In this document: positions 1-64,000 of the stretch, piece by piece
Layout of the letters: every line of letters starts with the position of its first letter
Position numbering within the stretch: the first letter of the stretch is position 1
Source of the DNA: an uncultured virus (IMG/VR IMGVR_UViG_3300005920_000007)
Lineage: Duplodnaviria > Heunggongvirae > Uroviricota > Caudoviricetes
IMG/VR virus record: IMGVR_UViG_3300005920_000007
Length of the DNA: 64,000 nt
Reading direction: 5' to 3' (one strand)
Made by a program: the position numbers and the translations under genes
Notes under the pieces: model-generated
Seen by the model: only the letters and a program-made list of their open reading frames with translations
Database searches by the model: none
What the model was told of the DNA's origin: nothing

Positions 1-262
1 ACAGTCTTTGCGTATCATCGTTCTTAAATTGAAGAGATGGTGTAATTGGAATTTCCCACCCAGCAGCAACCCTACGTCATCGCGAACCGCTTCACCGTAT
101 CGGTCGACAAGGTACTGTGTTATCGTCTCGTCTATTTTTTTCAACATCATCATCTTTCTTATAGGATTCCGCTTAACAATGGTGGACGCGCATTGTGATA
201 CTGCGGGACAAATAATATATTGTTTATTATATCATCAAAACAAAAAAACTGCACCAAATTTA

Positions 263-308
263 TTGACTTCATACACAGACTTTGAGATACTAGCTCCGTC
301 AACACAAC
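263..308 (+). promoter_or_regulatory. Repeat promoter copy
   Basis: TTGACT-N17-GATACT...GTCAACACAAC. Confidence 0.85.
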
Positions 309-322
309 TAACGGAGTCATCC

Positions 323-1003
323 ATGCCATCATTAAATACCCTTTGGTCTCGCGAGAACATCAACGCACTCTCTGATATGACCAAGAAATTACATGCTGCA
401 CGCACCACCTTAGATACGTACAACTCTTTTGATCAGAGTGAAGCGCCAATACACCTGAAAAACTTCATTTCATATGTGGGCTTGAAAACCATCACCTCAC
501 TGATAAAAAAAGAAATCAAAGATGCCGCCATTTTAGATACTGTGCTTAACACTATTTCTGAAGGCATTGCTGAGTTTGCCGATGGTAAAGACCAAGCGGT
601 CAAACTTATCCGAAAGCGCATCGACAATGACACCAATGGCAATAACCATTATGCCAACATCCTTCGCTTCACCAGCACCGCGTCCGGCGACACCACGGTG
701 GAACTGTTGGGTGTTATTTTTTACGAGCGGGATGTGCACGGTTATAATCTTGAGGTATCTCAATTCAACTGTGAACACGCGGGAGTTTACCTAAACGGCG
801 AAAAAATTACCATTGACACCGACCAATTTGGTGATTCACCACTGTTAACTAAGCTCGGTGCCTTCTCGGAACGCTGTGAAGATGATGAAGACTGCCCTTA
901 TTTCCCAGATAAACCTACGATAGAGGAATACAACGCCGCTCGCTTGCTGTTTTCTGATACCCAGTCGATTAGAGAGGCACTACTCTCTTTACCGCAACGC
1001 TAA
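323..1003 (+). CDS. hypothetical protein
   Basis: Start moved to the ATG after the repeat promoter and GGAG RBS. Confidence 0.75.
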   Translation: MPSLNTLWSRENINALSDMTKKLHAARTTLDTYNSFDQSEAPIHLKNFISYVGLKTITSLIKKEIKDAAILDTVLNTISEGIAEFADGKDQAVKLIRKRIDNDTNGNNHYANILRFTSTASGDTTVELLGVIFYERDVHGYNLEVSQFNCEHAGVYLNGEKITIDTDQFGDSPLLTKLGAFSERCEDDEDCPYFPDKPTIEEYNAARLLFSDTQSIREALLSLPQR

Positions 1004-1070
1004 TACAGGCTCTGAGGGCAAGGCGAACGTCTTGCCTTTTCTGCTTAACTTACCCAAGGAACTACTGCTC

Positions 1071-1385
1071 ATGTCGTATTCACTACTCACTGAAATAGAT
1101 GACATCGAAAACCGCGTTCGCAATATCATCGTCGACTTAAGAGAACGTCATAACCAGGATTCGCTGCCTGACGTTGGTAGCGCACCAACTGATCAACCTC
1201 TTTTTTTATTTCCTCAGGGAGATCACCTGCCTGAGTTACTTATTGATGGATACCCTGTTGTGGCGGCGAGTGAAGATTATGTTTTTACTAACAGCGAGTA
1301 TCCTGGTCAAATGGATCTTGCTTCATTTGTGGAAGACAATCTTAAAGCGTTGGCTGAGGTGTTGGATTTTTGCCGTGGCGTATAA
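1071..1385 (+). CDS. hypothetical acidic protein
   Basis: AAGGA RBS, ORF. Confidence 0.7.
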   Translation: MSYSLLTEIDDIENRVRNIIVDLRERHNQDSLPDVGSAPTDQPLFLFPQGDHLPELLIDGYPVVAASEDYVFTNSEYPGQMDLASFVEDNLKALAEVLDFCRGV

Positions 1386-1442
1386 GATTTCACCACGCTA
1401 AAGGATGACGCTAATGCCACTGTGTCGTTTGAGGCCGACTCG

Positions 1443-1482
1443 GTCAATAAAAAAACCTGCCTAGCGCAGGTTTTTTATTGAC
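1443..1482. terminator. Bidirectional intrinsic terminator
   Basis: A-tract, CCTGC/GCAGG stem, T-tract. Confidence 0.8.
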
Positions 1483-1509
1483 TTTTTACGTGTATATAGT
1501 ATCCTTCTT

Positions 1510-1711
1510 TTTGTGAGATGCACTTGCTTTGCATGTGTCAGTCATCTCATGGGGCAGCTCCCCTCTACGACCCACCCGCTAACCGGGTTACGCATAAGCG
1601 TCACTGGAAAACCGCCAGCAACACTCTTTATTGACACCGGACATTATCATGGTGGCAAGGAGGAACGGGTCGGACTCTACCATGCCACAACATTGATAGG
1701 ACGGTATCCTT
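1510..1711 (+). ncRNA. Structured leader A (pseudoknot leader family)
   Basis: Promoter TTGACT at 1478; CGACCC 1568-1573 pairs with GGGTCG 1667-1672 in the loop of hairpin CATGGTGG/CTACCATG; GGAAC at 1662. Confidence 0.7.
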
Positions 1712-2383
1712 ATGCAAATTACATTTTCGCTTCGCAACAACAACCTTGTCATTGATAGCACACAGAGTTTAGACGACTTTTCCGCCGCATTCGCTGACCT
1801 CACAAAGCTGAAGAAGACGCACGTCAAAAGTACGCTGAGTAAGCTGTTAGGTCATAATCACATCAAGGCGCTTGAGAGCGTACTAACACCACTCCAGGAT
1901 TCACCACTTGCCCCTCTTTCGGACAAAACAATGAAAGGTCTTCAAGATCTTTACTGGTGGCTTGATGACAACATCGACATGAACACTGAGATGTATTTTG
2001 ATAGCCATGGTGAGGTTGACTCAAAAGCGTTGCAGGACATGTTATCGCCTTTGTTTGATATGATGCGACAACAACAGGCATCAGGTAAACCTATCACGAA
2101 CCGTGCAGAGGAAATCACCGCTAAACGCGATGGTATACTTTCCGACATGACGAAACATGCCCTTCAGCATGCGGATGTCGACAGCGAAACGCAGTTGGAG
2201 ACAAAGCATTATCACGCGGTTCAGGATGACGTTGAAGCGCTCAATCGAAAATTGTTTAACCATGATGATTATGGGAAAGCCTTGGCGCTACTTGAACGTG
2301 AGGGCATGCAAGATTTTGCAAACCTTCTTGCCGAGATGACAGAAACGAAAACGGCAGAGGATCACATCGCGCATACACTGTAG
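1712..2383 (+). CDS. Leader-associated family protein A
   Basis: Motif KKTHVKSTLSKLLGHNHIKAL; clear paralog of 53431-54045. Confidence 0.8.
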   Translation: MQITFSLRNNNLVIDSTQSLDDFSAAFADLTKLKKTHVKSTLSKLLGHNHIKALESVLTPLQDSPLAPLSDKTMKGLQDLYWWLDDNIDMNTEMYFDSHGEVDSKALQDMLSPLFDMMRQQQASGKPITNRAEEITAKRDGILSDMTKHALQHADVDSETQLETKHYHAVQDDVEALNRKLFNHDDYGKALALLEREGMQDFANLLAEMTETKTAEDHIAHTL

Positions 2384-2406
2384 CACCATGCTATCGCCAA
2401 TCACTT

Positions 2407-2431
2407 AAAGCCCGTACATACGGGCTTTTTT
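2407..2431 (+). terminator. Intrinsic terminator
   Basis: AAAGCCCGT/ACGGGCTTT plus T-tract. Confidence 0.85.
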
Positions 2432-2507
2432 ATTTTTGGTTATTTTCAATAACTACATATTTTTCTGATTTATATTGACATCACTCACAGACGGTGAGAT
2501 AATCATT

Positions 2508-2735
2508 ATACCTGCTCGACCCTACACTGCGGTGCGTGGTAACAGCAGAGGGAGGCTCCAGACCTTCGTCGCATCTCAGGTGCAACAGTACACAGTACCG
2601 TCGCACTCATGGCTAATACTGGCAACGTCTTCACTTAATAAAGACAACACACCCCTTTTTCGACATAACGTTACTTGACGAGTCGCAATTGGAACGAGAT
2701 GCACAATGATGATTACGACTCACTTGGAGAATGAT
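2508..2735 (+). ncRNA. Structured leader B
   Basis: Promoter TTGACA(2475)-N17-GATAAT; GCATCTC 2571-2577 pairs with GAGATGC 2696-2702 after GGAAC in hairpin GAGTCG/CGACTC. Confidence 0.7.
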
Positions 2736-3386
2736 ATGTCTACACCTGTTACTATCTTGGGCGCTGATCGCGCCACGTTAATGAACAACACCCGACGCGC
2801 ACTGGAAGGATTCCAAAAAGGACGTCCTGTTACGCGTGATGCATTGGTGAGAAAAGCGCTGGCCACCATCTTAGGGCAAGATAATGAGCACCTCCCTACC
2901 GCGGACTTCTCAATTAATAATGCCTCACTGGAGACACGCTTGCGTAACGCTATGGCGCCACTTACGTTTTTGCAAGACTGGGGCACTGGGGATGACGAGT
3001 ACCTTGATTTAAACTTTGAAGCGCGCGCGTGGGATGCCAATGCAGAGAAGGATGACATTACCGTCGACTACCGCATCAGCTTCCATATTCCGGGCAAATA
3101 CGCCTATTTCATTATCGGTAAAAATTATGGTAGTGGGATGGTCGGTGCCATTGAAATCCCGCTCTCACACCTGCCTTACGCGCCGATGTTATTGCTTGAA
3201 GGCAGCCGCGATGCGCAGTGGCTCGACGAGTCAGAGATTTTTGTTGGCATCGAAAAGATGTTGGATGTTTACCATGCCATTTGCGCCGACCCATTGCTAA
3301 AAGAAGTTTTTATCGATAACCGCCCTGCACTTTCTCTTAAATCCGCGAAAGATGTAGTCACAACATCGCACAGCGAGGTGCGTTGA
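2736..3386 (+). CDS. Leader-associated family protein B
   Basis: GGAG RBS; motif RDALVRKALATILGQDNEH. Confidence 0.8.
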   Translation: MSTPVTILGADRATLMNNTRRALEGFQKGRPVTRDALVRKALATILGQDNEHLPTADFSINNASLETRLRNAMAPLTFLQDWGTGDDEYLDLNFEARAWDANAEKDDITVDYRISFHIPGKYAYFIIGKNYGSGMVGAIEIPLSHLPYAPMLLLEGSRDAQWLDESEIFVGIEKMLDVYHAICADPLLKEVFIDNRPALSLKSAKDVVTTSHSEVR

Positions 3387-3387
3387 T

Positions 3388-3978
3388 ATGAGCAGCATAC
3401 TGCTTCATGAGAACAACCAAAGATTAGTGTATGACGATGCCACCTTAACGTGGGTGGCACCGCAAACCCAATACCCACTCATTAACCCTCATTCTCAGCT
3501 TCCGGCCATCCCTAGCCCCCGGCATAAGCATGAGATTGTGGGCACATTAACAATTCGGGTTTATGATACACGCTCACGTAAAGTAGAGCTTTTCCCCTTG
3601 GCATTACGCCAGGGGGTAATACATACGCCAAAACGCTGCTATGTCGGTGCAAGCTTAACGCTTGACGCTGTCAATAAGATGGGAATGTGGCTAAAATCCT
3701 GCGGAATTAACCATGAGTGGTCGCATCGCTATGTGACAAACATCATCCAAGCACTCAATCACGGCGATGTGCTATGTGGCGAAATTGAAGCCATCTACCG
3801 CAAAAAGAAACCCAATCCATCTGGAAAGCTTTATTTTGACCGCGCCGCCTACGAGTCTCGCCCGACCATTTTGACGTGGGGGGTTAACGTTGACCCACCA
3901 CGCCAACGCGCATGCTCACCCTTGTTGACGTTGGCGGTAAACAACAGTAAAACCATTGACAACGCTCACACCTTGTGA
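3388..3978 (+). CDS. hypothetical protein
   Basis: ORF coupled to the upstream gene, GAGG RBS. Confidence 0.7.
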   Translation: MSSILLHENNQRLVYDDATLTWVAPQTQYPLINPHSQLPAIPSPRHKHEIVGTLTIRVYDTRSRKVELFPLALRQGVIHTPKRCYVGASLTLDAVNKMGMWLKSCGINHEWSHRYVTNIIQALNHGDVLCGEIEAIYRKKKPNPSGKLYFDRAAYESRPTILTWGVNVDPPRQRACSPLLTLAVNNSKTIDNAHTL

Positions 3979-4017
3979 GACACTGACATTGTCAACACAA
4001 CGGTTAGAGAACCCATT

Positions 4018-4653
4018 ATGAATCAACCAACATGCGCTTCCATTTTGTCATACGCACCCACAGGCTGTCCGTCTCACTTACCATCCGCAGCAGGGGATGT
4101 TGATTTATATTTCAACACAGGCGCGCGCCATCATCGTTTTCACGCATTTGCGCTGCTAGATGGCAATCAGCTGACAAGCGTTGAGTTTTCACGTTGTCGT
4201 ACGCATTGCAAGCACAGTGAAGAAAGGCTTAACGCCGTTGTCAAAAGCTATCAGTCATATGACAAAAAGCTGGCTCGACAGTACCCTTTTGCCTACGGAT
4301 TTTTCGCTCACGCTGAGGCAGATACACCGTCACCTAAGGACGCATACCTTGACGACCACCAATTCTCGCTTGAGCTCATTGACGCCGAAACAACCATTGA
4401 TTATTACTGTTGCAGCGTCCCTGTCGCATTAGAGCATGGACGCCAAGGCTACCGACACTACCACAGCCTCCATCTTGTTTTTCATGAGAAGGGGAAGGAG
4501 TATGCTTACTCTCTCTTTGATGCGTCTCTGTGTCGTGACGCGATCCAACGCTACAATCAATGCGTGAAAGGCACTCGACGCTCACCTAAGTGCGCTGACG
4601 ACGGTTCACTACCACAGCACTTCTGCCCTGAAACTTACGCGCTGCAACATTAA
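4018..4653 (+). CDS. hypothetical Cys/His-rich protein
   Basis: Follows repeat copy 3956. Confidence 0.7.
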   Translation: MNQPTCASILSYAPTGCPSHLPSAAGDVDLYFNTGARHHRFHAFALLDGNQLTSVEFSRCRTHCKHSEERLNAVVKSYQSYDKKLARQYPFAYGFFAHAEADTPSPKDAYLDDHQFSLELIDAETTIDYYCCSVPVALEHGRQGYRHYHSLHLVFHEKGKEYAYSLFDASLCRDAIQRYNQCVKGTRRSPKCADDGSLPQHFCPETYALQH

Positions 4654-4672
4654 CTTTGATAAGGATTAAACC

Positions 4673-4975
4673 ATGCCTACACTAAAGGACTGCATCATTA
4701 CTGCGCCCAGCACAGGCGCGTGTGAAATTGATATAGAAAAAGCTAAAAAGTACTTCGATAAACACTGTTTCATCTCAAAGTGGCAAGGCGAGAAAGGCGA
4801 TGAATATCGACTGGTGAGAACCAAAGCCAATGCGCGAAATTTCAATCACGTCAAGGTCACCATCAGCGAAGAAGATGCATTAACCATCATCGACGCCCTT
4901 AACATGTACGAAATCACAAGCCGCATGTTTAACCGCGGCTCAACATTCCACGCGCCGCAGGACTCAGATTTTTAG
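4673..4975 (+). CDS. hypothetical protein
   Basis: AAGGA RBS. Confidence 0.75.
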   Translation: MPTLKDCIITAPSTGACEIDIEKAKKYFDKHCFISKWQGEKGDEYRLVRTKANARNFNHVKVTISEEDALTIIDALNMYEITSRMFNRGSTFHAPQDSDF

Positions 4976-5035
4976 ATATTGACTTTGCACACAGCATGTG
5001 AGACACTAGCACTGTCAACACATCAGAAAAAAACA

Positions 5036-5344
5036 ATGCCAAAAACAACCAAAGAGCAACTTGCCGCCATCAAATCGGACTACGAGTACGTTAAACGCAC
5101 GTATGGTGACGTCATTGATTTTACAGGCTCTGGCATGGAATCGACCCAGCTTGACAATATGCTAAAATCGCCCTGCAATGAAACGGCATTCGATTGTTTC
5201 AGAGAGCGCCTTATCTCCCTTTTTGAAGATGGCTATGAAGAGTCAGACAGGCAGTCTCGTGCATTGCCTTACTTCGATGACGAGCGGCTGCAAACCATTG
5301 GTGAGCGCTATTTGCTCCCCATTCCCGCGATTGATATTCAGTAA
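5036..5344 (+). CDS. hypothetical protein
   Basis: Follows repeat copy 4979; start corrected. Confidence 0.7.
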   Translation: MPKTTKEQLAAIKSDYEYVKRTYGDVIDFTGSGMESTQLDNMLKSPCNETAFDCFRERLISLFEDGYEESDRQSRALPYFDDERLQTIGERYLLPIPAIDIQ

Positions 5345-5364
5345 CGCGCGCGGAGAGATGAACT

Positions 5365-5529
5365 GTGCTATCAGAACACGATGTAAACACTTTAAAACAG
5401 CATCTTGAAGTAGGTAACTGGGTGAGTTGGAATGGTGGATACGGCATTGTAACTGCCCTTGATGACAAGTGCGTCTATGTCAGTGAAAACGCCATTGCGT
5501 GGCATAATATCACCTACGCCAAACGTTAA
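5365..5529 (+). CDS. small hypothetical protein (54 aa)
   Basis: GGAGAG RBS, GTG start; below the ORF-track cutoff. Confidence 0.45.
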   Translation: MLSEHDVNTLKQHLEVGNWVSWNGGYGIVTALDDKCVYVSENAIAWHNITYAKR

Positions 5530-5674
5530 TCTTTACGCGTAAAATTAATTGCGAGAACTGGCGTCACAATGCTTTCTTTTGTGATACCATCTTTTTCATC
5601 AACGATGATAAGGGCTGGCAGGAAGCAACGTCCATGAAAACCTGCCGCAAAGCAAACGACTATGCGAGGGCATT

Positions 5675-6175
5675 ATGACGGACAAAACAGCAACACTACT
5701 TTCACTCTTTCCTGGCGACATTAGCCGCACTCACGAGCAATATCAAACGATTAAAACGGGGCGCGCGCCATCACTTACGCAAGATGTATTTATTGCAAAC
5801 ATCCTTCGCGGCGTACAGCAGCATTCGCACGCACATCTTGGCAAAGCGGCCCTTTTATTGTCAGCAGATAAGGCCATTCCTCAAAAAGAAGGCATGACGT
5901 TTCTGGATGCCGCTATTACAACAACAACAGCAGCCATCTTCAGTTACGTTGTTGGTGTGCTCCACAGCGATGATGTGCCAGAGCGCATTGATGACATCAC
6001 AGCGACCACATGGAAATACATGGATAAAGAGCCGTCTAATAACATTGATACGAAAGCACTAGCGACACTTGAAGCACTCGAAGAAGACACCAACGAACGC
6101 ATCTTTACAGAGTCTGAAATTCAAGCAGAGCTTCGTGCGATGGCGGATGGCTGCGGGGGCGCTTGCACCATATAG
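5675..6175 (+). CDS. hypothetical protein with C-terminal GCGGACTI tail
   Basis: GAGG RBS; tail shared with 51588-52073. Confidence 0.75.
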   Translation: MTDKTATLLSLFPGDISRTHEQYQTIKTGRAPSLTQDVFIANILRGVQQHSHAHLGKAALLLSADKAIPQKEGMTFLDAAITTTTAAIFSYVVGVLHSDDVPERIDDITATTWKYMDKEPSNNIDTKALATLEALEEDTNERIFTESEIQAELRAMADGCGGACTI

Positions 6176-6277
6176 CGCGGCCAATTTGCACACTAATAAA
6201 ACAAAGTTTTCTTGACAACACACACTGTTTTTGAGATACTAATTCTGCCAACACAACAGATAACAAAGGAAACATTT

Positions 6278-6871
6278 ATGGCCACTAAGGGCGTAAACAA
6301 AGTCATCCTTGTAGGTAATCTTGGGAACGATCCTGAGGTTCGCTACATGCCTAACGGCAATGCCGTTGCCAACTTAAGTCTAGCAACAAGCGAAAGCTGG
6401 AAAGATCAGCAGGGTCAAGTTCAGGAACGCACTGAATGGCACCGACTTACCATGTATCGCCGACTGGCTGAGATTGCTGGTGAATACCTGAAAAAAGGTT
6501 CACAAATTTACGTTGAAGGTAAACTTCAAACGCGCAAATGGCAAGATCAGCAGGGCCAAGACAGGTACACCACTGAAATCATTGTCGATCAGATGCAAAT
6601 GCTCGGCGGTCGCAATAACAATGGTGGCGGCAACCAAGGCAATAACCAAAATCAAGGTGGTTACAACCAGAACCAAGGCGGCGGTAATCAAGGTGGTTAC
6701 AACCAAAACCAAGGCGGCGGTAATCAAGGTGGTTACAACCAGAACCAAGGCGGCAATAATGGCGGTGGCAACCAAGGTGGCGGTAATCAAAATCAAGGCG
6801 GTCAGAACGCTGGTAAGAACCCACCTATGGCAGAACCAGATTTTGACTTTGATGACGATATTCCTTTTTAG
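6278..6871 (+). CDS. ssb: single-stranded DNA-binding protein
   Basis: [32 protein letters not shown] acidic tip. Confidence 0.98.
6615..6805 (+). repeat. Coding tandem repeats in the SSB linker (33-bp [16 protein letters not shown] units)
   Basis: Repeated aatcaaggtggttacaacca. Confidence 0.85.
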
Positions 6872-7146
6872 CGAAGGTTAAGTTATTGATTTATAAGGTT
6901 TTTTGAGGGGCGGACTCCCACCCACTACCTGCCCCTCACCCTCCCCCGCTACACCAAACAATAATACCAAAAACACAAAGATGCACCGACTACAGAAGAA
7001 ATACTTGTCGCCAAATACAACAGCGCAATGTTCCAAATATCGACTTCACTACCTTTTCTTCCTCGTGTCTCCATTTTTAGCGCGAGGCATTGACAACCAT
7101 CGCAGATTTTGAGATACTAATCCTGTCAACACAACAGGAGAATGAC

Positions 7147-7554
7147 ATGCCTAAAATCACCCACATTGATAAGAGCAACGCACGTGATGTTGCTAATATT
7201 ATTAGAGATAAACTGAGCGAACTTAAAAACGAGTACGGTCTGACTGTCACGCTAGAAGGAAGTATGACACTTCAAGCGGATGGGTCCGGCATGTCGTCAA
7301 AAATCAATATTGCGGCTGACGTCAATAGAGAAGACATAGAGGCTCAGGCCAAGGCGGATTGGGCGCTTTACGCACCACGCTTCGACCTTCCTGCCGATGG
7401 TTACGGTACGGTGCTTATTATTAACAACAAGCAGTACACTGCCGCTGGCATTAAACCCAACCGACCTAAGAACTCATTGGTTATCAGGGATGTCAAAACA
7501 GGCGAAACCCGCATTGGTCCACCTTCGCTTTTTCATACCTGCAAAGTGGCGTAA
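7147..7554 (+). CDS. hypothetical protein
   Basis: Follows repeat copy 7090, AGGAG RBS. Confidence 0.8.
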   Translation: MPKITHIDKSNARDVANIIRDKLSELKNEYGLTVTLEGSMTLQADGSGMSSKINIAADVNREDIEAQAKADWALYAPRFDLPADGYGTVLIINNKQYTAAGIKPNRPKNSLVIRDVKTGETRIGPPSLFHTCKVA

Positions 7555-7623
7555 CCACACAACAAGAGGTGTCCTACGTAGGCCCCTCTCCCTACTTTTA
7601 GAACAAAACATTCAGGTAACACC

Positions 7624-7980
7624 ATGAATATGGAAGACGTTAAAGCAATGACTGAGGGTGAATCTCTCAACACTCCTATGGCACTATCTGTGGCCGATGC
7701 GGTGTATGCAAAAGGCTGGTGGATCGCTATTCCTAGCGACGGTGCGGAAGCGACGCTTGATGACGCAAAAGCGGCCATCAAAAAGGTTGACGGTGCCGCT
7801 ATTGATGTGGTTGTTCCGTTTGAACCTGATTATTGCGATAGCGTTCGCGTGAGCGGCACTGACGACGGTGTGTTTTCTGTTTACGTGTTGTGTAATACGG
7901 CGACACCGAGCTACACCTGCTCACTAGAAACGCTAACGGGCACCATCTGGAAAGCTGTTACTGAGTACAACAACCGCTGA
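7624..7980 (+). CDS. hypothetical protein
   Basis: AGGT RBS, ORF. Confidence 0.7.
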   Translation: MNMEDVKAMTEGESLNTPMALSVADAVYAKGWWIAIPSDGAEATLDDAKAAIKKVDGAAIDVVVPFEPDYCDSVRVSGTDDGVFSVYVLCNTATPSYTCSLETLTGTIWKAVTEYNNR

Positions 7981-8010
7981 GTGTAATGCTCACACTATCG
8001 GAGATAAGCG

Positions 8011-8355
8011 ATGTCATCAGCTCTATTAAGACAACTGCCAATGCCTGCACTGAAACGCTTACTTAAGCAATGTGGCATTCCATCTGAAAAAGGTGACATC
8101 GAAAAAACGTTCAATGTTGCGATCACTTTTAGTAGCAATAATAATGGCGAGATGTTCGCCACGGTGGATACGCGAACGGCGGATGATCTTTGGTGGATAG
8201 AAAATAAGCACAACCTTAAACATGCTGTGCGATGGCGTGAGTCATGCCACTCTAAGTACATTTTCACCAATTTTGCAGACACCTATGAGCGCGCCATGTT
8301 TATCGCCGTTATTGATGCTGTTAAGCCGGAGACATGCGCAATGCACCTTACTTAA
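8011..8355 (+). CDS. hypothetical protein
   Basis: GGAG RBS. Confidence 0.7.
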   Translation: MSSALLRQLPMPALKRLLKQCGIPSEKGDIEKTFNVAITFSSNNNGEMFATVDTRTADDLWWIENKHNLKHAVRWRESCHSKYIFTNFADTYERAMFIAVIDAVKPETCAMHLT

Positions 8356-8459
8356 TCGGTGGTGCATCATTCGTTTTCAACGGCAGATAGGCGTATTATC
8401 TGTTGACAAAAAACACAGGTTGTGCGAACCTGTTTTAGTCAACACAAATGGACCGCATT

Positions 8460-9425
8460 ATGGCGTTAACAGAGAAAGACAAGAAGCTATTAATAAACAA
8501 GCCTAACCGACACTTTGCTCGAACTGGCGACGGCATGGGCGTACGCATGATAGTGTGCAGCGCAACGCAAGCCATCCTTGATGTCTACGAAAGCGAACGT
8601 GACAATATTCAAGGCGAGCTGATCATTGTTCGTAACCGAAAGGATGAAACCCTGGCGGCCTCCGCGCAAAACAGTGCCTGCAACGCCTTATTGGTCTTCA
8701 CTTATCAACCTGACAGTTATTTTACATCGACTTGTTATGAAGTTACGCTATCCGATGCGCTACGCAAGCGTGCGTTAACTGATTACTTACCACGGGAACC
8801 TATGATGTCGCCAACAGAATTTATGCCGCCTTTATTGTGGTTGCTACCGCAGGAAAAATACCGTTTTTACTTTTCACAAACCAGCAAGAATGCTTCAGGC
8901 AGTCAAAAAACCAACTCGCGTCAGAGCGGGATGGAAATCGCCGTCAGTGCAGCCGACATGGTGGCCTACGTCGGCAAGGCTATCCCAGAACATTTACGTC
9001 ACCTTACTCACGTACAGAACGCGCAAGGGGCATTTATTTGGAGTGCAAAACACGGTTGGGAAAACGAGTGGTTTGTTGAACTTGTTGGACAGTGGGTCGC
9101 GCTGATTGATGCGGATATGGAGGTTAATAACCAGAGCATTGAATCCCTTGCCCAGAATAATGTTAGCCTACCTTATTGTCTTGACTGTGTGTTTGACGAC
9201 ACCCCATTTACACCCAAATTTGATATAGGTTTCGACGACGCTACGCAGCGTGTAAAGCTCACCATGAAGCTCAATTGGCCTCTTGATGCTCGGACACCGA
9301 TTGATAGCGCGACCTTGCTGCTGCCAGCAGAACCGCATACGCTGTTTGATGTTCGCCGTAGCGATGGTAAAACTATCCGTGGACGACTTGAAGACGGCCT
9401 ATTACCTAGCGCATTACGCGCATAA
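8460..9425 (+). CDS. hypothetical protein
   Basis: Follows repeat copy 8403. Confidence 0.75.
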   Translation: MALTEKDKKLLINKPNRHFARTGDGMGVRMIVCSATQAILDVYESERDNIQGELIIVRNRKDETLAASAQNSACNALLVFTYQPDSYFTSTCYEVTLSDALRKRALTDYLPREPMMSPTEFMPPLLWLLPQEKYRFYFSQTSKNASGSQKTNSRQSGMEIAVSAADMVAYVGKAIPEHLRHLTHVQNAQGAFIWSAKHGWENEWFVELVGQWVALIDADMEVNNQSIESLAQNNVSLPYCLDCVFDDTPFTPKFDIGFDDATQRVKLTMKLNWPLDARTPIDSATLLLPAEPHTLFDVRRSDGKTIRGRLEDGLLPSALRA

Positions 9426-9444
9426 CGTTATCACTGGAATGCAC

Positions 9445-9660
9445 ATGAAACTTGTCGACCGAATATTGGCCCATTTGCGAACGCAGCCCAATGGAAGCAA
9501 TTCCGATTGGGGGATCATGAACGCGCTTTACCCTGACGCGCAACAAGGCTCTCCATCGAATGGCGCACGCATCGCCAACATCCGGCGAACAGTTCACTCG
9601 CACGAAGACTTATGCTTCTCGCAGAATGACAGTCGAATAGTGCTGCTTATTGAAAGATAA
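9445..9660 (+). CDS. small hypothetical protein, possible winged helix
   Basis: MKLVDRILAHLR...; fold is a guess. Confidence 0.55.
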   Translation: MKLVDRILAHLRTQPNGSNSDWGIMNALYPDAQQGSPSNGARIANIRRTVHSHEDLCFSQNDSRIVLLIER

Positions 9661-9691
9661 GCTCCTTAAACCTCACAATATTTCGTTAACC

Positions 9692-9717
9692 AAAAGCGCC
9701 ATTTTAGGCGTTTTTTT
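9692..9717 (+). terminator. Intrinsic terminator
   Basis: GCGCC/GGCGT plus T-tract. Confidence 0.75.
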
Positions 9718-9752
9718 GTTGACTTTCATGTTCAATACTGCCAAAATGAAAA

Positions 9753-9937
9753 TGCTTCACAGTGATGTGCGGCAAACACAGGTGAGAACCTAGCAGCCTT
9801 CCGGCGCCATGCGCTTGCAAATATCATTAACGATGAACATTACGCTATCATTTAGCAATCCACGTTTACATTATGAACTGTAGCGTGTCATCACCCCGGG
9901 AAGGCAAGAAAAAGACACGCAATACGGAGAATGATGT
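9753..9937 (+). ncRNA. Structured leader C
   Basis: Promoter TTGACT(9719)-N17-CAAAAT; GCCTTCC 9796-9802 pairs with GGAAGGC 9899-9905 in the loop of GCGTGTC/GACACGC. Confidence 0.7.
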
Positions 9938-10750
9938 ATGAACACACCTAAGTTATTTTTTACCACGCTTGTTAATGCTCTGCGCACTAAAGATGATGCA
10001 AAGGCATTGCGTCAGCACATGAATGACGTGAACGCCAAGCACTTCGGAAACACCCAAAAACCCGCCAAATTGTTCGCTTATTTCGCTGACATGATGGGCA
10101 CATCAAACGCAAACAAGCTATCAGCGTTACTTGATGAAAAAGTCAGCGACAATTTTGACGATCCTGCAACCTTCATCAGCACACTACTTAGCCCCATGAT
10201 GTCGCGTGTTGCGCGTGTTGGCGAAGTGGGTAGAGTGATTTCAGGTAGCGACCCAGCCCCTAGCTGGTTTATGAACCTTCCATTATTAACCATAAAAACG
10301 ACGGGATACACCGACGATCCTGAAAAAACCACCTGCTATCTTGGCGTTATTATCAACGTTGAATACTCTAGGGCCTTCGGTAAACTTATCGTTGATGCAA
10401 CATTAGCATTGTTTGATGATGCTGATCTCTCTGCCTGTGATATTGGATACGAAGTAGAACTTGAGACGCAAAATGACATCACCGAATACTTTAGTAGCGA
10501 GATGGAAATGGGATTTGGTCAAGCGACAAGCATCTCACTTCATGAGGGCGGCAAATTATTCTCCTCGTTAACTGGATTAACAACCTCTACGTTTGATGAA
10601 GGTGACGAACCCATTATCCCCTTTCTCGTCAACGGGATTGGCCATGAGCTAATTCGAACATTGTCGCCGGTGTGCGACTTGACGTTAAATTGCGGTGACA
10701 TCGCATGCCAACAGATGTTTTTAGCATCCGGTAAAATAGAAAAACGTTAA
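9938..10750 (+). CDS. Leader-associated family protein C
   Basis: GGAG RBS; motif KPAKLFAYFADMMGTSNANKL; acidic C-terminal domain. Confidence 0.8.
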   Translation: MNTPKLFFTTLVNALRTKDDAKALRQHMNDVNAKHFGNTQKPAKLFAYFADMMGTSNANKLSALLDEKVSDNFDDPATFISTLLSPMMSRVARVGEVGRVISGSDPAPSWFMNLPLLTIKTTGYTDDPEKTTCYLGVIINVEYSRAFGKLIVDATLALFDDADLSACDIGYEVELETQNDITEYFSSEMEMGFGQATSISLHEGGKLFSSLTGLTTSTFDEGDEPIIPFLVNGIGHELIRTLSPVCDLTLNCGDIACQQMFLASGKIEKR

Positions 10751-10813
10751 TTTGTTCATAAAAAAACGCCACCGGCAACCTGGTGGCGCTTGTGTTCTTT
10801 ATCGAAAATCGTC

Positions 10814-10860
10814 GAGAAAACCCCGTGATCAGAGCGAAGCGATGTCGCTGGGTAGTTCAC
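10814..10860 (+). mobile_element. Possible IS200/IS605- or IS607-type right-end relic
   Basis: GAAAACCCC...AGAGCGAAGCGA...GGGTAGTTCAC resembles remembered tnpB-element 3' ends; no transposase present. Confidence 0.35.
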
Positions 10861-10932
10861 TTTAGAGGTGATTGACTACCTACACTGCCTGTGAGACAAT
10901 GGCTATTGTCAACACAACGTAGGTAATCATTT

Positions 10933-11649
10933 ATGACATGCTCTCACCACCCAATGCCAGAGTTACAGGTAAGCTACCATGATGCCTCTTGCATTATTGA
11001 CGGTAAAGGCATTTCTTTTTCTGACGATAATCTCATCATGCACTCAGGGCTTCATGGTTTGGGTATGGCATATGTTATCGCCAACAACCTTCAAAAAAAC
11101 GACCAAGAAAATCACATCTTTCTTAGGCGTGCCGACATGGTGCCTGATGGCATTATTGATACAATAAAAACGACTGTTAATGTAAAAAGGAATCACTTAA
11201 CACTCTATCGCAAAGATGTGGCGGACTTCTTTCACGACGCAACCGGCTTTTTCGTCACTTACTTTGAACATGGTATTGGGATAACTAAGCTTCATAGCGC
11301 TGGTGGCCCTTGCGTTAAACAAAACGTCTATGCCACCGTGGTAACCCCAGATGGCGAACATTTTACTGGCACAAACCTTTGCCGTAACCCGCAAAAAGTA
11401 TGCCCTCGTGAAGTGCAAGGCATGAAATCCGGAGAAGGATACGAACTTTGTCAAAGCGTCTGCCAACAAGATGCGCATGCGGAGGTCAACGCCATCGCGC
11501 TGGCAGGGAAAAAGGCGAAAGGTAGTATTTTGTACCTCTCCGGCCATCTGTATGCCTGCGTAGGCTGCCAGTCGGTGATAAAAGAAGCAAATATTGCAGA
11601 GCTTCGAGTTATGAATAGCCGCGTTCCTTTTTATCGTTCAAAACCATAA
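10933..11649 (+). CDS. dCMP/cytidine deaminase-domain protein with unknown N-terminal domain
   Basis: HAEVNA and YACVGC zinc motifs. Confidence 0.85.
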   Translation: MTCSHHPMPELQVSYHDASCIIDGKGISFSDDNLIMHSGLHGLGMAYVIANNLQKNDQENHIFLRRADMVPDGIIDTIKTTVNVKRNHLTLYRKDVADFFHDATGFFVTYFEHGIGITKLHSAGGPCVKQNVYATVVTPDGEHFTGTNLCRNPQKVCPREVQGMKSGEGYELCQSVCQQDAHAEVNAIALAGKKAKGSILYLSGHLYACVGCQSVIKEANIAELRVMNSRVPFYRSKP

Positions 11650-11689
11650 ATAAAAGTTGCACCCGTAACCACACTTTGTTAATATTTAA

Positions 11690-11856
11690 CTGTCGCCGCT
11701 AATAGCGACTGCCTCCTCCACCCTAACGGGCAAGGCCCATATTAGCGATGCTTTTCGACCTGAATCTTATTGAAACTACTGTCGCCAGCGGTTCATCAAT
11801 AACAGGCGCAAGGGAGGAACGGACTGTTATATTGAACCGAAAATGGAAACAGTATT
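11690..11856 (+). ncRNA. Structured leader D
   Basis: Promoter TTGCAC(11657)-N17-TAATAT; TCCTCC 11714-11719 pairs with GGAGGA 11813-11818 in the loop of ATAACAG/CTGTTAT. Confidence 0.65.
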
Positions 11857-12771
11857 ATGAAATTCACTACATCTTTCATTGACGCAGCGCTCGCACGCTT
11901 ACGCAACACCCTTAGCCTTCACGTATCGCGTGATCGTGTGTCTTCAGAGTTAAAACGCATGGCCTACAAAGCCGATGCCGACGATAAGGCGAAACTTAAC
12001 GCGCTACGTCATCAGCTTGATACCCTTGCGCTTGAAGACACGCCAATGGACAGAAAACGCGCACAGGAAACCCTTGCAACCGTACTTATCGGTCGGAATT
12101 ATGCGTTACTACAGCGCGATGCGATTTGCACTGACAACCCTACTCCTGCGAACTTTAATGCAGCCAGAGAAATGCTGGGCAATGCATTATCGCTGTTGCA
12201 TGACATGCAGTATTATGAGCGTTCAGCAAAGCACGCCTACGCACAATTGCTTAAGTTGCTCACTGAGCATGCAGGGGATGCCTTGCCTGTTCATGGCGAT
12301 GGCATCACACCATGGGAGAGCAGCGCTTCGCTGTTCGCATTTTATCGTGATAAACTCATTGCGCATAAGCCGACATTCACCTACACCGTTGAAGACTCAG
12401 CCGCGCCGCTTTTTACTCGTTCTGGATGCGACAAATACAACGTCAAAGTCACATTTGCTTTTGGCGAACACACCATCAAGCTGACTTGGGATGTCGCTAA
12501 CAATGAGTATGCGGAATTTGATGATGAGAGCATTGACATCGAACTTGACGGTTCCCCTATTGAGGAGGTTACGAACTTAGAGCCTTGTGATAATGGGAAG
12601 TATGTATTCGACCTCGTTAGTGATGTCATGTCGGATTACTTGAGAGAAAATGTTAGACTTGCCGACGACGACGTTAAGCCTCCAACAGATCCGTCACGCA
12701 ACGCCGAACGAGAACTCACAATGAATGCGCTTCTGTTAAGCCAGAATCCACCTCCACCAATAAACAAATAA
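11857..12771 (+). CDS. Leader-associated family protein D
   Basis: Motif DRKRAQETLATVLIGRNYALL. Confidence 0.8.
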   Translation: MKFTTSFIDAALARLRNTLSLHVSRDRVSSELKRMAYKADADDKAKLNALRHQLDTLALEDTPMDRKRAQETLATVLIGRNYALLQRDAICTDNPTPANFNAAREMLGNALSLLHDMQYYERSAKHAYAQLLKLLTEHAGDALPVHGDGITPWESSASLFAFYRDKLIAHKPTFTYTVEDSAAPLFTRSGCDKYNVKVTFAFGEHTIKLTWDVANNEYAEFDDESIDIELDGSPIEEVTNLEPCDNGKYVFDLVSDVMSDYLRENVRLADDDVKPPTDPSRNAERELTMNALLLSQNPPPPINK

Positions 12772-12780
12772 GGTCGTTTT

Positions 12781-13407
12781 GTGAACATCATAAAAGAAGT
12801 GGCGGCGCTTTCGCCACTTCGCCGCAACCAACAAATCATGTCGTTCTACCTACTGTTTGTCAATGCGTTGCTTGGCGCAGCAATTGTCATGCTGTACGTT
12901 GATTTATTTAATGCAGATGGACTAGTGCTTAAAAACTATGCGCTGTCAGTACTTGGCCTTGCTATTTTCATTCCTGCCTTAGGGAAAATGCCTAAAGAGC
13001 ATCCTATGAAAACCTTTCATATCGCCATTGGTTTTGAGGTGCTCGCTTTTGTTTTCTATATGCTTACAATCTATGACGTTTTTCCTCACGTGATATTGCC
13101 GATTGCGACAATTGTTACGTATTCTTCAAATATTATTATGTCGCCCATACTCAACCAAACCACCAGCATTGTTACCGCAGGTTGCGCTGACTATTCGTTA
13201 CTTAAATCAAAGCTTGATATGCTCTATACCGCAATAGGTGCGGCGGTAGGTGCCTGCTTTGTGATCTTTGACGTCCACCTTACCGTCGTCATGGTAAGTT
13301 ACGCGTCAGCATTGATTATGGCGCGCTATTATCGCCACAAAGTGTTAACTGAAATATATAAGGACACGCCAGAAAACATCCTTGATGGCGACGCCTCAAA
13401 AGCATAA
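12781..13407 (+). CDS. multi-pass membrane protein (about 6 TM)
   Basis: Several hydrophobic segments. Confidence 0.75.
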   Translation: MNIIKEVAALSPLRRNQQIMSFYLLFVNALLGAAIVMLYVDLFNADGLVLKNYALSVLGLAIFIPALGKMPKEHPMKTFHIAIGFEVLAFVFYMLTIYDVFPHVILPIATIVTYSSNIIMSPILNQTTSIVTAGCADYSLLKSKLDMLYTAIGAAVGACFVIFDVHLTVVMVSYASALIMARYYRHKVLTEIYKDTPENILDGDASKA

Positions 13408-13470
13408 AAAGATTGCATTTAGCCTCTCTTTTTGAGACAATAAAAACGTCAACACAACAGGAGAAACTTC

Positions 13471-13971
13471 ATGCCAACATCTGTTTATCCGGCAGAGCAC
13501 CCGGTAGCGATACAAGATAGCTTCGCATTGCCTTTGCGTGTCGTCAGCGAGCAGGTTGTCGCGTTAGATAAGATTGCTACCATACTGGCAACGAATCTGT
13601 CGAAAAGCGACTTGCTGAGTGAAACGTGTATCACCGCACACCGCACTGCTATCACTAATATGCTGTCATTCCGCGACGCCCTGATGGCGGCCGAGGATGC
13701 CGTGGGTTACCGCGACCAGAGTCGCCTGCTTACTGGCATTAGCGAAGCGCGAATTGTGACCGACCCGAATCCACCAGCATATACGGAAGAAGAGGAGTTT
13801 GACCTTCTCATTGAACAAGACATTCGTTTTCGCACCGTGTTTTCTGAGCTTGAGCGATTCAAAGACACTTCACTTGTTGCGCCTGACTATCAAGACGCAA
13901 TCACTGAGCTTAGCGCGTTCGTTTGCCAACACATTCGCTCAGCGAAGTATATCGTTCAAGCCTATCTTTAA
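13471..13971 (+). CDS. hypothetical protein
   Basis: Follows repeat copy 13413. Confidence 0.8.
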   Translation: MPTSVYPAEHPVAIQDSFALPLRVVSEQVVALDKIATILATNLSKSDLLSETCITAHRTAITNMLSFRDALMAAEDAVGYRDQSRLLTGISEARIVTDPNPPAYTEEEEFDLLIEQDIRFRTVFSELERFKDTSLVAPDYQDAITELSAFVCQHIRSAKYIVQAYL

Positions 13972-14014
13972 TTAATGGAGGGCGGCACATCGGCCGCTCT
14001 CAAGAGGACTTCTT

Positions 14015-14272
14015 ATGTCAGATACACTATTTAAGTCGAGCTACTACGATCAGTACTTTACGGAAGATTGCGTTGAACGTGCGCTTGAGGAATATGAAAG
14101 CTTCTGCAAACGTGACAACTTGCCATTTGAGATCGGTGACGATGTGGAACACGCCCTCGAAGCGCTTAAAATGGAACGTGATGCAGGTGAGGACGCGATG
14201 CTAAACACCGTGATGTACCACGCCATTGAAATCATGGGCATGGAAAACCCTAATGATGATGACGATGATTAG
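14015..14272 (+). CDS. small highly acidic protein
   Basis: GAGGA RBS; D/E-rich. Confidence 0.75.
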   Translation: MSDTLFKSSYYDQYFTEDCVERALEEYESFCKRDNLPFEIGDDVEHALEALKMERDAGEDAMLNTVMYHAIEIMGMENPNDDDDD

Positions 14273-14315
14273 TTTAATGAGTGATTGCTGGTTCCGACAG
14301 CGATAGCCACGACAA

Positions 14316-14660
14316 ATGAACTCAATTCATCGCAAACAAGATAAGGCCCGGGTCGACACCATTGTCATCCCAGCCTATTACATCCCATTGTCGAGTATAC
14401 GTCGCCTGTATAAGCGATATGCTCACCCACAGCATGACACGGGCTCATTGTGCAACATCATCGAGAACGTGGCATTACTCGCCTCTGAGCTTAAGCAAAC
14501 ACAGGTGGAGATAGAGCACCTTCAAGCGCGCGTCGTTGGCGACATGACACGTATATCGGCGTTACAACAACACTACCACCTTGTACTTAATCTCAAAGCG
14601 CACGTTCATCAATTTGGTAGCGCACGGGAAACCACGTTAGCGCTGACGATGCTTGGCTAA
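14316..14660 (+). CDS. hypothetical protein
   Basis: ORF, coiled-coil-like. Confidence 0.6.
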   Translation: MNSIHRKQDKARVDTIVIPAYYIPLSSIRRLYKRYAHPQHDTGSLCNIIENVALLASELKQTQVEIEHLQARVVGDMTRISALQQHYHLVLNLKAHVHQFGSARETTLALTMLG

Positions 14661-14730
14661 CCACATTGACATGTTGACATCACTCACAGAATTTGAGACA
14701 CTGACATTGTCAACACAACAAGGAATACAC

Positions 14731-15156
14731 ATGCTTTCACATACCCCTATTTATAAAAACGACGACAAGCAAGCCGTACTTGGTTATGAGCTGTCATTTG
14801 CGCTACGCGTTGGTAACGTCAGCCTTAATGTGCTGTATGAAGAAGACGAAGATGGCTCCGCGTCAATTGTCGTCAAAAGCGCCTACAAGCCACTGAACTT
14901 GACCGTTGATGTTGTTTTTGAAGATAAGCCAACACCCACCATCCAAAAAAATGACGACGAGCAAACAGCGACCGTTAATTTCCACGATTGCAGTGTTGTA
15001 GCAAGTTGGAAAGGGTTGCCTTCATGCACTGACGGCAACGGCTTTATTCAAGTTGAAATTGTTGAGACCGACATTGATGGCTCTAAGGCTGTCCTCGCTG
15101 AAGCAGGATTAAGCGGTTTAGGTATTTTGCAACTTGATGGGGTGCGCCTGCTATGA
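14731..15156 (+). CDS. hypothetical protein
   Basis: Follows repeat copy 14674. Confidence 0.75.
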   Translation: MLSHTPIYKNDDKQAVLGYELSFALRVGNVSLNVLYEEDEDGSASIVVKSAYKPLNLTVDVVFEDKPTPTIQKNDDEQTATVNFHDCSVVASWKGLPSCTDGNGFIQVEIVETDIDGSKAVLAEAGLSGLGILQLDGVRLL

Positions 15157-15572
15157 GTCTCTTAGATCGTGTTTTGTCATCAAAAATCACACCGGCACCG
15201 CTGCCTGAAATAGCGGCGAAACTTGGGGCGTCTTACGATGATATTGAGGACCTCAACTTGCCTTTCTATGACATCGCCACATCGAGCTATCCAGACAGTT
15301 ACATCATTGTAAAAACGGCGCTGTATACGCATCAAAATGCTTCATGTATGATGCTGTCTAGCGATTTATATGATGAGAACGGTAACGGTGATCATGTTGA
15401 TTCATTGCTTGACGCAGAATCACCGTGCAGCTTCGCTTCTGGACTCATGGAGACATGGACGCTTGATCTCAGTCTCAGTAAAGCGCGGATTGACGCCATC
15501 CGAGACATTGTGAAAGCAACGGTTGCCGCCAACCTTGACGGTGAGCTCGCAGAAGACTTTAAAAATTGGTAA
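15153..15572 (+). CDS. hypothetical acidic protein
   Basis: ATGA overlap with the upstream gene. Confidence 0.75.
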   Translation: MSLLDRVLSSKITPAPLPEIAAKLGASYDDIEDLNLPFYDIATSSYPDSYIIVKTALYTHQNASCMMLSSDLYDENGNGDHVDSLLDAESPCSFASGLMETWTLDLSLSKARIDAIRDIVKATVAANLDGELAEDFKNW

Positions 15573-15624
15573 TGATATGGCGAGAGCGCGTGCTTTCGCC
15601 ACATCTCTTAAAAGGAAACTTATC

Positions 15625-15822
15625 ATGTTTAAAGAAGGTGAAAAGGTGCGTTTTATCAAGGCGCACGGCTCAATGAACGCTCACTTGAAAGCCCTAGAAG
15701 GACATGTTGGCACTGTATCATGTGACAGCTACTCGTATGGAAAAACGATGGTTCGATTCAACGATGCACCCATGAAGCCTCAATTTAATATTGCCAATGA
15801 AAGGCTCGTCGCTGTGACGTGA
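15625..15822 (+). CDS. small hypothetical protein (SH3/KOW-like start FKEGEKVRF)
   Basis: AAGGA RBS. Confidence 0.65.
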   Translation: MFKEGEKVRFIKAHGSMNAHLKALEGHVGTVSCDSYSYGKTMVRFNDAPMKPQFNIANERLVAVT

Positions 15823-15892
15823 CACTAAAACATTGACAACGCCCACATGTTTTGAGATACTTGATTTGTCAACACAACATGGAGCGGCACTC

Positions 15893-16489
15893 ATGCCAAC
15901 ATTTACTATTTACCAAGAAACCGATGCACTGAACCCACGCGAAGCTGAGAACAAAGGCCGAATGCTGTGCAAACATCGTCGCTATATATTAGGCGATGTT
16001 GATGCTTCTGGTGATCTTTCAGATATGATTTCTGGGCATCCTGATTTTGATTCAGTATCTGCCGACTTTGACCGCCAAGATCCTGCATCATTGTTTCGAC
16101 TGGCTCAAGGTTTAGGCATTATTGCCGTCTACTTGGAACTGCATCTTTACGACCACTCTGGCATCACCATGTCAACGATCCCGTTCTCATGCGCTTTTGA
16201 TAGCGGACAGGTCGGAGTCATTTACATGACGCACAGCGACATGGACACCTATTATGGCGGCACTGAAGCTCACCACTGCAACCAAGCTAAAGAACACATG
16301 AAAGCCGAGGTTAAAGCGTACGACGCCTTTATTTCGGAAGACACTTTCGGCTTTCTTCTGGTCGATGATGACGGCACGATGATTTGCGAACGTTCTGGCT
16401 ATGAAGGCTGTGACATCGAGTCTAATGGTATGCTCAATGACATTGATGCGCAATATCACGAGTTAGTGCGCAAGTCCGTAAACGCCTAG
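15893..16489 (+). CDS. conserved MGE hypothetical protein (YDHSG...DSGQVG motif)
   Basis: Follows repeat copy 15833; motif recalled from plasmid/phage hypotheticals. Confidence 0.75.
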   Translation: MPTFTIYQETDALNPREAENKGRMLCKHRRYILGDVDASGDLSDMISGHPDFDSVSADFDRQDPASLFRLAQGLGIIAVYLELHLYDHSGITMSTIPFSCAFDSGQVGVIYMTHSDMDTYYGGTEAHHCNQAKEHMKAEVKAYDAFISEDTFGFLLVDDDGTMICERSGYEGCDIESNGMLNDIDAQYHELVRKSVNA

Positions 16490-16552
16490 GCACCATTTTC
16501 TTTTTTTGACTAAACCACAGGGCCGCGGTCAGCGGCCTAATAAGGAATTGCT

Positions 16553-16912
16553 ATGACGCAAAAAACAAGCTACATCAAAACCCAGCTGTCACGCCTAGAA
16601 AACAAAAACAGCGATGGCCTTAAACCTTCTGTTCAACTGTATGGAGCCGTATCCGGCAAGACGAACCAACTTAGCGTTTCGCCAACGCAACTTGATGCCA
16701 TCTCAACCGTGTTAATGATGGACGATTCAGGCGATGAAGCAAGCGCCTCAGCGCAAGAAAATGTGGGCAACGCCATTGCACAAATGCTTGGACTAAAGAC
16801 AGGTGCTGATGGCCGCTATGTTACCAACCGTGGGGCCAAAACCGCACGTGGGTTGGGCGCAACCGTACTGCAAACGATGGCGGAATCATTAAAATCTACC
16901 GCCGAGTCCTAA
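16553..16912 (+). CDS. hypothetical protein
   Basis: AAGGA RBS. Confidence 0.75.
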   Translation: MTQKTSYIKTQLSRLENKNSDGLKPSVQLYGAVSGKTNQLSVSPTQLDAISTVLMMDDSGDEASASAQENVGNAIAQMLGLKTGADGRYVTNRGAKTARGLGATVLQTMAESLKSTAES

Positions 16913-16933
16913 TTAATAATCAATCAACAACAC

Positions 16934-16972
16934 AGAAGCGAGTTTCCCCCGCCATAACCTCGCTTCTTTTTT
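16934..16972 (+). terminator. Intrinsic terminator
   Basis: AGAAGCGAG/CTCGCTTCT plus T-tract. Confidence 0.75.
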
Positions 16973-17004
16973 ATTGACATTTTAATCAATACTGGTATTA
17001 TTAA

Positions 17005-17205
17005 CACAAGTTTCGAGAGCGTTACGACGCTATGACCGAAATGTGTGTTGCAGCACACGCCGCCTACCGCCCTTTGGGTGTTTGTTTTATACAGACCGGC
17101 CACTCTTGCACCATTGAATGCACACTTACGTTTATAATCGTTTACCGCGTGAGGCTTCAAGGTTAATTGGTAGGGCTTGAACATTCACATTCGGAGAACG
17201 CTATT
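17005..17205 (+). ncRNA. Structured leader E
   Basis: Promoter TTGACA(16974)...TATTAT; CCTACC 17063-17068 pairs with GGTAGG 17169-17174 in the loop of TTCAAG/CTTGAA. Confidence 0.7.
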
Positions 17206-17832
17206 ATGAGCAACCCATTACGCCACCTTGCCACCGCCATTGTTACTGCTTGTCAAACTAAAGACAACGCAAAACACGTCAAACAGAGCACCGTCCTTGA
17301 TGTTCTTACTAAGCATGAAGGCTACAGAAGCATACAGGCACGAGACAACGCAACTGTCACGTGTAACGATGACAAACCACTGCCATCGGACGTTATCGCA
17401 CTGCGAGGGCTTCTTTACGCCAACTATCCGCATTCTGACTTACTTCCCATAGAGCTTGGTGAAGCCATCACATTTAAAGGCTCTCTCGTTTCGCACCCTG
17501 ATTGGGGAAGCGATGCACCCTTTGCCGTCATGTGGGATTTACTCAGCGATGAGCACCATGCTGCGGTCGATGAGTTTGAGCGTTGGGATCGCTTGTGCGA
17601 CCGCCTTGAAGACGTTATTGAGTCTGGCACTGACGCTATAAACGAAGTGTTGATTGCTTTCCCACCACGTATTGCGCAGTTTCTTCACGCAGAGTTTGAT
17701 GAAGTGACCGACGACACCATGTTGCCTGTTAAACAGGCTGCGGAGAAATATCGCGCCCTAGAGCGCTTTCAATCTGATGTTGAGAGTGTCACGGATGCGC
17801 TTCGCAATGCCCGTTCGGCACAAGACAGATAA
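17206..17832 (+). CDS. Leader-associated family protein E
   Basis: GGAG RBS; motif KQSTVLDVLTKHEGYRSIQA. Confidence 0.8.
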   Translation: MSNPLRHLATAIVTACQTKDNAKHVKQSTVLDVLTKHEGYRSIQARDNATVTCNDDKPLPSDVIALRGLLYANYPHSDLLPIELGEAITFKGSLVSHPDWGSDAPFAVMWDLLSDEHHAAVDEFERWDRLCDRLEDVIESGTDAINEVLIAFPPRIAQFLHAEFDEVTDDTMLPVKQAAEKYRALERFQSDVESVTDALRNARSAQDR

Positions 17833-17918
17833 CCATCATTTTATAGCCTGTGTTTGTTGACACAGGCTGTGTTTGTTGTTAACATAATAACCGTCAACAC
17901 AACAACAGGAACACACAC

Positions 17919-18161
17919 ATGAAAGTATCTCGCTTACTTGAACTCAACGAAAACCGTCGCATGAAAAAAGCGAAAACGGAAGACCTACACGGTACGGTAA
18001 CGGTCTCGGATACGCTCGCTTGCTTGGACACCTACACGTTCATTAGACAAAAAGAAGAAGGCTTCTATTTGCTGAATGTTGACCCTATCAGCGAAGAAAT
18101 CACCAGCATTCTGGTTAAACCAGAGTTTCTTAGCGCAGACGTGCTGGCTATCTTTAAGTAG
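17919..18161 (+). CDS. hypothetical protein
   Basis: Follows repeat copy 17857. Confidence 0.75.
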   Translation: MKVSRLLELNENRRMKKAKTEDLHGTVTVSDTLACLDTYTFIRQKEEGFYLLNVDPISEEITSILVKPEFLSADVLAIFK

Positions 18162-18226
18162 CCATTTCATTACGCTGCGATTAGGCGCTTCGGTGCCTTC
18201 ACTGTCTCATTGATAAAGGAAACGCC

Positions 18227-18718
18227 ATGTATAAGCATGTCACCGTTACGCTCATTCGCGCATTTTTTGCCAACGTTAAATCATTAGCTGTATTGGTTAA
18301 CCGAGTGCCTGTCTTAACCTCAGATCAAGTGGGGGATGACGAGGTCTTTGAGCGTTTAGCATCGACGCTGATCGCCCGGTTAAAGGAAGCCCATAGTCAT
18401 GTGGACTACGGCATCTACGACGTCATTATGAGTACGACATCAGCAGAAGTGGATTGGGTTAAAACCATCGACTACCTCACAGAGAAGAACATACCGCCCA
18501 CATCGTCTGATACCGCCATGTATGTCAAAGAAGTCACGGTCACCGATCCTGACACGCAACTTCCCGTCGACATCGTTATCTACAAAGATCGCAGCACTGA
18601 CGCCATGTTTGGCGTGGACAGCGCATACATATCAAGGCTCGGAGACGATGAAGGTGTGATCAGTCCTGTTAGCGGCAAAGGTGTTATTCTCGTTGAGCCA
18701 GAAGAAACCTCTTCCTAA
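18227..18718 (+). CDS. hypothetical protein
   Basis: AAGGA RBS. Confidence 0.75.
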   Translation: MYKHVTVTLIRAFFANVKSLAVLVNRVPVLTSDQVGDDEVFERLASTLIARLKEAHSHVDYGIYDVIMSTTSAEVDWVKTIDYLTEKNIPPTSSDTAMYVKEVTVTDPDTQLPVDIVIYKDRSTDAMFGVDSAYISRLGDDEGVISPVSGKGVILVEPEETSS

Positions 18719-18820
18719 CGAGCAGCGACAAGACGAACCAAGCCATCGTCAGCCTTTTTAACTAGACCATGGCAACACAGGACACACTGTGATTGCCATG
18801 ACTCCTACGGAGCCTTTGCT

Positions 18821-19291
18821 ATGTATATCACGACTTACGAAACGCGACACTTTGAGTTTATTGCCGTAGGCACCACACCTGAGAGCGCCCAGGCTGGATT
18901 GGACAGTGCCGTTCAGCGCCACGGTAAAATCTACCCTGACTGCAACGCAGAAGAGCTGTTAAACGACATTAGAGATGACGGAGTTAACCTCTACTTTATC
19001 CCCTGCGGAGAAGGCATTAATATGCTTTCTTCAGACTGCGAGACATTTAGCGGCCCAAACAATAGTGTCAGTGTTCCGTTAACCATTAACACCTATAACG
19101 GCATAACGCCAACCAGCCCAGCGCCAACGCAACGCTGCATCCCGCTTCATGGTGTTAGCGATATGCTGAGTCATGCGTCCCAATTACTTGCTGCACGAAA
19201 GGCGTTACGTGAAGGGCGTATAACCGAAGCCGCATTCGATGCACTGTTCGATGAGCTTGATGAGTCATTGTCGACATATTTCCATAACTAA
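18821..19291 (+). CDS. hypothetical protein
   Basis: GGAG RBS. Confidence 0.75.
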   Translation: MYITTYETRHFEFIAVGTTPESAQAGLDSAVQRHGKIYPDCNAEELLNDIRDDGVNLYFIPCGEGINMLSSDCETFSGPNNSVSVPLTINTYNGITPTSPAPTQRCIPLHGVSDMLSHASQLLAARKALREGRITEAAFDALFDELDESLSTYFHN

Positions 19292-19358
19292 TAATTTTAT
19301 GTTGCAATGCGAGCTTGATTTTGGTATATTTTAAACGTCAACACAACAGGGGAACAAT

Positions 19359-19556
19359 ATGCACCTTAGCCAACTTATCGACAACGCCTGCGAGTCAGTA
19401 ACCAACATTAACCTGACGCTGCAAAAAAGCAAGATGGCGCTCATGTCAGATGCCTCATTCACACAAGAGCAAAAGCAAGCCATTTTAACAATGCTGGAGC
19501 CAACTGAAAGCGCAATATCACAAGCTACTCAAAGCTTCGTCATTTCGGAAGAATAA
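19359..19556 (+). CDS. small hypothetical protein
   Basis: Follows repeat copy 19302. Confidence 0.7.
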   Translation: MHLSQLIDNACESVTNINLTLQKSKMALMSDASFTQEQKQAILTMLEPTESAISQATQSFVISEE

Positions 19557-19614
19557 TCTTAACGGTGACAGCCATTCGCTTTCACCAACACTCTCTATCC
19601 ACTAAGGAAACACT

Positions 19615-20724
19615 ATGCGAATGTTTAAAAAAGCCACCTTTTTGTTGGCCGCCGCCAGCGTAATGGTTTTATCAGGCTGTACTGATATGGTGAGCGTATC
19701 ACAACAAGAAGTGGGCACGGTCATTAATGGCGAGACAGGCGAGTATGAAGGCTTCTATCGCAACCGCGTCATGAAAATCAACAACTTTTGTGGCACAACC
19801 GACGAGTGTGACAAAGCGCTTGTGCTTACCATTCCCACCATCAATGCTGAGGTACCTGGTAAATACGCCATGCCTAAATCTAATGATCAGGACTTAACGT
19901 TAGATTTGGAACTGCGCGTTAGTTTTGACCTTTCAGGCAGCGAGGCAGACATCCTTAAACGCGTTGCCTCTGCCGCTAAGCGCTACAAAATGAGCGTGAA
20001 GGGGAGGGCGAATGAAGTTCAGTTGATGCAAATTAACATCGACACTATTTCGAACACCGACCTTAACCCTGCTGTCGTCAAAACACACATTCGCCCTTTA
20101 TTGACTAACTACACACTGGAAACGGCGTTTCAAAATATCGGCAATGGCGGATCGCTCCTTTACGGTGGCAAAGACCCCATGGGCAGAGACATCAAAGGCA
20201 TTCTTGGGACGTTGCGAGAATACCTTAAGGGGATCAACAGCCCGTTAGTACTTGAGCAAATTGGCATTAAGGCCATTGATATGCCCGCTTCCATCAAAGA
20301 GCGTAAGGCAGACAATGAAGCGCTTACTGAGAACGAAGAAATGCAGCGCAAGCAGCTTGTGATGGCAGAGCGACGTCGTGTACAAGAGCATTTACACAAC
20401 ATGCGACAAGCTGCCGACGAGCTTGAAATCCTAGCAGCCTATGCCCCTATATTAATGCAACCTGGCGTTGTACAATATAAATGGACACAAGTCGCCCAAG
20501 GCTTCAAGGAAGCGGGGATCCCCTTTGCCGTTACGCCTGAAATGTTAGCAATGGGTGAAAACGGTGCGATTGCTGTAGAAGACATTAATACGCGCATCAA
20601 ATCACTGAGACAAAGCGCTGAGCGTATAGAAAACAGCGCCTACTATCGCTGTGTAGAAGCGGGTAAGTTGACGCCTACTGAGTGTTCAGACAAATACGGC
20701 GATGAAGATGCTGCGCAGCCATAA
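19615..20724 (+). CDS. lipoprotein, SPFH/band-7-like with coiled coil
   Basis: Signal peptide plus LSGC lipobox; IGIKAIDMPASI followed by a coiled coil, as in SPFH proteins. Confidence 0.65.
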   Translation: MRMFKKATFLLAAASVMVLSGCTDMVSVSQQEVGTVINGETGEYEGFYRNRVMKINNFCGTTDECDKALVLTIPTINAEVPGKYAMPKSNDQDLTLDLELRVSFDLSGSEADILKRVASAAKRYKMSVKGRANEVQLMQINIDTISNTDLNPAVVKTHIRPLLTNYTLETAFQNIGNGGSLLYGGKDPMGRDIKGILGTLREYLKGINSPLVLEQIGIKAIDMPASIKERKADNEALTENEEMQRKQLVMAERRRVQEHLHNMRQAADELEILAAYAPILMQPGVVQYKWTQVAQGFKEAGIPFAVTPEMLAMGENGAIAVEDINTRIKSLRQSAERIENSAYYRCVEAGKLTPTECSDKYGDEDAAQP

Positions 20725-20733
20725 GATGCCATT

Positions 20734-21147
20734 ATGAGCAAGTTAATATACTACATTATCTACCCTTTGCTGTGGGTGTTTTACCCACCGCTAGTGAAGG
20801 CAAGATTTTCTGAAATCAAAGAAAATAAAGCACTATGGAAAGCATTTAAGGTGTGTGCATCCCTTGCATTTATCCTTCTTGCATTCCCAGTCGCCTTAAT
20901 TGCCGCGCATACTGCGGGTGATTCTTTCGGAGACATGGAACGCGCGATTATTACCGGAGCGCCCCCTGTTGAGTCCGAATCGCAACGCCAGCAAAGAGAG
21001 TCTGATGCTGTGCTGCCTCCACCGCCAGTGGCGAATGAGACAGTTTACGACACTAAAGACAACGCTCCCAGTCTAGACACACAGGCACGCATTGACGCTC
21101 TAAAGGAAAAAGTCAAAGCCGAGCGTGGAAAATCTGACAGCAAGTAA
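20734..21147 (+). CDS. membrane protein
   Basis: Two hydrophobic segments; co-transcribed with the lipoprotein. Confidence 0.7.
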   Translation: MSKLIYYIIYPLLWVFYPPLVKARFSEIKENKALWKAFKVCASLAFILLAFPVALIAAHTAGDSFGDMERAIITGAPPVESESQRQQRESDAVLPPPPVANETVYDTKDNAPSLDTQARIDALKEKVKAERGKSDSK

Positions 21148-21273
21148 AAATAACGCCTGCGGCACTCATACCGCAGGCGTTTTTCCTTAATTCACACGAC
21201 ATACTTGCCGGAAATATTGACAACGCTCTCTGATTTTGAGACACTGACATGGTCAACACAACAAGAGAATGCC

Positions 21274-21510
21274 ATGACGCTCAATGACTTTGTCTTATCT
21301 CGCCAACGAGCAATAAGCGCTAATTTTGCATTACGCAATCGCGCCCCCTACTCCCGACAACGCAATCCAGAAAGGGTGCTTCAATGGCGTGCGCAGCAGC
21401 GTGCTACAATACGCCGTTTCATCCAGGAAGTCAGGCTTTCGGAAAACAAAGATACCGCTCATATCATGAGTAAGGCCGTCGCCAACTTGGTTACACCTAA
21501 GTTTAACTAA
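21274..21510 (+). CDS. small basic protein
   Basis: Follows repeat copy 21217. Confidence 0.7.
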   Translation: MTLNDFVLSRQRAISANFALRNRAPYSRQRNPERVLQWRAQQRATIRRFIQEVRLSENKDTAHIMSKAVANLVTPKFN

Positions 21511-21591
21511 TACGAGCAATATGTCGGTTTCTTATTGACAACACTCTCAGTTTTTGAGATACTAATCCTGTCAACACAACAGGAGAGAGAC

Positions 21592-21861
21592 ATGGCTTTA
21601 TCTGAACAAGCAATGATCAGCAAAATCAATAAGGCGCTACCAGAAGCGAACGCCGTACCTATGGCTGAATTTTACGGCGACCCGTCACGTAAAGGCATCT
21701 GGCTACGAGGCAGCGAAGAGTTTGCATCAGATGGTTTACCTATCTTTAACGCAGGCACTATCGAGGACGCTCTGCACCCTACACTACAAGCTATCGTCGA
21801 TGACAATGGCTGGTACGGCGAACCCTATGACGGTGGCACGCTAATGCTATACAAGGTGTAG
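21592..21861 (+). CDS. hypothetical protein
   Basis: Follows repeat copy 21535. Confidence 0.8.
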   Translation: MALSEQAMISKINKALPEANAVPMAEFYGDPSRKGIWLRGSEEFASDGLPIFNAGTIEDALHPTLQAIVDDNGWYGEPYDGGTLMLYKV

Positions 21862-21863
21862 CC

Positions 21864-22169
21864 GTGTGCTGGGCCACGCCTTATATCACTAAGTTGCAGC
21901 GAGGCGAAACCGTGTCGTTTCGTCCGCGAGGCAACTCCATGACCGGGCGCATATCGTCAGATCAAAAGGTCACAGTCCGTCCCCTTGACAGCGATGAGGC
22001 ACTTAAAAAACGAGACATTGTGCTTTGTACGGTATCAGGGGCGCAGTATTTGCACCTTGTTACTGCGGTGCAGGCTGGTCGGGTCCAAATATCCAATAAC
22101 CACGGCAAGGTTAATGGGTGGACACCGATAAAAAATATTTACGGCAAGTGCATCCGCGTAGAACCGTAG
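21864..22169 (+). CDS. stand-alone S24/S26-like peptidase domain
   Basis: RGNSM serine motif, YLHLV, NN.G.VNGW. Confidence 0.7.
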   Translation: MCWATPYITKLQRGETVSFRPRGNSMTGRISSDQKVTVRPLDSDEALKKRDIVLCTVSGAQYLHLVTAVQAGRVQISNNHGKVNGWTPIKNIYGKCIRVEP

Positions 22170-22203
22170 GTGCACATGTTAAAAACGAGTTGAGGAAATA
22201 ACG

Positions 22204-22413
22204 ATGGCGAATAAAAGACGCCCTTACGGGATTTATAAAGGCAACCCTGAACACATCTCGCCCTACGGGCCGGATGTTGCAGACTGCCAAGAGTTTCTTC
22301 CTCAGGGAGAACGTATTCGCAACAAGAAAGCGAAACGTCGCTACCACAACAAAGTAGCACGAGCGACGGCTAAAAAAGCCATGAACGAGGACGTTCGCGC
22401 TAGCTGTTATTGA
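22204..22413 (+). CDS. small basic protein
   Basis: GAGGA RBS. Confidence 0.65.
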   Translation: MANKRRPYGIYKGNPEHISPYGPDVADCQEFLPQGERIRNKKAKRRYHNKVARATAKKAMNEDVRASCY

Positions 22414-22492
22414 CTTTTCTGGGTTTTCGCGACCCACAATGAGCAATGCGGGGCTCACCCCGCATTCATTCTATGCAAAATAAGGTTTATCT

Positions 22493-22864
22493 ATGAGCAA
22501 CGCATCGCACCCACAGGGCGACATCCTTTATCTTAGCCGACAGATTGCCGCACGCCTCACCGAGTTCGTCAAGGCAACAAAATCACCTGTCATTATCTCA
22601 AACCCATGGCTGGCTCAGGCGCTGTTTATGCTAAAACGAACGTTGCCTATCCGTTATGACAACGCGCCATATGCTGACTTAGAGTACTTGTTTGCGCAAT
22701 ACCCTGGCTTCTCTATTGCATTTATTAACGAAAACATTGCAATTGGATGGGAAGGCTGCAACGACAACCCTTTAATACCGATTGACCTTGCGACGTTAGG
22801 CAATATGCTTTGCCCTACATCACGAGCAACGCTGCGAAGCATCATTGACTTGGATGAACAATAA
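22493..22864 (+). CDS. hypothetical protein
   Basis: AAGG RBS. Confidence 0.7.
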   Translation: MSNASHPQGDILYLSRQIAARLTEFVKATKSPVIISNPWLAQALFMLKRTLPIRYDNAPYADLEYLFAQYPGFSIAFINENIAIGWEGCNDNPLIPIDLATLGNMLCPTSRATLRSIIDLDEQ

Positions 22865-23214
22865 TGTCACAACTATCACCTAAGGCGATAAACGAATTTC
22901 TCAGCGAGAACTTTGAAGGAGAACTCTCTGCCAATGTTGCCTCCAGCACGACCTCTGAACTCGTTCAGATCATGACTGATGCCGGTATTCCACCCGGTGA
23001 ACCCGAAAATGACAGCGTGCTTTTAAGCGATATTCGCGATGTCATCGTTGAGCTTGCGGCAGTATACGAGTGCTTGCTTAACACGACGAACACGGGCGTG
23101 CCACTGGCAATTGACATCCCCTCAATAGAGACACCATTAGGGCAGCGTATCAACGACATCTTACCTCGCCCAGATGAAAACCCTAACATCAACGACACTA
23201 AAGGTAGAGATTAA
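22864..23214 (+). CDS. hypothetical protein
   Basis: TAATG overlap. Confidence 0.7.
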   Translation: MSQLSPKAINEFLSENFEGELSANVASSTTSELVQIMTDAGIPPGEPENDSVLLSDIRDVIVELAAVYECLLNTTNTGVPLAIDIPSIETPLGQRINDILPRPDENPNINDTKGRD

Positions 23215-23215
23215 C

Positions 23216-23494
23216 ATGGGCCCTTACGACAACGAGACCGGCAAGTACCTCTTTGACAATGATATTATGTCAGCACACTGGCTTTACCATGATGACAGTG
23301 AATCACTGTATATTATCGGGCGTGATGAGCACGGCTTTGAAGGCTATGGCAATGATGATGACATCGAGGCGGCGCTTTTTGCGCTTACTGACAGCGAGTT
23401 AGACAATGACGCGCTCATGGAAAGCAAAGGCTTTACGCTTGTGCCAGACCCGCTACGCCGCTTTGGTGTGAATGAAGGTTATTACGCGGCATAA
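23216..23494 (+). CDS. small acidic protein
   Basis: Coupled ORF, start corrected. Confidence 0.7.
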   Translation: MGPYDNETGKYLFDNDIMSAHWLYHDDSESLYIIGRDEHGFEGYGNDDDIEAALFALTDSELDNDALMESKGFTLVPDPLRRFGVNEGYYAA

Positions 23495-23583
23495 CGTTGC
23501 AAGAGGCGGCCTTTTGCCTAATTTACTTGACAACACTCACACCATTTGAGATACTTGTCTTGTCAACACAACAGGAGGCCGTC

Positions 23584-23805
23584 ATGCCGTCAATATGCAA
23601 ATACTGTAATCAACCCGTTATCCTTTCACCTTCAGCGTCAGAACGCGCAAAGAAGAGTGACAAGCCTGCATCGTATTACACTGCGCTTTTTCCCAATCAC
23701 TCTGAATGTGAAGTGGCTGCGAGAAGTGCAGGCTCTGTTGCGCTAATGCGCAGCATCAAACAGCAGCGTGCTGCCGAGCGCGTAACGTATCCACTAGGGA
23801 AATAA
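23584..23805 (+). CDS. small putative Zn-binding protein (CxxC...HxxC)
   Basis: Follows repeat copy 23527, AGGAGG RBS. Confidence 0.75.
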   Translation: MPSICKYCNQPVILSPSASERAKKSDKPASYYTALFPNHSECEVAARSAGSVALMRSIKQQRAAERVTYPLGK

Positions 23806-23830
23806 GCTGCCATCACAAGGAATATCAATC

Positions 23831-24451
23831 ATGAACGAGAAACGTTACTTTTACTTTGTCAGCACGCCTGATGCAGCAAAAGCGATATTGAGTGACTTTG
23901 ACACCAACATTGCCCATAAGCGAAAAGCAATTATCGACTCGCTTTATATCGAAGCCGGTGGTGCCGTCGCGCATACTGAAGCGTCCAACTGGGGCAGGGC
24001 GTCTAGCATTCGCTATTTGGTCTACCCCGTCGCTCACCCAATTGTGTCTGCCTCGCACATTAAAGTCCATGACACCCGTGAGCATAACGGTGAGAAAGTG
24101 GCGATTGTCGGTGGCAAAGGCAATCATAAGCTTGGTAAGGCACTGAACGCCCTTGTTGCCAAAGCCAATGACGCACTGACCGAGTATCCGTACCTTAGCG
24201 ACTGGTTTATTTCTTCTAATAACCTGATGCGAACCATGATTGGCGATCGCGTGCCTAACAGCAGCGCCAGTTCAATGATATCGACAAACTTCGGTATTGC
24301 CAAAGATGATAATGGCGAGGATGTTGCTGTGCTTCGCGTGCCCAAGTACACCGAGCGCACGGGCGATGCCCCGCCTGTTGACGATCCCGTTGATGTGCCG
24401 GAAGGTTTTAGTGAGATCACGTATGGTCAGTTTTTCGACCTCGTCAACTAA
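23831..24451 (+). CDS. hypothetical protein
   Basis: AAGGA RBS. Confidence 0.8.
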   Translation: MNEKRYFYFVSTPDAAKAILSDFDTNIAHKRKAIIDSLYIEAGGAVAHTEASNWGRASSIRYLVYPVAHPIVSASHIKVHDTREHNGEKVAIVGGKGNHKLGKALNALVAKANDALTEYPYLSDWFISSNNLMRTMIGDRVPNSSASSMISTNFGIAKDDNGEDVAVLRVPKYTERTGDAPPVDDPVDVPEGFSEITYGQFFDLVN

Positions 24452-24582
24452 TCCTCACCGCACTCGTGCATCGAACAAACAAAGCCATCTTGATTGATGG
24501 CTTTGTTTTATTGCATACAAAAACTTGACAACACTCACCGTTTTTGCGATACTAAACCTGTCAACACAACCGAGGAAAAACG

Positions 24583-25089
24583 ATGGAACATCTCAAAACT
24601 ATTTTTGGCTCAGTTCTACTTTTTGGCGCTATTGCTTATGGCGCATCAGCGTTCCCCGCTAAACAAGACAATACGTTTGGGCACGTTGAGTTAGGTCAGG
24701 CGACCAATGTCCCTAACGTCGTAGATGGCGTGCTGTATCAATCAACACCTGCCATTGCCTTTCCGACCACAACGGACAAACGCCTTACGGCGTTCTTACC
24801 GACGGGCATTGAAGGCAAGGTCACAGCCGTCAAAGGACAGTCAGGGAAGTATGTGCCGGTCAAAGTGGACTACAACTTATCGTATCGTTACGACGATATG
24901 CAAAGCTGCCAAGATGCCATGCGCCTTATCCGCACGCGTTATGCGTCAATGGGCATTGCAAAGCAATCACTTGAATTGGACGGTTGTACGCAAAGTCTTG
25001 ATGGCAGAGCGCTCAAAAAGCCCATCACCTTAACAGTATCACAGCGTATCCACGACAATCTTTTTGTCGACATCATCACGCGCACCTAG
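24583..25089 (+). CDS. putative secreted protein
   Basis: Signal peptide ending ASA; follows repeat copy 24525. Confidence 0.75.
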   Translation: MEHLKTIFGSVLLFGAIAYGASAFPAKQDNTFGHVELGQATNVPNVVDGVLYQSTPAIAFPTTTDKRLTAFLPTGIEGKVTAVKGQSGKYVPVKVDYNLSYRYDDMQSCQDAMRLIRTRYASMGIAKQSLELDGCTQSLDGRALKKPITLTVSQRIHDNLFVDIITRT

Positions 25090-25318
25090 CGTCACGAGGC
25101 AGGGCACACGCCCTGCCACTATCAACCAGCATCAAAGAGCGATTTTTTGTTATGAATAACGTTGAACGTGAGCGCCGTGAGCGCAACTTTCTTGCTGAAT
25201 GCGGCTTTGATTTAGACAACGGTTACTTTAGTGAAGATGTTGATTTTTGGCGACGCCAAGAACCCTCACTGTACGAATACCATATAAAAAACCCCCTTGC
25301 TTAGCACGACTGAATTTT

Positions 25319-25576
25319 ATGAACAATCAAGTAGCAAAACTCATATCAGAACTACTGTCATCCACGTTTAAGCGCACAGAGAAGTGCATTGATGGACACC
25401 ACGGCAAGGCGCTGATTGATGCATTGAAGGCGCAAGGTGTTCGTTCTGTACGTAACACTGCGGGAGAGCGACGTGACAATATCAATGCAACATTAAATGC
25501 CAGGTATGCGACGTTTACAATCACAGAGTCTACTTGTATGGGACCATTCACTGCCATAGTGATGCAGAAACACTAA
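25319..25576 (+). CDS. hypothetical protein
   Basis: ORF; start uncertain. Confidence 0.5.
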   Translation: MNNQVAKLISELLSSTFKRTEKCIDGHHGKALIDALKAQGVRSVRNTAGERRDNINATLNARYATFTITESTCMGPFTAIVMQKH

Positions 25577-25717
25577 CTTAACGTGAACTGCTCAGCGAGG
25601 GCAGAGAGTGGACAAAAATCGGCTTCCACTAGAAACGCCAATAGACTCTAGTTTTGTCAATACGGTGTCGCTACCTTTTTGACAAGATTACCCGTCAAGT
25701 TAACCAAGGACACATTC

Positions 25718-26017
25718 ATGAAAAAAGCAAAACCAAGTGGATTTTACGATCTAGAAAACCCAGAGCAGTTTAATGACTTTCAAAATAGCCTTACCCCATA
25801 CGCCCAAGATGATGCTATGGGAGGCGTTTACGGGATTGAACTTGGAAAGACAGCAGAAAGAATTGAATTAGATAACCTATATTCACTTTCTCAAATTCAA
25901 GAGTCGAAATTTGACTTGATTATTGTTGATTACGGTAATAGCGCAGGTGATGCTTCTAAACTATTTATTAATATCAGCACTTTATCTGCTTTCTGGCTAG
26001 ATGAAAGCCCGCTTTAA
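25718..26017 (+). CDS. hypothetical protein
   Basis: AAGGA RBS; AT-rich. Confidence 0.7.
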   Translation: MKKAKPSGFYDLENPEQFNDFQNSLTPYAQDDAMGGVYGIELGKTAERIELDNLYSLSQIQESKFDLIIVDYGNSAGDASKLFINISTLSAFWLDESPL

Positions 26018-26084
26018 ATAGTTGAGAGCCTCATTGAGACGCTTTTTCTTTTTTATCAACATAGGCGTACATCAAGGAAACAAC

Positions 26085-26513
26085 ATGAATACTGAAACGC
26101 AACGCATCATCAACGTAGGCAATTGGACACTTGTTATCAACCAGAATGAAGGACAGAGTGCAGAATCGCCACGCGAAGACGTCGTGTCGTGTATCGTGAC
26201 TCACAACAGCTTCACACCGGTGGTAGACACCGATCAAGATATTGGCGCTGAAGATGAATTGGGCTATCGCCTCACCGCGAAAGCGATTGAGCGCAAGTAT
26301 GATGTTGAGGGTGAAGCACGCCTTGAGCAGCTTTCCGATAATGTTTCGGCGTTTGGCCTTACTTTTTCTATTGTGATAGACAGCGATGAACACTTTAATT
26401 TGTATGTGAAAGCGGAGTGTGACGGTCACGAGGTCAAACATGTCAACATCGATGATGGCAACGACGCGGTACCACCTTGCGAATTAACAATAAGTGTAGC
26501 GCAGGAGAACTAA
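26085..26513 (+). CDS. hypothetical acidic protein
   Basis: AAGGA RBS. Confidence 0.75.
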   Translation: MNTETQRIINVGNWTLVINQNEGQSAESPREDVVSCIVTHNSFTPVVDTDQDIGAEDELGYRLTAKAIERKYDVEGEARLEQLSDNVSAFGLTFSIVIDSDEHFNLYVKAECDGHEVKHVNIDDGNDAVPPCELTISVAQEN

Positions 26514-26594
26514 CACCTAATGCACCTTTTCGTTGACAACGCCCTCACATTGTGAGATACTCTTTTTCGTCAACACAGCAAAGGAAAAACACGT

Positions 26595-27365
26595 ATGCAA
26601 CCCATCTTATCATCACTGTCATTAACTGCGAATGAGCGTGGCACAAAAGCTTTCGTGGCCGCATTTTCAAACACACCTGACGGCATGTCGCTTTCAGCGT
26701 CTGGCACAGTGACAGGCGCATCTAGCCAAGCCCCAGATAAGCTTACCATGATGGCTGCGCTTCTTTTTTCAGAGGTAGATAATGTGGGTGGCTTTTCGAT
26801 TACCGTAGAGCAGTGGGCCCACGATAACACTTCTGATGATGAAACCACGCAGTTGCGTGTATGCGTTGCCGACGATTCAGGTGACAACGCAGCGACATTT
26901 ACGCTTGGTTTTCGCGACCCCAACAACGAGTTAAACGCATTAAGCCGCGTAGTGTCAGTCAGTTCGCTGGCAATGGTTGAGGCATGGTGTCAATACGTGA
27001 TGAATGCGGACATTATTTCACAGGATGTCTACCGCTCAACACTACTGCTTGGGCTTCAAATCCGTGGCCTATGGCGAAAAGATGATATGCCACTGGCTGA
27101 ACTGGTGAGCGAATGCAAAGATGCCGACCCCGTTTTGTTTCATGCTGCTACCGATGAATTGCGAGAGGCCGCCATCCGTCGTATGCGTCATGTGCTTATC
27201 GCAGACGCCATGCCGAGCTTTGACGTTATGGAGCTTAAGCTTTACGTTGACCGCTGTGAGCAAACAATTAATATGCGTGACATTAGTTCGCAAAAGAAGC
27301 CTTTTTTCTTGTCTGACCGCCGCCAGCACATCGGCAAAAAAGCGCGCCGTATGCACCGTGGTTAG
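26595..27365 (+). CDS. hypothetical protein
   Basis: Follows repeat copy 26533. Confidence 0.8.
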   Translation: MQPILSSLSLTANERGTKAFVAAFSNTPDGMSLSASGTVTGASSQAPDKLTMMAALLFSEVDNVGGFSITVEQWAHDNTSDDETTQLRVCVADDSGDNAATFTLGFRDPNNELNALSRVVSVSSLAMVEAWCQYVMNADIISQDVYRSTLLLGLQIRGLWRKDDMPLAELVSECKDADPVLFHAATDELREAAIRRMRHVLIADAMPSFDVMELKLYVDRCEQTINMRDISSQKKPFFLSDRRQHIGKKARRMHRG

Positions 27366-27447
27366 CGGTGCGATGGCGCGTTTTCATTGACAACGCCCTC
27401 ACACCATGAGATACTATTCCTGTCAACACAACAAAAGGAATACCTCT

Positions 27448-27888
27448 ATGTCTACGATGAAAAAAATGGCTTACGCGGATGCATTAGCCATAAAAATTCT
27501 TGCTGCTAAAGCATTAGGTCAAGAGACCACCTGCCATGACATTGCAACAAAACAATTGCAATGTGAGACGCTACACCCTATGGATGGCGCGCGATTAGAA
27601 CGCGAAGCCACGGCCATTCACAATGCGCTTGCGGCCAACGAAGCCAAGATGAAAGAAGCCAACCTTGTTGCACAGCGCCTCGCCGTTGAATACGGTTTCG
27701 CTCAAGCTTCAACCTCATACTTAATCTCAGATATTGATTATGATGAGGGCCATGATGCATTACCCACCTCACTTACCATGACGCTGGATACGCCGTTGGA
27801 CGGAGAAGCGCTTCAAGAACGTGCCTCCGACTTTATCTCAAACGAAACCGGCTTTTGTCATAGCGGCTTTAGCGTTTCATTGGCATAG
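27448..27888 (+). CDS. hypothetical protein
   Basis: Follows repeat copy 27387. Confidence 0.75.
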   Translation: MSTMKKMAYADALAIKILAAKALGQETTCHDIATKQLQCETLHPMDGARLEREATAIHNALAANEAKMKEANLVAQRLAVEYGFAQASTSYLISDIDYDEGHDALPTSLTMTLDTPLDGEALQERASDFISNETGFCHSGFSVSLA

Positions 27889-27900
27889 GAGGAGTACATT

Positions 27901-28137
27901 ATGTCACCTTTGAATGCATACCTTGACCACCTCAACAAACGTCAAGCTTTCTTTAATGCTAAACCTTACACGTTACCTGACGACGCGGTGCGTGTATTGC
28001 AAACGGTGGAGTGTGCTCTCAGCCCTGAAAACCTTCATGCTGACGGTGAACGTTCACGCAGTGATGTCAAAGCACGACGCGACTTTTTAGAGCGGGTTAA
28101 GCAAGAGATTGACGACATGCTTCAAACGACAGCCTGA
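27901..28137 (+). CDS. small phage-type hypothetical protein (LSPENL..DGE)
   Basis: AGGAGG RBS. Confidence 0.75.
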   Translation: MSPLNAYLDHLNKRQAFFNAKPYTLPDDAVRVLQTVECALSPENLHADGERSRSDVKARRDFLERVKQEIDDMLQTTA

Positions 28138-28238
28138 TTCGAGATTGTCGAACACATCAATACAAAAATGTGATACCTTCTTTATATCATTTTTATGCCA
28201 CTGCTGACGGTGGCATTTTCATTTACTGAGGAATAAAT

Positions 28239-28859
28239 ATGGTTAAACTACGCACTGACAACATTAACCCAAAACATCTTGCGCACATTGTGTGTGTTGA
28301 CGCTATGCATTTTGTAAACCGCAGCGAAGATGGTTTTTGCGACTTCACGCTAGAACCAGGCGATATCATCATTGCACGCCGCCACGAGCTTGAAAGAGAT
28401 TATCGCTTCCGTCAAGTTATGCCTATGCTGGTGTTTACGCACAAGGGCAAAATCTGGGCATATCGCCGCACTGAAAAAGGCGGTGAAAAGGGGCTTTATA
28501 ACAAGGTTGCTGTGGTGGTGGGCGGTCATTTTGACCTTGGCGACTTAGTGTATAATAAAAGCGTTATTGACCTTGAAAAGTCACTTGAGAAGTCTACTGC
28601 GCGTGAAATTGACGAAGAGGTCTTATTGAATGGGGCCAACGTTGTCAGTCAAACTAAGTTAGACAAAGTGATCACCGCTGATGTGACCGGCGTTGATGCG
28701 AAACACGTTGCTTTGGTTACGATGATAGAACTTGATGCCATGACGGTAGAAAGCAAGGAAGATGAGCTTGAGTCTCTCGGCTTCTTTTCGCCTGATGAAC
28801 TTCTTAATGGCGACTATGCTCTCGAAACATGGGCGACCATGATTTGCAAAATGATGTAA
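28239..28859 (+). CDS. NUDIX-family phosphoesterase-like protein
   Basis: RQxxP, GGH, AREIDEE. Confidence 0.8.
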   Translation: MVKLRTDNINPKHLAHIVCVDAMHFVNRSEDGFCDFTLEPGDIIIARRHELERDYRFRQVMPMLVFTHKGKIWAYRRTEKGGEKGLYNKVAVVVGGHFDLGDLVYNKSVIDLEKSLEKSTAREIDEEVLLNGANVVSQTKLDKVITADVTGVDAKHVALVTMIELDAMTVESKEDELESLGFFSPDELLNGDYALETWATMICKMM

Positions 28860-29009
28860 AACAAAATAATGCATCGCTAACGTAACGCGGCACAGGTCGC
28901 GTTACTAATTTTGATTATTTACAATAAAAACCCACCCCGCATCTCGCCGCACTTGACAAAGCACACACTTTTTGAGATACTTGTATTGTCAACACAACGG
29001 AGAGAACAC

Positions 29010-29315
29010 ATGTCACTAACGCCAGCACAAAAACGCGCAACCGATCCGGTTCGTTCAGCATGGAAAGCAATGCCTAACCATAAACTTATCCCTGTATTGG
29101 AGTCTCGACTTGGGGAAGGCGTTACCGTGCGTGTATGTAACAGCACTAATCGCCACATCAAGGTTATCGGCCCCGCGCGAACCGTTGAGCTTTACGCAAC
29201 CACGGGACTGGTTAACTGCGCGCCACATAATAATCTGAAACCGTGCAAGTTTACCAATATGATGCCCTCACGCGCTATTGAGCGTGTAGCGACACTTGCC
29301 ACGCAAGGCTGGTGA
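29010..29315 (+). CDS. hypothetical protein
   Basis: Follows repeat copy 28953. Confidence 0.75.
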   Translation: MSLTPAQKRATDPVRSAWKAMPNHKLIPVLESRLGEGVTVRVCNSTNRHIKVIGPARTVELYATTGLVNCAPHNNLKPCKFTNMMPSRAIERVATLATQGW

Positions 29316-29386
29316 TGACGTTTTGGCAACATTAACGCTGATGCACGCATCCAATGTGATGCACAACACTGACAACGAGGACTTAC

Positions 29387-29962
29387 ATGGATAGACTATC
29401 ATTATCTATTAATGGCAAAACCATCAATGCCACGCTAATTAAATGGCAACACTTACGCTTCTATATTCAAGACGATGTTAACCTTAATGAGTTTGAAATC
29501 TACGCTCGCCGTGCGTCATCTGACGTGCCTAGCACCATGCATGTGACGACAAACACACTGCGCGAGCTTAATGCACTTGGCTTTGTTCCCGTTTACTTTG
29601 ATATAGAAACGACAGAGCAACGTGGCACACAGCTATCCCTTGCGCTGGTGCATCAAGATGATTACTCATCTGCCCTTAGCGTCATCGATCGCACTTACGA
29701 ACCTGACGGCCTCAGCAAATTTCACGCTCAGTTATCGGACATTGACGACTCGCTCGTTTTTAATGATGAGGTAAGCGAGTATATAGTCTGTATCACTAAC
29801 GACAACTGTGACAAGGAATGGTTGCGCGTCGCCACACGTCTTTCTCTGTATGCAATGGAATACGATGCGGTGGTGAAAGCGCTAGGATACACTATCGACA
29901 TTAATCCTGATAAAGAAGAGGTGAGCTTTACATCATTACCTCAATCAAAGCACTTGATTTAG
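29387..29962 (+). CDS. hypothetical protein
   Basis: GAGGA RBS. Confidence 0.75.
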   Translation: MDRLSLSINGKTINATLIKWQHLRFYIQDDVNLNEFEIYARRASSDVPSTMHVTTNTLRELNALGFVPVYFDIETTEQRGTQLSLALVHQDDYSSALSVIDRTYEPDGLSKFHAQLSDIDDSLVFNDEVSEYIVCITNDNCDKEWLRVATRLSLYAMEYDAVVKALGYTIDINPDKEEVSFTSLPQSKHLI

Positions 29963-30067
29963 GTCATTGCTAAAGGTGTCGTTTATTAGTCACTTTGCGT
30001 TTCAGCATAAGAAAAGGCAGTTCGAAAGAACCGCCTTTTTTGTATGTTAAGTGAGTTCTGTGGCGTG

Positions 30068-30415
30068 CTATTCGCTTCCTTCCAGCCTTGCGATTTTACG
30101 CTCTACTTGAGCCGGAGAGTTTTTGCCAGACGTACGAATACCTTTTTCTTCAAACACAATGTTTCTCACCTTGTTCATGTTTGACGTTTCACCACGTCCA
30201 ATGTTCATCTCAACATGGACTCGCTCAACCTCTTGGTATACGCGCAGGTCTTGATAGGCTTCAAGCAGGCTCGTTTTCAGCTTACGCCTATTCCATATCG
30301 CATTGGTTGTGATTAATAGCCCCACCAGCGCGACAAGTGAACCAAAAATGGTTGCTACTGCTTGTATGAGCGATGACAGGATGCGTGGCTCTTGGAGTAG
30401 TTGTTCAATGTTCAT
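30068..30415 (-). CDS. single-TM membrane protein
   Basis: N-terminal TM; driven by a minus-strand repeat copy. Confidence 0.75.
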   Translation of the reverse strand: MNIEQLLQEPRILSSLIQAVATIFGSLVALVGLLITTNAIWNRRKLKTSLLEAYQDLRVYQEVERVHVEMNIGRGETSNMNKVRNIVFEEKGIRTSGKNSPAQVERKIARLEGSE

Positions 30416-30427
30416 GGCTGTTACCTC

Positions 30428-30474
30428 GTTGTGTTGACGTAGTCAATTTTACTAAAATTAACATCACAAGTCAA
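30428..30474 (-). promoter_or_regulatory. Repeat promoter copy (minus strand)
   Basis: TTGACT-N17-TAAAAT...GTCAACACAAC-GAGG. Confidence 0.8.
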
Positions 30475-30553
30475 CTTTTTTGAGGTTTTTGGTGTGAGCT
30501 ATGAGGGTAAAACTCGCCCCAGAAAAAACGGGGCGAGGTATGAAATTGAGATG

Positions 30554-31315
30554 TTAGCGCGCGGCGCTCTTACGTCTTTTTAGACCGGCTAAAGACAACA
30601 ACCCCAATCCTGCCATGACAGCGCCTGGCGCGCTTACATTGGCTAACCGGGCATTAGCATTATTCTCCACCAGGGACATATCTTCTTGCGTGGTCAATGT
30701 GGCGCCACCGTCAGCAACCAGGTAAACGCCCCGACTTGCTGCTGTTGCGTCTAACGTATATGACTCATGCGTGTAATCAATATAGGAATACGAATAATAC
30801 CGCGTTCGCTGCGTTGTCATCGGATCTTTGAACCAACGTACACCCGCCATATTCACATTGCCTTCATTAACATACATGCCGTAGGAGTAATAGTCATGTT
30901 CTACATTCCATGACGAACCCGATATGCGCTTGTACGTCCACCCGAACTGAGCACTAAAATCGTCAACAATTTCTTGTACTGCTGGTGAGCTTTCGCGGTT
31001 GTTGTAATAATAGCGAGATTGACTGGTGTCATATCCCGTTAAATCAGTCACAATATCCTGTACTTCAAGTGCCGTTGCAAAACGCCACCCGTCAAACAAA
31101 CCGCCATCGCCGAGCTCTGCACTCACCTGGTTAATTGACATCCCTTTTGTCTGGTCAAGCTTTAACCACTCTATCCCGGTGTCATAGTCAAGAAAAGCAA
31201 GCCCGTCACCTTCTGCCTTCCAGTCTAGCGGAATATAGTTTGCAGCGTTTGCACCACTTACCATTGCAATGGTTATTGCAAAAGCAGCAACACCTTTTTT
31301 GAAAAAATTTTTCAT
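30554..31315 (-). CDS. PEP-CTERM-type exosortase substrate
   Basis: Signal peptide; DTGIEWL; C-terminal VSAP, TM and KRRK. Confidence 0.85.
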   Translation of the reverse strand: MKNFFKKGVAAFAITIAMVSGANAANYIPLDWKAEGDGLAFLDYDTGIEWLKLDQTKGMSINQVSAELGDGGLFDGWRFATALEVQDIVTDLTGYDTSQSRYYYNNRESSPAVQEIVDDFSAQFGWTYKRISGSSWNVEHDYYSYGMYVNEGNVNMAGVRWFKDPMTTQRTRYYSYSYIDYTHESYTLDATAASRGVYLVADGGATLTTQEDMSLVENNANARLANVSAPGAVMAGLGLLSLAGLKRRKSAAR

Positions 31316-31367
31316 ACTTCTTCCCCACTTTACATTTGTATGTTTATCCTTAAATCGCCCCACTTCA

Positions 31368-31383
31368 TGCAATGCTTATGCCG
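31368..31383 (-). promoter_or_regulatory. sigma54 -24/-12 promoter
   Basis: CGGCATAAGCATTGCA (GG-N10-GC). Confidence 0.7.
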
Positions 31384-31473
31384 CCTTTTTCACGCATTTA
31401 AAAGCGCACCCGCAGTCGTTCAGCGCCTTGTATATTCACACATTTACACTCCTTATGAATATACACCCACCAG

Positions 31474-31490
31474 TGTAAAACAACCTGACA
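31474..31490. promoter_or_regulatory. Putative PEP-CTERM enhancer box TGT-N11-ACA
   Basis: TGTAAAACAACCTGACA about 90 bp upstream of the sigma54 site. Confidence 0.55.
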
Positions 31491-31574
31491 CTTGCAGCAC
31501 CATAAAAAAAACCATTGACAACCCACGCAGTCTGTGAGACACTAACATTGTCAACACAACAAGAGAACCTTGCT

Positions 31575-31883
31575 ATGAGCAAAACCAGACTTCAGAACAT
31601 CTACACCACACGCCTTATCAGCAGCAACACAGATGGAAAGCGCGATGATGGCACCGTGGTTAAAATCAATTACCAGGTCGACCTGGTGACGGCTTTTGAC
31701 AACTCACCAGGAGCGGATGACTATGATCCTGAAATTCCTATGCGAAGTGGGACCAAAATTAGAATCACATACCGCACACCTGAGTCTTTCCGAAACAAAG
31801 TGTTCTTTGCACTGAGAGAGCAAGCTGAACACGTCATCTCAGAGCTTCAAAACCCTAACAGTGATCTTTACGCCGCTGAGTAA
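31575..31883 (+). CDS. hypothetical protein
   Basis: Follows repeat copy 31515. Confidence 0.75.
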   Translation: MSKTRLQNIYTTRLISSNTDGKRDDGTVVKINYQVDLVTAFDNSPGADDYDPEIPMRSGTKIRITYRTPESFRNKVFFALREQAEHVISELQNPNSDLYAAE

Positions 31884-31967
31884 AAGCGCCATTAAGTGCG
31901 TTATCATTGACAACGCACTCACATTGTGAGATGATACACGGGTCAACACAACAAAGAAGGTAATTCC

Positions 31968-32372
31968 ATGAATAGACGTAATGTCATTGCACGTATCGAC
32001 TGCCTAACATCAGACAGCTGCCCGCTAACCAAAGGCTTGCCTACCTATATCGAGGTAGAGGTCGCATTTAATGATGGCAGCGTTCCGCGTGCCCGTGGCG
32101 GTAAGCCACCCAAGCGTTATGAAGCCAATGCGCAGCTTAAGTCACGCGACGGCAGCTTTGTTAAAGCCTATGGCGGTAAAGGTGTCACTATGGGATTAAA
32201 GGAAGCGGCACGCTTTAGTGCTAAAACGCTTGAGTCCTTATCTCTGCCTAGCGCTGATGTTGAGAAGCTCGTTGCGCGCGTGTGTGAAATGAGTGGGCTC
32301 ACACTCAGTGAAAAAGGCGAGGCCCAGATGGCTTATCTTAAAGACACTGAGGCTGCCAAAGAGACAGCCTAA
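31968..32372 (+). CDS. hypothetical protein
   Basis: Follows repeat copy 31907. Confidence 0.75.
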   Translation: MNRRNVIARIDCLTSDSCPLTKGLPTYIEVEVAFNDGSVPRARGGKPPKRYEANAQLKSRDGSFVKAYGGKGVTMGLKEAARFSAKTLESLSLPSADVEKLVARVCEMSGLTLSEKGEAQMAYLKDTEAAKETA

Positions 32373-32391
32373 CGCTACATTGTTGGCGTAA

Positions 32392-32550
32392 CTATACGTT
32401 ACGCCGCCCTGCATACCCAACAGCCAAACCTAGCGCTGAAAGTGCGACAGGGGCTACTGTTTGTAGTTCGGGTAAAAATAAAGCGATAAGTGATATTCCC
32501 AGCGCCACGGCACCACCGAACACGACGCCATATATTCCGTTAGTCATCAT
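32392..32550 (-). CDS. small 2-TM membrane protein (52 aa)
   Basis: AGGAGG RBS; MMTNGIYGVVFGGAVALGISLIALFLPELQTVAPVALSALGLAVGYAGRRNV. Confidence 0.65.
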   Translation of the reverse strand: MMTNGIYGVVFGGAVALGISLIALFLPELQTVAPVALSALGLAVGYAGRRNV

Positions 32551-32676
32551 CCAACCTCCTTGTGAACATGATGTTAATAGTAGCAGATTATTTTATTTGT
32601 GATAGCTTTTTTATTTGACAACGCTCTCAGTTTTTGAGATACTAACCTCGTCAACACAGCAGCAGGATAAAACACC

Positions 32677-33066
32677 ATGAGCACAACCGTTCAAGCGTCA
32701 ACTATTACCCCAGAGCAAATTGCTTTTTTCATTGAACGCGCCAATCAGGTTCGCACCTCTTTAACGCTATCAGCACGAGACGATGGCAAAAAGAACACTA
32801 TCCGACTAAAACCCTTCCAGGATTTCACGGATGAAGGGGATGACAACGGAGAAGGTATCGATATTCTTGTCAATGGCAAAGAGGGTTTTGGACGCTTGCA
32901 TTTAGTTGAAGATCCTGAGAACCCTAATGACGACATGCTGTCTGGCTCATGCCTTGGCTTTGATCTTGTCGTGTCATGGAGAAAAGCCGATGAAGTGTGT
33001 GGCGCACTTGCCAATACGCTTGTCTCGACGCTTGACGGTGAATGGGCATTTAAAGGCTGCAACTGA
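32677..33066 (+). CDS. hypothetical protein
   Basis: Follows repeat copy 32615. Confidence 0.8.
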   Translation: MSTTVQASTITPEQIAFFIERANQVRTSLTLSARDDGKKNTIRLKPFQDFTDEGDDNGEGIDILVNGKEGFGRLHLVEDPENPNDDMLSGSCLGFDLVVSWRKADEVCGALANTLVSTLDGEWAFKGCN

Positions 33067-33115
33067 GCCTTTTTATCTCCTAGCACCACGACTATTAACT
33101 AGAGGACATATCGGC

Positions 33116-33481
33116 ATGAATGAGCTTCGCATCCCACAGTGGTACCTTGCATTAGCAAGCACGCTACACCTTAACATCGTTTTCCCTATCGCGATGGTTC
33201 TTGGTAGCGTGGTAGCCGGTCTCACGCTCACAGAGGCAATGAGTGGCTTCTTAGCAGGCACATTGGCTTTTACCTTCTTGATGCTTGCCTACACGCTCAA
33301 CAAAGGGTATGGGCGTGGCAACATCATCACACGCGCTTTATTTACGCTGTGCGTGTTCTTGGAGGTGCCAGAACACAACGATAATAATTCGGGACTGGCC
33401 TACTTCTTTATTTTCGCTATCACGGGCATCATCTTATTGCTCATCCAACTATCATTGCTCGCTATGCGTCTCATATCGTAG
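33116..33481 (+). CDS. membrane protein
   Basis: GAGGA RBS; hydrophobic. Confidence 0.7.
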   Translation: MNELRIPQWYLALASTLHLNIVFPIAMVLGSVVAGLTLTEAMSGFLAGTLAFTFLMLAYTLNKGYGRGNIITRALFTLCVFLEVPEHNDNNSGLAYFFIFAITGIILLLIQLSLLAMRLIS

Positions 33482-33567
33482 CGTAACGTAACGCAACCCA
33501 TTACACACCACTTTCAACCTGCCTGCGGGCATATCCGCAGGCGTATACACCAAGTGAGGTTTTTATT

Positions 33568-33816
33568 ATGGCAGCAACAGTTCACTTTGTTTCACCCGAA
33601 GATGCTGAGGTGCTACGCAAGTACATGACGCCGGGAGACAGCAATCAAGGCATCGCGCTTATTTTTAGCAAAGAGGCGCAGACCGCGCTTGAGGATGCAG
33701 GCATAGAAGATGGCGAAACGGTCGATTATGACTTTGGCGGGGACGCAGACGCTTACGTTGAAACCGTCAGCACCGTCACGCATCACTTTGTGCTTTCGCA
33801 AAAAGACAACGCGTAA
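33568..33816 (+). CDS. small acidic protein
   Basis: GAGG RBS. Confidence 0.7.
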   Translation: MAATVHFVSPEDAEVLRKYMTPGDSNQGIALIFSKEAQTALEDAGIEDGETVDYDFGGDADAYVETVSTVTHHFVLSQKDNA

Positions 33817-33836
33817 GCGGCACTCAGCGCTCTAAC

Positions 33837-33862
33837 AAAAAGACCCTAAAGGGTCTTTTTTT
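33837..33862. terminator. Intrinsic terminator
   Basis: AAAAAGACCCT/AGGGTCTTTTT. Confidence 0.85.
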
Positions 33863-33896
33863 GTTGACTCTAGTTTGTTCGTTTGATATATTTAAG

Positions 33897-34059
33897 TTGC
33901 TCCGATGGAGTGTAGGCCATACGACCTACGCCGCCCCTTTGGCCAAAATCGTAAGCAACATCTTTACCTATTCACCTGTGGTACGTTACATACAACGGCA
34001 TAATACCTTAGGTGCGATTGGGAACGGGGCACAAGCGCACCACTAATGAGGAACACCTT
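33897..34059 (+). ncRNA. Structured leader F
   Basis: Promoter TTGACT(33864)-N17-TATATT; GCCCC 33933-33937 pairs with GGGGC 34026-34030 after GGAAC in hairpin GGTGCG/CGCACC. Confidence 0.7.
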
Positions 34060-35031
34060 ATGTCATTACGTCAACAGATCGTGTCTAAATCACACATGCA
34101 GGGGCTACGAGACTCGCTGCGAGAATCATTCTCCCCGAATAAGCTTGCCATCTTGCTATCACACACCATTGACGACCCTGCTGTCCAGGCTGCAATGAGC
34201 AAGGCCATTGGCTCAAAAGGCGATAATAATCTCGACGCACGCGTTGCCGACGACATCACAGCCACACTGCTTGGCTTTAACAACACCCATGAAATGTTCG
34301 CGCATTACAATAATGTGACGCATGTTCGCCGCTGGGAATTTTTACACAAAAACAAGTACGAAGATTATGCGCCCGACTACTTGGTTGAAGTCGGTGTCCA
34401 TTTTTCTGTACTTGATGCCATCGCCTTAGAGGACAGCGATTTCGAGCACGACCGTATTGAGGAACGTTTTGAGCTCCTTGCTATGGATGAGGCCTACCCT
34501 GCCACTGATGAAGAGCTCGCAACCTGTATCACGTCAAAAAGCGATGCGCCTGCGGTTGTGCTATCAATGTCAAGAGATGGCCTATTTGATGGCATTAAAA
34601 TGTCAGACAGAACAATGGCGACACAGGCATTCACCCTGCTTGAATCAATGATGTTAACTACAAGCGCCGGCATTCCCTTTGCACTGGATAGCGACGAGGT
34701 GATGAAACGCTACACGCTCTCGGATATGGCGATATTCTCGGTTTCCCAGGATGTCGTTGATAGTGAGCTAGACCTCCTAACCGTTTTTCTTGAAGAGGGG
34801 GTGTTGGAGGGGGCACTTACCGTTCCACTATCAGCCGCATTGCTGCCACTCGCACCGCTCTCAATCAGTGACGACATACACACCTATGCCTTATTGGATG
34901 GGTACACGCTGCATTTTTCTCCGGCATCGATGATGTTCATCTTGGCGCATAACGACACCCCCTGCTTTGGCGGCGGTATACACCTCCATGAGAACGATCT
35001 TCGACGCCAAGCATTTACTGGCTTGGCATAA
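34060..35031 (+). CDS. Leader-associated family protein F
   Basis: GAGGA RBS; motif ARVADDITATLLGFNNTHEM. Confidence 0.8.
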   Translation: MSLRQQIVSKSHMQGLRDSLRESFSPNKLAILLSHTIDDPAVQAAMSKAIGSKGDNNLDARVADDITATLLGFNNTHEMFAHYNNVTHVRRWEFLHKNKYEDYAPDYLVEVGVHFSVLDAIALEDSDFEHDRIEERFELLAMDEAYPATDEELATCITSKSDAPAVVLSMSRDGLFDGIKMSDRTMATQAFTLLESMMLTTSAGIPFALDSDEVMKRYTLSDMAIFSVSQDVVDSELDLLTVFLEEGVLEGALTVPLSAALLPLAPLSISDDIHTYALLDGYTLHFSPASMMFILAHNDTPCFGGGIHLHENDLRRQAFTGLA

Positions 35032-35096
35032 AAGCTCACAGCGCTTGCGTGGCACATTCGCTGTCACGCAATACGTAAACAACAAGGAAACACATA

Positions 35097-35468
35097 ATGG
35101 TTAACTTTGATTTGGGCCCTAAAGGTGCCGTAGCGGTGAAGCAAGATGACAGCAAATGCAGAGACTTATTTTGGGTCAATGCGCAAGGCGAATGGTGGTC
35201 GGAAGCGGATAAGGAATGGTCATCACCTGAACAGTTCCCGGTCACCTGGCTTCAAACGATTGCGTCAAAAGATGTTGCTGTCGAAATCCATTGGGGACAA
35301 GGTCCTGAAGGCGCTGTTGCTGTCAAGCAAGATACCAGTGAATGTAAGGATTTATTTTGGGTTAATGCCCAAGATGAGTGGTGGTCTGAGAACGAACAGG
35401 AGTGGGTACCGGCAGAGCGCTATGACATAACGTGGCTGCAAACGATTGCTGCCGAGCACGCGGCATAA
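35097..35468 (+). CDS. Trp-rich protein made of two tandem ~60-aa repeats
   Basis: GPxGAVAVKQD..DLFWVNAQ..WLQTIA occurs twice. Confidence 0.8.
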   Translation: MVNFDLGPKGAVAVKQDDSKCRDLFWVNAQGEWWSEADKEWSSPEQFPVTWLQTIASKDVAVEIHWGQGPEGAVAVKQDTSECKDLFWVNAQDEWWSENEQEWVPAERYDITWLQTIAAEHAA

Positions 35469-35579
35469 CAAACAACGGTTTAACTTGCGGTGTTTTTTCT
35501 AAAAACATAAAAAAACGTTGACAACACACACAGCTTTTGCGATACTAATCCTGTCAACACAACAACGGAGTAACACCTT

Positions 35580-35924
35580 ATGTCAGCACTGACCTCTACA
35601 TTAAAAACAGCAATTTTAGCATCATGCGCAAGTATTCAAACGCGCATGGATAGCAATGACGATAGCACCAACATTGCTGGTGTCGACGCATTGATTGAAG
35701 AGGCCAAGAGCGCGTCTCTTGACAACCTTGCGGTCAACATTAAACGCGTCGATGACACCTTCATGGAATGGGTTAACGCGATGAATACGGTTGAGGCTAT
35801 CGAAGCTGCCGATGATGACGACGATGTCGATGACATTGATGACGCACATGAAGCAGAAACCGACGCCCGTGAAGAGCTTGAAGAGGCGCTTAATGATTTG
35901 CGTGCCGCGGCTGAGGTGATGTAA
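35580..35924 (+). CDS. highly acidic helical protein
   Basis: Follows repeat copy 35518. Confidence 0.8.
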   Translation: MSALTSTLKTAILASCASIQTRMDSNDDSTNIAGVDALIEEAKSASLDNLAVNIKRVDDTFMEWVNAMNTVEAIEAADDDDDVDDIDDAHEAETDAREELEEALNDLRAAAEVM

Positions 35925-36046
35925 GTCAATCACTGAGTGGCTGCTCTTGTTTATTTTCAATAGCAGCCTTTTCTATTAAAAAAACATTGACAATACACAC
36001 AGCATTTGAGACACTAACCCTGTCAACACAACAACGGAGCAACACC

Positions 36047-36538
36047 ATGATTTCAACCCTAACCAAAGCTGAATGCATCGACGCGCTATCTCACTTTGAT
36101 CGCGATGACATTGTTGTAGCAACATGCACGTTCGGTGACCGCGCTAGAACGATGCAGGCAGTACCACTGGGCGACCTTACATCTGGCTTTATCACCTCAT
36201 CGAGCTACTCAGACTCTGGGTATGCCGTGGTTGAGGAGGGCGATGAAGATGACAGCGACACCCCTATTCACTTCTTCGAACCGGGCGACGTCTCTGAACA
36301 TATGACGGTAGGCGACTTTCTCGATAACCTAACGGGACTTGATGATGACGACTTTGTTGTCGCTGCGTGGAACTACGGAGACCGCGGAAATACGATTCAG
36401 GCGATTGGTTTTAATGAGGTTAATGAGGTTTATCTTAACCGCAGCCCATCCTCGGACTCTGGCTACGCCGTAGTTGAGGAGGGGGATGAGGATGATGACG
36501 CAGTGCGCGCACTGGTCATCAACTACGAGGCCCTTTAA
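36047..36538 (+). CDS. acidic protein with two internal repeats
   Basis: DD.VVA...GDR..T.QA...SDSGYAVVEEGDEDD occurs twice; follows repeat copy 35987. Confidence 0.8.
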   Translation: MISTLTKAECIDALSHFDRDDIVVATCTFGDRARTMQAVPLGDLTSGFITSSSYSDSGYAVVEEGDEDDSDTPIHFFEPGDVSEHMTVGDFLDNLTGLDDDDFVVAAWNYGDRGNTIQAIGFNEVNEVYLNRSPSSDSGYAVVEEGDEDDDAVRALVINYEAL

Positions 36539-36610
36539 GTAACACTATGCGGGTGGCGATTTGCCACCCCTATCAAGACCTAACACAATCATCGTTCAAC
36601 AGGAGCTATC

Positions 36611-36979
36611 ATGTCTCACGCATCAACGAACAATAAACAAAAAACAAACCGTGTTAACGTGGAGAAACTGTGGACAGCGCTGCGAGAAAAACTTGGTGCG
36701 CAATCATCGATATTGGCGATGAAACTTGACGATGTGCTCGAAATGGAGCAACGCCTTAATGCTGAAAACGGGGTCTGCGGCAGTGAGTACATCGCCAAAA
36801 CTTCCCTGCTCTACCATATCGCGAACCAGCCGCTAAATAACATGAATTATAAGTTAGTGGGTCAAATGCGAGACAGCCTTATCATTGCGCTTACACTCGT
36901 CTTAGCCACTAACCCTGAGAACGATTACTTATCCGAATACGAAAGCGCCTTGGCGACCATTCTAATGAACCAAGGATAA
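36611..36979 (+). CDS. hypothetical protein
   Basis: AGGAG RBS. Confidence 0.8.
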   Translation: MSHASTNNKQKTNRVNVEKLWTALREKLGAQSSILAMKLDDVLEMEQRLNAENGVCGSEYIAKTSLLYHIANQPLNNMNYKLVGQMRDSLIIALTLVLATNPENDYLSEYESALATILMNQG

Positions 36980-36984
36980 TGCAC

Positions 36985-37167
36985 CCTGATGCGTCAACCA
37001 TCAGTATTGAATTTAAAGTCCCGGCACCTGTTGTTTTGTTGACGTAAAACACCCTCGCCGGGCATCCTTTACGTCGGCGGCCTGTTGTGTTGACGCCTTC
37101 TCGCCGCCGACCCTCACATTGTTGTGACGACAACGCCCGTACCAGGTTATGCTGGCGGGCTTTTTTG
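36985..37167 (+). ncRNA. Candidate 3'-UTR/sRNA antisense to the repeat-driven 5' UTRs
   Basis: GC stems presenting CCTGTTGTTTTGTTGACG (37027-37044) and CCTGTTGTGTTGACG (37081-37095); terminator at 37135-37166. Confidence 0.6.
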
Positions 37168-37270
37168 CATCTTTTAAATTTGATTATTTTCAATATTATG
37201 CGTAGAAAGGTTGACAACACACACACGATTTGAGATGATGACCTGGTCAACACAACAACGGAGAATGACA

Positions 37271-37456
37271 ATGTCAGAAAAGAAAATTCAATTAGTTCGT
37301 GAGGTCGCGAGCGAAGCAGGCAAGCTTAAACGCAAGATCATCAATGCACTTGATGAGTCTAACCCGAAATCGTACGAGGTGTCTCAGGCCGTTTCACAGC
37401 TGATTGCTGATCTTAATGAACTAGTGCAAAGCGCCCCTGTATCCGACAACGGTTAA
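37271..37456 (+). CDS. small hypothetical protein
   Basis: Follows repeat copy 37211. Confidence 0.7.
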   Translation: MSEKKIQLVREVASEAGKLKRKIINALDESNPKSYEVSQAVSQLIADLNELVQSAPVSDNG

Positions 37457-37507
37457 CCGCTTCCGTGCGCCCATTGTGGCGCACACCCACATAAAGGAAT
37501 TCATGGC

Positions 37508-38098
37508 ATGAATAACGCTGTTCCACTATCTAAAGAATACCTTGATGCCCTACTCTCTGGTATTGAGGGAAAAAGCACGGCGTTTGTTTCGTTGTTGCTG
37601 GTTGCGTTTGATGAGTTGTGCGATGCTGAAGCTCTTGAAGCTAATCTCGCGGCCATAATTGAAGCCAATGCGGGAGGGACTGCGGATGTTAATGCCGTCA
37701 TACCGATGGCGGTTCAATTCCGCACCTGCGCTCGTTCATTTGCTGCCCTACCACCTGAGTACAGTCAGGCTGAGCTAGAGGGCGCGAATGCGTTACTTAA
37801 AACCCTGGGTTACACTATTGATTTAGTCACGATATACGCCAACGTCATAAGCCGCATTCATTTTGCTAAAGAGGGCGTGGTGCTACGCGACTTAGTCAAC
37901 AACGGTGACACGCCAGAGGATTTGATTGCGCCTTACCCTGACGAAGCCCCTGAAGGCAAGGTGAGAGAAACGTGGCTGGCACGGGTCAAAGAAGTGGGTC
38001 GCGACGACATTGTCGCATGGCATGACGATGTGATGGCTCGCCATGATGATGGGGATGCGATCATTACCATGATACTGACGCAATCAGAATGGGAATGA
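37508..38098 (+). CDS. hypothetical protein
   Basis: AAGGA RBS. Confidence 0.75.
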   Translation: MNNAVPLSKEYLDALLSGIEGKSTAFVSLLLVAFDELCDAEALEANLAAIIEANAGGTADVNAVIPMAVQFRTCARSFAALPPEYSQAELEGANALLKTLGYTIDLVTIYANVISRIHFAKEGVVLRDLVNNGDTPEDLIAPYPDEAPEGKVRETWLARVKEVGRDDIVAWHDDVMARHDDGDAIITMILTQSEWE

Positions 38099-38259
38099 CA
38101 CGTTGTGACAACATCCATTTGAAAGGCGCACTGCGCCTTTTTTGCTTCCCTTACGACGGTTTTCGTCGTTTAACAATCAACCACTGTGCACAAATTTATT
38201 GACAACACTCTCAGTTTTTGCGATACTTATTCTGTCAACACAACAGAGAGAATCTCATT

Positions 38260-38604
38260 ATGAGCAACGAACAATCATCATCGACTTCAGAGCTTGAGTC
38301 CACAGTATTAGACTCGCTAGCGAACCATCAGCCTGACACCACACTCGTGAAAACACTCGTGGGTGAGTCTATGGGAGAGCGCAATGTCTCTGAGGACGCG
38401 GACGCCGATGAGCTTCTTTCGGCATATGAAAATTGGGCGCATGCCGTAGGCGAACTTAAACTCGCTGAAGACACCTACTACAACGCTGACATGGAGAGCG
38501 AGGAAGCGGAGGAGGCAGAGCAAGAAAAAAATGCGGCTGAAAGCGAAGCGTCTAGCTATGCCAATGACGTCAAACGCGCACTGCGCACCTACCTTGGCAG
38601 CTAA
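38260..38604 (+). CDS. highly acidic protein
   Basis: Follows repeat copy 38199. Confidence 0.75.
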   Translation: MSNEQSSSTSELESTVLDSLANHQPDTTLVKTLVGESMGERNVSEDADADELLSAYENWAHAVGELKLAEDTYYNADMESEEAEEAEQEKNAAESEASSYANDVKRALRTYLGS

Positions 38605-38718
38605 CGTCAATCGCTATTTCTGACATTGGCCTTGCATGTGCGAGGTCAAACCCATTGACAACGCTCTCAGCATCTGAGATACTAACCTTGTCAACACAAC
38701 AACACAGAGAGCGTGCTC

Positions 38719-39222
38719 ATGAAAAAGAATGTGTCACCACGATTTGAACTGCCACCGGCGATTAAAAGTCTTGCCACTCAGTTAGACAAAGAAAAAATAA
38801 GCTTCCGCAACAAAAATCGACTTAAAATATCGTCACTTTTGTCTTTCTTGGATGTCAGTTTCACGACACCGGAAAGCTTCCTAGGCAAAGGGAATGGGTG
38901 GACGTGCTATTACAACGATGAATATCGCATCCGTATTGATGGCGCTTTTCCGAGAGGATTAGGCGGCGTCGAATACCTTGCTAACATTCAAGTGGAAGGG
39001 GCAAAATTAGAAAACGTCTATAACGACTATGTTACTATCTTCGCGTTGTGGGATTTTCTCAATGAAGATGGGCGCGTGTATGCGCTAAGTGTGTATGCCG
39101 AGGATATTCAGAAACTCAAAAGCAAAAAGACCGCTGAAATCAACGCGGCTCAAAAGGCGCTTGATGATATCGTCAACGCAGAACAGGCGCTATCTCAGTC
39201 GCTGTGCAGCAAATCGTCATAA
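38719..39222 (+). CDS. hypothetical protein
   Basis: Follows repeat copy 38655. Confidence 0.75.
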   Translation: MKKNVSPRFELPPAIKSLATQLDKEKISFRNKNRLKISSLLSFLDVSFTTPESFLGKGNGWTCYYNDEYRIRIDGAFPRGLGGVEYLANIQVEGAKLENVYNDYVTIFALWDFLNEDGRVYALSVYAEDIQKLKSKKTAEINAAQKALDDIVNAEQALSQSLCSKSS

Positions 39223-39336
39223 TGTAACTATATGCGCTTTACGAGAGTAAGGCGCAACACTTAACTTACACTTAACCTTGACAACACTCTCAGCTTTTGA
39301 GATACTCATCCTGTCAACGAAACAGGAGTTTACATC

Positions 39337-39615
39337 GTGTTTAATCCTAACGATAACCCCATTTTCTATAGCAACATGACAGATGATGAGGTGCGAGATG
39401 ATGATGCAGAGTATGAGGCGATGATGCAGGGGGTTGAACCAACTGCATTGCCTATAGAAACACCTGTCATCGACACGAGCGAACTTACGCCATTTGACCC
39501 AAATAATGGCCTTATTTTTACGAGCGAGGCCAGCGAAGACGAACTTTATGCTGACTTCGCGTTGGACTGCGCAACATATGACGCAGCATCACACAGCGAA
39601 CATGGAGATAAATAA
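39337..39615 (+). CDS. highly acidic small protein
   Basis: Follows repeat copy 39278; AGGAG RBS, GTG start. Confidence 0.7.
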   Translation: MFNPNDNPIFYSNMTDDEVRDDDAEYEAMMQGVEPTALPIETPVIDTSELTPFDPNNGLIFTSEASEDELYADFALDCATYDAASHSEHGDK

Positions 39616-39616
39616 C

Positions 39617-39784
39617 ATGCGTACAAGCTTTGTAGCAACAAAAAAAAACGGCGAAACCTTACGTGGCATAGCGCATAACCTTGCTGACTTCCTAACTCAG
39701 ATAAACAAAGAGCACGGCGTGACTGCGGAGGATATCACCAATATCTCAACATCAAAAGCACCTGCGCCATTGTCGTTATCATAA
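39617..39784 (+). CDS. small hypothetical protein
   Basis: GGAG RBS, coupled. Confidence 0.6.
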   Translation: MRTSFVATKKNGETLRGIAHNLADFLTQINKEHGVTAEDITNISTSKAPAPLSLS

Positions 39785-39842
39785 AACGTTACCTGCATGC
39801 CTCTCTCACGAGAGCCATGCAGCGCTTTTAGAGGAGTAGCCC

Positions 39843-40277
39843 ATGACAACAGACATTGCACCAGACATCAGTAAGGCATACCTTTTATCCCAGGGCTACA
39901 AAAACGGCGCTTTTGCTTATGCAATAGAGGTGCTTCAGTGTCGCATTCAGTGCAGTCCACCCGCACCTCTTTGGCTTTCATCGGTAGGTCGCGCAACATG
40001 GAACAGTGACGAATTTTGCTTTCGCGGCGAACTTTGCCCGAGGCAGGCTATATTTACGCCTTCACTGGCGGAACACCCGTTTATTATCCCTCCCCATCCT
40101 TGCAACGGACGCTATCGCACAAGACTCTTTGTTAATGATCTGCATCTTCCTGAGTCCAAATTGTATATTCAACAGGGTATTGAGCGCGCGCTTACTGAAA
40201 AGGCGCGGATGCATCGTCGCGTAGCACCAACACGGTATCCACCGCGAAAAGACAACCTTGTTATCGAACTTTACTGA
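39843..40277 (+). CDS. hypothetical protein
   Basis: GAGGAG RBS. Confidence 0.7.
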   Translation: MTTDIAPDISKAYLLSQGYKNGAFAYAIEVLQCRIQCSPPAPLWLSSVGRATWNSDEFCFRGELCPRQAIFTPSLAEHPFIIPPHPCNGRYRTRLFVNDLHLPESKLYIQQGIERALTEKARMHRRVAPTRYPPRKDNLVIELY

Positions 40278-40517
40278 CTTGGCACACAGCTCACTAGACA
40301 CTCTCTCTTGTTAACACCATAACTTTTAGTGCAGCGGGGCTCACATGACTCGTTCGCACAGCAAGTGGTGCAACAATCATCTCGTTTTCCTAAACCCATC
40401 AAGAAAACCCAGATATTCGCGCGAAGAATGTTTATGGGTGGCTCACAACTGGGCGCTCTGACCTGACAGGCAACAACAGACCACCAGCGGCAGTCTGCTG
40501 TTAGGTCTTAGAACCCC

Positions 40518-42689
40518 CTATTCATTCTCTTGTGGCAAGGCCGCTTGCTCACGTGCCGCCTCACACGCGTCTTTAATGGCGTTAAACACCTCGTACGCCA
40601 CGCTATTAAGCTCTGGCGGTGTGTCACTATTGGAAAACCCTTTAGCTTGCGCCAATCGTCCCGAACTGCGTTCAAATTGATAGGTGAACGTTTCATCAGA
40701 CCTATTACCTGTAGACAGGGCGAAAATCACCGCTGAGCCATCCGTACAACGGTCAGCATAGTAGCGTGTGCCTACACAGTGATGTTGAGCACGGCCTAGT
40801 GCTCGGAGGGCTTTTGTGTCCTCCGGCAGCGTCAATGTGACGTGTGACGGGAGGTTTTTAGCGATGGTGTCAAGCTGCGCAATAGCATCGGCCTGATAGA
40901 AACGCGCATTGACGGTACTGATTGAGAAGTCACGTTGCTGCTTGTTGCTTAAGTAGCTATGAAATGCTTCACCGTAGTCTTTCTTAGACGCAAGCCATTT
41001 ACGCACCAACGCACACTGTTTGGCGCTTTCATCAGGGCAATCTCGTGCAATGAGCGTTGCTAACATACGAAACACATCTCGCGCTTCGGTAATGGCGTTA
41101 TCCATCACAACGGCTACCATTTCATCGTGTGACAAAAAAGCCAAACAGGTGCGTAGTGACGGCGCATCAATGGCAAGCCCTGCGCGCTTCTGCGCCTGTT
41201 TACCTGTGCCTAATGCACTATTAATCTGCGCAAGAAACTGAATGTATCCGTGACGGTCGAGTTTGCCACGTGAATTGGTAAACACGCTCTGCAATGCGCT
41301 TAGTGCGGTCAAGGACTCCGCCTCTTGACTGTCGAACAAGAACTGCACCTCTTGAGGGTGTTTTGAACCAATGAGCATTTTGGTCATCGCCTTGGGCGAA
41401 TTAACACTCTTGAAGTCAAACAGATCATACCCGTAATCATTATGCAAGATGAGGTAGTTCTTTAATGACGTAAGCAACGCGAACGCGGGGCTTTCATTGA
41501 AGAGTGTTTTATCATAATCCTTATTAGAACTCATAATGCTCTCACGTACGCGGTAGAGACACTTAAACGTGCTGTCTGAGACATTGGGGTGCATCGCGAC
41601 ACGCATTTGGATAGTGTGATCGGGGTCGTACGCCAGCATATCCAAGATGCCCGACGGGACATTACCACTGCTTAGCAGCTTGCGTACTAATAAGGAGTCA
41701 ACAGGCTCGCGCTCGATGAATTGTGAAACGACCTCCGGTGACAATGTATCTACGCGGTCAAGAATGGCGTAGCACAACGCGTCACAGCTGCCCTGGTATT
41801 CCAACAGCATCGCTTCCGCTTGCGCATCTGAGAAATTAAGCCGGTGAAAACCTTCATCAATACCGTATTGAGAGGCGTCGCACTTAACCAGCTCAATAAA
41901 ATCGGATTGCTTCATGTCAGCGTTTTTAAATGCGGCGTCGTACACATCCGATACATACCTTGCTCGACAGTCTGTATTGGCATTGTTTTGCACATACGCT
42001 AAAACTTCGCGAAATTGCTCCATCGTATGTTCGTGATTATCTAGCAACGCAATGCGTATCCGGCATGTGCTATTAGGCTCTATTTCCAGCGCTAACAGGC
42101 GATTAAACAACGAACGTGAACATGCGGCGTTTTCAGCCACTTTGATGTATATGTTGGTATGGAGCGTCTTATCTTCAACGCGTGGAACAGCAGCAACGAT
42201 ATCGCTCAATACAGCATCACATGACGCAGCTTGCCCCATTTCAGCAAGCAGCGATGCATTATTCATTGCAATAATAGCATCAGCACGTTCCCACGGGAAT
42301 GCGCGATGATTGACTATGTTCTGCGCCATGAAACTTACATTTCCGTCAGAATACTCACCATCAATAACGCGATTGAGAAGACGGTTATACAGTGCCTCTG
42401 GCACTCGCTCGCTGTACAGTGAAAGCACATCCAGCGCAGGATTAAGCGCCAGCAATTCGCTGACCTCATTGTCGCTAAATGCGGGGTGATTGAGCATCTG
42501 TGCCATACTCTCAATACTTTTAGCATTGGCGTAGTACCCCGCCACAAATCTCGGTGTCTCGCTTTCTAATACATCCCGCATGATACACTTGGGGAAATTA
42601 GGTGCACTCAGTGCGACCTGCATCTTTCGCGAGCAGCAGCTATTAAACATTTTTTTTAGTTGCGATGGACTGTAATAACGGTGAGTCAT
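40518..42689 (-). CDS. Large helical-repeat protein with C-terminal PcfJ-like domain
   Basis: LRV-like repeats (VAMHPNVS, VAENAAC); LRALGRAQHHCVG.Y and QAKGFSN. Confidence 0.75.
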   Translation of the reverse strand: MTHRYYSPSQLKKMFNSCCSRKMQVALSAPNFPKCIMRDVLESETPRFVAGYYANAKSIESMAQMLNHPAFSDNEVSELLALNPALDVLSLYSERVPEALYNRLLNRVIDGEYSDGNVSFMAQNIVNHRAFPWERADAIIAMNNASLLAEMGQAASCDAVLSDIVAAVPRVEDKTLHTNIYIKVAENAACSRSLFNRLLALEIEPNSTCRIRIALLDNHEHTMEQFREVLAYVQNNANTDCRARYVSDVYDAAFKNADMKQSDFIELVKCDASQYGIDEGFHRLNFSDAQAEAMLLEYQGSCDALCYAILDRVDTLSPEVVSQFIEREPVDSLLVRKLLSSGNVPSGILDMLAYDPDHTIQMRVAMHPNVSDSTFKCLYRVRESIMSSNKDYDKTLFNESPAFALLTSLKNYLILHNDYGYDLFDFKSVNSPKAMTKMLIGSKHPQEVQFLFDSQEAESLTALSALQSVFTNSRGKLDRHGYIQFLAQINSALGTGKQAQKRAGLAIDAPSLRTCLAFLSHDEMVAVVMDNAITEARDVFRMLATLIARDCPDESAKQCALVRKWLASKKDYGEAFHSYLSNKQQRDFSISTVNARFYQADAIAQLDTIAKNLPSHVTLTLPEDTKALRALGRAQHHCVGTRYYADRCTDGSAVIFALSTGNRSDETFTYQFERSSGRLAQAKGFSNSDTPPELNSVAYEVFNAIKDACEAAREQAALPQENE

Positions 42690-42861
42690 TATGTAAACCC
42701 TGTGTGTTGACGATTTATGCCAATTATATCTAAATAAAGCCGCTAAATCAACATAAAAGTGCGAGCGTTGCCCTCGCTATGATGCCGCAAAACCAAAACA
42801 ATTGACTTCACTCACAGGCTGTGAGACACTTCTTTTTGTCAACACAACACAGGAATACATT

Positions 42862-43380
42862 ATGACAATTGTACTGCAAACAGCACTCGCACCGACGCAA
42901 ATGGTTCAGCACGTTGAAAACTTATTTGCTGCAATTGAACGCCACTATATGGTTGAGCACAGCGAACGCAGCGCCAGCTACGGGCTGTCTATTCAGTTCG
43001 GACGTAACCCCATCAAAGAAAACAGCTTAAAGTTTGTACCTAAAGATGACAGTGGCTATATGGAACTGTACATTTACAACATCAGTGATACGCTAGCTAA
43101 GAAGCTAACCGGAAAAAGTGCGGTTGAACTTGGTGAAGAGGCAAAACGCCGTCGAGAAGAGGGGAACGCACGGATCAGCGAGGCATACGCCGAGCCCGTT
43201 GCCTCATTTTTTGGTACTAGTGGCGTCAATCTTGATGTTAATACCTACATGGGCTCAACCGTTAATGTGCACTACACCTTCCACACGATAGATGAAAACA
43301 CCCTATCTGTGATCAGCACATTACTACAGCACTGCGGCATGACGCCAAAAGCACCGAGCATTATGGCCTACGCCCTGTAA
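42862..43380 (+). CDS. hypothetical protein
   Basis: Follows repeat copy 42802. Confidence 0.8.
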   Translation: MTIVLQTALAPTQMVQHVENLFAAIERHYMVEHSERSASYGLSIQFGRNPIKENSLKFVPKDDSGYMELYIYNISDTLAKKLTGKSAVELGEEAKRRREEGNARISEAYAEPVASFFGTSGVNLDVNTYMGSTVNVHYTFHTIDENTLSVISTLLQHCGMTPKAPSIMAYAL

Positions 43381-43480
43381 TGGCTAAGAGCGCGGACGTT
43401 TGGGTTCGCGCTAAAAACCAACTTGACAACACTCTCAGATTTTGAGATACTTGTTTTGTCAACACAACGCAGGAATTTTT

Positions 43481-43723
43481 ATGTCGCCGACCGCTCTTTT
43501 GCTTATCACGCTGGCTGCTATTTTCGTCTTTTACTTATGGCCGATAATTGTTTACCCGTTCCAGCTACGCCCCTATACAATCAAAAACAGTTGTGACCGC
43601 GACTGTGGCATTATCTGGCTCACGCAAAAAGAGTGCACAGCCATCACCACCGACATTGATAACGCCACGCTTCACCGCGCGCCATTTAGACCTGCGCTTC
43701 TGGACTTGCTGAAGAGAAATTAG
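43481..43723 (+). CDS. small membrane protein
   Basis: Follows repeat copy 43423; N-terminal TM. Confidence 0.7.
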   Translation: MSPTALLLITLAAIFVFYLWPIIVYPFQLRPYTIKNSCDRDCGIIWLTQKECTAITTDIDNATLHRAPFRPALLDLLKRN

Positions 43724-43743
43724 CCTGCTTACTGGGATTAACT

Positions 43744-44256
43744 ATGCAAAAAATAACACTCACCTTGTCTGCGTTTGATATTCAAAACATCGGCGCTGAC
43801 GTAAGAAAATTACACGTCTTAACCCAAGATGACACCGATCAAAAGGAACTGTATAAACGCGTCGAGTCACTGACTGCGTTCAGACAGTTTGTGCGCGATA
43901 AGTTGGTGCGGTTAGATAAAATTGACGCCCTCGATAGTGGGAAACTGCCCAAGAATCTCGCGGCTTGCTTTTACAAGGCTGAAAGTGAACGTAACGGGCT
44001 TAAGCACCAAGCCAATCAGCTTAAAAAACGCGTCGCTCAAGAGGGCGCTTATTACTTCAATCTTTACGTCGAAGAGGTGCTCTTCAAAGTCTATGACGCC
44101 TGCGTCGGTGATGACTTTTACACCCACCCTCACGGGTATGAGGCTTACCAGATTGCCTGCAAAGAGATTGCTGAACGCTATCCTGAGTATTACAGCACCG
44201 TTATCGCTGTCATTAGTGTTGCATTGGGTGCATCGCAATCACACAAAAAAGATTGA
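43744..44256 (+). CDS. hypothetical protein
   Basis: GGGA RBS. Confidence 0.75.
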   Translation: MQKITLTLSAFDIQNIGADVRKLHVLTQDDTDQKELYKRVESLTAFRQFVRDKLVRLDKIDALDSGKLPKNLAACFYKAESERNGLKHQANQLKKRVAQEGAYYFNLYVEEVLFKVYDACVGDDFYTHPHGYEAYQIACKEIAERYPEYYSTVIAVISVALGASQSHKKD

Positions 44257-44312
44257 CAATACACACAGTTTTTGAGATGCTGGTCATGTCAACACAGCAA
44301 TGAGGAAAACAC

Positions 44313-44582
44313 ATGGCCTTCATCAAAACCGTAAACCTTTGGGATCCCGCTATCGCCCGCCAAATCGAGGATGGCACGCTTGTCCTTCAAACAGGCCAAT
44401 GGGTAACGTGCGGGAGTGATGGCATGAAAAGCCGCTTTGTCGGGTTTGACGCGAAGCGAAAAACCTACGATGTTGTGCACGGCGCCACCATTGAGGAAGT
44501 TAACCGACGCTTTGCTGAACGCATCAAGTTTCGTCGATTAGCACACAAACGCCACCACGACATGCGTGCGCTTGCAGCATAA
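44313..44582 (+). CDS. small hypothetical protein
   Basis: Follows repeat copy 44253. Confidence 0.75.
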   Translation: MAFIKTVNLWDPAIARQIEDGTLVLQTGQWVTCGSDGMKSRFVGFDAKRKTYDVVHGATIEEVNRRFAERIKFRRLAHKRHHDMRALAA

Positions 44583-44637
44583 CGCGCTAGCGGGCCTGTA
44601 GGCTCGCTTCCACCACCACGTTTTACCAAGGATCATC

Positions 44638-45552
44638 ATGAACAATACAAACACAGGTCACATTGAACTAACGACTGAATGCGGCACCCCGCTTCGCGCT
44701 ATCGTCATCGACAGCGGCACGCCTGACGTTCCATCGACCATCCAATTTTTCGATGCTGACGCCTCATCAGTGAAGCCGGTTTCAGAAATCTCCCAGACCC
44801 TGTTTACCATCTCTTTTGAAAAAGGGTTGTACAAGGAACGCTTTGTGTTGCCTGACGCACCTCAATCCACCAGCCTTAACTTTGATCAAGCAGGTAAACT
44901 TTACGCTTGGCTTGATAAAGGTCGGGACACGCTGTCCCCTTTCATTGAGCAGCCTTTATTGGGCGAAAAACAGCGTCGTAAATTGCTTTCCATGCTTATT
45001 TCGCTTGCTGCAAAAATCAACACCATGCCGGATAAAAGCTATAACGTGGACGTGGTCAAAGTGCGCTATATACCGCTACTCATTTTGCAGATCACGCAAG
45101 GGCAAAAGCCTTCTTTGGCCGCTATCATTGCCATTGAAAATTTAATCAACCCAGAAGGTGACGCAGAAATGTGGTCGACCGACATGCTGGCCTTTCTAAA
45201 GGAAGCAGGGTTGCAGGATGTTCTCAAAATCGTTGTGTCTACCATGAAGCAGGCGAGTGAAAGGGAGAGCGTCGCTTGGATCACTAAAGCAATACAGGGG
45301 GGCTCGCCACTCACACGCTATGTATGGTCAGACTTCAACCCTTTCATCTTCGCCGAGCAGTATTATCGAATCTGCCCTGCAAGCATGCAAAAACGCTTGC
45401 TGTGCGCTGATCCTCATATTTTTGAGGTAATGTTACACAACGGCGAAATTGACGTGCAAACGCTCTCTTACGACGACTTGATGTTGTTTTTGTCATTGGT
45501 AGATGATCCTGCCGAAATCGCAGCAAAACTTAACGATGTCACCACTGGGTGA
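44638..45552 (+). CDS. hypothetical protein
   Basis: AAGGA RBS. Confidence 0.8.
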   Translation: MNNTNTGHIELTTECGTPLRAIVIDSGTPDVPSTIQFFDADASSVKPVSEISQTLFTISFEKGLYKERFVLPDAPQSTSLNFDQAGKLYAWLDKGRDTLSPFIEQPLLGEKQRRKLLSMLISLAAKINTMPDKSYNVDVVKVRYIPLLILQITQGQKPSLAAIIAIENLINPEGDAEMWSTDMLAFLKEAGLQDVLKIVVSTMKQASERESVAWITKAIQGGSPLTRYVWSDFNPFIFAEQYYRICPASMQKRLLCADPHIFEVMLHNGEIDVQTLSYDDLMLFLSLVDDPAEIAAKLNDVTTG

Positions 45553-45618
45553 CATCGGCCTTGACAACCCTCACTTATTTTGAGACACTTATCCTGTCAA
45601 CACAACGCTGAGGAAGCC

Positions 45619-45981
45619 ATGTCAGAATTAATGCACCGTCAAATAACACGCGCCGCCACATCACTCGGCTGGTCAGCATCAGAAGCAAACCTTGATGTTT
45701 TTGCCACTAAGCGCACCGGCGGCATACCAGGCGCACAAGAGGCTCGCCTATTGTTAGGTTATGAAGGGCGTCGCGTCCGCTTAACCGGCGAGTGTATTAT
45801 CGATGGTGTCAATGTGCTATCACACCTCACAGGCTATGTGCCTACCAACGCGAGCGTTACGGACATTAACTTGGCCGTCAGTGGCTTTATAGGGGTGGTG
45901 CACGCGACGCTTGATGATGTCAAAATGTCTCGTATACATCACGCGAAACTTATATCGCGCCACGGCCTTGCTTTTCACTAA
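45619..45981 (+). CDS. hypothetical protein
   Basis: Follows repeat copy 45561. Confidence 0.75.
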   Translation: MSELMHRQITRAATSLGWSASEANLDVFATKRTGGIPGAQEARLLLGYEGRRVRLTGECIIDGVNVLSHLTGYVPTNASVTDINLAVSGFIGVVHATLDDVKMSRIHHAKLISRHGLAFH

Positions 45982-46001
45982 TCACGCATTGGATATTACC
46001 T

Positions 46002-46175
46002 ATGTCACAAAAACAAACCGAATTCGCCCTTTGTGTTCGTCAAAAACAGTTTGTCATCACACGTAATGGTCACACCATGTTCTTAGAGGATGTGCTAAAG
46101 GAAATTCATGCGCTACAGCGTGAAAACGCAGAACTTCGCCACCAGCTTTCATTACGCACAAAAGAAAGCGGCTAA
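46002..46175 (+). CDS. small hypothetical protein (57 aa)
   Basis: GGA RBS; below the track cutoff. Confidence 0.55.
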   Translation: MSQKQTEFALCVRQKQFVITRNGHTMFLEDVLKEIHALQRENAELRHQLSLRTKESG

Positions 46176-46450
46176 CTACTTTTTGCGTTAATATCACAAC
46201 GTGAGTTCAGGTATTGATATGGAGAAAACAATGGCTACATCTGGCTTTGAAAGCGCGATAGATGAACATATCGAGCGCCACATAAATCCTGATGAATCAT
46301 CGCCTGAAAAGGCAGGGGAAGACGGTGAGAACGTGGTTGATAGCATCGACAGTGAAACAGCGTAGCTGCGCGTAATATTGAGCCGCACCCATTGACAACC
46401 CACACTGATTGTGAGACACTACATGCAGTCAACACAACAGAGTCAATGCA

Positions 46451-46921
46451 ATGAACAAACAACGCATCACCCCTTTTGCAATCACAGCGCCTGTTTTTCA
46501 AAAAGGTAACACTTTTACGCAAATTAAAACAAGCGCCCGTCTTCTACCTTCTTGCATTACCTCTGAAGAACATGCCAACATCAATGTAAAACCCAGCTTC
46601 AGCCGATGCGCTTATCGTATCACCCAACCCGCATTAAGCGATGCACCTTCTCGATTGCGCGCGGTGCCGACGAGTCGTTTAAAATCGCAATCTGTCTGTT
46701 TTGACCATGATGACTTTGGTTGTATAACGATAACCCGTCACAACATCGATTTCTACTGTATTTCTGTAATCGTACCCGACGACATAGAAAGCAAGGCGGT
46801 GACGGATATGGAACAGGCGCTTGTGAGCATTTATTATGATACGCTAAACAAACTTGTTGGCGAGTGTCGTGACATGTTGTCGCTTATGACTGCGCACATC
46901 GAAGCAGCAACAAGCCGTTAA
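46451..46921 (+). CDS. hypothetical protein
   Basis: Follows repeat copy 46392. Confidence 0.7.
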   Translation: MNKQRITPFAITAPVFQKGNTFTQIKTSARLLPSCITSEEHANINVKPSFSRCAYRITQPALSDAPSRLRAVPTSRLKSQSVCFDHDDFGCITITRHNIDFYCISVIVPDDIESKAVTDMEQALVSIYYDTLNKLVGECRDMLSLMTAHIEAATSR

Positions 46922-46947
46922 GCTTAATTAAAACAAGGAGTACGCTT

Positions 46948-47559
46948 ATGTACATCACTGCTATGGCTTCAGCGCTAAACTATGCTGATGCGCTACTTGC
47001 TACCATCGAATCTCACCTTGCTCAGAAAGGCGACAAGTCTGACAATGACAATGATATTGACATCGAGACGCCACCCACATCATTCCTAATGAGCGTTGAC
47101 ATCAAATTGGCGGCATTAACGCTAGAGGCAAAATCCGCTCATCTTGCATGGCAAGCCCAGTCTATCCTTTTGCAAAGTGCCCGAGATAATCATGCCTCCC
47201 CGCACCTCATTGCTACTGAGAAAGAGAAACTCGATGTTGCATTGGCTAATGCGCACAACGCGTTGAAATCCCTTCGTGAACACCTCAACACGTGCCACAT
47301 TAAACCCAAGAAAACATTACCTCACCATATGGAGTTTCGGGCTGGCGGCGAACGCTTTGTTGCCTCACTAACGACAGAGCACTCAGTTGATTTCAGTCTC
47401 TCTTACGAAGGCAAAAGGCAAATGCGCTGTTCCCTGCCAAGCCTCCGCTTTGCACTAGATAAATGCGAACTAAGGGGCAGTGGTGGAAACGTATTCAGCC
47501 TACCTGAAAAAACGCAAAGTCTGATCATGGATTGGGTTGCGGCCATCATGGACAGTTGA
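46948..47559 (+). CDS. hypothetical protein (probable paralog of 47633-48301)
   Basis: AAGGAG RBS. Confidence 0.75.
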   Translation: MYITAMASALNYADALLATIESHLAQKGDKSDNDNDIDIETPPTSFLMSVDIKLAALTLEAKSAHLAWQAQSILLQSARDNHASPHLIATEKEKLDVALANAHNALKSLREHLNTCHIKPKKTLPHHMEFRAGGERFVASLTTEHSVDFSLSYEGKRQMRCSLPSLRFALDKCELRGSGGNVFSLPEKTQSLIMDWVAAIMDS

Positions 47560-47632
47560 CACGTTCCCTGTTGACTTTTCACACTACTCTTGAGATAATT
47601 TAACCGTCAACACAACTCGGAGTTAATCCATT

Positions 47633-48301
47633 ATGAGCAAGCCTTTATTTAACACTGCCGTTGATGCTGCAACAGCAGCGCGGCTTTTTGCCAAATCAAC
47701 AATGGATGCGGCAGCAGGGGAGACAAGCACGGCTATTGGAGACATTGTAAGCCTACCTACAGAAAGCATTTCTCTGGTAAGCCAACGGCTTGCTGTTCAG
47801 GTTGCTTTGGTCAACAGCGCGATTGTCGAGTGGTCAAGATGCGCACTTTCACATTACGCCTTTAAAACCGCTGCTGAGTTCACCTCAGATAACGCTGAGA
47901 TGAAAGCAGCACTTGAACGAGAGATGTGCACCCACCAAGGCGCTGTAAACCGTGCCAAAGAGACCGCTGCGATGCATGCCGCATCATTACTGTCTGTGGC
48001 AAATGACATACTTGGCTTGCGTGTATCGACTAAGAATATGGATATTGTTCATCGGCGTGAAGCGTTCGCTGTCACGCTGACGGTTCATCCACCCGAATCT
48101 GGCGAGGATGATTCACTTGTACTAGTCAACAAGGAGAATCAAGAAGCCTACACAGTCTCGGTATCAAGCTTTTTGAAACAAGCTGATGATGTTGGTAGCG
48201 TCGCGTTCACAGGCAGAGAAAAAACATACCACTTGATCTCGCCATCCGTTGAACTCCTTTACCTATGGGTTGACGCCAACAGACCTCCATTTATGCCTTA
48301 A
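47633..48301 (+). CDS. hypothetical protein
   Basis: Follows repeat copy 47571. Confidence 0.8.
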   Translation: MSKPLFNTAVDAATAARLFAKSTMDAAAGETSTAIGDIVSLPTESISLVSQRLAVQVALVNSAIVEWSRCALSHYAFKTAAEFTSDNAEMKAALEREMCTHQGAVNRAKETAAMHAASLLSVANDILGLRVSTKNMDIVHRREAFAVTLTVHPPESGEDDSLVLVNKENQEAYTVSVSSFLKQADDVGSVAFTGREKTYHLISPSVELLYLWVDANRPPFMP

Positions 48302-48368
48302 CGAACACATTAGACGCAAAAAAAGAGGCTGTGTTAGCCTCTTTTTTTGTGGGCTTGCTAAAAAGCGT

Positions 48369-49139
48369 TCACTTCTTTTTTCGCCGTGCGGCTAGCAACC
48401 CTAGCAAGCCAAACGCACCAACTGCCAATGGTGAAGACGCATCAATTAGATTACCTTGCGCGTTAAGCGCAATGCCGTTCATTGAATTATCGCCGAAAAA
48501 CTGGTTGTTGTAAGACCACCCAAAGGACGATTGCCCGCCCAACACCGTTGCTGAAGCGGTTCCATACTGCAACTGTGAACCTTCATTCCAGTAATACTGG
48601 CTACTACTGTCAGAGAGGCCGTACAACCCTTCGGAAGTAAGCAGAAAGGTGTTATTCGAGTCCCAACCGTTCGGCGTCCTGCCATAATTATCTACATAAA
48701 CACCGTTCCACAAATCCAGGACTGATGATGAACGCACCAGGGTACCATTGCCTGACATACCGAAATATTCACCGTCATGTGCAAAGAACTGGTTTACACG
48801 AGTCCACCCTTGTGGTGATTTGCCATAATCGACAAAGTTAACCCCGTTCCACAAGTCTTCTACTGAGTCATATTGAACGAGGTGATTGCGACCATCCACA
48901 CCAAACATATAGCCATCTGCCATGAAATACCGATGCCCCCAATTCCATCCTACGGGGGACTTCCCATGGTTAATATGGTAAGAGGCATTCATTAGGTTTT
49001 CCCAACTGTCTGATTCAATTAGATCACCTGATCCTGTTATCCCAAACACTACGTCTGCCTGTACCGTCGGCATTGTGCCTAATGCAAGGGCGGTGAACAT
49101 CCCTGCGGCAACTTTTTTCACATTATTCATTATCGTCAT
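48369..49139 (-). CDS. PEP-CTERM-like secreted repeat protein
   Basis: Signal peptide; GKSPxGW repeats; C-terminal ASSP, TM and RRKKK. Confidence 0.8.
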   Translation of the reverse strand: MTIMNNVKKVAAGMFTALALGTMPTVQADVVFGITGSGDLIESDSWENLMNASYHINHGKSPVGWNWGHRYFMADGYMFGVDGRNHLVQYDSVEDLWNGVNFVDYGKSPQGWTRVNQFFAHDGEYFGMSGNGTLVRSSSVLDLWNGVYVDNYGRTPNGWDSNNTFLLTSEGLYGLSDSSSQYYWNEGSQLQYGTASATVLGGQSSFGWSYNNQFFGDNSMNGIALNAQGNLIDASSPLAVGAFGLLGLLAARRKKK

Positions 49140-49163
49140 CCTATCGTTGATGGGTAAAACAAA

Positions 49164-49179
49164 TGCAAGGTTTGTTCCT
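49164..49179 (-). promoter_or_regulatory. sigma54 -24/-12 promoter
   Basis: AGGAACAAACCTTGCA (GG-N10-GC). Confidence 0.6.
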
Positions 49180-49289
49180 CTTTTATCTCTTTTCCTGCAA
49201 CGGAAAAATCAGTAAAACCCAAGCATAGCTTGACAACACTCTCAGAATTTGGGATACTTGTTTTGTCAGCACAACAATGAGGCTTCACT

Positions 49290-49547
49290 ATGATCATTCA
49301 TACCGAAAACACAGCAAAAAAAGCGCCTGAAACGTTTTCGTACTACTTCAGTCACAACACCGGAAAAATGGTGCACTTTGCTTCTCGCGTTAATGCGGTG
49401 AACTCGCCTTCCACGCTGATTGAGATTGTTGTCGACGCTCACCTTTATGCGCAAGACATTGATGTCATCCTTGATATCAATCTTCCTAAAGCCCAACAGG
49501 CCGCGACGGCTGCTATTGAAAAACAACAAAGCGAGGCAACCGCATGA
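49290..49547 (+). CDS. small hypothetical protein
   Basis: Follows repeat copy 49230. Confidence 0.7.
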   Translation: MIIHTENTAKKAPETFSYYFSHNTGKMVHFASRVNAVNSPSTLIEIVVDAHLYAQDIDVILDINLPKAQQAATAAIEKQQSEATA

Positions 49548-49903
49548 CTTACAGTATAAAATGGGACACGCTGAAAAAACGCGCCATAAAACACTTTATG
49601 GGTGAAACCGATATCAACAATGGCCTGATTGGAGGGGCGAGCCGAGACCTTGCTATTGCGGCCATCATGAAACACAACATCACACCTTCGTCATCGCCAC
49701 TATGCGATGAAAGCAACAACAACTGGCGCGCCCTTTTTGAGGCTGAGCGTCAAGAGGGTCAGCGAACCATTTCGCATTGGGATGTTAGATTGGCGCAGAC
49801 GCTTATCGCAAAATTTCCGACCATTATCAGCGCTAAATATGCCAATGTGAAACCTGATGCTGATGTGAATGACAAAGGTGAATGGGTGCTCTTTTTCTCT
49901 TAG
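49544..49903 (+). CDS. hypothetical protein
   Basis: ATGA overlap. Confidence 0.7.
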   Translation: MTYSIKWDTLKKRAIKHFMGETDINNGLIGGASRDLAIAAIMKHNITPSSSPLCDESNNNWRALFEAERQEGQRTISHWDVRLAQTLIAKFPTIISAKYANVKPDADVNDKGEWVLFFS

Positions 49904-49989
49904 TGTAATGCAGCAATAGACGTAAACCTGTTGACAATCCACACAGATTTTGAGATACTAACCTTGTCAACACAACAGGAGATAACAAC

Positions 49990-50694
49990 ATGTCAACCTT
50001 TGAGAAACAATGGGGCACACTTCACTTTTCTAAGTCAGGCTACCCTGCTTTTGTACGCCTTGTAAGAAAAGAGTACAACAATTACATCGCTGAATTACGC
50101 GAAAACGCCTTAAAGATGCACGCCAAACTGGCCAAAATTAAACCTCGCGAGCGCATGCGTGCGTTTGACAGCATGGTCTCTAAGAGCACACTTTACCTTA
50201 ACCCTCCGCGTGAAAGTCACAACTGCCTCGTTTACTCAAACGGCTTTGAGTCATCAGAAGCCGATTTAGACAAACTTCGCGATGAAATGTTTCGCGGCAA
50301 AAATGGCGCGCTGACAAAACCACGCATGGGGAGTTTCCCTACATTAACCAACAAGCAAACTGAGTTTAGCATTGATTGCGATGACGGCACGTTCACGCTA
50401 GAGCAGTGCAGTGACGGCTCAGGGACGCTGCATTGGCTCGTAGAATGGGACAACCATGCCGTTCGAGACGCGCAAAACACCGGTACTTACGGTGTGGTAT
50501 CTGCCGCATTGTCGAAGCACAAATGGAGACGTAACGAAGGGGGGGAATGGTATTTTGAGGATGAGCATTCTCGTGAAGCCGCAGAGGAAAATGGCACAGA
50601 AAGCACATCTGTATCCTCTCGATTCGGGCCGCTAGGCGAACAGATGCATCATGATCGTTTCAACTTGTCTCGCGGCAAACGCAGACGCGCTTAA
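49990..50694 (+). CDS. hypothetical protein
   Basis: Follows repeat copy 49931. Confidence 0.8.
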   Translation: MSTFEKQWGTLHFSKSGYPAFVRLVRKEYNNYIAELRENALKMHAKLAKIKPRERMRAFDSMVSKSTLYLNPPRESHNCLVYSNGFESSEADLDKLRDEMFRGKNGALTKPRMGSFPTLTNKQTEFSIDCDDGTFTLEQCSDGSGTLHWLVEWDNHAVRDAQNTGTYGVVSAALSKHKWRRNEGGEWYFEDEHSREAAEENGTESTSVSSRFGPLGEQMHHDRFNLSRGKRRRA

Positions 50695-50757
50695 CCCTTA
50701 GCAGCAAACACAACGGCACAGCAAAGGGTTGTGCCGCTTACTTCAGCGGGAGGCACC

Positions 50758-50910
50758 ATGGCATTACCGACATTCCATGAACTACTATCACTTGGCATCA
50801 AGACTTACGGTGACGCTGACAGCGAAAGCACAGACGGCATTTATGAATTAAATGGCGACACGTATGTGTTAACAGGCACCACGGTTATTAAGCAAAGTGA
50901 TGTTGATTAA
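50758..50910 (+). CDS. small hypothetical protein (50 aa)
   Basis: GGAGG RBS. Confidence 0.55.
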   Translation: MALPTFHELLSLGIKTYGDADSESTDGIYELNGDTYVLTGTTVIKQSDVD

Positions 50911-50981
50911 TCTCATCACTTGTTGACAACGCTCATCGAATTTGAGATACTATCCTTGTCAACACAACAAAGGTTAATCCC

Positions 50982-51497
50982 ATGAACTCAGCTTACGCAC
51001 AGTCTAATTTTATCTTTTTGCTTCAACTTTCAGGTGAAGCCCTTAATTATGCGCTTGCTGATGCGATGAGATTATCGCCTCGCATTAATACCACAACAGG
51101 CCGTACAGAAGTCCCTGTGACACCAAAGCTTGAAACGGTTATGAGCATGACATTTCCTGAAGCGGAACACGGCAGTATGGTTGAGTTCTCGCCTGCTACC
51201 AATCCTGTCCACGCGGTGATCATTCAAAAGTCGTTCCGCATTAACGCTAAACGCTTTGATGTGACGGGTGACAAATACATTCCGCTTCGTAAAAACAATA
51301 CCACGTTTTCCCCTAACGATTCACGCAAAGCGGCCTACCTGACGGGTGATACGGTCATGGAAGCCACCACTCGCCTTGCGCTAATGCTGACGTTAGGATT
51401 GCATGGCATTAAAAACAACCTCCACGGCTATGATGCAGAAAGCGTGAAAATCAATTTTCGCCCCAGTGTCTTAGCACGCCTTCGGACTTTTTCGTAA
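50982..51497 (+). CDS. hypothetical protein
   Basis: Follows repeat copy 50923. Confidence 0.75.
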   Translation: MNSAYAQSNFIFLLQLSGEALNYALADAMRLSPRINTTTGRTEVPVTPKLETVMSMTFPEAEHGSMVEFSPATNPVHAVIIQKSFRINAKRFDVTGDKYIPLRKNNTTFSPNDSRKAAYLTGDTVMEATTRLALMLTLGLHGIKNNLHGYDAESVKINFRPSVLARLRTFS

Positions 51498-51587
51498 GGC
51501 GAATCGCCCATTAACAAACCGTTTCATGTTGACTTTTTTGCTCAAATTTGAGACAATTTAACTGTCAACACAACCAGAGAGAAAATC

Positions 51588-52073
51588 ATGAGCAAGACCT
51601 TTAATCTTTTCGCGCCCGTTGTATCTGATTTGAACACCGTTGTTCAGCAGAACAAAAATACCGTATCTGTCGCGTCACTTATCAGCATGGCGGCAATCAC
51701 AGCCTTTCAAGCCACTATCAATATGGGTAAACAGGATGTGATCACGAAGGTAGGTAAACTCGACCCTGACTTCATCTTAGCTGAAACACGTCGCCCGCTA
51801 TCGTTTTTTGAACAGGCAGTGGTATATGCGGCAGAAGCGACCATCATGGAAACCCTGTCACTTCACAGCATCACGCCAGATGACAAAATTCGTGATATTA
51901 TCACTGAGCAATGGATAAACGAAGGGGCGTTTTTAACAGCGTCTCGCAGCACCGCAGGGTCAACGATGACAGAGGCAGAGCGTGCCGCTGCACGAGGTCG
52001 CTCTGAAGAAGAAATCCTTGCCGAATTGGCGGCCGCGGAGGGCGGATGTGCGGGCGGTGCATGCACCATATAG
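51588..52073 (+). CDS. hypothetical protein with C-terminal GCAGGACTI tail
   Basis: Follows repeat copy 51529. Confidence 0.8.
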   Translation: MSKTFNLFAPVVSDLNTVVQQNKNTVSVASLISMAAITAFQATINMGKQDVITKVGKLDPDFILAETRRPLSFFEQAVVYAAEATIMETLSLHSITPDDKIRDIITEQWINEGAFLTASRSTAGSTMTEAERAAARGRSEEEILAELAAAEGGCAGGACTI

Positions 52074-52179
52074 AGTACACGTAACCACATCGTACCTTTA
52101 GGTACGTTGCAAGAAACGGCAGCCTGTCATTACACGCTGCCCAATATCGCCATTTTATAACCACCACCAAGGACACACT

Positions 52180-52899
52180 ATGCGTACGTCATTTGTCACC
52201 TTGCTGTTTTCTGTATTTCTATCCACATCAGCGCTTGCTGTTGATGTCGTAAAGAAAAGCAGTAGCGGCATTTGCCACGACACCAGCAGCAACTGGTATG
52301 AAAAAACGAAGAACTTCACAGCCTATGCCACCATGGAGGCCTGTGTTGATTCTGGTGGACGCGCACCGCGCAATTACACCGGCACTAAACCGAAAGATAA
52401 CCTACCGCAAGGCGAACGCTATGATCGCGACGCATGGGAGCACTGGGTGGACGACGACAATGATTGCCAGAACACGCGTGCTGAGGTCTTGATTAGTCAC
52501 TCAGCGACCCCTGTTCTTTACAATAACATTATAAAACGATGTTATGTGACACGCGGTAAGTGGTATGGCGTCTATTCTGGCGAATACTATTATGACGACG
52601 ACGATCTTGATATTGACCACATTGTGCCCCTTGCCTATGCGCATGCGCACGGTGGTGATAAATGGAGCGCCGCTCAAAAGCGTGCTTTTGCCAACGATAT
52701 GGACAACCTTCTCCCTGTTAGCGCATCATTAAACAGGCAGAAATCTGCAAAAGGGCCGACTGACTGGATGCCGCCTTATCAACCTTACCGCTGCGAGTAT
52801 TTAGGTGAGTTTGACGGCATTATGAAAAAGTACTCTCTTGAGTATTTCCCTCACGAACTGCGCGTCATCAATAAAATGAAAAGCGCCTGCAATATGTAA
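52180..52899 (+). CDS. secreted HNH endonuclease (DUF1524-like)
   Basis: Signal peptide; DIDHIVPL, FAND..NL, NRQKSAKGP. Confidence 0.88.
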   Translation: MRTSFVTLLFSVFLSTSALAVDVVKKSSSGICHDTSSNWYEKTKNFTAYATMEACVDSGGRAPRNYTGTKPKDNLPQGERYDRDAWEHWVDDDNDCQNTRAEVLISHSATPVLYNNIIKRCYVTRGKWYGVYSGEYYYDDDDLDIDHIVPLAYAHAHGGDKWSAAQKRAFANDMDNLLPVSASLNRQKSAKGPTDWMPPYQPYRCEYLGEFDGIMKKYSLEYFPHELRVINKMKSACNM

Positions 52900-52925
52900 A
52901 CGCCAACACGTTTATTATATGCAAT

Positions 52926-52953
52926 AAAAAAGCGCCAAATAAGGCGCTTTTTT
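52926..52953. terminator. Bidirectional terminator
   Basis: AAAAAAGCGCC/GGCGCTTTTTT between convergent genes. Confidence 0.85.
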
Positions 52954-52974
52954 AATTTTTGTCCCTTGTCGGCA

Positions 52975-53355
52975 TTAGCACAGCAGGTCGACAACAACGG
53001 CCAATCGACGCTTCTGCTCATTCAATGCTTCCGCAATAGCAACCAGTTCATCGTCGGCATCCGCCAACTGAGCAAGCGTTACGATTCGCTTTGTGTGCTC
53101 TGCAATACTATGCGACAATTCCGACTTCATTGTTTCGAGGTCGGCCTTTGATGGTGTAGACGCATTAACCTTTGAAGTGAGCGCCTGCATATCAACACCT
53201 TTTAACGTTCTGCCGATATGAATGTTACCCGACAGTGGGTTTAAGGCATTGCTAAAATAGAAACCATGCTTATTCTTTCTGAGCGTTAAATGCATGGCTT
53301 TTTCTTTTGTGATAAGCGCACTTAAATGCACTTGTGTTACCGTGACTTCAGACAT
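52975..53355 (-). CDS. hypothetical coiled-coil protein
   Basis: AAGGAG RBS. Confidence 0.7.
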   Translation of the reverse strand: MSEVTVTQVHLSALITKEKAMHLTLRKNKHGFYFSNALNPLSGNIHIGRTLKGVDMQALTSKVNASTPSKADLETMKSELSHSIAEHTKRIVTLAQLADADDELVAIAEALNEQKRRLAVVVDLLC

Positions 53356-53430
53356 TGCTTTTCTCCTTGGTGGTGAAGTTAAATTATACCACCATATGAC
53401 CTATTTTCCAATTGCTTTTGCCCTTCTTAT

Positions 53431-54045
53431 TTAGCGCGACGTTAATACGTCATACTCTAAACTGTTCCTCACAATGCTGCCCATGATCTCAGCAACATCA
53501 ACCAGGCCTTGCTGCTCAAGTGTCACCAGGGCTTCTTTTAACAAGGGGTGGTTGGCCAGCTCTCGCGCATCATCACTTAACGCCTCTGCGGTAGACTCGT
53601 GCGCGTCAGCGGGCACATCGCTCATATCATCCACTTGCTGTGCGTCCAATATGTTTGATGACACTTGTGATTTCCACATATTTATTTTTTGCTCGCATGC
53701 TTTCAATGCATCATTTGGCGCATCTTCATCGCTATGCTTCTGTTGAAATACATGCGCTTTAGGGGGGAGGGCGGCCAGCACGTCTGACGCCCTAACCTCG
53801 TGTGTATCGTCAAGTAACGCCCCCGCTTTCGCTTGGATTTTTAGCCAGTTGTACAGGCCATCAATAGCCGCAGAGGGAGCAATCACCGGTGCCGGTGTTA
53901 ATTGATTGGTTAGTATCGCAATATCAGCACAGTTTTGCCCTTTTGCGATGGCGCTTCGCAGTCGCGTGGCGGGCATCTTCGTGTGCTGCGCAGTGTCTTT
54001 TGAAAATTGGTCGAGTGAATGTTTGCTATCAATAATAATAAACAC
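53431..54045 (-). CDS. Leader-associated family protein G
   Basis: GAGGA RBS, GTG start; paralog of 1712-2383. Confidence 0.8.
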   Translation of the reverse strand: MFIIIDSKHSLDQFSKDTAQHTKMPATRLRSAIAKGQNCADIAILTNQLTPAPVIAPSAAIDGLYNWLKIQAKAGALLDDTHEVRASDVLAALPPKAHVFQQKHSDEDAPNDALKACEQKINMWKSQVSSNILDAQQVDDMSDVPADAHESTAEALSDDARELANHPLLKEALVTLEQQGLVDVAEIMGSIVRNSLEYDVLTSR

Positions 54046-54258
54046 AATAATATCCTCTTTGTCGTCGGTATAAGGTGATGAGTTCGGCCATTGCCCAACA
54101 ACCGACTAAAAAGTCATATTGTGGTTGATGCAAATAGTGGTTGATGCAGTTTACCTTACTCAGGCAGACCATAAGACAGGTCGGCGAGTGGCCGTAGAGG
54201 GATGCCGTCCCAAGCACCGGCTTATCAGATGCATAACATGCAAATGGGCAGCGCTATG
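54046..54258 (-). ncRNA. Structured leader G
   Basis: Promoter TTGACA(54293)-N17-TATTAT; CGGCCA (54194-54189) pairs with TGGCCG (54090-54085) inside hairpin GTCGGT/ACCGAC. Confidence 0.7.
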
Positions 54259-54301
54259 GTGAAAATAATATCAACATCAACCTGTGCTGTCAACATAAAG
54301 C

Positions 54302-54330
54302 AAAAGGGCTGCAAGCGCAGCCCTTTTTTT
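54302..54330. terminator. Intrinsic terminator
   Basis: AAAAGGGCTGC/GCAGCCCTTTT. Confidence 0.8.
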
Positions 54331-54339
54331 GATCACCCA

Positions 54340-55110
54340 CTAACTCGAAAGCGTAACTAAAAAACATCCTTCTGGAATATCATCACGTGGTACCACAGCA
54401 AGGCCTGATGTCGTTTGGATGTCATGAAAACAAGCCAAAAACCCAGTCTTATTACGCAGCGTTTCCATAACATCTTCGCTGCTTCCATCGAAACCAACAG
54501 GGACATGAATGGCGACGACAGAGTAAACGTCCTGAATGCGGTCGATCACATGCTCTTCAAATTGGTCAATAGCGCCGATGTTTACTTTATCTGCACCCAT
54601 AAGTGTGGTTGAACTTGCATCTGGCATCACCCACTCTTCATTGGTGTTTTCATTAATATAAAGCGTAAAGCGCTTCGTATCACTCGTTTCAATAATATCT
54701 TGCATGGCGTATTCTGCCATGCAGTGAACGGTTACATCACCCAATAAACTCTGCTTGAATTGCTGTTCGCCATTCGGGAAGCCGATAAGTTTTAAGGTAA
54801 TATCGCGGAGGCGGTCTCGCCCTTTACTTTTATCCGTATTTATCGTGATATCGAGTGTGTCAGCAAGGATGCGCTTGACGTGCTCCTCAGTGACACAAAG
54901 TGACGCTTCGTCTTTTACCTCTGCCATAGGGTTGTTGACATAAGTGTTAACTTCACCTTTTACGACAGGGTACGCCAAGCATGAGCAAAGGGGGCATTCG
55001 CAGGTTGTGAAAGACTGACCGCTATCGAAGCGCTCACTTGCACGTCTTACAGCATTAAATTCGCTTTCATTTTGCGTAAAGTTACAGTTATCGCAGCGAT
55101 AATACATCAT
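54340..55110 (-). CDS. Leader-associated family protein H with N-terminal Zn ribbon
   Basis: CDNC...CPLC; motif GRDRLRDITLKLIGFPNG; start corrected to follow the GAGGA RBS. Confidence 0.8.
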   Translation of the reverse strand: MMYYRCDNCNFTQNESEFNAVRRASERFDSGQSFTTCECPLCSCLAYPVVKGEVNTYVNNPMAEVKDEASLCVTEEHVKRILADTLDITINTDKSKGRDRLRDITLKLIGFPNGEQQFKQSLLGDVTVHCMAEYAMQDIIETSDTKRFTLYINENTNEEWVMPDASSTTLMGADKVNIGAIDQFEEHVIDRIQDVYSVVAIHVPVGFDGSSEDVMETLRNKTGFLACFHDIQTTSGLAVVPRDDIPEGCFLVTLSS

Positions 55111-55310
55111 CGTATTCCTCATAGTATGACAGGTTGCGTCTACGTTCCTCAACTTGTCACGTATCGTGAACAAGTATGATGTTTTTTGCGTCATCGTAAA
55201 TGGATGTTTGCGTTGCGTTATCAGCACTGCGTTATGCAGTTGTAGACGAGCCAAGGCCGCCGCCTCACATACACCACCATCAACCAATTGGTGTGGCGTC
55301 ATACGTGTTA
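55111..55310 (-). ncRNA. Structured leader H
   Basis: Promoter TTGACA(55344)-N17-GATAAT; CGTCTAC (55248-55242) pairs with GTAGACG (55143-55137) after GGAAC in hairpin TGACAAGTTG/CAACCTGTCA. Confidence 0.7.
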
Positions 55311-55440
55311 AGCCTATTATCCATAAATCTTGGAGTGTTGTCAATGGGTTTATTTTTAATAAGGTTTTCTTTTTATGCTTGACAACATACTCAGGTTTTG
55401 AGACACTGTATCTGTCAACACAACAACTCAGGACGCCATT

Positions 55441-55914
55441 ATGACGACCCCAACATCTACCATTGCACCGTTTGTTATTCCTGCGAACATTATCGCATCA
55501 CTGCCAGATTACAGTGATGTCAGTGACACACTGCCATCCATGCAGAGCGAGCTACTTAACGCTGATGCGAATTTAAAGCTTGATGCTGATGCCGCAATGA
55601 CCATTGCTATGAAAATGGGCGATGAAGCTAAAGGTCTACTTGATTGGACGCTGCTTGGGGCGTGCGGGTGGACGTTGAGCACGTTAGATGCGAAAGCTAA
55701 GAGTCGTTTCGTCGACTGGACTGAAGTTATGATAGACGCTATCACCAGCGACGACCAATGCCCGCTTAAAGAGACCGGCAAGGTTATTCTTCATTGGTCT
55801 GAAGCGGCACCTGCATCACGTGCAGCAGTAGATGCGTTTTACGTAGCGCTAATGGGGAAACCATTGACGACGCTGTTCAACGAAATTAACGCTGAAATCA
55901 GCAACGCACACTAA
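55441..55914 (+). CDS. hypothetical protein
   Basis: Follows repeat copy 55379. Confidence 0.8.
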   Translation: MTTPTSTIAPFVIPANIIASLPDYSDVSDTLPSMQSELLNADANLKLDADAAMTIAMKMGDEAKGLLDWTLLGACGWTLSTLDAKAKSRFVDWTEVMIDAITSDDQCPLKETGKVILHWSEAAPASRAAVDAFYVALMGKPLTTLFNEINAEISNAH

Positions 55915-55967
55915 TAACGAGTGGTGCAAGGTGCGATGGCGCCTTGCATCAACGAGGACGATTTGTC

Positions 55968-56405
55968 ATGAAAATGAAGCTTATTACTTACACCCGAAAG
56001 ACGACCATTGAGAATCTTAATACGCTCATCAAAAAAGGCCGCTACACCTTTCCGGCTGATGTGGCAGACATCAAGGACTTGTCGCTGATTGCTACCGCCG
56101 CCGTCGAGATGATTGCATCTAGCATCGATCTTCCTCCGGCATTGGCCATTGAGGACGACAATGGTTATTTTCACTTCATTGCGAATTACCAGACACTTTA
56201 CGCGTTAACAGCGTTCCTCAACGGCAATATCACGCTCACTGAAAGCGTTATCGATGACAGTGTCAGTAATATGAAAGCTGATGAACTTGATTTACATCTT
56301 TATGAGCGCATTGTCGACAAGTACTTCACTGTATCTTCATGTCTTGGTAAAAACCTTGTGGAGCCTGAAGTAGAAGAGCTTGTCCGCCGTTACAATTTAC
56401 TTTAA
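55968..56405 (+). CDS. degenerate DUF262/ParB-like domain protein
   Basis: VEMIASSIDLPPALAIEDDNGYFHFIANYQTLYAL resembles DUF262 but lacks DGQQR. Confidence 0.5.
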   Translation: MKMKLITYTRKTTIENLNTLIKKGRYTFPADVADIKDLSLIATAAVEMIASSIDLPPALAIEDDNGYFHFIANYQTLYALTAFLNGNITLTESVIDDSVSNMKADELDLHLYERIVDKYFTVSSCLGKNLVEPEVEELVRRYNLL

Positions 56406-56481
56406 ATCACGGAAGGGCGAGATATCATTTTCGCCTTTCCTTCACTACAAATTAACCCCCCACCACCACGAAGGGAAGAGT

Positions 56482-56979
56482 ATGAAAACTGTAAATGTAG
56501 GCTATCTGGGTATTACCATTTCACACTGTGAAACAAACAAAAACAATGCCTCAATATCATCTAACATGAAGATGAAAAACACGGAAGGCAATGCAGCATT
56601 TAACCTTGCCGTCGCGCACCTTGAGTCGCTTATTTTAGGTCACTTTATCGCAGGTGTAGATGTGACTTCACAAGATTACCAGACGGGCGTGATGGCCATG
56701 TACGAATCGCTTAAAGACTTGGCTGAAGATCTTCATGATGAAAGCGGCAATGGTATCGTTCGCGTGCAAAAATACTGTCGCGTTAACGCCATTGTTGATC
56801 AAAGCATCACCTACGACATTAAGAAGTCAGATTGGACAGCATCACTTGACGAGCATGGCGACGAAAAAGACGCGTTGGATGCGCTCATCAGCGACAAGCG
56901 TGTGACTTGCACTCTCATTGACAACGACGTTGATGAAGTAAATGCCGAGTTTGATGTTAATGTCGAGCGCTTGAGCTAA
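56482..56979 (+). CDS. hypothetical protein
   Basis: AAGGGA RBS. Confidence 0.75.
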   Translation: MKTVNVGYLGITISHCETNKNNASISSNMKMKNTEGNAAFNLAVAHLESLILGHFIAGVDVTSQDYQTGVMAMYESLKDLAEDLHDESGNGIVRVQKYCRVNAIVDQSITYDIKKSDWTASLDEHGDEKDALDALISDKRVTCTLIDNDVDEVNAEFDVNVERLS

Positions 56980-57065
56980 CTTGTGTTGTGGCACGGCAAT
57001 AAAAACATTGACAACTCACACAGCATTTGAGATACTGTTCCTGTCAACACAACAGGAACTTTATT

Positions 57066-57506
57066 ATGGATGCCAACTGCTACCACTTACGCTATGTCGA
57101 TACTCGTGATGGGCTTCAGCCACCGCAAGGTGCGGAACTGTACAATCAGCTCAATGGTGCACCGCTACATGCAGGCGATAAGCTCATTATGCAGGATGGA
57201 CAGCTGCTGGCGAAGGTGGTTAGCAACCTAACCGACTTCACCGAAGATTTAACACAGGAGCAGTGCGACGACATTTTGTCTACCGCACCAATGCTGGTGG
57301 TCTGTCAGCGAAACACGGGTGGCACGGTAAGCTTCACACGACGCGCGTACGCCGAGCGTCAAGTGATGACTGCCGACGGTGTTATCATGTCACAATATCT
57401 CGTTAAAGCCTTTGGTGAGGCGGCATGGGTAAACAAAGGTCGCTTGGAAATTCTCTTCAATGAGTGGCAGTATCAGTCGGAAAAAGAAGCAGGTCGGGTG
57501 ATTTAA
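57066..57506 (+). CDS. hypothetical protein
   Basis: Follows repeat copy 57008. Confidence 0.75.
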   Translation: MDANCYHLRYVDTRDGLQPPQGAELYNQLNGAPLHAGDKLIMQDGQLLAKVVSNLTDFTEDLTQEQCDDILSTAPMLVVCQRNTGGTVSFTRRAYAERQVMTADGVIMSQYLVKAFGEAAWVNKGRLEILFNEWQYQSEKEAGRVI

Positions 57507-57578
57507 ATCATCTGACCGCTTGACAACGCACACTGATTTTGAGATACTAACCCTGTCAACACAACAGAGAGATTTACC

Positions 57579-57971
57579 ATGAACGCACTGACTCACGCAC
57601 AACGTCAATTTATCGATACCTTTGAGGGCGAAAAACGCGACCAAATCACCGACACACTTTCGCGCGGCGAAGTGCTTTTTGCTGAGGTTGTCTTTTGTAT
57701 GTGCGGCCAATACGCAACAGGCTCTTTAGGTGATGTCGAGGATGCCATTCCTGCCCTTGATGTACGCAGTGAAATCGAAGCATGTATCGCTGAAAATGTA
57801 GAAGAATATGAGCGTCAAATCCGTGAGGGTGAACGCGATGAAGATGACGAGTGGGAAGGTGAATTGATGGCTGTTCGCTGGAATAGTGATGACACGCTGT
57901 CATTCTACACACCGGAAGATCTTGATGAGGAAATCACTCGGCAAACACTGGCTGAAGTGTGCGGCCATTAG
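57579..57971 (+). CDS. highly acidic protein
   Basis: Follows repeat copy 57520. Confidence 0.8.
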   Translation: MNALTHAQRQFIDTFEGEKRDQITDTLSRGEVLFAEVVFCMCGQYATGSLGDVEDAIPALDVRSEIEACIAENVEEYERQIREGERDEDDEWEGELMAVRWNSDDTLSFYTPEDLDEEITRQTLAEVCGH

Positions 57972-58041
57972 GTCGCCTCAGTATCGGCTCTTGGCATTAT
58001 CTGCAACACAGTTCGCAACCGCTTTAATGCTAATTTTTGTA

Positions 58042-58093
58042 CCTTGGTGATGTGCTGACACACTCACCTCAGCCCGCCATGTGCGGGCTTTTT
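58042..58093 (+). terminator. Conserved hairpin plus terminator, copy 1
   Basis: CCTTGGTGATGTGCTGACACACTCACC...GCCCGC/GCGGGC-T tract. Confidence 0.7.
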
Positions 58094-58197
58094 CTTATCT
58101 CACCGCACATCAAAAACCTTGACAACACTCGCAGCTTTTGAGATACTAACTTTGTCAACACACATCGCCCCAGCGATAACAAATAAGGTTAACATTT

Positions 58198-58425
58198 ATG
58201 CCCACTCATCCATGTAGCGTCAATGATGCCATCAACACCTGTGCAGGCGAGCTCCCAGAGGGCTGGCGAGTGCGACTTGATATTGAACTACACGGCTCAG
58301 GCATGTCCATCATCGATCCGGATGGCAATGAACACGATTTTGACAGCGGAGGCGAAAGCCTCGCCGATGATTTTCTTTACGCCCTTGAGCTGGCGAAACA
58401 AAAAAACAACAAGGAAAAACCATGA
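58198..58425 (+). CDS. small hypothetical protein
   Basis: Follows repeat copy 58119. Confidence 0.75.
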   Translation: MPTHPCSVNDAINTCAGELPEGWRVRLDIELHGSGMSIIDPDGNEHDFDSGGESLADDFLYALELAKQKNNKEKP

Positions 58426-58850
58426 TAGAGAGCACCTCTCGATGCATCGCATGCATCACCGGCACCGCGTTTCGCGTCAGCGGCATCACTGAAGATGATG
58501 CCAACAACGGCAAGCTTATGTTTTTTTCGCCTAGCGGCAGCAGCATTTTCATTCAATATGAGAATCTGATTTACCAATTAGTCGTCCTCAACGATGAGTC
58601 TGAGTATGATTGGTTAAACCCCAGCATCCTACGGGTAAGAAACTTTAATCTTGGCGGAGAACCCTCTGATGAGGCCAAAAAGGGCATTACCGCCGTCTGG
58701 CAAAAGGGGCTTGATGTGTGGGTTCGAGAGGTGGCTGACAAAGATAATGACGCGTACCTTCCGACACCACTACGCAACCGATTGTCGACATTAATGAAAG
58801 AAGAAATTGCCGCGTTAAGAAAACAGAAACGTCATCGCGCAGGCGCATAA
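58422..58850 (+). CDS. hypothetical protein
   Basis: ATGA overlap. Confidence 0.75.
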   Translation: MIESTSRCIACITGTAFRVSGITEDDANNGKLMFFSPSGSSIFIQYENLIYQLVVLNDESEYDWLNPSILRVRNFNLGGEPSDEAKKGITAVWQKGLDVWVREVADKDNDAYLPTPLRNRLSTLMKEEIAALRKQKRHRAGA

Positions 58851-58919
58851 CAGACCTTTTTCTCATTCACATTGCGCCCATTGCTTGATGCGTGGGCACA
58901 ACCGCACCGGAGCATCATT

Positions 58920-59213
58920 ATGCAACTTTTTGGCACCCACACAACAGAATTTGAAAACAATGACTTTATGCTACTTAATTATGCAGCGTTATGCACGACA
59001 CAACGTGACATTGTTTTTATTACCAGTAACGAAATAGACGCTCAAGAGCCTACTGGTGATATTGTAGGTGAATCTGTTGATGTTGAGTTCAATAATCAGT
59101 GTTTTTCGTTCGAGTGTGACCAAGGTTCGCTCACACAGCAAGGGCAAGCTGACTTTGACAATTTTCTCAACAGCACGCTATTTCCTGCTATCAAAAATGG
59201 AGCCCCCCTCTAA
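58920..59213 (+). CDS. small acidic protein
   Basis: GGAG RBS. Confidence 0.7.
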   Translation: MQLFGTHTTEFENNDFMLLNYAALCTTQRDIVFITSNEIDAQEPTGDIVGESVDVEFNNQCFSFECDQGSLTQQGQADFDNFLNSTLFPAIKNGAPL

Positions 59214-59497
59214 TGGCTCGCTCACAGGAAGCGCGCACCATCGACTTGTTGGCCCATAGAGCACTTGTTCGCAAAAATATGGGGCGTGATGGCAAGGCCA
59301 TGATGTTGGAGGATGGCTCTCTGCGGCCGCACTCGATAGTCATGAACACCTCTAACATTCATGTTAAAGTGGCTATTGCCGATCCAAAGTCGCACACTGT
59401 ACGCATCTCAGATATTGATTTGGTTACGGGGATGTCTAACTATCACCTTGAAAAGACCTTTTTCAACATGGCTCTGTTTGATGAGGTTGAAGCATAG
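59213..59497 (+). CDS. hypothetical protein
   Basis: TAATG overlap. Confidence 0.7.
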   Translation: MARSQEARTIDLLAHRALVRKNMGRDGKAMMLEDGSLRPHSIVMNTSNIHVKVAIADPKSHTVRISDIDLVTGMSNYHLEKTFFNMALFDEVEA

Positions 59498-59721
59498 TGG
59501 GATTTTCTGTTGCCAAGGAGTATCACTGGTGCGTGATTGCACTCATCTTCGGCGCATTCAGCCTGCTGTTACTGCTTATATGCGCAGTCATCGGCGTTGA
59601 CAGGAGCGCGGTGGAGCCCAGTGCATTCTATGCCATCATAGGCGCCGGAGCCATCAACTTGATGTGCCTTTGTTTCCTCTGGTTAAGGTATGTAGACAAA
59701 CTCAAATACATTGACGACTGA
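59497..59721 (+). CDS. small 2-TM protein
   Basis: Coupled GTG start; hydrophobic. Confidence 0.65.
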   Translation: MGFSVAKEYHWCVIALIFGAFSLLLLLICAVIGVDRSAVEPSAFYAIIGAGAINLMCLCFLWLRYVDKLKYIDD

Positions 59722-59830
59722 TACCGCATTGATGTGCTTTGTTGCCTTGTGAACAAAACAAGAAAAAGTGTTGACATAACTCACAGGCTTTGAGATACTA
59801 ATCCTGTCAACATAACACGAGGATACACCA

Positions 59831-60094
59831 ATGCAAACCACTCAGTCTTACCTGCTTTTCCCGGTTAAGCCCAGCTACCCTATTGACGAGGACGGCACAG
59901 AAGGCACCTTGGAAGAACACTTGGCATATGTCGATAATGGCGGTACACCAGACATGTGGGACAGCGTAGAAACTGAGAACATCATGGATGTATTCAAACA
60001 AGTTCGCTACTCAGGCCTTCACCTTATCATCGTACGCAACGATGGTGATCCTGAAGTTGTCGGGGAATTTGACCCGTCAGAATATTCAGATTAA
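59831..60094 (+). CDS. small acidic protein
   Basis: Follows repeat copy 59771. Confidence 0.75.
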   Translation: MQTTQSYLLFPVKPSYPIDEDGTEGTLEEHLAYVDNGGTPDMWDSVETENIMDVFKQVRYSGLHLIIVRNDGDPEVVGEFDPSEYSD

Positions 60095-60146
60095 CGTTAT
60101 TAACCACGGCTGCAATAGCGGCCGTGGGAGCTACCAGTGAGGCAAC

Positions 60147-60371
60147 ATGAAACCGACTCTTATTGCACTGTGCATTTTGCTACTTTGCGCGATAACCGCG
60201 TCATCGGGCTGCACGCTTCAACGCCAGGTCGTGGCGAGCGCCTCTCTTGCCGATGAAGCAACAATGGATCACGTTACTGCGGCATTCCTTCGCGACACAG
60301 CCACGGTGACATTGACGACCCCTCAGGGGCGTGTCATACGCACATCACGTGCGAGGCAGTACTACTTTTAA
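60147..60371 (+). CDS. small putative lipoprotein
   Basis: Signal peptide plus SSGC. Confidence 0.6.
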   Translation: MKPTLIALCILLLCAITASSGCTLQRQVVASASLADEATMDHVTAAFLRDTATVTLTTPQGRVIRTSRARQYYF

Positions 60372-60372
60372 G

Positions 60373-60423
60373 CCTTGGTGATGTGCTGACACGCTCACCA
60401 CCAGCCCGCCACTGGCGGGCTTT
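60373..60423 (+). terminator. Conserved hairpin plus terminator, copy 2
   Basis: Near-identical to 58042-58093. Confidence 0.7.
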
Positions 60424-60509
60424 CTTTTGGCTGTTGAGTCGCGCCACCATTGACAACCATCATAGATTCACGTTACAGTTTTATACAGACAATAACAAGG
60501 GATGCTCGC

Positions 60510-61061
60510 ATGAGTACAGCAACACCTGAAACACCAACGCACTTTCAAATAGGCATGAACACATTCACCGCAGAAATCGTTGCTGCGGCAATCACTGCCC
60601 CCTTAAAAATGCTCAATTTTTCACGATTCGATAATGCTCATGATGCGCTCGACGAAGTGAAAAAAATCACTACTGAGCGCCTCCCTGATCAGACCGCGTT
60701 AACCACATACTGTGGCAGTGAGCTGGTGGCCAAACTCAATGAAGACACACCTGTCGCCATTTACGAGGTGTATCGCTCGCTCTCCCCTCTGGCACCCAAG
60801 GCTGACGCTTTGACGCTAAAAGCGACGGAAGGGAAAGGCATCTTTTTGTGTTGCTTGCCGTCTTACGGGGCCAGAACACTGGTCAATTTATTTGTTGCCA
60901 CTTACATTGACACGATCATCGATGAAGTGAAGCGTTTCGACACAGACGGGCATGTTAGTAACGTGCTTAAGAACGAGCCGCGTCGTTTTCCTTTGACACT
61001 TTCTGCCATCTTAATGGCAAGTCTTGGACGCACTGACTACGATTTGTCACTCGCGGCTTAA
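60510..61061 (+). CDS. hypothetical protein
   Basis: AAGGGA RBS; TTGACA at 60450. Confidence 0.75.
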   Translation: MSTATPETPTHFQIGMNTFTAEIVAAAITAPLKMLNFSRFDNAHDALDEVKKITTERLPDQTALTTYCGSELVAKLNEDTPVAIYEVYRSLSPLAPKADALTLKATEGKGIFLCCLPSYGARTLVNLFVATYIDTIIDEVKRFDTDGHVSNVLKNEPRRFPLTLSAILMASLGRTDYDLSLAA

Positions 61062-61086
61062 AAGCATAGACAACAAGGATAATGTG

Positions 61087-62340
61087 ATGAGAATTAAATC
61101 GATAAATGAAGGAAAGGCGCTGCTTTTGCTTGAACGACACAAACACTGCGACCAGACCATGCACGCACTTTCCCGCGCATTATATGTTGGCATAAGAAAC
61201 AGCCTCATCACACTGCTAGGCGCGCTGCTTTTGCTAGTTGCGCTCTCAGATATAAAAGCGACAACATTGATGTTTCTCGCTTTCATAGGCGCCATAGCGC
61301 CTCTTTTCTACATCGCTGTGCACGCGTTCTTTGAGCGACGTGACGCTATCCGTCGAGGTGATCACAATGGCATCCTTAAACTTGCCCTGCGCCTGCCCGA
61401 ACAAACCAGTAAAATTATCCCTTATGGGCTGCCTTTTGGATTGAGCGTAATTTTTTACGAAGCGTACTCCACCCTCACTACGGGCACGTTCGCATCCTCC
61501 ATGCTGCTAGGCACATGCCTTATTGTGACGGTCTATAGCGCGACGCTTTTCTTATTCAATAGCGCTAAACCTGCGCATGAGGCGAGAAACAAAAAGAGCG
61601 CGATGGATGTCGCACTCAGTGAATTTGAAACATCAGATAGCGGCAAGCAGACCGCAGTGCTTAAGCGTTTTGGATTTTATCTTTCCAGCAGCCATAACAA
61701 ATTTGGCAGCCTTCTCACCTCAAAAGAAGAGCAATCAGCTGTTATTGAGGCCGGTAAAGGTGTGATTAAAAGCCACAGTCAGGCCCGGGACGCTATTTAC
61801 CTTCAAAACGGTTTAATGACTTGTCTTATCACAGTGGCCACGGTCATTTTTATGTACATTGCTCACCATGGATTAGTCACGCTAACTGACACACAAGCAG
61901 CTTCATACCCGCTCTCACTAATGATGGGGTTGTTCGGACTTTACGTCGGGCGTCACATTGGACTTAGTTTGTCTGTCAACCCTACGCTTGACTTTACCAC
62001 GACCAATGAGCACGATGCTTATGACTATACGGGGCCACGAGCAAGTGATTTGATACGCTCACGAGCATTTTCGGTCACCTCTCCCCTTATTCCTGTTGTC
62101 ATGATGGCACTTACTCTAGCCCCTTCGACGCTATTTTCGTCGGCAACGGCCGAGGTTGCGTTCCAGCTTGCATTGATCACGTTCTTGCCATTGCTTTTGA
62201 ATGCTGCGGTGACTCGAATGTCACTGAGCATCATTGCCAGCACGGAGCGTGACATTGATGCGCTAAGGCGTGATGTAGAGTATGCTAAGAAAAAATCCAA
62301 CGTCTTGCAGTTCCATCGCAAGCATAAAGCGAGCGCTTAA
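61087..62340 (+). CDS. multi-pass membrane protein (about 8 TM)
   Basis: Paired hydrophobic segments. Confidence 0.8.
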   Translation: MRIKSINEGKALLLLERHKHCDQTMHALSRALYVGIRNSLITLLGALLLLVALSDIKATTLMFLAFIGAIAPLFYIAVHAFFERRDAIRRGDHNGILKLALRLPEQTSKIIPYGLPFGLSVIFYEAYSTLTTGTFASSMLLGTCLIVTVYSATLFLFNSAKPAHEARNKKSAMDVALSEFETSDSGKQTAVLKRFGFYLSSSHNKFGSLLTSKEEQSAVIEAGKGVIKSHSQARDAIYLQNGLMTCLITVATVIFMYIAHHGLVTLTDTQAASYPLSLMMGLFGLYVGRHIGLSLSVNPTLDFTTTNEHDAYDYTGPRASDLIRSRAFSVTSPLIPVVMMALTLAPSTLFSSATAEVAFQLALITFLPLLLNAAVTRMSLSIIASTERDIDALRRDVEYAKKKSNVLQFHRKHKASA

Positions 62341-62396
62341 CATGGTAGGCAACCTGTGTTACAATGACAATGTCAACACAACACAGGTTATTCTCT

Positions 62397-62894
62397 ATGT
62401 ATCCATGCTACATCGAACAAACCAAGATTGCTCACGGCCATGATCACAAAGGTCGTGACCTTACGATAGACAAGACACAAACACCGGTTAAATGCGCGCG
62501 CTTCTTCTGTGCTTACCCGAAAGAGCAGGACGACCACGGTAATATCGTCACTTACCAGTATTCAGAACAGTCACCTCTTGGTATTCGCCATGTCACGCTG
62601 TCAGCAGACTCGGTTAAGACGTGCTTTGTTAAGCATCGTCCTGTTGAGCACGGTGATACACTGAAGGCCAAGGTGGACACCAAAGGTTACATCAAGTGCG
62701 TCAACAGCGCCCCCCTAACCTTAGCGATAAAACAAGGTGAGGTTCTCACGTGCATCAACAGCAAGCTTAATACGTTCTGCAAGGTGGGTGAACCACATCG
62801 CATCTTCGGAATAAATCGCATGCTGATAGGAGACTATGCTCACACCATTGCCGATCCTGACGAGTTCCTTGTATTACCTTATGTAGAGACGTAG
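62397..62894 (+). CDS. hypothetical protein
   Basis: Follows degenerate repeat copy 62337. Confidence 0.7.
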   Translation: MYPCYIEQTKIAHGHDHKGRDLTIDKTQTPVKCARFFCAYPKEQDDHGNIVTYQYSEQSPLGIRHVTLSADSVKTCFVKHRPVEHGDTLKAKVDTKGYIKCVNSAPLTLAIKQGEVLTCINSKLNTFCKVGEPHRIFGINRMLIGDYAHTIADPDEFLVLPYVET

Positions 62895-63007
62895 GCCGCA
62901 GTTGCCACACCTCTTATCGGTTGCAAAAAAAAACACAAAAAACTGTTGACAACAAACACAGGTTTTGCGATACTAATCCTGTCAGCACAACAACACAGGA
63001 AAACATC

Positions 63008-63406
63008 ATGAGCTTCATGCGTGAACAAGCACTTAAAGCCCGTCGCCAAGTACTAAACCTCCACCTTAAAAAGTTGGATGCAGCCTTTCGCTCGCTTAAA
63101 AAAGACAAAGGTTTCGCGGCAGCACGTCTTACCAAAGATCACCACGACTCTGGCCAGGTGCGCTCTGAACTTGCTGAGGAAAAACTGGGCAAAGGGGCGC
63201 TAGATAGCGGTAACCTTTATGCGTTTTGTGGCATCATTAAGCGTGGGTGGACGACGCTACCAAATCAAACGTCTATCTTTTGGAATAGCACGGTTCCTAG
63301 CTCTCGCAAGATCATCGTCGACACGATGCAAGACGCAGGGCTTGTTGTCACGAACCCTGACGCTCCTCACGAAGCGGTTGTGGTAAAGTTAAGTGATGCG
63401 GCATAG
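63008..63406 (+). CDS. hypothetical protein
   Basis: Follows repeat copy 62946. Confidence 0.75.
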   Translation: MSFMREQALKARRQVLNLHLKKLDAAFRSLKKDKGFAAARLTKDHHDSGQVRSELAEEKLGKGALDSGNLYAFCGIIKRGWTTLPNQTSIFWNSTVPSSRKIIVDTMQDAGLVVTNPDAPHEAVVVKLSDAA

Positions 63407-63457
63407 CCGCATTCACTGCTCTTCATTTTACTAACGCAACACTATAGGCAAAAAACA

Positions 63458-63760
63458 ATGAGTACTCCTACAGAATCCATCGAAAATGCAACATTTGATT
63501 GCGCTGAACCCGTCATGAATGCGCTACCTGATAGCGTTAATCACGCTAACCCCAATGGGGCACGCGCGAAGCAGGGATGGCGCGCCCTTCATGGCTACGC
63601 AAAACACATTTACGGAAGCAGTGGAGGCGAACCTGTCGAGCAGGGAGTACGCGACTTGCTATCTGATCTCCAGCACACATGCGAACATCTTAACATCGAT
63701 TTCATGGAAGCGCTGGAGCGTGCTAGTTCCGTCTTCAATAGTGAGAAAGAACATCCATAA
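63458..63760 (+). CDS. hypothetical protein (DLLSDL.H motif)
   Basis: ORF; motif recalled from MGE hypotheticals. Confidence 0.75.
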   Translation: MSTPTESIENATFDCAEPVMNALPDSVNHANPNGARAKQGWRALHGYAKHIYGSSGGEPVEQGVRDLLSDLQHTCEHLNIDFMEALERASSVFNSEKEHP

Positions 63761-63835
63761 ATGTCTCTTTTTATTGACAACACTCTCAGCTTTTGAGATA
63801 CTAATCCTGTCAACACAACAGTCTCGGAGAGCACT

Positions 63836-64000
63836 ATGAAAACATTGTTTGTCCCACTTGAGCTAATTACGCCAAACAGCGCGCAAATCGCAGGGCAAAG
63901 CATCAAAGCAACGGTATGTCAGAGCAAAATGCTCTCTTCTGAAAGTGCGTTATACCCTAACGTAAACTTGACGGGTTACGGTGCTCTCTCGTTACTTGGC
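63836..64000 (+). CDS. partial hypothetical protein
   Basis: Follows repeat copy 63774; runs off the window. Confidence 0.6.
   Translation, partial: MKTLFVPLELITPNSAQIAGQSIKATVCQSKMLSSESALYPNVNLTGYGALSLLG

Follow-up and report, generated by a model that had tools for sequence, protein, structure and literature searches.

In a giant uncultured marine mobile element, a paralogous family of structured cis-acting RNA leaders with variable, mutually complementary arms was found upstream of protein-coding genes. The reading that we favour, with somewhat less than even confidence, is that each leader belongs to a portable promoter-plus-leader cassette in which a long-range pseudoknot would tune translation initiation. 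The units look like a new means of controlling protein synthesis and not like an RNA-protein machine. Eight of them (A-H) lie within the 64-kb window, that is, the whole stretch of DNA analysed, and ten (A-J) occur across related contigs. In an earlier note on this DNA the eight window units had been described as RNA-leader plus protein modules; that observation was partly confirmed and its interpretation partly supported. All eight -35 boxes (A-H) and all eight arm pairs were recovered at the positions and with the letters given there, G and H being oriented opposite to the other six.

Unit A, 1478..2383, plus strand: -35 box at 1478, leader from about 1513, gene 1712-2383 (223 aa); arms CGACCC 1568-1573 (5') and GGGTCG 1667-1672 (3'); terminal hairpin 1648-1684 with loop 1654-1678.
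Unit B, 2475..3386, plus strand: -35 box at 2475, likely start codon at 2736 in an ORF open from 2706, gene end 3386; arms GCATCTC 2571-2577 (5') and GAGATGC 2696-2702 (3'); terminal hairpin 2680-2721.
Unit C, 9719..10750, plus strand: -35 box at 9719, gene 9938-10750 (270 aa); arms GCCTTCC 9796-9802 (5') and GGAAGGC 9899-9905 (3'); terminal hairpin 9883-9920.
Unit D, 11657..12771, plus strand: -35-like TTGCAC at 11657, gene 11857-12771 (304 aa); arms TCCTCC 11714-11719 (5') and GGAGGA 11813-11818 (3'); terminal hairpin 11799-11830.
Unit E, 16974..17832, plus strand: -35 box at 16974, gene 17206-17832 (208 aa); arms CCTACC 17063-17068 (5') and GGTAGG 17169-17174 (3'); terminal hairpin 17156-17181.
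Unit F, 33864..35031, plus strand: -35 box at 33864, gene 34060-35031 (323 aa); arms GCCCC 33933-33937 (5') and GGGGC 34026-34030 (3'), the weakest pairing (5 bp); terminal hairpin 34011-34041.
Unit G, 53431..54293, minus strand: -35 box at 54293, gene 54045-53431 (GTG start, 204 aa) for a homologue of protein A; arms CGGCCA 54194-54189 (5') and TGGCCG 54090-54085 (3'); terminal hairpin 54106-54064.
Unit H, 54340..55344, minus strand: -35 box at 55344, gene 55110-54340 (256 aa); arms CGTCTAC 55248-55242 (5') and GTAGACG 55143-55137 (3'); terminal hairpin 55160-55126.

The same layout was seen in every unit: a terminator (confirmed immediately before A, B and G), a near-consensus sigma70 promoter, a leader, a large-loop hairpin and the gene. 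Promoter, leader, hairpin and gene were as first described, and the leaders of the eight window units, counted from the predicted start site, measure 161-226 nt. Between the end of the terminal hairpin and the start codon lie 8-27 nt. Within the loop of this hairpin, a stretch of 5-7 nt (the 3' arm) is complementary to a segment 93-125 nt upstream (the 5' arm), with a different sequence in each of the eight units, in agreement with the 90-125 nt reported earlier. Relative to the start codon, the 3' arm ends 26-39 nt before it and the 5' arm lies 130-170 nt upstream. GGAAC is located within the loop in five of the eight (A, B, D, F, and H), again as claimed, and UUGG opens the loop in B, E, F, and G. 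In 10/10 units (A-J) the 5' arm follows a hairpin at a distance of 0-5 nt. A repeat search of the leaders placed the arms of A, B, C, and H among the five longest pairs listed and those of G inside a longer imperfect pair; the arms of D and E were absent among the pairs listed, and the 5-nt F arm fell below the length cut-off. As had also been asserted, no comparable leader was found before any other gene of the window, most of which carry a short conserved 5'UTR instead.

According to the favoured reading, transcription would start just after the terminator at the near-consensus, host-type sigma70 promoter. The leader is predicted to fold, in this order, into a small hairpin (Hx), a single-stranded arm of 5-7 nt, a second hairpin (Hy), a variable middle and the terminal hairpin, whose large loop would present a GNRA- or UNR-like turn (GGAAC, GUAAC, or GCAAU) with the complementary 3' arm immediately behind it. 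Base pairing between arms that are 92-125 nt apart would then give a long-range pseudoknot adjoining the ribosome binding site. Because the terminal hairpin tends to extend down into a stem that partly covers the Shine-Dalgarno (SD) sequence and the start codon, the pseudoknot may set the openness of the initiation region, as a cis-acting translational switch or enhancer. We infer that the two helices coexist and that translation is affected. When the arms were held unpaired, the terminal hairpin was kept in the minimum-energy fold of eight of nine units (H being a variant), at an energy cost of 1.6-7.4 kcal/mol. In seven of nine units the ribosome binding site was less accessible than with a shuffled leader (Fisher combination about 0.007), and this occlusion was absent in B and F. 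Against this reading, the folding energy as such was unremarkable, with a mean z of -1.0 (range -0.05 to -2.06).

Each arm pairing taken alone lies within chance, the per-unit shuffle p values being 0.04-0.84 with F (5 bp) at 0.84. Fisher combination of the same values gave 0.006, or 3e-4 when GC-weighted. Two versions of an AAC-anchored test yielded p values of 3e-4 and 9e-4, and the combined chance tests overall a p of about 1e-3. Cognate loops were separated from non-cognate ones by longest match (permutation p 0.0002) and not by duplex energy (p 0.07). With a loose descriptor, loop/upstream matches of 5-9 nt were found at dozens of other starts, and complementarity of such size is thus common. 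Units I and J were obtained without using the pairing, I by promoter, long leader and ORF only, and J from the long-gap list on a divergent contig. Both contain 7-bp pairings with arms 92 and 93 nt apart, beginning right after AAC in the expected register (p = 0.015 and 0.009; combined 0.0013), and J additionally shows Hx, linker, arm, and Hy.

Among nine orthologue pairs, none of 114 arm positions was substituted (arms alone p 0.0056), and arms plus terminal hairpin were substituted at 5 of 380 positions versus 92 of 1689 elsewhere (Fisher p 2e-4). In five of six diverged pairs the leader was better conserved than the coding sequence, with leader versus gene identities of 98.3% versus 74.2% for H, 84.5% versus 63.3% for D, 95.7% versus 90.5% for A, 93.5% versus 85.2% for E, and 95.4% versus 93.5% for C. 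The orthologous arms are conserved only, with no compensatory change. Between paralogues, compensatory arm differences were read among A (CGACCC/GGGTCG), G (CGGCCA/TGGCCG), and I (TTCACCC/GGGTGAA), where the A/G reading is a local realignment by eye, and between C (GCCTTCC/GGAAGGC) and E (CCTACC/GGTAGG). The only tool-made covariation count, on MAFFT alignment A4, gave 64.7% of pseudoknot cells paired and no two-sided changes because the 3' arm of G sits one column off; for the whole structure, 79.3% of cells were paired as drawn versus 69% when slid by +1. The pseudoknot as drawn was not supported by this count.

These data bear on the question whether the pairing is coincidental, with no long-range helix and with leaders that are paralogous long UTRs conserved for other reasons such as promoter-proximal signals, hairpins, or recombination homology. 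The single-unit p values, the many chance matches elsewhere, the energy test, the weak MFE z-scores and the negative MAFFT-based pair count would all fit such an explanation. Yet the combined tests, the pairing of I and J in the predicted register and distance, the unsubstituted arms and the constant position of the 5' arm just after a hairpin argue against it, and we consider coincidence rather improbable.

The earlier note had further claimed a similar helical motif in all eight proteins and a cognate protein for each RNA; the first claim was not confirmed and the second was not supported. In hhalign comparisons of 36 pairs among nine proteins only A-G was clear (97%), with C-E at 8.8% and A-I and G-I at 0.1% each, and a leave-one-out HMM of the N-terminal region recovered one of seven members. 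The eight window proteins have a pI of 4.5-5.0 and a net charge of -9 to -28, and none matched a Pfam or PHROG family or, in particular, an RNA-binding family. The downstream proteins are fast-evolving acidic orphans, mostly unrelated to each other. Because they are acidic, without family, mostly unrelated, and fast-diverging, the leader is better regarded as a portable expression module than as the partner of one protein; the cassette stands before such genes and has changed less than they have. In the alignment, leader I is similar to the leaders of A and G, yet protein I is without similarity to proteins A and G. That each leader RNA is bound by its own downstream protein, in autoregulation or in an RNA-protein particle with a variable domain, would suit the co-occurrence of variable arms with variable proteins and a loose helix-Gly-x-x-Asn stretch visible by eye in most proteins. 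Such binding is nevertheless very unlikely given the protein comparisons above and the invariance of the arms in orthologues in which protein H changes 28.5% and protein D 37.5% of residues.

A stronger competitor, although unlikely, is that the arms merely hold a structured scaffold that is bound by a common trans-acting factor or that mainly stabilises or processes the mRNA, and are not a self-contained switch. Such a factor could be of host origin and resemble CsrA, could be a protein encoded by the element, or could be an RNase. Some loop words ahead of the variable arm are conserved, namely GGAGGAACGG in A and D and GAGGAACG in A, D, and H, and hairpin loops with UAAC are present in five units (A, C, D, H, and I). 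A purine run such as GGA is located in nine of ten terminal loops with the real SD 25-40 nt further on, and a loop GGA with the SD at this distance downstream is a spacing typical of CsrA targets. Ten copies in one element family would also suit a regulon. On the other hand, no candidate factor was seen among the window's proteins, almost none of which are recognisable, and the paralogues are much less conserved in sequence than a protein-binding site would lead one to expect: the ten leaders have very few conserved nucleotides in common, and leader-leader BLAST, which also counts against the favoured reading, gave no hit with E below 0.05, the shared sequence being limited to short collinear words.

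A search of the whole window against Rfam 15 gave no match at the gathering score, in line with the earlier note, in which no named RNA family was recognised. At E up to 10, applied to 1400-2800 and 54000-55400 while the C, D, E, and F leaders were searched at the gathering threshold only, weak matches numbered 23 and 5 in the two regions, most of them at terminators, and the best match inside a leader reached 17.8 bits versus a gathering score of 70. The units are a candidate for a new, narrowly distributed RNA motif, uncatalogued in Rfam 15. Reading of the leaders revealed no tandem repeat array; in the RNA of type III toxin-antitoxin systems (ToxI-like), a short unit that forms a pseudoknot is repeated in tandem before the toxin gene. 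A pseudoknotted, multi-hairpin architecture just upstream of the ribosome binding site could suggest a riboswitch aptamer for a small molecule, but Rfam gave this idea no match, not even at the E limit of 10 in the two regions so searched, the ten paralogues have very few conserved nucleotides in common, and the downstream genes are unrelated orphans without a metabolic theme, so we give it very little credence.

The closest parallel is repZ of the IncI-alpha plasmid ColIb-P9 and its IncB, IncK, and IncL/M relatives. A pseudoknot decides repZ translation: a hairpin loop, its bases presented by the turn motif rUUGGCG, pairs with a single strand about 100 nt off, near a weak initiation region masked by structure (PMC4705826). 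Likewise, in 10/10 units a loop is complementary to a distant segment of its own leader (5-7 bp, 92-125 nt), and the UUGG opening the loop of B, E, F, and G recalls the rUUGGCG turn (PMC4705826). The polarity is reversed, however, the loop lying close to the ribosome binding site with its partner upstream; the partner does not adjoin the SD, the 3' arm ending 26-39 nt before the start codon; and ten dispersed copies stand before cargo genes instead of one before a replication gene. The suggested repZ-like switch is a reasonable analogy for the way of working, but the units are not members of the ColIb-P9 system. That system has an antisense RNA gene opposite the target loop; a scan for antisense promoters covering leaders A, B, G, and H found none of at least 10/12, only a weak 9/12 site at 54023.

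Two other leaders offer partial parallels. The L20 operator of Escherichia coli rpmI-rplT is a long-range leader pseudoknot that serves as a translational operator and is bound by the basic RNA-binding ribosomal protein L20 from the same operon, whereas the proteins downstream of the present leaders are acidic and unrelated. In the 5' leader of the RNA phage MS2, a long-distance interaction spanning several hairpins joins an upstream segment to purine-rich sequence near the start, which closes the maturation gene, and folding kinetics set translation. The present units would similarly pair an upstream segment over intervening hairpins to a segment near the start, but the downstream partner in MS2 is the SD sequence itself and here sits within a hairpin loop, at 26-39 nt from the start codon.

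The neighbourhood comprises genes for an SSB and a PcfJ-like protein besides small orphan genes that extend over more than 110 kb, almost all of them in the same direction. This resembles a conjugative leading region and invites the view that the element acts as single-stranded DNA, as an Frpo/ssi-type promoter or priming signal. Frpo-like elements precede SSB and anti-defence genes (PMC11541004), and both kinds are scattered, structured stretches of non-coding sequence, a few hundred bases long, before early, fast-evolving genes (PMC11541004). Antisense folds moreover score as well as sense folds, which they match or exceed in A, D, F, and H. The hairpin that makes the -35 and -10 boxes double-stranded in Frpo/ssi is absent, however: folds of both strands of nine units with DNA parameters gave no consistent partner for these boxes, the paired probability from -35 to -10 being 0.26-0.59 versus 0.49-0.59 for the whole stretch. 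Ordinary duplex promoters directly follow terminators, G and H point the opposite way, and the opposite strand would have C-A mismatches where B, H, and I have G-T stem pairs. The leaders are also covered, contiguously with their genes, by contigs from four RNA-library runs, and a function as single-stranded DNA is accordingly highly improbable.

The RNA-run contigs also speak for the favoured reading, in which the leaders are transcribed. Pieces of these contigs, which are not proof of 5' ends, start at 1513 (run X5), 1540, and 1551 in A, at 2550 and 2609 in B, at 9770 in C, and at 11719 and 11737 in D. Contig X9 (1540-4773) crosses the terminator of A and the promoter of B, and DNA carry-over in the RNA libraries is possible. 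In the ColIb-P9 type of switch a leader peptide is translated whose stop codon falls inside the inhibitory structure; the present units appear to have no conserved leader peptide. Reading frames without a credible SD cross the terminal hairpin in A, B, and C, stopping at or beside the main start, and in F, where the frame continues in phase into the gene. The ATGA overlaps at main starts follow from Ser, Asn, or Lys second codons.

The family of structured leaders is real and previously uncatalogued, and its long-range pairing has moderate statistical support. All eight units of the window (A–F on the plus strand, G and H on the minus strand), each composed of a promoter, a folded leader of about 200 nt and a gene, were located where the earlier note had placed them. 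The -35/-10 pair matches 10–11 of 12 consensus positions in six units; the -35 of D reads TTGCAC and the -10 of C is weaker. A predicted terminator lies directly upstream of A, B, and G, and the leaders, measured up to the start codon, are 161–226 nt long. The arm pairs of complementary 5–7 nt stretches were found in all eight units exactly as first described, with a spacing of 93–125 nt and the 3′ arm ending 26–39 nt before the start. A repeat search independently reported the arm pairs of A, B, C, and H, and that of G inside a longer imperfect pair. The 3′ arm is always contained in the 14–31-nt loop of a terminal hairpin with a 5–8-bp stem, the sequence of which differs in each unit, and this hairpin often extends downward as a stem reaching the SD and the start codon. 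The 5′ arm lies 0–5 nt downstream of a small hairpin, Hx, and is usually followed by another, Hy, with a loop that is often YUAAC. GGAAC occurs in the loop of five of the eight units, as had been claimed. When two further units on related contigs, I and J, are included, the word directly before the 3′ arm is GNRA- or UNR-like (GGAAC, GUAAC, GCAAU, GACAAC) in 8 of 10. Fast-pairing antisense loops likewise have a turn motif (YUNR) immediately 5′ of the bases that pair. No other gene in the window has a leader of this type, in agreement with the first reading.

Taken unit by unit, the pairing is within chance. The shuffle p values of single units range from 0.04 to 0.84, a loose descriptor finds loop/upstream matches of 5–9 nt before dozens of ordinary starts too, duplex energies do not separate cognate from non-cognate loops (p 0.07), and the folding-energy z-scores have a mean of only -1.0, no better than the antisense strand. 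Taken together, however, the units pair more than by chance. Fisher combination of the shuffle p values yields 6e-3, or 3e-4 when GC-weighted, and a test with the register fixed at the base after AAC gives p 3e-4. A hairpin-blind register test of all ten units gives p 9e-4, and permutation of the loops among the leaders p 2e-4 by match length. Units I and J were sought as long-leader units, with complementarity left unused in the search, and both contained a pairing:

L012 2691–2911: unit I, 11 kb beyond the window, 7-bp pairing TTCACCC/GGGTGAA
L017 14821–15050: unit J, on a divergent 290-kb contig, 7-bp pairing GCTATCC/GGATAGC

The arm spacing is 92 nt in I and 93 nt in J. Both pairings begin at the base next to AAC and lie in a hairpin loop some 30 nt upstream of the start codon; the one in J is accompanied by the complete Hx-linker-arm-Hy arrangement. 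With a combined p of 0.0013, these prospective matches are the most persuasive evidence for the pairing.

Nine orthologue pairs differ at 97 of 2,069 leader positions, none of which falls among the 114 arm positions (p 0.0056, arms alone). Arms and terminal hairpin together differ at 5 of 380 positions, compared with 92 of 1,689 elsewhere (Fisher p 2e-4). No compensatory arm changes were found among the orthologues, and their substitution pattern therefore shows constraint without compensation. Compensatory arm differences were seen in the still-alignable paralogues A/G/I and C/E, partly in our own local alignment. In the MAFFT alignment of A, G, and I, the pseudoknot helix is 64.7% paired without double changes, whereas pairing in the Hx helix is 100%, two of its pairs having changed on both sides; because the 3′ arm of G is one column off, this pair count is uninformative on the pseudoknot. 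For the eight leaders as well as for the 3′ modules, MAFFT produced alignments that were inconsistent in structure. A comparison with known RNA families, which the earlier note had called for, was made with Rfam 15; the whole window gave 0 matches at the gathering score, and with E values up to 10 admitted, no meaningful match appeared in the A/B and G/H regions.

The leader is more conserved than the coding sequence in five of six diverged pairs. Nucleotide identity is 98.3% in the leader versus 74.2% in the coding sequence for H and 84.5% versus 63.3% for D, with G as the exception (94.0% versus 97.2%). At the protein level, the orthologues of H (54340–55110, minus strand, and L014 3163–3930) share 71.5% amino-acid identity behind leaders of 98.3% nucleotide identity, and those of D (11857–12771 and L009) 62.5% behind leaders of 84.5%. 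The pattern in H and D could be due to diversifying selection or to coding parts being exchanged, like cassettes, downstream of a conserved leader.

The proposal of an RNA-protein system, in which each RNA is matched by a cognate protein, fails, as the proteins are acidic, belong to no family and diverge far faster than the leaders. The isoelectric point does not set the eight acidic window proteins apart from an acidic background (median 5.4). Searches of the unit proteins against Pfam, PHROGs, and the ESM Atlas returned nothing usable, and an AlphaFold2 model of protein A was poor (pLDDT 49) and unusable. Clear homology links proteins A and G only; B and J, as well as C and E, are weakly similar at the N-terminus. 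A helical motif common to all proteins could not be substantiated either: helix-Gly-x-x-Asn is visible by eye, and a leave-one-out search recovers one of seven. The leaders A, G, and I are mutually alignable, yet protein I shows no relation to proteins A and G. We infer that the units are a cis-acting translational control element on a portable cassette.

Among the sequencing runs listed, 20 from 10 studies contain the stretch, 15 of them recorded as RNA. Assembled contigs from four RNA-library runs span leaders contiguously with genes, and their pieces start as follows:

Unit A: 1513 (the predicted start site), 1540, and 1551
Unit B: 2550 and 2609
Unit C: 9770
Unit D: 11719 and 11737

These contigs speak weakly against a start site adjoining the ATG, given that contigs do not prove ends, that DNA carry-over is possible and that one contig passes through the terminator of A.

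Compared with shuffled leaders, the natural ones leave the RBS somewhat less accessible in seven of nine units (Fisher about 0.007), with no effect in B and F. When the arms are held free, the terminal hairpin stays in the predicted fold, so that the two helices would be compatible as a pseudoknot. The best-studied analogue is rep of the IncI-alpha plasmid ColIb-P9, where a pseudoknot between a loop and a distant segment opens a masked weak start site (the repZ switch; PMC4705826). The units differ from it in polarity and partner position, and they have no predicted antisense gene (four leaders scanned) and apparently no credible leader peptide. They would at most work like that switch and are not members of its system; the pseudoknot may act as an activator or as a repressor.

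The terminal hairpins of A (1648–1690; CATGGT/ACCATG or GTGGCA/TGCCAC) and G (54064–54111, minus strand; GTCGGT/ACCGAC or TTGTTG/CGACAA) can each form in two mutually exclusive registers, which could be part of a switch. In four units, reading frames cross the terminal hairpin, starting in or just before its 5′ strand:

1649–1696, plus strand: unit A, stops at the SD
2676–2735, plus strand: unit B, stops one base before the start codon
9885–9941, plus strand: unit C, stop overlaps the start codon
34012–34059, plus strand: unit F, continues in phase into the gene

No SD sequences precede these four frames, and uORF coupling was set aside for that reason. A Frpo-type single-strand promoter, an idea prompted by the leading-region-like context and by PMC11541004, was rejected because neither strand, when folded as DNA, provides the promoter boxes with a complementary arm; the opposite orientation of G and H also contradicts it.

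The window corresponds to positions 157,131–221,130 of a 486,177-bp marine metagenome contig and holds about 130 small ORFs, nearly all on the plus strand. Pfam hits at E up to 0.001 were obtained for 5 of 97 ORFs scanned; four look meaningful (SSB, deaminase-like, PcfJ-like, and GmrSD_C/HNH proteins), and the fifth is DUF4527, below cutoff. PHROGs added families of unknown function only. Another 51 kb of the contig is similar in character, with two TnpB genes in addition. Two related giant contigs, one of 230 kb and one of 290 kb, carry the signature promoter of the window too, as do about fifteen short marine contigs; the analysis covered some 115 kb of the window's contig (486 kb in all) and 37 kb of its most divergent relative (290 kb). 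Nothing resembling the element was found in phage and plasmid collections, viral contigs or species genomes. Near-identical sequence in the phage and plasmid collections was limited to two stretches, one of 84 nt that is SSB-like and one of 41 nt, and included no leader. Proteins A, F, and D were unmatched in viral contigs, as was protein A in species genomes, and the promoter pattern is absent from both. A shorter pattern has 7 single matches in viral contigs, which we take to be chance by a rough estimate of collection size. The nearest named relative of any protein searched, 51% identical to one window protein, is encoded on a 600-kb Alteromonas mediterranea plasmid, which is laid out differently and does not contain the promoter element. 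The source is therefore treated as an uncultured giant mobile element, plasmid or phage, of a marine gammaproteobacterium.

A second, far commoner repeat is a highly conserved 46-nt promoter-plus-5′UTR element, TTGACAAC..CTCTCAG.TTTTGAGATACT......GTCAACACAAC, which precedes at least 31 other window genes:

6212–6257, 7090–7135, 21535–21580, and 63774–63819, plus strand: examples of its 31 sites

It lies directly before the RBS of short-leader genes, contains the nested inverted repeats TTGACA/TGTCAA and TCTCA/TGAGA, and may serve as an operator or else as a private promoter. Other promoters, minus-strand ones among them, are likewise followed by the word GTCAACACAAC. The element defines the giant marine contig family, with 51 matching stretches.

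A fuller reading, which we regard as rather doubtful, is that the giant marine element carries a portable cassette of promoter and switch with a private arm in each copy. A GNRA/UNR-type turn would nucleate the long-range pseudoknot, which would act as a repZ-like translational gate, and the private arms would keep the ten mRNAs from pairing with one another. The cassette would have been placed ahead of quickly diversifying cargo, perhaps genes for anti-defence or establishment, to provide it with a separate expression programme driven by host RNA polymerase only, distinct from that of the at least 31 genes with the other promoter/5′UTR.

If the pairing is real, the units would constitute a new, uncatalogued class of bacterial mRNA leaders characterised by long-range pseudoknots, with ten copies found in a single family of giant marine mobile elements. 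The ten different arm pairs would then offer a natural mutational series for how distant RNA segments meet and gate translation. The units mark a small set of fast-evolving orphan genes expressed under a separate regime, and it is among these that functions in host interaction or anti-defence could sensibly be sought first. Since the known distribution is narrow so far and the function putative, with a mechanism that is only proposed, the family is worth follow-up by RNA-motif specialists and is no major surprise.

Further features were observed in the same contig. Positions 154220–273024 of Ga0209379_10000010 (loci L008, L012, L027, and others, window included) contain, over more than 110 kb, small genes that nearly all point in one direction, with an own promoter before nearly every gene and a Pfam or PHROG family in almost none. 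The two TnpB/IS605 OrfB-type genes (Cas12f1-like TNB domain) lie beyond the window at L012 8204–9718, with a long structured-looking non-coding stretch upstream, and at L008 514–1614. The 84-nt stretch (5095–5178) is 81–82% identical to Vibrio phage SSB genes and sits in ORF 4979–5344, itself without a Pfam SSB match; the recognisable SSB gene is 6278–6871. Finally, a conserved 23-nt hairpin word, GGTGATGTGCTGACACACTCACC, occurs as a repeated 3′-end element just before a GC-rich terminator hairpin:

58046–58068 and 60377–60399: 2 copies in the window, 0 expected

Beyond the window, the word also precedes unit I (L012) and recurs at several sites of Ga0208895_1000001 (L047, L037).

What the first reader, a model, noticed from the sequence alone, without database searches (positions are those of the whole stretch)
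1712..55110. Leader-associated proteins share a short helix-helix-G motif fused to unrelated domains
Seen: A KKTHVKSTLSKLLGHNHIKAL, B RDALVRKALATILGQDNEH, C KPAKLFAYFADMMGTSNANKL, D DRKRAQETLATVLIGRNYALL, E KQSTVLDVLTKHEGYRSIQA, F ARVADDITATLLGFNNTHEM, G PATRLRSAIAKGQNCADIAIL, H GRDRLRDITLKLIGFPNG. The rest of each protein is unrelated except A and G; H adds an N-terminal Zn ribbon. From memory this resembles the small 'glyoxalase superfamily' (Glyoxalase_8) helical domain, pattern S.ALE.vA...Gf.dWn.L. Inference: it is the nucleic-acid-binding module that recognises the leader, and the fused domains are interchangeable effectors.
Basis: partly seen in the sequence, partly recalled or inferred. 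Interest (0 to 1): 0.75.

Follow-up and report, generated by a model that had tools for sequence, protein, structure and literature searches.

The report
Weak shared N-terminal helix motif
Eight fast-evolving orphan proteins of a giant marine mobile element share a faint helix-turn pattern that may be a common handle, but it is not shown to be one domain or to bind their long leaders.

Summary
All eight motif strings are in the window, in eight ORFs. Each ORF has its own sigma-70-type promoter and a 115-213-nt 5' leader. Six of the eight also have a terminator just upstream.

The shared motif is faint:
- Pfam, PHROGs, NCBIfam and PADLOC find nothing in any of the eight, and no Glyoxalase_8.
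- Profile comparison supports three pairs, not one family: A/G (P 1.6e-10), C/E (P 8e-4) and F/H (P 5e-3). The other 25 of 28 pairs are at noise.
It beats 98-99.5% of controls. Over the full lengths it does not beat shuffles.
- The link to the N-terminal three-helix part of PF20066 is only a lead, for E and F.

The leaders share no sequence, k-mer, Rfam family or unusual fold energy. A common leader-recognising module therefore has no common target.

What holds up is modularity. The motif region is the best-conserved part of each protein (79-100% against 43-65% identity). C-terminal parts, and the whole D coding region, are swapped or strongly diverged between near-identical relatives.

Verdict: a possible new variant of a small helical handle. 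Interest is moderate to low.

The parts
1712..2383 (+). Gene A (223 aa, acidic orphan). Motif at 1811-1873; promoter from 1478; leader 1513-1711; terminator 1450-1476 upstream.
   Evidence: Paralogue of G. Only 3 homologue clusters among 5.8 billion proteins.
2706..3386 (+). Gene B (226 aa). Motif at 2835-2891; promoter 2475-2503; leader 2510-2705; terminator 2407-2428 upstream.
   Evidence: The diverged allele P0022 keeps the motif region at 89% identity against 43% for the rest, and has a longer C-terminus.
9938..10750 (+). Gene C (270 aa). The better-supported motif copy is 9989-10054. Promoter 9719-9747; leader 9754-9937.
   Evidence: N-terminus related to E. An RNA-library contig bridges leader and coding region, 9770-10659.
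11857..12771 (+). Gene D (304 aa). Motif at 12049-12111; promoter about 11657-11685; leader 11692-11856.
   Evidence: The coding region is only 62.5% identical in a relative whose neighbours are 92-100% identical. The leader is 90% identical at DNA level. In 3 of 4 runs laid, contigs replace 11854-12790 with unlike sequence of equal length.
17206..17832 (+). Gene E (208 aa from the ATG). Motif at 17281-17340; promoter 16974-17001; leader 17009-17205, holding a terminator-like hairpin at 17061-17080.
   Evidence: PF20066 lead. The C-terminal half is replaced in allele P0020. An RNA-library contig covers 17022-17613.
34060..35031 (+). Gene F (323 aa from the ATG). Motif at 34237-34296; promoter from about 33864; leader 33899-34059.
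   Evidence: Best match of the eight to my PF20066 N-terminal profile: 6.1 bits, and 47 hhalign columns at P 0.0019. Motif-to-motif alignment with H: 46% over 26 columns, P 0.005.
53431..54045 (-). Gene G (204 aa, GTG start). Motif at 53911-53973; promoter from 54293; leader 54258-54046.
   Evidence: Paralogue of A. Allele P0021 keeps the motif region at 89% identity against 47% for the rest.
54340..55344 (-). Gene H, with a cysteine-rich zinc-ribbon-like segment before the motif at 54769-54822. The promoter starts at 55344. The start codon is uncertain. An ATG at 55302 gives almost no leader. An ATG at 55194 gives a 115-nt leader.
   Evidence: The database orthologue P0013 was called from the upstream ATG. 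Weak RYYR-CCHC Pfam hit.
27448..27888 (+). Ninth ORF with motif-like segments. It sits behind the element's standard promoter (27387-27429) and has a short leader.
   Evidence: Top or near-top non-member. Sequence; promoter.

Best explanation
The eight genes are separately insulated accessory cassettes. Each has its own sigma-70-type promoter, a long 5' leader and an acidic orphan protein, and six have a terminator just upstream. They sit in a marine mobile element of at least 486 kb whose SSB is Alteromonas-like. The element's other genes use about 40 copies of one stereotyped promoter with short leaders.

The proteins are modular. A short, locally basic, comparatively conserved helical segment (helix, helix, glycine turn, helix) lies near the N-terminus in seven of the eight. 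An acidic C-terminal part follows, and this part diverges fast or is replaced between relatives.

I read the motif as a real but very divergent constant 'handle' shared by most of these proteins. It is provable only as three pairs: A/G, C/E and F/H. It works like the promiscuous N-terminal three-helix module of Pfam PF20066, but it is not a demonstrable member of that family.

Its most likely role is docking or targeting of variable effector parts to a common partner, that is, protein-protein contact. I do not think it recognises the proteins' own leaders, because the leaders have nothing in common.

Shown: the coordinates, promoters and leaders, the three pairs, the conservation gradient and the allele replacement. 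Inferred: that all eight share one module, and what the module does.
For: - Controls reach its score in 1/100 and 2/100 trials (six proteins) and 3/200 and 1/200 (five proteins without C). The grouping by leader was made independently of the protein sequences.
- Leave-one-out ranks are A 2, B 4, C 1, E 6 and F 1 of 117.
- hhalign supports pairs A/G at P 1.6e-10, C/E at P 8e-4 and F/H at P 5e-3. All three align motif to motif.
- MAFFT puts the glycine of all eight in one column.
- In diverged alleles the motif region is 79-100% identical against 43-65% for the rest. This holds for A/P0003, B/P0022, D/P0018, G/P0021 and E/P0020.
- The secondary structure of the low-confidence A model (helices 20-31, 35-45, 51-58) has the same spacing as the confident PF20066 N-terminal model (helices 10-24, 28-38, 44-60; pLDDT 82).
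- The PF20066 N-terminal module does occur alone, in tandem, and fused to unrelated domains such as DnaB_C-type ATPase and HEPN/RES-NTD1.
- Cassette behaviour: D is 62.5% identical amid neighbours at 92-100%. Its coding region is replaced exactly from start to stop in RNA-library contigs of 3 of 4 runs laid.
Against: - No library profile hits any of the eight.
- 25 of 28 family pairs are at the level of the reversed-sequence null.
- The N-terminal restriction was chosen after the fact.
- A, B and D alone are not significant.
- D and G fail leave-one-out.
- Iterating the PF20066-type profile with E, F and C does not recruit A, B, D, G or H.
- A non-leader ORF (27448-27888) scores as well as the best of the eight.
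- The A model is unreliable (pLDDT 50).
- No partner, hub NTPase, capsid or secretion gene was identified in the window, so the docking role is pure inference.
Confidence: 0.42

Rival explanations
1. There is no common module. The pattern is a generic amphipathic helix ending in a glycine turn, which a motif hunt will find in any set of helical, acidic proteins. Only the pairs A/G and C/E, and perhaps F/H, are related, each by ordinary duplication. The eight genes share only their cassette layout.
For:
- 25 of 28 profile pairs are at noise.
- No library hit in any database.
- Similar segments occur three times in a non-leader ORF.
- Leave-one-out scores are all at or below 7 bits, and D and G fail.
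- The look-up for B found nothing.
Against: - The N-terminal unbiased search rediscovers the same register at about the 1% level, also without C.
- The motif region is the most conserved part in five diverged allele pairs.
- Seven of eight copies lie within the first 100 residues.
Confidence: 0.35
2. All eight carry a true, highly diverged member of the PF20066 (Glyoxalase_8) N-terminal three-helix module.
For: - E's N-terminus has PF20066 clusters as all ten of its best named look-alikes (score 0.81-0.82).
- F and E rank 2nd-3rd of 125 against two versions of my module profile, at the right positions. hhalign gives F 47 columns at P 0.0019.
- Same helix spacing.
- Same habit of N-terminal fusion to unrelated domains.
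Against: - 0 of 8 have a PF20066 hit in Pfam, even at E<=10.
- Scores fall to 2-4 bits with the broader profile.
- A, B, C, D, G and H are not recruited.
- The tryptophan invariant in the module is missing in all eight.
- The look-up score is in the range that a third of shuffled proteins reach, according to the text.
Confidence: 0.12
3. The segment is a nucleic-acid-binding (helix-turn-helix-like) module through which each protein binds its own leader RNA or DNA and autoregulates.
For: - The segment is locally rich in Lys and Arg inside otherwise acidic proteins (sequences).
- A helix, glycine turn, helix layout is compatible with helix-turn-helix.
- The insignificant Foldseek list for the reference module contains homeodomain, Myb and sigma-region-4 chains (E 2-10).
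- D's leader is kept at 90% identity while its coding region is replaced, so the leaders matter.
Against: - The leaders share no sequence (0 of 7 recovered), no enriched k-mer and no Rfam family. They show no unusual stability. A shared module would therefore lack a shared site.
- No helix-turn-helix family is hit above threshold.
- H may have almost no leader.
- The ninth motif-like ORF has a short leader.
Confidence: 0.07

Closest known systems
N-terminal three-helix part of Pfam PF20066 (Glyoxalase_8), function unknown
   Same: About 50 residues: helix, short loop, helix, glycine-containing loop, helix. The first helix is basic. The module sits at the N-terminus of otherwise unrelated proteins. 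It also occurs alone as 50-70-aa proteins, many of them in phages. E and F give the best, though non-significant, matches.
   Different: No Pfam hit for any of the eight. The invariant tryptophan after the glycine is absent. Loop lengths differ. In H the segment is in the middle of the protein. I found no paper naming the family (0 papers for the family name or accession).
Effector-associated adaptor domains (EADs) of prokaryotic conflict systems (Kaur et al., eLife 2020, PMC7159879; I saw the search listing only, and the concept is partly recalled)
   Same: Small helical modules shared by proteins with unrelated effector parts. C has a sub-threshold match to EAD5 (E 0.072, 13.4 bits against a cut-off of 27).
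   Different: EADs are defined by the same domain also sitting on a hub NTPase in the locus. No such NTPase was found by Pfam among 107 window ORFs. The EAD5 match is below threshold and lies outside the motif (residues 57-118).
Leading-region establishment and anti-defence islands of conjugative plasmids, with Frpo/ssi single-strand promoters (Samuel & Burstein, Nature 2024, PMC11541004; I read passages)
   Same: Co-oriented small genes of unknown function with an SSB gene, 50-350-nt regulatory regions carrying canonical promoter hexamers and an A+T-rich upstream element, and fast-evolving accessory genes.
   Different: In the single-strand DNA folds, the promoter hexamers of the eight regions are not held in a long imperfect hairpin. 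No origin of transfer, relaxase or mating-pore gene is seen in the window. It is not known whether the element is a plasmid or a phage.
Variable internal-protein loci of T4-type phages, with a shared N-terminal capsid-targeting sequence (recalled from memory; no call)
   Same: A short constant N-terminal signal on otherwise unrelated, fast-evolving small proteins, each with its own promoter.
   Different: That signal is about 10-20 residues at the extreme N-terminus and is cleaved off. Here the segment is about 45 residues and starts 0-60 residues in (mid-protein in H). No capsid or protease gene is in the window.

Membership tests
Pfam PF20066 (Glyoxalase_8), N-terminal helical part | Match to the Pfam model at or above its gathering score (23.7 bits) | tested here: not met
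   0 of 8 proteins have any PF20066 row at E<=1 on whole proteins or at E<=10 on excised N-terminal pieces. HMMER's filters may hide very weak matches.
Pfam PF20066 (Glyoxalase_8), N-terminal helical part | Match to a profile built from genuine N-terminal modules, with filters off, better than other proteins of the window | tested here: inconclusive
   19-sequence profile: F ranks 2 (6.1 bits, E 0.064) and E ranks 3 (4.2 bits) of 125, at the right place. G, C, D and B rank 19-80 at wrong places. A and H are not reported. 24-sequence profile: E 3.7 bits and F 2.2 bits, and a non-leader ORF is on top. hhalign: F rank 2 (P 0.0019) and E rank 5.
Pfam PF20066 (Glyoxalase_8), N-terminal helical part | Invariant residues of the module: a proline before helix 1, two alanines, the glycine, and a tryptophan four residues after the glycine | tested here: not met
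   The glycine is present in all eight. The tryptophan is present in none (segments). A proline before helix 1 is seen only in C, E, F and possibly B.
Pfam PF20066 (Glyoxalase_8), N-terminal helical part | Three-helix fold with the glycine in the loop between helices 2 and 3 | tested here: inconclusive
   Reference model: pLDDT 82, helices 10-24, 28-38, 44-60. The A model has the same spacing (20-31, 35-45, 51-58) but mean pLDDT 50. The other six families were not folded because the cap is 2 jobs.
Frpo/ssi single-strand DNA promoters (for the eight upstream regions) | The -35 and -10 hexamers are paired with a complementary arm in a long imperfect hairpin of the transferred strand | tested here: not met
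   Template-strand folds with DNA parameters leave the hexamers unpaired or only in short local pairs in all 8 regions. My marks for D and F were 2 nt off.
Frpo/ssi single-strand DNA promoters (for the eight upstream regions) | Sequence similarity to the known Frpo/ssi elements | not tested
Known cis-regulatory RNA families (Rfam 15) | Covariance-model match in a leader | tested here: not met
   0 matches at gathering scores. At E<=5 there are 9 matches, and none lies in any of the eight leaders.
Helix-turn-helix DNA-binding domains | Profile or fold match to a helix-turn-helix family | tested here: inconclusive
Effector-associated adaptor domains (EAD) | The same small domain also occurs on a hub NTPase encoded in the locus | tested here: not met
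   Pfam on 107 further window ORFs gives significant hits only to SSB, a deaminase, PcfJ and GmrSD_C/HNH, plus DUF4527 below its cut-off. No STAND or other hub NTPase is found. Only 64 kb of an element of at least 486 kb was examined.

The most novel reading that the evidence does not exclude
The eight proteins, plus the ninth at 27448-27888 and others outside the window, form an arsenal of variable effectors. They share a very divergent PF20066-like three-helix handle that docks them to one hub of a giant marine element, such as a particle, a transfer apparatus or a host factor. Each effector gene is a swappable cassette kept under its own long regulatory leader. This would give the function-unknown PF20066 N-terminal module, common in phage micro-proteins, its first role as an effector adaptor.
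Probability: 0.13. Interest if true: 0.65.

Novelty: new variant of a known kind. Interest (0 to 1): 0.33.

Why it matters
If the handle is real, it marks a set of modular, rapidly exchanged accessory proteins in a very large marine element that is almost entirely uncharacterised. 15 RNA-library runs, spread among the 11 studies of all holders, hold at least half of a window stretch. It would also give a first functional context to a small helical module that is common in phages and has no known function.

If the handle is not real, the lasting result is simpler. Eight self-contained promoter-leader-gene cassettes show allele replacement inside otherwise near-identical genomes. That pattern is typical of genes in an arms race, and they are worth testing for defence or counter-defence activity.

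Tried and rejected
**Relatives of the element**
- Megablast of 1-20000 against phages finds only an 84-nt SSB piece.
- Megablast of 1-25000 against plasmids finds one 41-nt match.
- The promoter pattern finds nothing in viral contigs or in species genomes.
- Protein A finds nothing in viral contigs.
- No whole genome is held for the window, and the metagenome records could not be searched as handles. Plasmid versus phage therefore stays open.
- tblastn of the PcfJ-like protein finds only 22.6%-identical PcfJ genes on three large Vibrio plasmids.
- A PHROG-bearing ORF has relatives at 27-35% identity in assorted phages.

**PF20066 members among relatives of the presumed host**
- 0 of 5 Alteromonas genomes have a match.
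- 0 of 400 genomes of the class are over the cut-off; 2 have weak matches. One weak match, L082, served as the seed for the module profile.

**Searches that added nothing new**
- The profile of the eight segments against 5.8 billion proteins ('longer' lengths) returned 24 proteins. By my reading of their sequences all are orthologues of the eight. There was no new architecture and no PF20066 label.
- A single PF20066-type sequence against the window ORFs discriminates nothing.
- A profile of the module against PDB sequences gives one hit at E 1.9.
- NCBIfam and PADLOC give nothing for the eight and three diverged alleles, apart from one sub-threshold NCBIfam row for D at E 0.092.

**Leaders as a family: rejected at sequence level**
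- By eye I saw a C-rich 5' block and a G-rich 3' block that could pair. Duplex energies are no better than shuffles.
- MAFFT plus RNAalifold gives 0 pairs.
- Pairwise blastn E-values are all at or above 0.05 in a 1.4-kb set.
- Leave-one-out nhmmer recovers 0 of 7.
- No covariance model was built.

**RNA-library contigs**
- They cannot show starts, ends or levels, and parts without cover mean nothing.
- I use only what they bridge and replace.

**Other look-ups**
- Earlier-findings look-ups returned nothing.
- No complex prediction was run, because no binding pair is claimed.
The count rests.

Full report
**The observation**

All eight strings of the finding are present, each once, at the coordinates listed under parts. 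They lie in eight ORFs of 204-339 codons. Seven copies start 26-75 residues into the protein. In H the copy lies after a cysteine-rich, zinc-ribbon-like stretch.

**Context**

The window is part of a metagenome contig of 486,177 bp; locus L083 is identical to it. A close relative lies on a contig of 229,889 bp.

It has no near match among phage or plasmid records.

Its SSB is 82% identical overall to Alteromonas chromosomal SSBs, and up to 99% in the N-terminal fold.

Of 107 further ORFs, Pfam gives significant hits only for the SSB, a deaminase, a PcfJ-like protein and a GmrSD_C/HNH nuclease, plus one DUF4527 match below its cut-off. PHROGs adds a few families of unknown function.

About 40 genes sit behind one stereotyped promoter (38 and 40 copies in repeat families D1 and D6; two-box scan). 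The start codon follows roughly 17-20 nt after the promoter's downstream box.

**The eight genes are laid out differently**

Each has another sigma-70-type promoter. A, B, C, E, F and G also have an intrinsic terminator just upstream. The predicted leaders are 115-213 nt. For H the leader depends on which ATG is used.

Short contigs from one RNA library bridge leader and coding region of C (9770-10659), D (11737-12424) and E (17022-17613). Another contig ends at the terminator before E's promoter. This is a weak hint that the leaders are transcribed with their genes. The tool warns that contigs cannot show transcript ends.

**Are the leaders a family?**

No, not at any level I could test:
- Leave-one-out nhmmer recovers 0 of 7 left-out leaders.
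- No k-mer is shared beyond Markov controls.
- Rfam has nothing, either at gathering scores or at E<=5 in any leader.
- Fold-energy z-scores are -0.2 to -1.8.
- A C-rich/G-rich pairing that I saw by eye is no better than shuffles.
- The single-strand promoter (Frpo) layout described for plasmid leading regions (PMC11541004, passages read) is not met. In single-strand DNA folds the promoter hexamers are not held in a long hairpin.

The leaders do matter, however. D's leader is 90% identical in the relative, while D's protein is only 62.5% identical.

**Is the protein motif one domain?**

*Library searches say nothing.* Pfam, PHROGs, NCBIfam and PADLOC give no family for any of the eight. There is no PF20066 row even at E<=10 on excised pieces.

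*The proteins are very rare.* A has 3 homologue clusters in 5.8 billion proteins. A profile of the eight segments finds 24 proteins. By my reading of their sequences these are only the eight and their orthologues.

*Pairwise comparison.* Profile comparison of the eight families, with orthologues added, gives three related pairs:
- A/G, P 1.6e-10
- C/E, P 8e-4, 40% identity over 35 columns
- F/H, P 5e-3, 46% identity over 26 columns

Each pair aligns motif to motif. The other 25 of 28 pairs are at the level of a reversed-sequence null.

*Set-level tests are mixed.*
- Leave-one-out HMM ranks are A 2, B 4, C 1, E 6, F 1, H 14 and G 50, with D not reported, of 117. All scores are at or below 7 bits, and some ranks are helped by the paralogue in the training set.
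- An unbiased gapless block search over the full lengths prefers an acidic block.
Controls reach its score in only 0.5-2% of trials. This also holds without C and for A, B, D and F together, but not for A, B and D alone.

That restriction was chosen after seeing the motif. I therefore take the signal as about the 1-5% level.

A ninth ORF (27448-27888) with a short leader carries similar segments. The pattern is therefore not exclusive to leader genes.

**The Glyoxalase_8 recollection**

PF20066 is a 143-position model. Its first roughly 55 positions form a small module. Starting from one weak genomic match, I harvested this module with a search of 1.84 billion representatives and a word-indexed profile search.

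The module occurs in several settings:
- alone, as 54-69-aa proteins
- in tandem
- at the N-terminus of DnaB_C-type ATPases, of a HEPN/RES-NTD1 protein and of other unrelated proteins

Its predicted structure is a confident three-helix unit with the glycine in the loop between helices 2 and 3. That structure matches only small uncharacterised phage proteins and nothing informative in the PDB. I found no paper on the family.

Against profiles of this module, F and E rank 2nd-3rd of 125 window ORFs at the right positions, but with 2-6 bits. The other six are not found.

A language-model look-up puts PF20066 clusters on top for E, at lead level only. It finds nothing for B.

The module's invariant tryptophan is missing from all eight.

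The low-confidence model of A has the same helix spacing.

So the eight work like this module in architecture, but membership fails the tests that could be run.

**What holds up: modularity and turnover**

In five diverged allele pairs, the motif region is 79-100% identical and the rest 43-65%. E's allele P0020 is near-identical for about 110 residues and then drops to 36-57%. B's allele P0022 has a different, longer C-terminus.

In the relative contig, the neighbours of D are 92-100% identical and D is 62.5%.

In contigs of 3 of 4 runs laid, the stretch 11854-12790 is replaced by unlike sequence of the same length, while both flanks are kept. This stretch runs from D's start codon to the next gene. 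In 2 of 4 runs, the 126 nt just upstream of E's predicted transcription start are replaced by 739 nt.

All eight proteins are acidic, with pI 4.6-5.0, against 33% of 82 other ORFs below pI 5.

**Reading**

I think the eight are swappable accessory cassettes whose products combine a constant N-proximal helical handle with variable acidic parts. This handle may be one very divergent module (confidence 0.42).

Its role is inferred, not shown. I favour docking to a common partner over recognition of the leaders, because the leaders offer no common site.

The main rival (0.35) is that there is no common module beyond three duplicated pairs.

Full PF20066 membership (0.12) and leader binding (0.07) are less likely.

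Supplementary files of the papers were not consulted. They could hold Frpo reference sequences that would allow a direct comparison.

Noticed in passing
window, about 40 sites, e.g. 3956-3998, 21535-21577, 35518-35560, 63774-63816: One stereotyped promoter is repeated about 40 times (38-40 copies). It has a canonical -35 hexamer, an inverted repeat inside the spacer that overlaps an extended -10, and a conserved 12-nt box at the transcription start that is the inverted repeat of the -35 region. The start codon follows about 17-20 nt after that box. It looks like a promoter with a built-in operator for an element-encoded regulator. The exact pattern was found neither in viral contigs nor in species genomes.
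   Followed up: partly
whole window; loci L083 and L086: The window belongs to a 486,177-bp metagenome contig. A close relative lies on a 229,889-bp contig. 15 RNA-library runs hold half or more of 9500-18000, among the 11 studies of all holders. Whether the element is a megaplasmid or a giant phage could not be settled.
   Followed up: partly
6212/6278-6871 (+): The SSB gene is 82% identical overall to Alteromonas chromosomal SSBs, and up to 99% in the N-terminal fold. This suggests recent capture from the host. Its tail is built of 36-nt Gly/Asn/Gln-rich tandem repeats.
   Followed up: partly
11854-12790 and 16881-17008: Exact cassette boundaries appear in contigs from other samples. D's coding region is replaced from start codon to the next gene in 3 of 4 runs. 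The 126 nt upstream of E's predicted transcription start are replaced by 739 nt in 2 of 4 runs.
   Followed up: partly
17061-17080 (+): A terminator-like hairpin with a T-run lies inside E's leader, about 55-80 nt after the predicted start. It could be an attenuator. No counterpart was noticed in the other leaders.
   Followed up: no
30554-31372 (-): This ORF has an N-terminal signal-like segment and a C-terminal hydrophobic stretch followed by basic residues. From memory, this resembles a PEP-CTERM-type sorting tail (sequence). It has no Pfam hit.
   Followed up: no
10933-11649 (+), 40518-42689 (-), 52180-52899 (+): These are the few recognisable genes. A cytidine/dCMP deaminase-fold protein lies between C and D. 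A 723-aa protein has a PcfJ-like C-terminus, related at 22.6% identity to PcfJ genes of large Vibrio plasmids. There is also a GmrSD_C/HNH nuclease.
   Followed up: partly
35115-35219 and 35301-35405 (+): A 105-nt internal direct repeat (73% identity) lies inside ORF 35097-35468.
   Followed up: no
L086 3245-5191, and the window stretch 19615-21147: Relative to the window, the related contig has about 2 kb of extra sequence after the SSB-adjacent small ORF. No tblastn match to window ORFs 19615-20724 and 20734-21147 appears in it. Gene content turns over even between near-identical elements.
   Followed up: no

Follow-up and report, generated by a model that had tools for sequence, protein, structure and literature searches.

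The c4 antisense RNA of phages P1 and P7, reportedly described by Citron and Schuster in 1992, is cut from an operon transcript, and its loops pair with short repeated boxes in the mRNA, blocking expression; it lies upstream of its targets in a single operon and acts on one mRNA. FinP of the F-like plasmids consists of two stem-loops and a terminator, with loops that pair with the 5' UTR and the ribosome-binding site (RBS) of the target, and is antisense to a single target, traJ. CpxQ and SroC are base-pairing small RNAs (sRNAs) of Gram-negative bacteria that derive from 3' UTRs and end in a terminator. In the CUP-repeat regulon of the leading region of the IncN plasmids pKM101 and R46, many early genes stand behind one repeated promoter, and protein repressors act on the DNA. 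The multi-target sRNAs that we know of act through short, degenerate seeds on unrelated host genes. The Rfam families for GcvB and for the C4 antisense RNA are presumably RF00022 and RF01695, respectively. GcvB combines an accessible GU-rich seed with an intrinsic terminator and lowers translation of more than 40 mRNAs at CA-rich enhancers immediately upstream of the RBS or in it; in enterobacteria, CA-rich or ACA elements located just upstream of the Shine-Dalgarno (SD) sequence are translation enhancers that are silenced by the GU-rich R1 of GcvB (Yang, Figueroa-Bossi and Bossi 2014; PMC3879156).

The locus considered here belongs to a 64-kb stretch of DNA (hereinafter the window, that is, the whole of the stretch that was analysed) which a 486-kb marine metagenome contig (L002) contains in identical form, and the DNA of which is present in many marine metagenomes. 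The window is an almost one-directional array of small genes without assigned function: Pfam searches of the 70 larger ORFs put a name to four (SSB, E 2e-43; PcfJ-like; deaminase-like; GmrSD/HNH-like), and PHROGs and NCBIfam added nothing useful for the ORFs of the window. No RNA chaperone and no other RNA-binding or DNA-binding regulator family was detected in the window with Pfam, 45 small ORFs included, and neither tRNA nor tmRNA was found there; because no relaxase or transfer gene was seen in the window, a conjugative context is putative. Nucleotide searches of plasmid and phage collections with the segments 35900-38200 and 36540-37300 gave no match, and full-text literature searches on repeated promoters of leading regions, on plasmid 3'-UTR sRNAs and on the motif itself turned up no account of the system.

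So what connects these genes? An 11-mer core, GTCAACACAAC, occurs in the window in 44 plus-strand copies (with at most one mismatch) and, additionally, in the leaders of two minus-strand genes. The shared leader postulated in the preliminary description is thus borne out, whereas the number of repeat-driven transcripts given there, about 48, is replaced by these 44 cores and two further leaders. In the usual layout of the repeat, TTGACAAC is followed by a 17-bp spacer ending in TG-n, GATACT, 6 nt, GTCAACACAAC, the SD sequence and, 8-16 nt on, an ATG. The core is predicted to form the 5' end of the mRNA, with +1 at the G of GTCAAC, because this G stands 7 nt after the TG-extended -10 element GATACT. 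The leader, common to about 45 mRNAs, is made up of the CA-rich, unstructured GUCAACACAAC, then AGG or AACAGG, then the SD sequence, with two ACA motifs right at the 5' end before the SD, and it comes in two subtypes, a short one (...CAAC-AGG) and a long one (...CAAC-AAC-(A/G)GG). The core is also present behind promoters outside the family, at 13448, 17893, 19337 and 62372, and precedes two minus-strand genes, at 30438 and, in a variant form, at 42703; given that it is kept in these settings, the leader appears to be selected in its own right. As in the CUP regulon, many genes of a mobile element are each located behind a repeated promoter unit; unlike in that regulon, the copies number at least 44 and the added layer of control would be an RNA directed against the shared leader. 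The promoter-leader pattern was matched once among species-genome contigs, in an archaeal (Natronomonas) MAG, a match that was taken as chance, and a viral contig collection yielded no match to this pattern, none to the loop pattern and none in a protein-based scan.

The module that is the subject of this analysis, at 36985-37167, lies downstream of the stop codon of gene 36611-36979 and upstream of the promoter that comes next (37211), and contains a weak hairpin (HP0), two GC-stemmed hairpins (SL-A and SL-B), a degenerate anti-leader unit (unit 3) and a good terminator which, with its U-tail, sits on the same strand as the upstream gene (Table 1). The two GC stems that the preliminary description placed between this gene and the terminator are confirmed, and so is HP0 with its loop. 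SL-B folds with -20.4 kcal/mol (z -3.7; none of 200 shuffles as good), and 193 nt as a whole fold better than shuffles on either strand (z -2.8 for the plus strand and z -2.9 for the minus strand). SL-A encloses the anti-leader unit CCTGTTGTTTTGTTGACG (37027-37044) and forms an inner helix, UGUUUUG/UAAAACA, between 37032-38 and 37045-51, with UUGACG as the apical 6-nt loop. The loop of SL-B contains an exact complement of the leader, followed by GCCTTCTC. The 3' part of this loop (GCCUUCU) is conserved, and pairing with the leader leaves it unexplained. SL-A and SL-B share CCTGTTGT..GTTGACG..(G/A)CC(T/C)TC..GCCG and differ in their stems; from their sequences, they look like diverged tandem copies with different stems. 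The 7-nt loop of HP0 is a sense copy of the leader start and is complementary to GTTGACG in both anti-leader loops, so that it could kiss either of these through seven bases and mask it. With its hairpins and terminator, and loops that are complementary to the leader/RBS region, the module loosely resembles FinP; unlike antisense RNAs of the FinP/CopA type, it lies apart from its targets, which are at 44 other sites, and nothing is encoded opposite it.

Table 1. Positions of the elements of the module and of the operon upstream of it
Feature	Position	Strand	Description
Repeat-family promoter and leader	35987-36046	+	-35 TTGACA 35987-35992; -10 GACACT 36010-36015; leader GTCAACACAACAACGGAG from 36022
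First cistron	36047-36538	+	163 aa, internally duplicated, very acidic, without known family
Hairpin GGGTGGC/GCCACCC	36550-36589 (feature span)	+	without U-run; overlaps weak sigma-70-like match; invariant in L004 and L005
Second cistron	36611-36979	+	122 aa, predicted all-helical, without family
HP0	36986-37004	+	stem CTGATG/CATCAG, loop CGTCAAC 36992-36998, -5.8 kcal/mol
Linker	37005-37019	+	AU-rich, single-stranded, most variable part of the module
SL-A	37020-37062	+	6-bp stem CCCGGC 37020-37025 / GCCGGG 37057-37062, -15.8 kcal/mol
SL-B	37073-37111	+	9-bp GC stem GTCGGCGGC 37073-37081 / GCCGCCGAC 37103-37111, 21-nt loop 37082-37102
Unit 3	37113-37134	+	degenerate anti-leader ATTGTTGTGACG (~37116-37129), weak hairpin directly before terminator
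Intrinsic terminator	37135-37166	+	bulged GC stem 37135-37160 and U6 37161-37166, -15.3 kcal/mol

A similar module was not found elsewhere in the 64-kb window, which thus holds one only, and the remaining GTTGACG sites of the window show no comparable fold. Among the plus-strand occurrences of the 11-nt core GTTGTGTTGAC in the window (at most one mismatch), only the two of the module are not leaders of minus-strand genes. Those at 30428 and 42703 are such leaders and were set aside as anti-leader sites for that reason; a further candidate, at 28293, was discarded as lying inside a coding sequence and having no hairpin. A 61-nt query spanning SL-B retrieved from plasmids only GC-rich chance matches (E 0.4-5).

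The evidence that links the module with the leader comes from complementarity. The segment 37081-37095 is the exact reverse complement of the 15-mer CGTCAACACAACAGG, which is found without mismatch at 13447 and 19336 and with a single mismatch at 7124, 21569, 23561, 49965 and 57042. The statement of the preliminary description that the second of the enclosed segments is the exact reverse complement of the +1/RBS region of the repeat, with near-exact copies at five further sites, is therefore correct; the coordinates it assigned to the copies are those of the -35 starts, 34 nt upstream of the 15-mer matches. When up to two mismatches are allowed, the window contains 20 matches to CGTCAACACAACAGG versus 0.19 expected from shuffles. 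The unit of SL-A is three bases longer than that of SL-B and is complementary at 17 of 18 positions to the long leader CGTCAACACAACAACAGG at 17892-17909, the sole mismatch being a U that completes its inner helix. Since SL-B fits the short leader and SL-A the long one, the two loops correspond to the two leader subtypes. With its loop, SL-B forms at least 11 contiguous Watson-Crick pairs in 36 of the 44 leaders and at least 12 in 28 of the 44, starting at +1 or -1; 8 contiguous pairs are reached by 1.5% of 3000 random 25-nt windows. The duplex of the SL-B loop with the leaders has a mean predicted energy of -19.9 kcal/mol, at an opening cost of 3.5 for the loop and, on average, 1.3 for the leaders (nt 1-14); these pairing energies are from loop-only scans, duplexfold on the full 182-nt module having given unrealistically long duplexes. 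A scan of the plus strand in 24-nt windows gave a mean of -22.1 kcal/mol for the leaders against a background of -10.5 +/- 3.8, and 290 sites at or below -18 kcal/mol, of which 43 are leaders, with many GC-rich non-leader sites scoring equally because the probe included stem bases. In such a duplex, both ACA motifs and the start of the SD would be covered.

What, then, would produce such an RNA? The repeat promoter at 35987 most likely drives the module, judging from the arrangement of the sequence. The preliminary description took this repeat to be the nearest promoter upstream; it is indeed present, but a weak sigma-70-like match (TTGCCA-17-CACAAT, 36561-36589, 9/12) is closer to the module. 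The possibility that GATAAT at 36975-36980 belongs to a promoter of the module itself was rejected, as it has no acceptable -35 and the spacing is altered by a 6-nt insertion in relatives. There being no credible promoter for the module alone, it is to be regarded as the 3' UTR of operon 36047-36979. The trans-acting sRNA originally envisaged retains the support of the complementarity from the predicted +1, the predicted open loops and the conservation, but, lacking a promoter of its own, becomes a 3'-UTR RNA, possibly processed. The AU-rich linker is a candidate cutting site for an endonuclease of the RNase E type, which would release an RNA of about 150 nt. HP0 followed by UAUUGAAUUU qualifies as a terminator under a simple rule and could lower read-through into the module; because this terminator is weak, read-through past HP0 is predicted to be likely. 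Searches of Pfam, PHROGs, NCBIfam and PDB sequences with 36047-36538, 36611-36979 and 37271-37456 returned no match, and the 122-aa protein has homologues that are 89-96% identical in marine metagenomes and an AlphaFold model with a mean pLDDT of 51. Four RNA runs are represented by assembled contigs without strand, ends or level; in three of these runs, the contigs span the whole stretch, which might reflect DNA or read-through, and in the fourth (X19), short contigs lie on neighbouring genes with none over 36627-37265, an uncovered stretch being uninformative by rule. Contig ends near repeat promoters probably are assembly breaks at repeats rather than transcript starts.

In this genomic setting, the module resembles the sRNAs derived from 3' UTRs, in that it comprises the last 150-180 nt of an mRNA, with a shared terminator, an AU-rich linker upstream and a conserved seed near the terminator; unlike those of the CpxQ/SroC type, its seeds are multiple and displayed in loops, and its targets are a leader common to a whole mobile element. 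It likewise recalls c4 as an element-encoded RNA within an operon transcript, with loops complementary to repeated boxes, the processing being putative here; unlike c4, it faces some 45 separate transcripts. The scenario that best accommodates these findings is that the module is a base-pairing anti-leader RNA, the non-coding 3' end of operon 36047-36979, possibly cut to a 150-nt RNA, that represses translation. We consider the case for this proposal to be evenly poised. If only the sequence is taken into account, the module probably is an RNA that turns the approximately 45 leader-bearing genes down together.

The most serious alternative, which nevertheless seems unlikely to us, is that the module works exclusively in cis, as a 3' UTR that either closes its own transcript by pairing of the anti-leader units with the leader at the 5' end, or protects the 3' end with its hairpins, such that it would tune the stability or translation of this operon alone. 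When the 1147-nt operon transcript is folded, its own leader (36022-36039) pairs with unit 3 in the MFE structure, and the mean per-nucleotide pairing probability of this leader is 0.46 with unit 3, 0.32 with SL-A and 0.00 with SL-B; a cis component is therefore possible. The lack of a separate promoter for the module points in the same direction, as does the fact that the local leaders at 35553, 36022 and 37246 all represent the long subtype, the best fit for SL-A and unit 3. However, SL-B, which is the most stable of the units and also the most open, fits the short subtype rather than the leader of its own operon, with which it does not pair in the cis fold. Furthermore, the same loop recurs elsewhere in a paralogous pair of hairpins (see below), which suggests a shared class of targets, and long-range fold predictions are unreliable.

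The proposal of an anti-leader RNA gains from comparison with relatives, which the preliminary description had suggested as a check. The module is kept in two related contigs, L004 (from a 230-kb contig) and L005, and the variable columns among these sequences amount to 9/183 in the module, 49/369 in the upstream coding sequence, 13/43 in the spacer after the terminator and 8/60 in the next promoter and leader, with none inside the leader. The outer stems (59 positions) and the anti-leader units with the HP0 loop (40 positions) are free of substitutions; the module has 8, each of them in the other 84 nt, and the chance that all of them avoid stems and motifs is roughly (84/183)^8, or ~0.002, for what are three closely related sequences. 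The terminator is invariant in the relatives except for one extra U in L005. Through A37051G, one U-A pair in the inner helix of SL-A becomes U-G, which is neutral in plus-strand RNA and a mismatch on the other strand. Because the three orthologues are close and show no stem variation, any covariation rests on paralogues, one of which is known only from a contig-match table. A metatranscriptome contig of run X15 matches the 20-nt segment 37082-37101 in the SL-B loop, and only this segment, twice, 29 nt apart; the letters on the two sides of the second copy, GCTGCACGCT before it and AGCGTGCAGC after it, form a perfect 10-bp inverted repeat that resembles neither of the stems here, and an A-run and then GC-rich letters follow. 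Another module of two hairpins, in which this 20-nt loop is combined with different stems, therefore exists either elsewhere on the element or on a relative. A constant loop within changing stems is the pattern expected of a single-stranded, structure-dependent element.

These observations bear on two further alternatives, both of which we deem somewhat less likely than action in cis and neither of which we would place ahead of the other. Under the first of these, the module functions as DNA, in the form of decoy or roadblock sites for a GTCAACACAAC-binding protein, or as single-stranded DNA, in the form of hairpins of the transferred strand that serve in priming or recognition. The window does resemble an establishment or leading region, with SSB, a PcfJ-like protein and genes that are nearly all small, without assigned function and on one strand; the fold of the hairpins is just as good on the minus strand (z -2.9); and the motif occupies a fixed place in every promoter, so that a DNA-binding factor is conceivable. 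Yet changing the stems around a constant loop, as seen in X15 and between SL-A and SL-B, would be pointless for a site in duplex DNA, and plus-strand RNA is the only form in which the G-U pairs in the inner helix of SL-A, among them the one created by A37051G, can work. With their 6-9 bp of G and C only, the stems contain no -35/-10 pair, which argues against a single-strand promoter of the Frpo/ssi type, and the window offers neither a DNA-binding regulator family nor a visible relaxase or transfer gene. The double-stranded decoy for a factor that binds the repeat, which had been put forward as an alternative to an sRNA, is disfavoured: the complementarity, the open loops, the conservation and the X15 stem fit a base-pairing RNA much better.

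Under the second, the module is a relic, in which inverted leader fragments between GC palindromes act only as stabilisers of the 3' end or as spare terminators and the complementarity is functionless. Compatible with this are the presence of a single module in 64 kb and the frequency of GC-stem hairpins, since the window is not enriched, relative to shuffles, in perfect GC-rich stems of at least 7 bp with 12-40-nt loops (21 versus 15.8 +/- 5.0). In addition, the relatives are close, so that conservation may in part reflect the short time since divergence, and invariance extends to 70 nt in front of the second gene (36541-36610). It is hard to reconcile with a relic, however, that none of the 99 stem and motif positions is touched by the 8 substitutions, with the flanking non-coding sequence varying at 13/43, that the 20-nt loop is identical in a paralogue with an unrelated stem, and that the two loops match two different leader subtypes.

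Could the module instead be aimed at the host? In this case, the GU-rich loops would imitate the seed of a GcvB-like host sRNA, and their targets would be CA-rich enhancers of host mRNAs, for example, those of transporters, instead of the genes of the element; we hold this to be quite improbable. The composition of the seed and the logic of the targets are those of GcvB R1 and of the CA-rich/ACA enhancers (PMC3879156), and like GcvB, the module has an accessible GU-rich seed for CA-rich leaders and ends in an intrinsic terminator. Nevertheless, the leaders of the element itself are complementary over 13-18 nt from exactly +1, which goes beyond generic GU/CA matching, and Rfam searches gave no match at the gathering threshold over the window and none at E up to 10 over 36900-37250, with the GcvB covariance model and the C4 family both among those that failed to match. 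In other respects, too, the module departs from GcvB: its seeds are in GC-closed hairpin loops within the 3' UTR of a mobile-element operon, and its targets are the genes of the element, with one identical 5'-terminal leader. The module is a member of none of the GcvB, c4 and cis-encoded plasmid antisense RNA families.

Finally, a product of the minus strand, either a 23-codon frame (37067 down to 36996) or the 120-codon ORF 36909-37271, is very improbable: the inverted SL-B motif is followed by AAAGGATG on that strand, three L004 substitutions in the short frame would be synonymous and the 120-aa ORF is present in the ORF list, but a promoter was not detected on the minus strand, the 23-codon frame has its SD-like bases immediately against the start codon, which is GTG in relatives, all three of the L005 changes in this frame are non-synonymous, and 1-nt indels in L004 and L005 interrupt the 120-codon ORF. 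An inverted copy of the promoter repeat was rejected as well, the minus strand having no -35/-10 at the family spacing before the inverted leader; as the preliminary description maintained, these elements are absent, the 35 nt upstream reading CGTCAC..CGGCGA and a promoter scan finding none.

To return to the anti-leader RNA, the chain of events might be as follows. Transcription would start at the 35987 repeat promoter, perhaps also at the weak promoter at 36561-36589, and end at the terminator of the module. The hairpins would hold the GU-rich sequences in open loops, and the whole 3' UTR, or a fragment of about 150 nt released by cleavage in the AU-rich linker, would form duplexes with the CA-rich leaders at the mRNA 5' ends, SL-B being suited to the short subtype and SL-A together with unit 3 to the long one. 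Such pairing presupposes that the starts at the repeat promoters are not downstream of the CAACACAAC segment. It would mask the ACA-type enhancer and the edge of the RBS, resulting in less translation of the first gene of each transcript. Repression of translation is the most likely outcome because CA-rich/ACA enhancers before the SD are silenced by GcvB R1, and because the promoter that makes the RNA and the promoters under its control are of one family, we propose negative feedback; the direction of the effect, namely, repression with delayed feedback, is putative. Given that the module depends on one promoter, of the same strength class as those of its approximately 45 targets, stoichiometric repression would require a much longer half-life of this RNA.

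A more general hypothesis, to which we lend slightly less credence than to the function proposed for the module itself, is that the element controls the identical CA-rich leader of its approximately 45 early transcripts by means of a few 3'-UTR anti-leader modules, among them the present one and at least one paralogous pair located elsewhere, with loops that track the leader subtypes, and that these modules together constitute a regulon-wide off-switch. If this is true, one short RNA sets the output of dozens of separate transcripts via a tag that is common to them, which would make for RNA control that is simpler and more complete than that exerted by the known multi-target sRNAs. The leader would provide a natural test case for CA-rich translation enhancers, and the leader and anti-leader together would make a compact, portable pair for coordinated gene control. 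Should the hypothesis hold, it would also show how very large mobile elements time the burst of early or establishment genes, and its shut-off, without a protein repressor.

Only four proteins encoded in the window are recognisable (see the table), and among these the PcfJ-like protein has distant tblastn matches, with 23% identity, on 300-kb Vibrio plasmids. Two long gaps, 1386-1711 and 16913-17166, lack the family leader, the CA-rich motif found at the predicted +1 of the promoter-repeat copies, and carry other promoter-like sequences; strong folds are predicted for them (-101 and -62 kcal/mol, respectively), and they may harbour small genes or additional non-coding RNAs.

Upstream of the hairpin module lies an operon of two cistrons, the first of which (36047-36538) encodes a 163-aa protein that consists of an internal tandem duplication, with SDSGYAVVEEGDEDD-like acidic runs closing each half. 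In this the product recalls DNA-mimic anti-restriction proteins; searches assigned it to no known family. The 70-nt gap between the cistrons (36541-36610) shows no variation in L004 and L005, two related metagenome contigs that keep the module, and the coding sequence downstream of it varies at 13% of columns in the same comparison.

SL-B, the GC-stemmed hairpin of the module whose loop is exactly complementary to the leader, has a counterpart in a contig of the metatranscriptome run X15. Aligned at window positions 37082-37101, this contig contains a second, tandem hairpin pair with an identical 20-nt loop and different stems, followed by an A-run and GC-rich letters.

Features of the window
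Feature	Coordinates	Strand
Promoter repeat, example copies	21535-21583, 35518-35563, 63774-63822	plus
Leader with non-family promoter	13413-13461, 17860-17909, 19302-19350, 62340-62385	plus
Leader with non-family promoter	30438-30490	minus
Hairpin GGGTGGC/GCCACCC, weak promoter-like match, shortened leader-like sequence CGTTCAACAGGAG	36541-36610	
SSB	6212-6871	
Cytidine/dCMP-deaminase-like domain	10933-11649	
723-aa protein, PcfJ-like C-terminus	40518-42689	minus
GmrSD_C/HNH nuclease-like protein	52180-52899	

The promoter repeat itself is near-consensus (TTGACA, a 17-bp spacer and a TG-extended GATACT; 44 plus-strand sites in the window), and its predicted +1 is the exact first base of the leader. 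An inverted repeat, TCTCA..TGAGA, within the spacer and the -10 could be an operator; the window yielded no regulator. Downstream of two otherwise typical repeat promoters, the variant leaders GTCAACGAAACAGGAG (39270-39320) and GTCAACACACATCGCC (58150-58200) are found. A 12-nt antisense-like match, TGTGTGTTGACG (28293-28304), lies within the coding region 28239-28859 and has no flanking hairpin; it may be due to chance or represent the leader of a minus-strand transcript.

The leader is also found downstream of promoters outside the repeat family, such as TTGCAA..TATATT and TTGACT..TAAAAT, and there its copies start with CGTCAAC, the form matched 15/15 by SL-B. Because these non-family promoters carry the same leader, the sequence pattern suggests that selection acts on the leader independently of the promoter.
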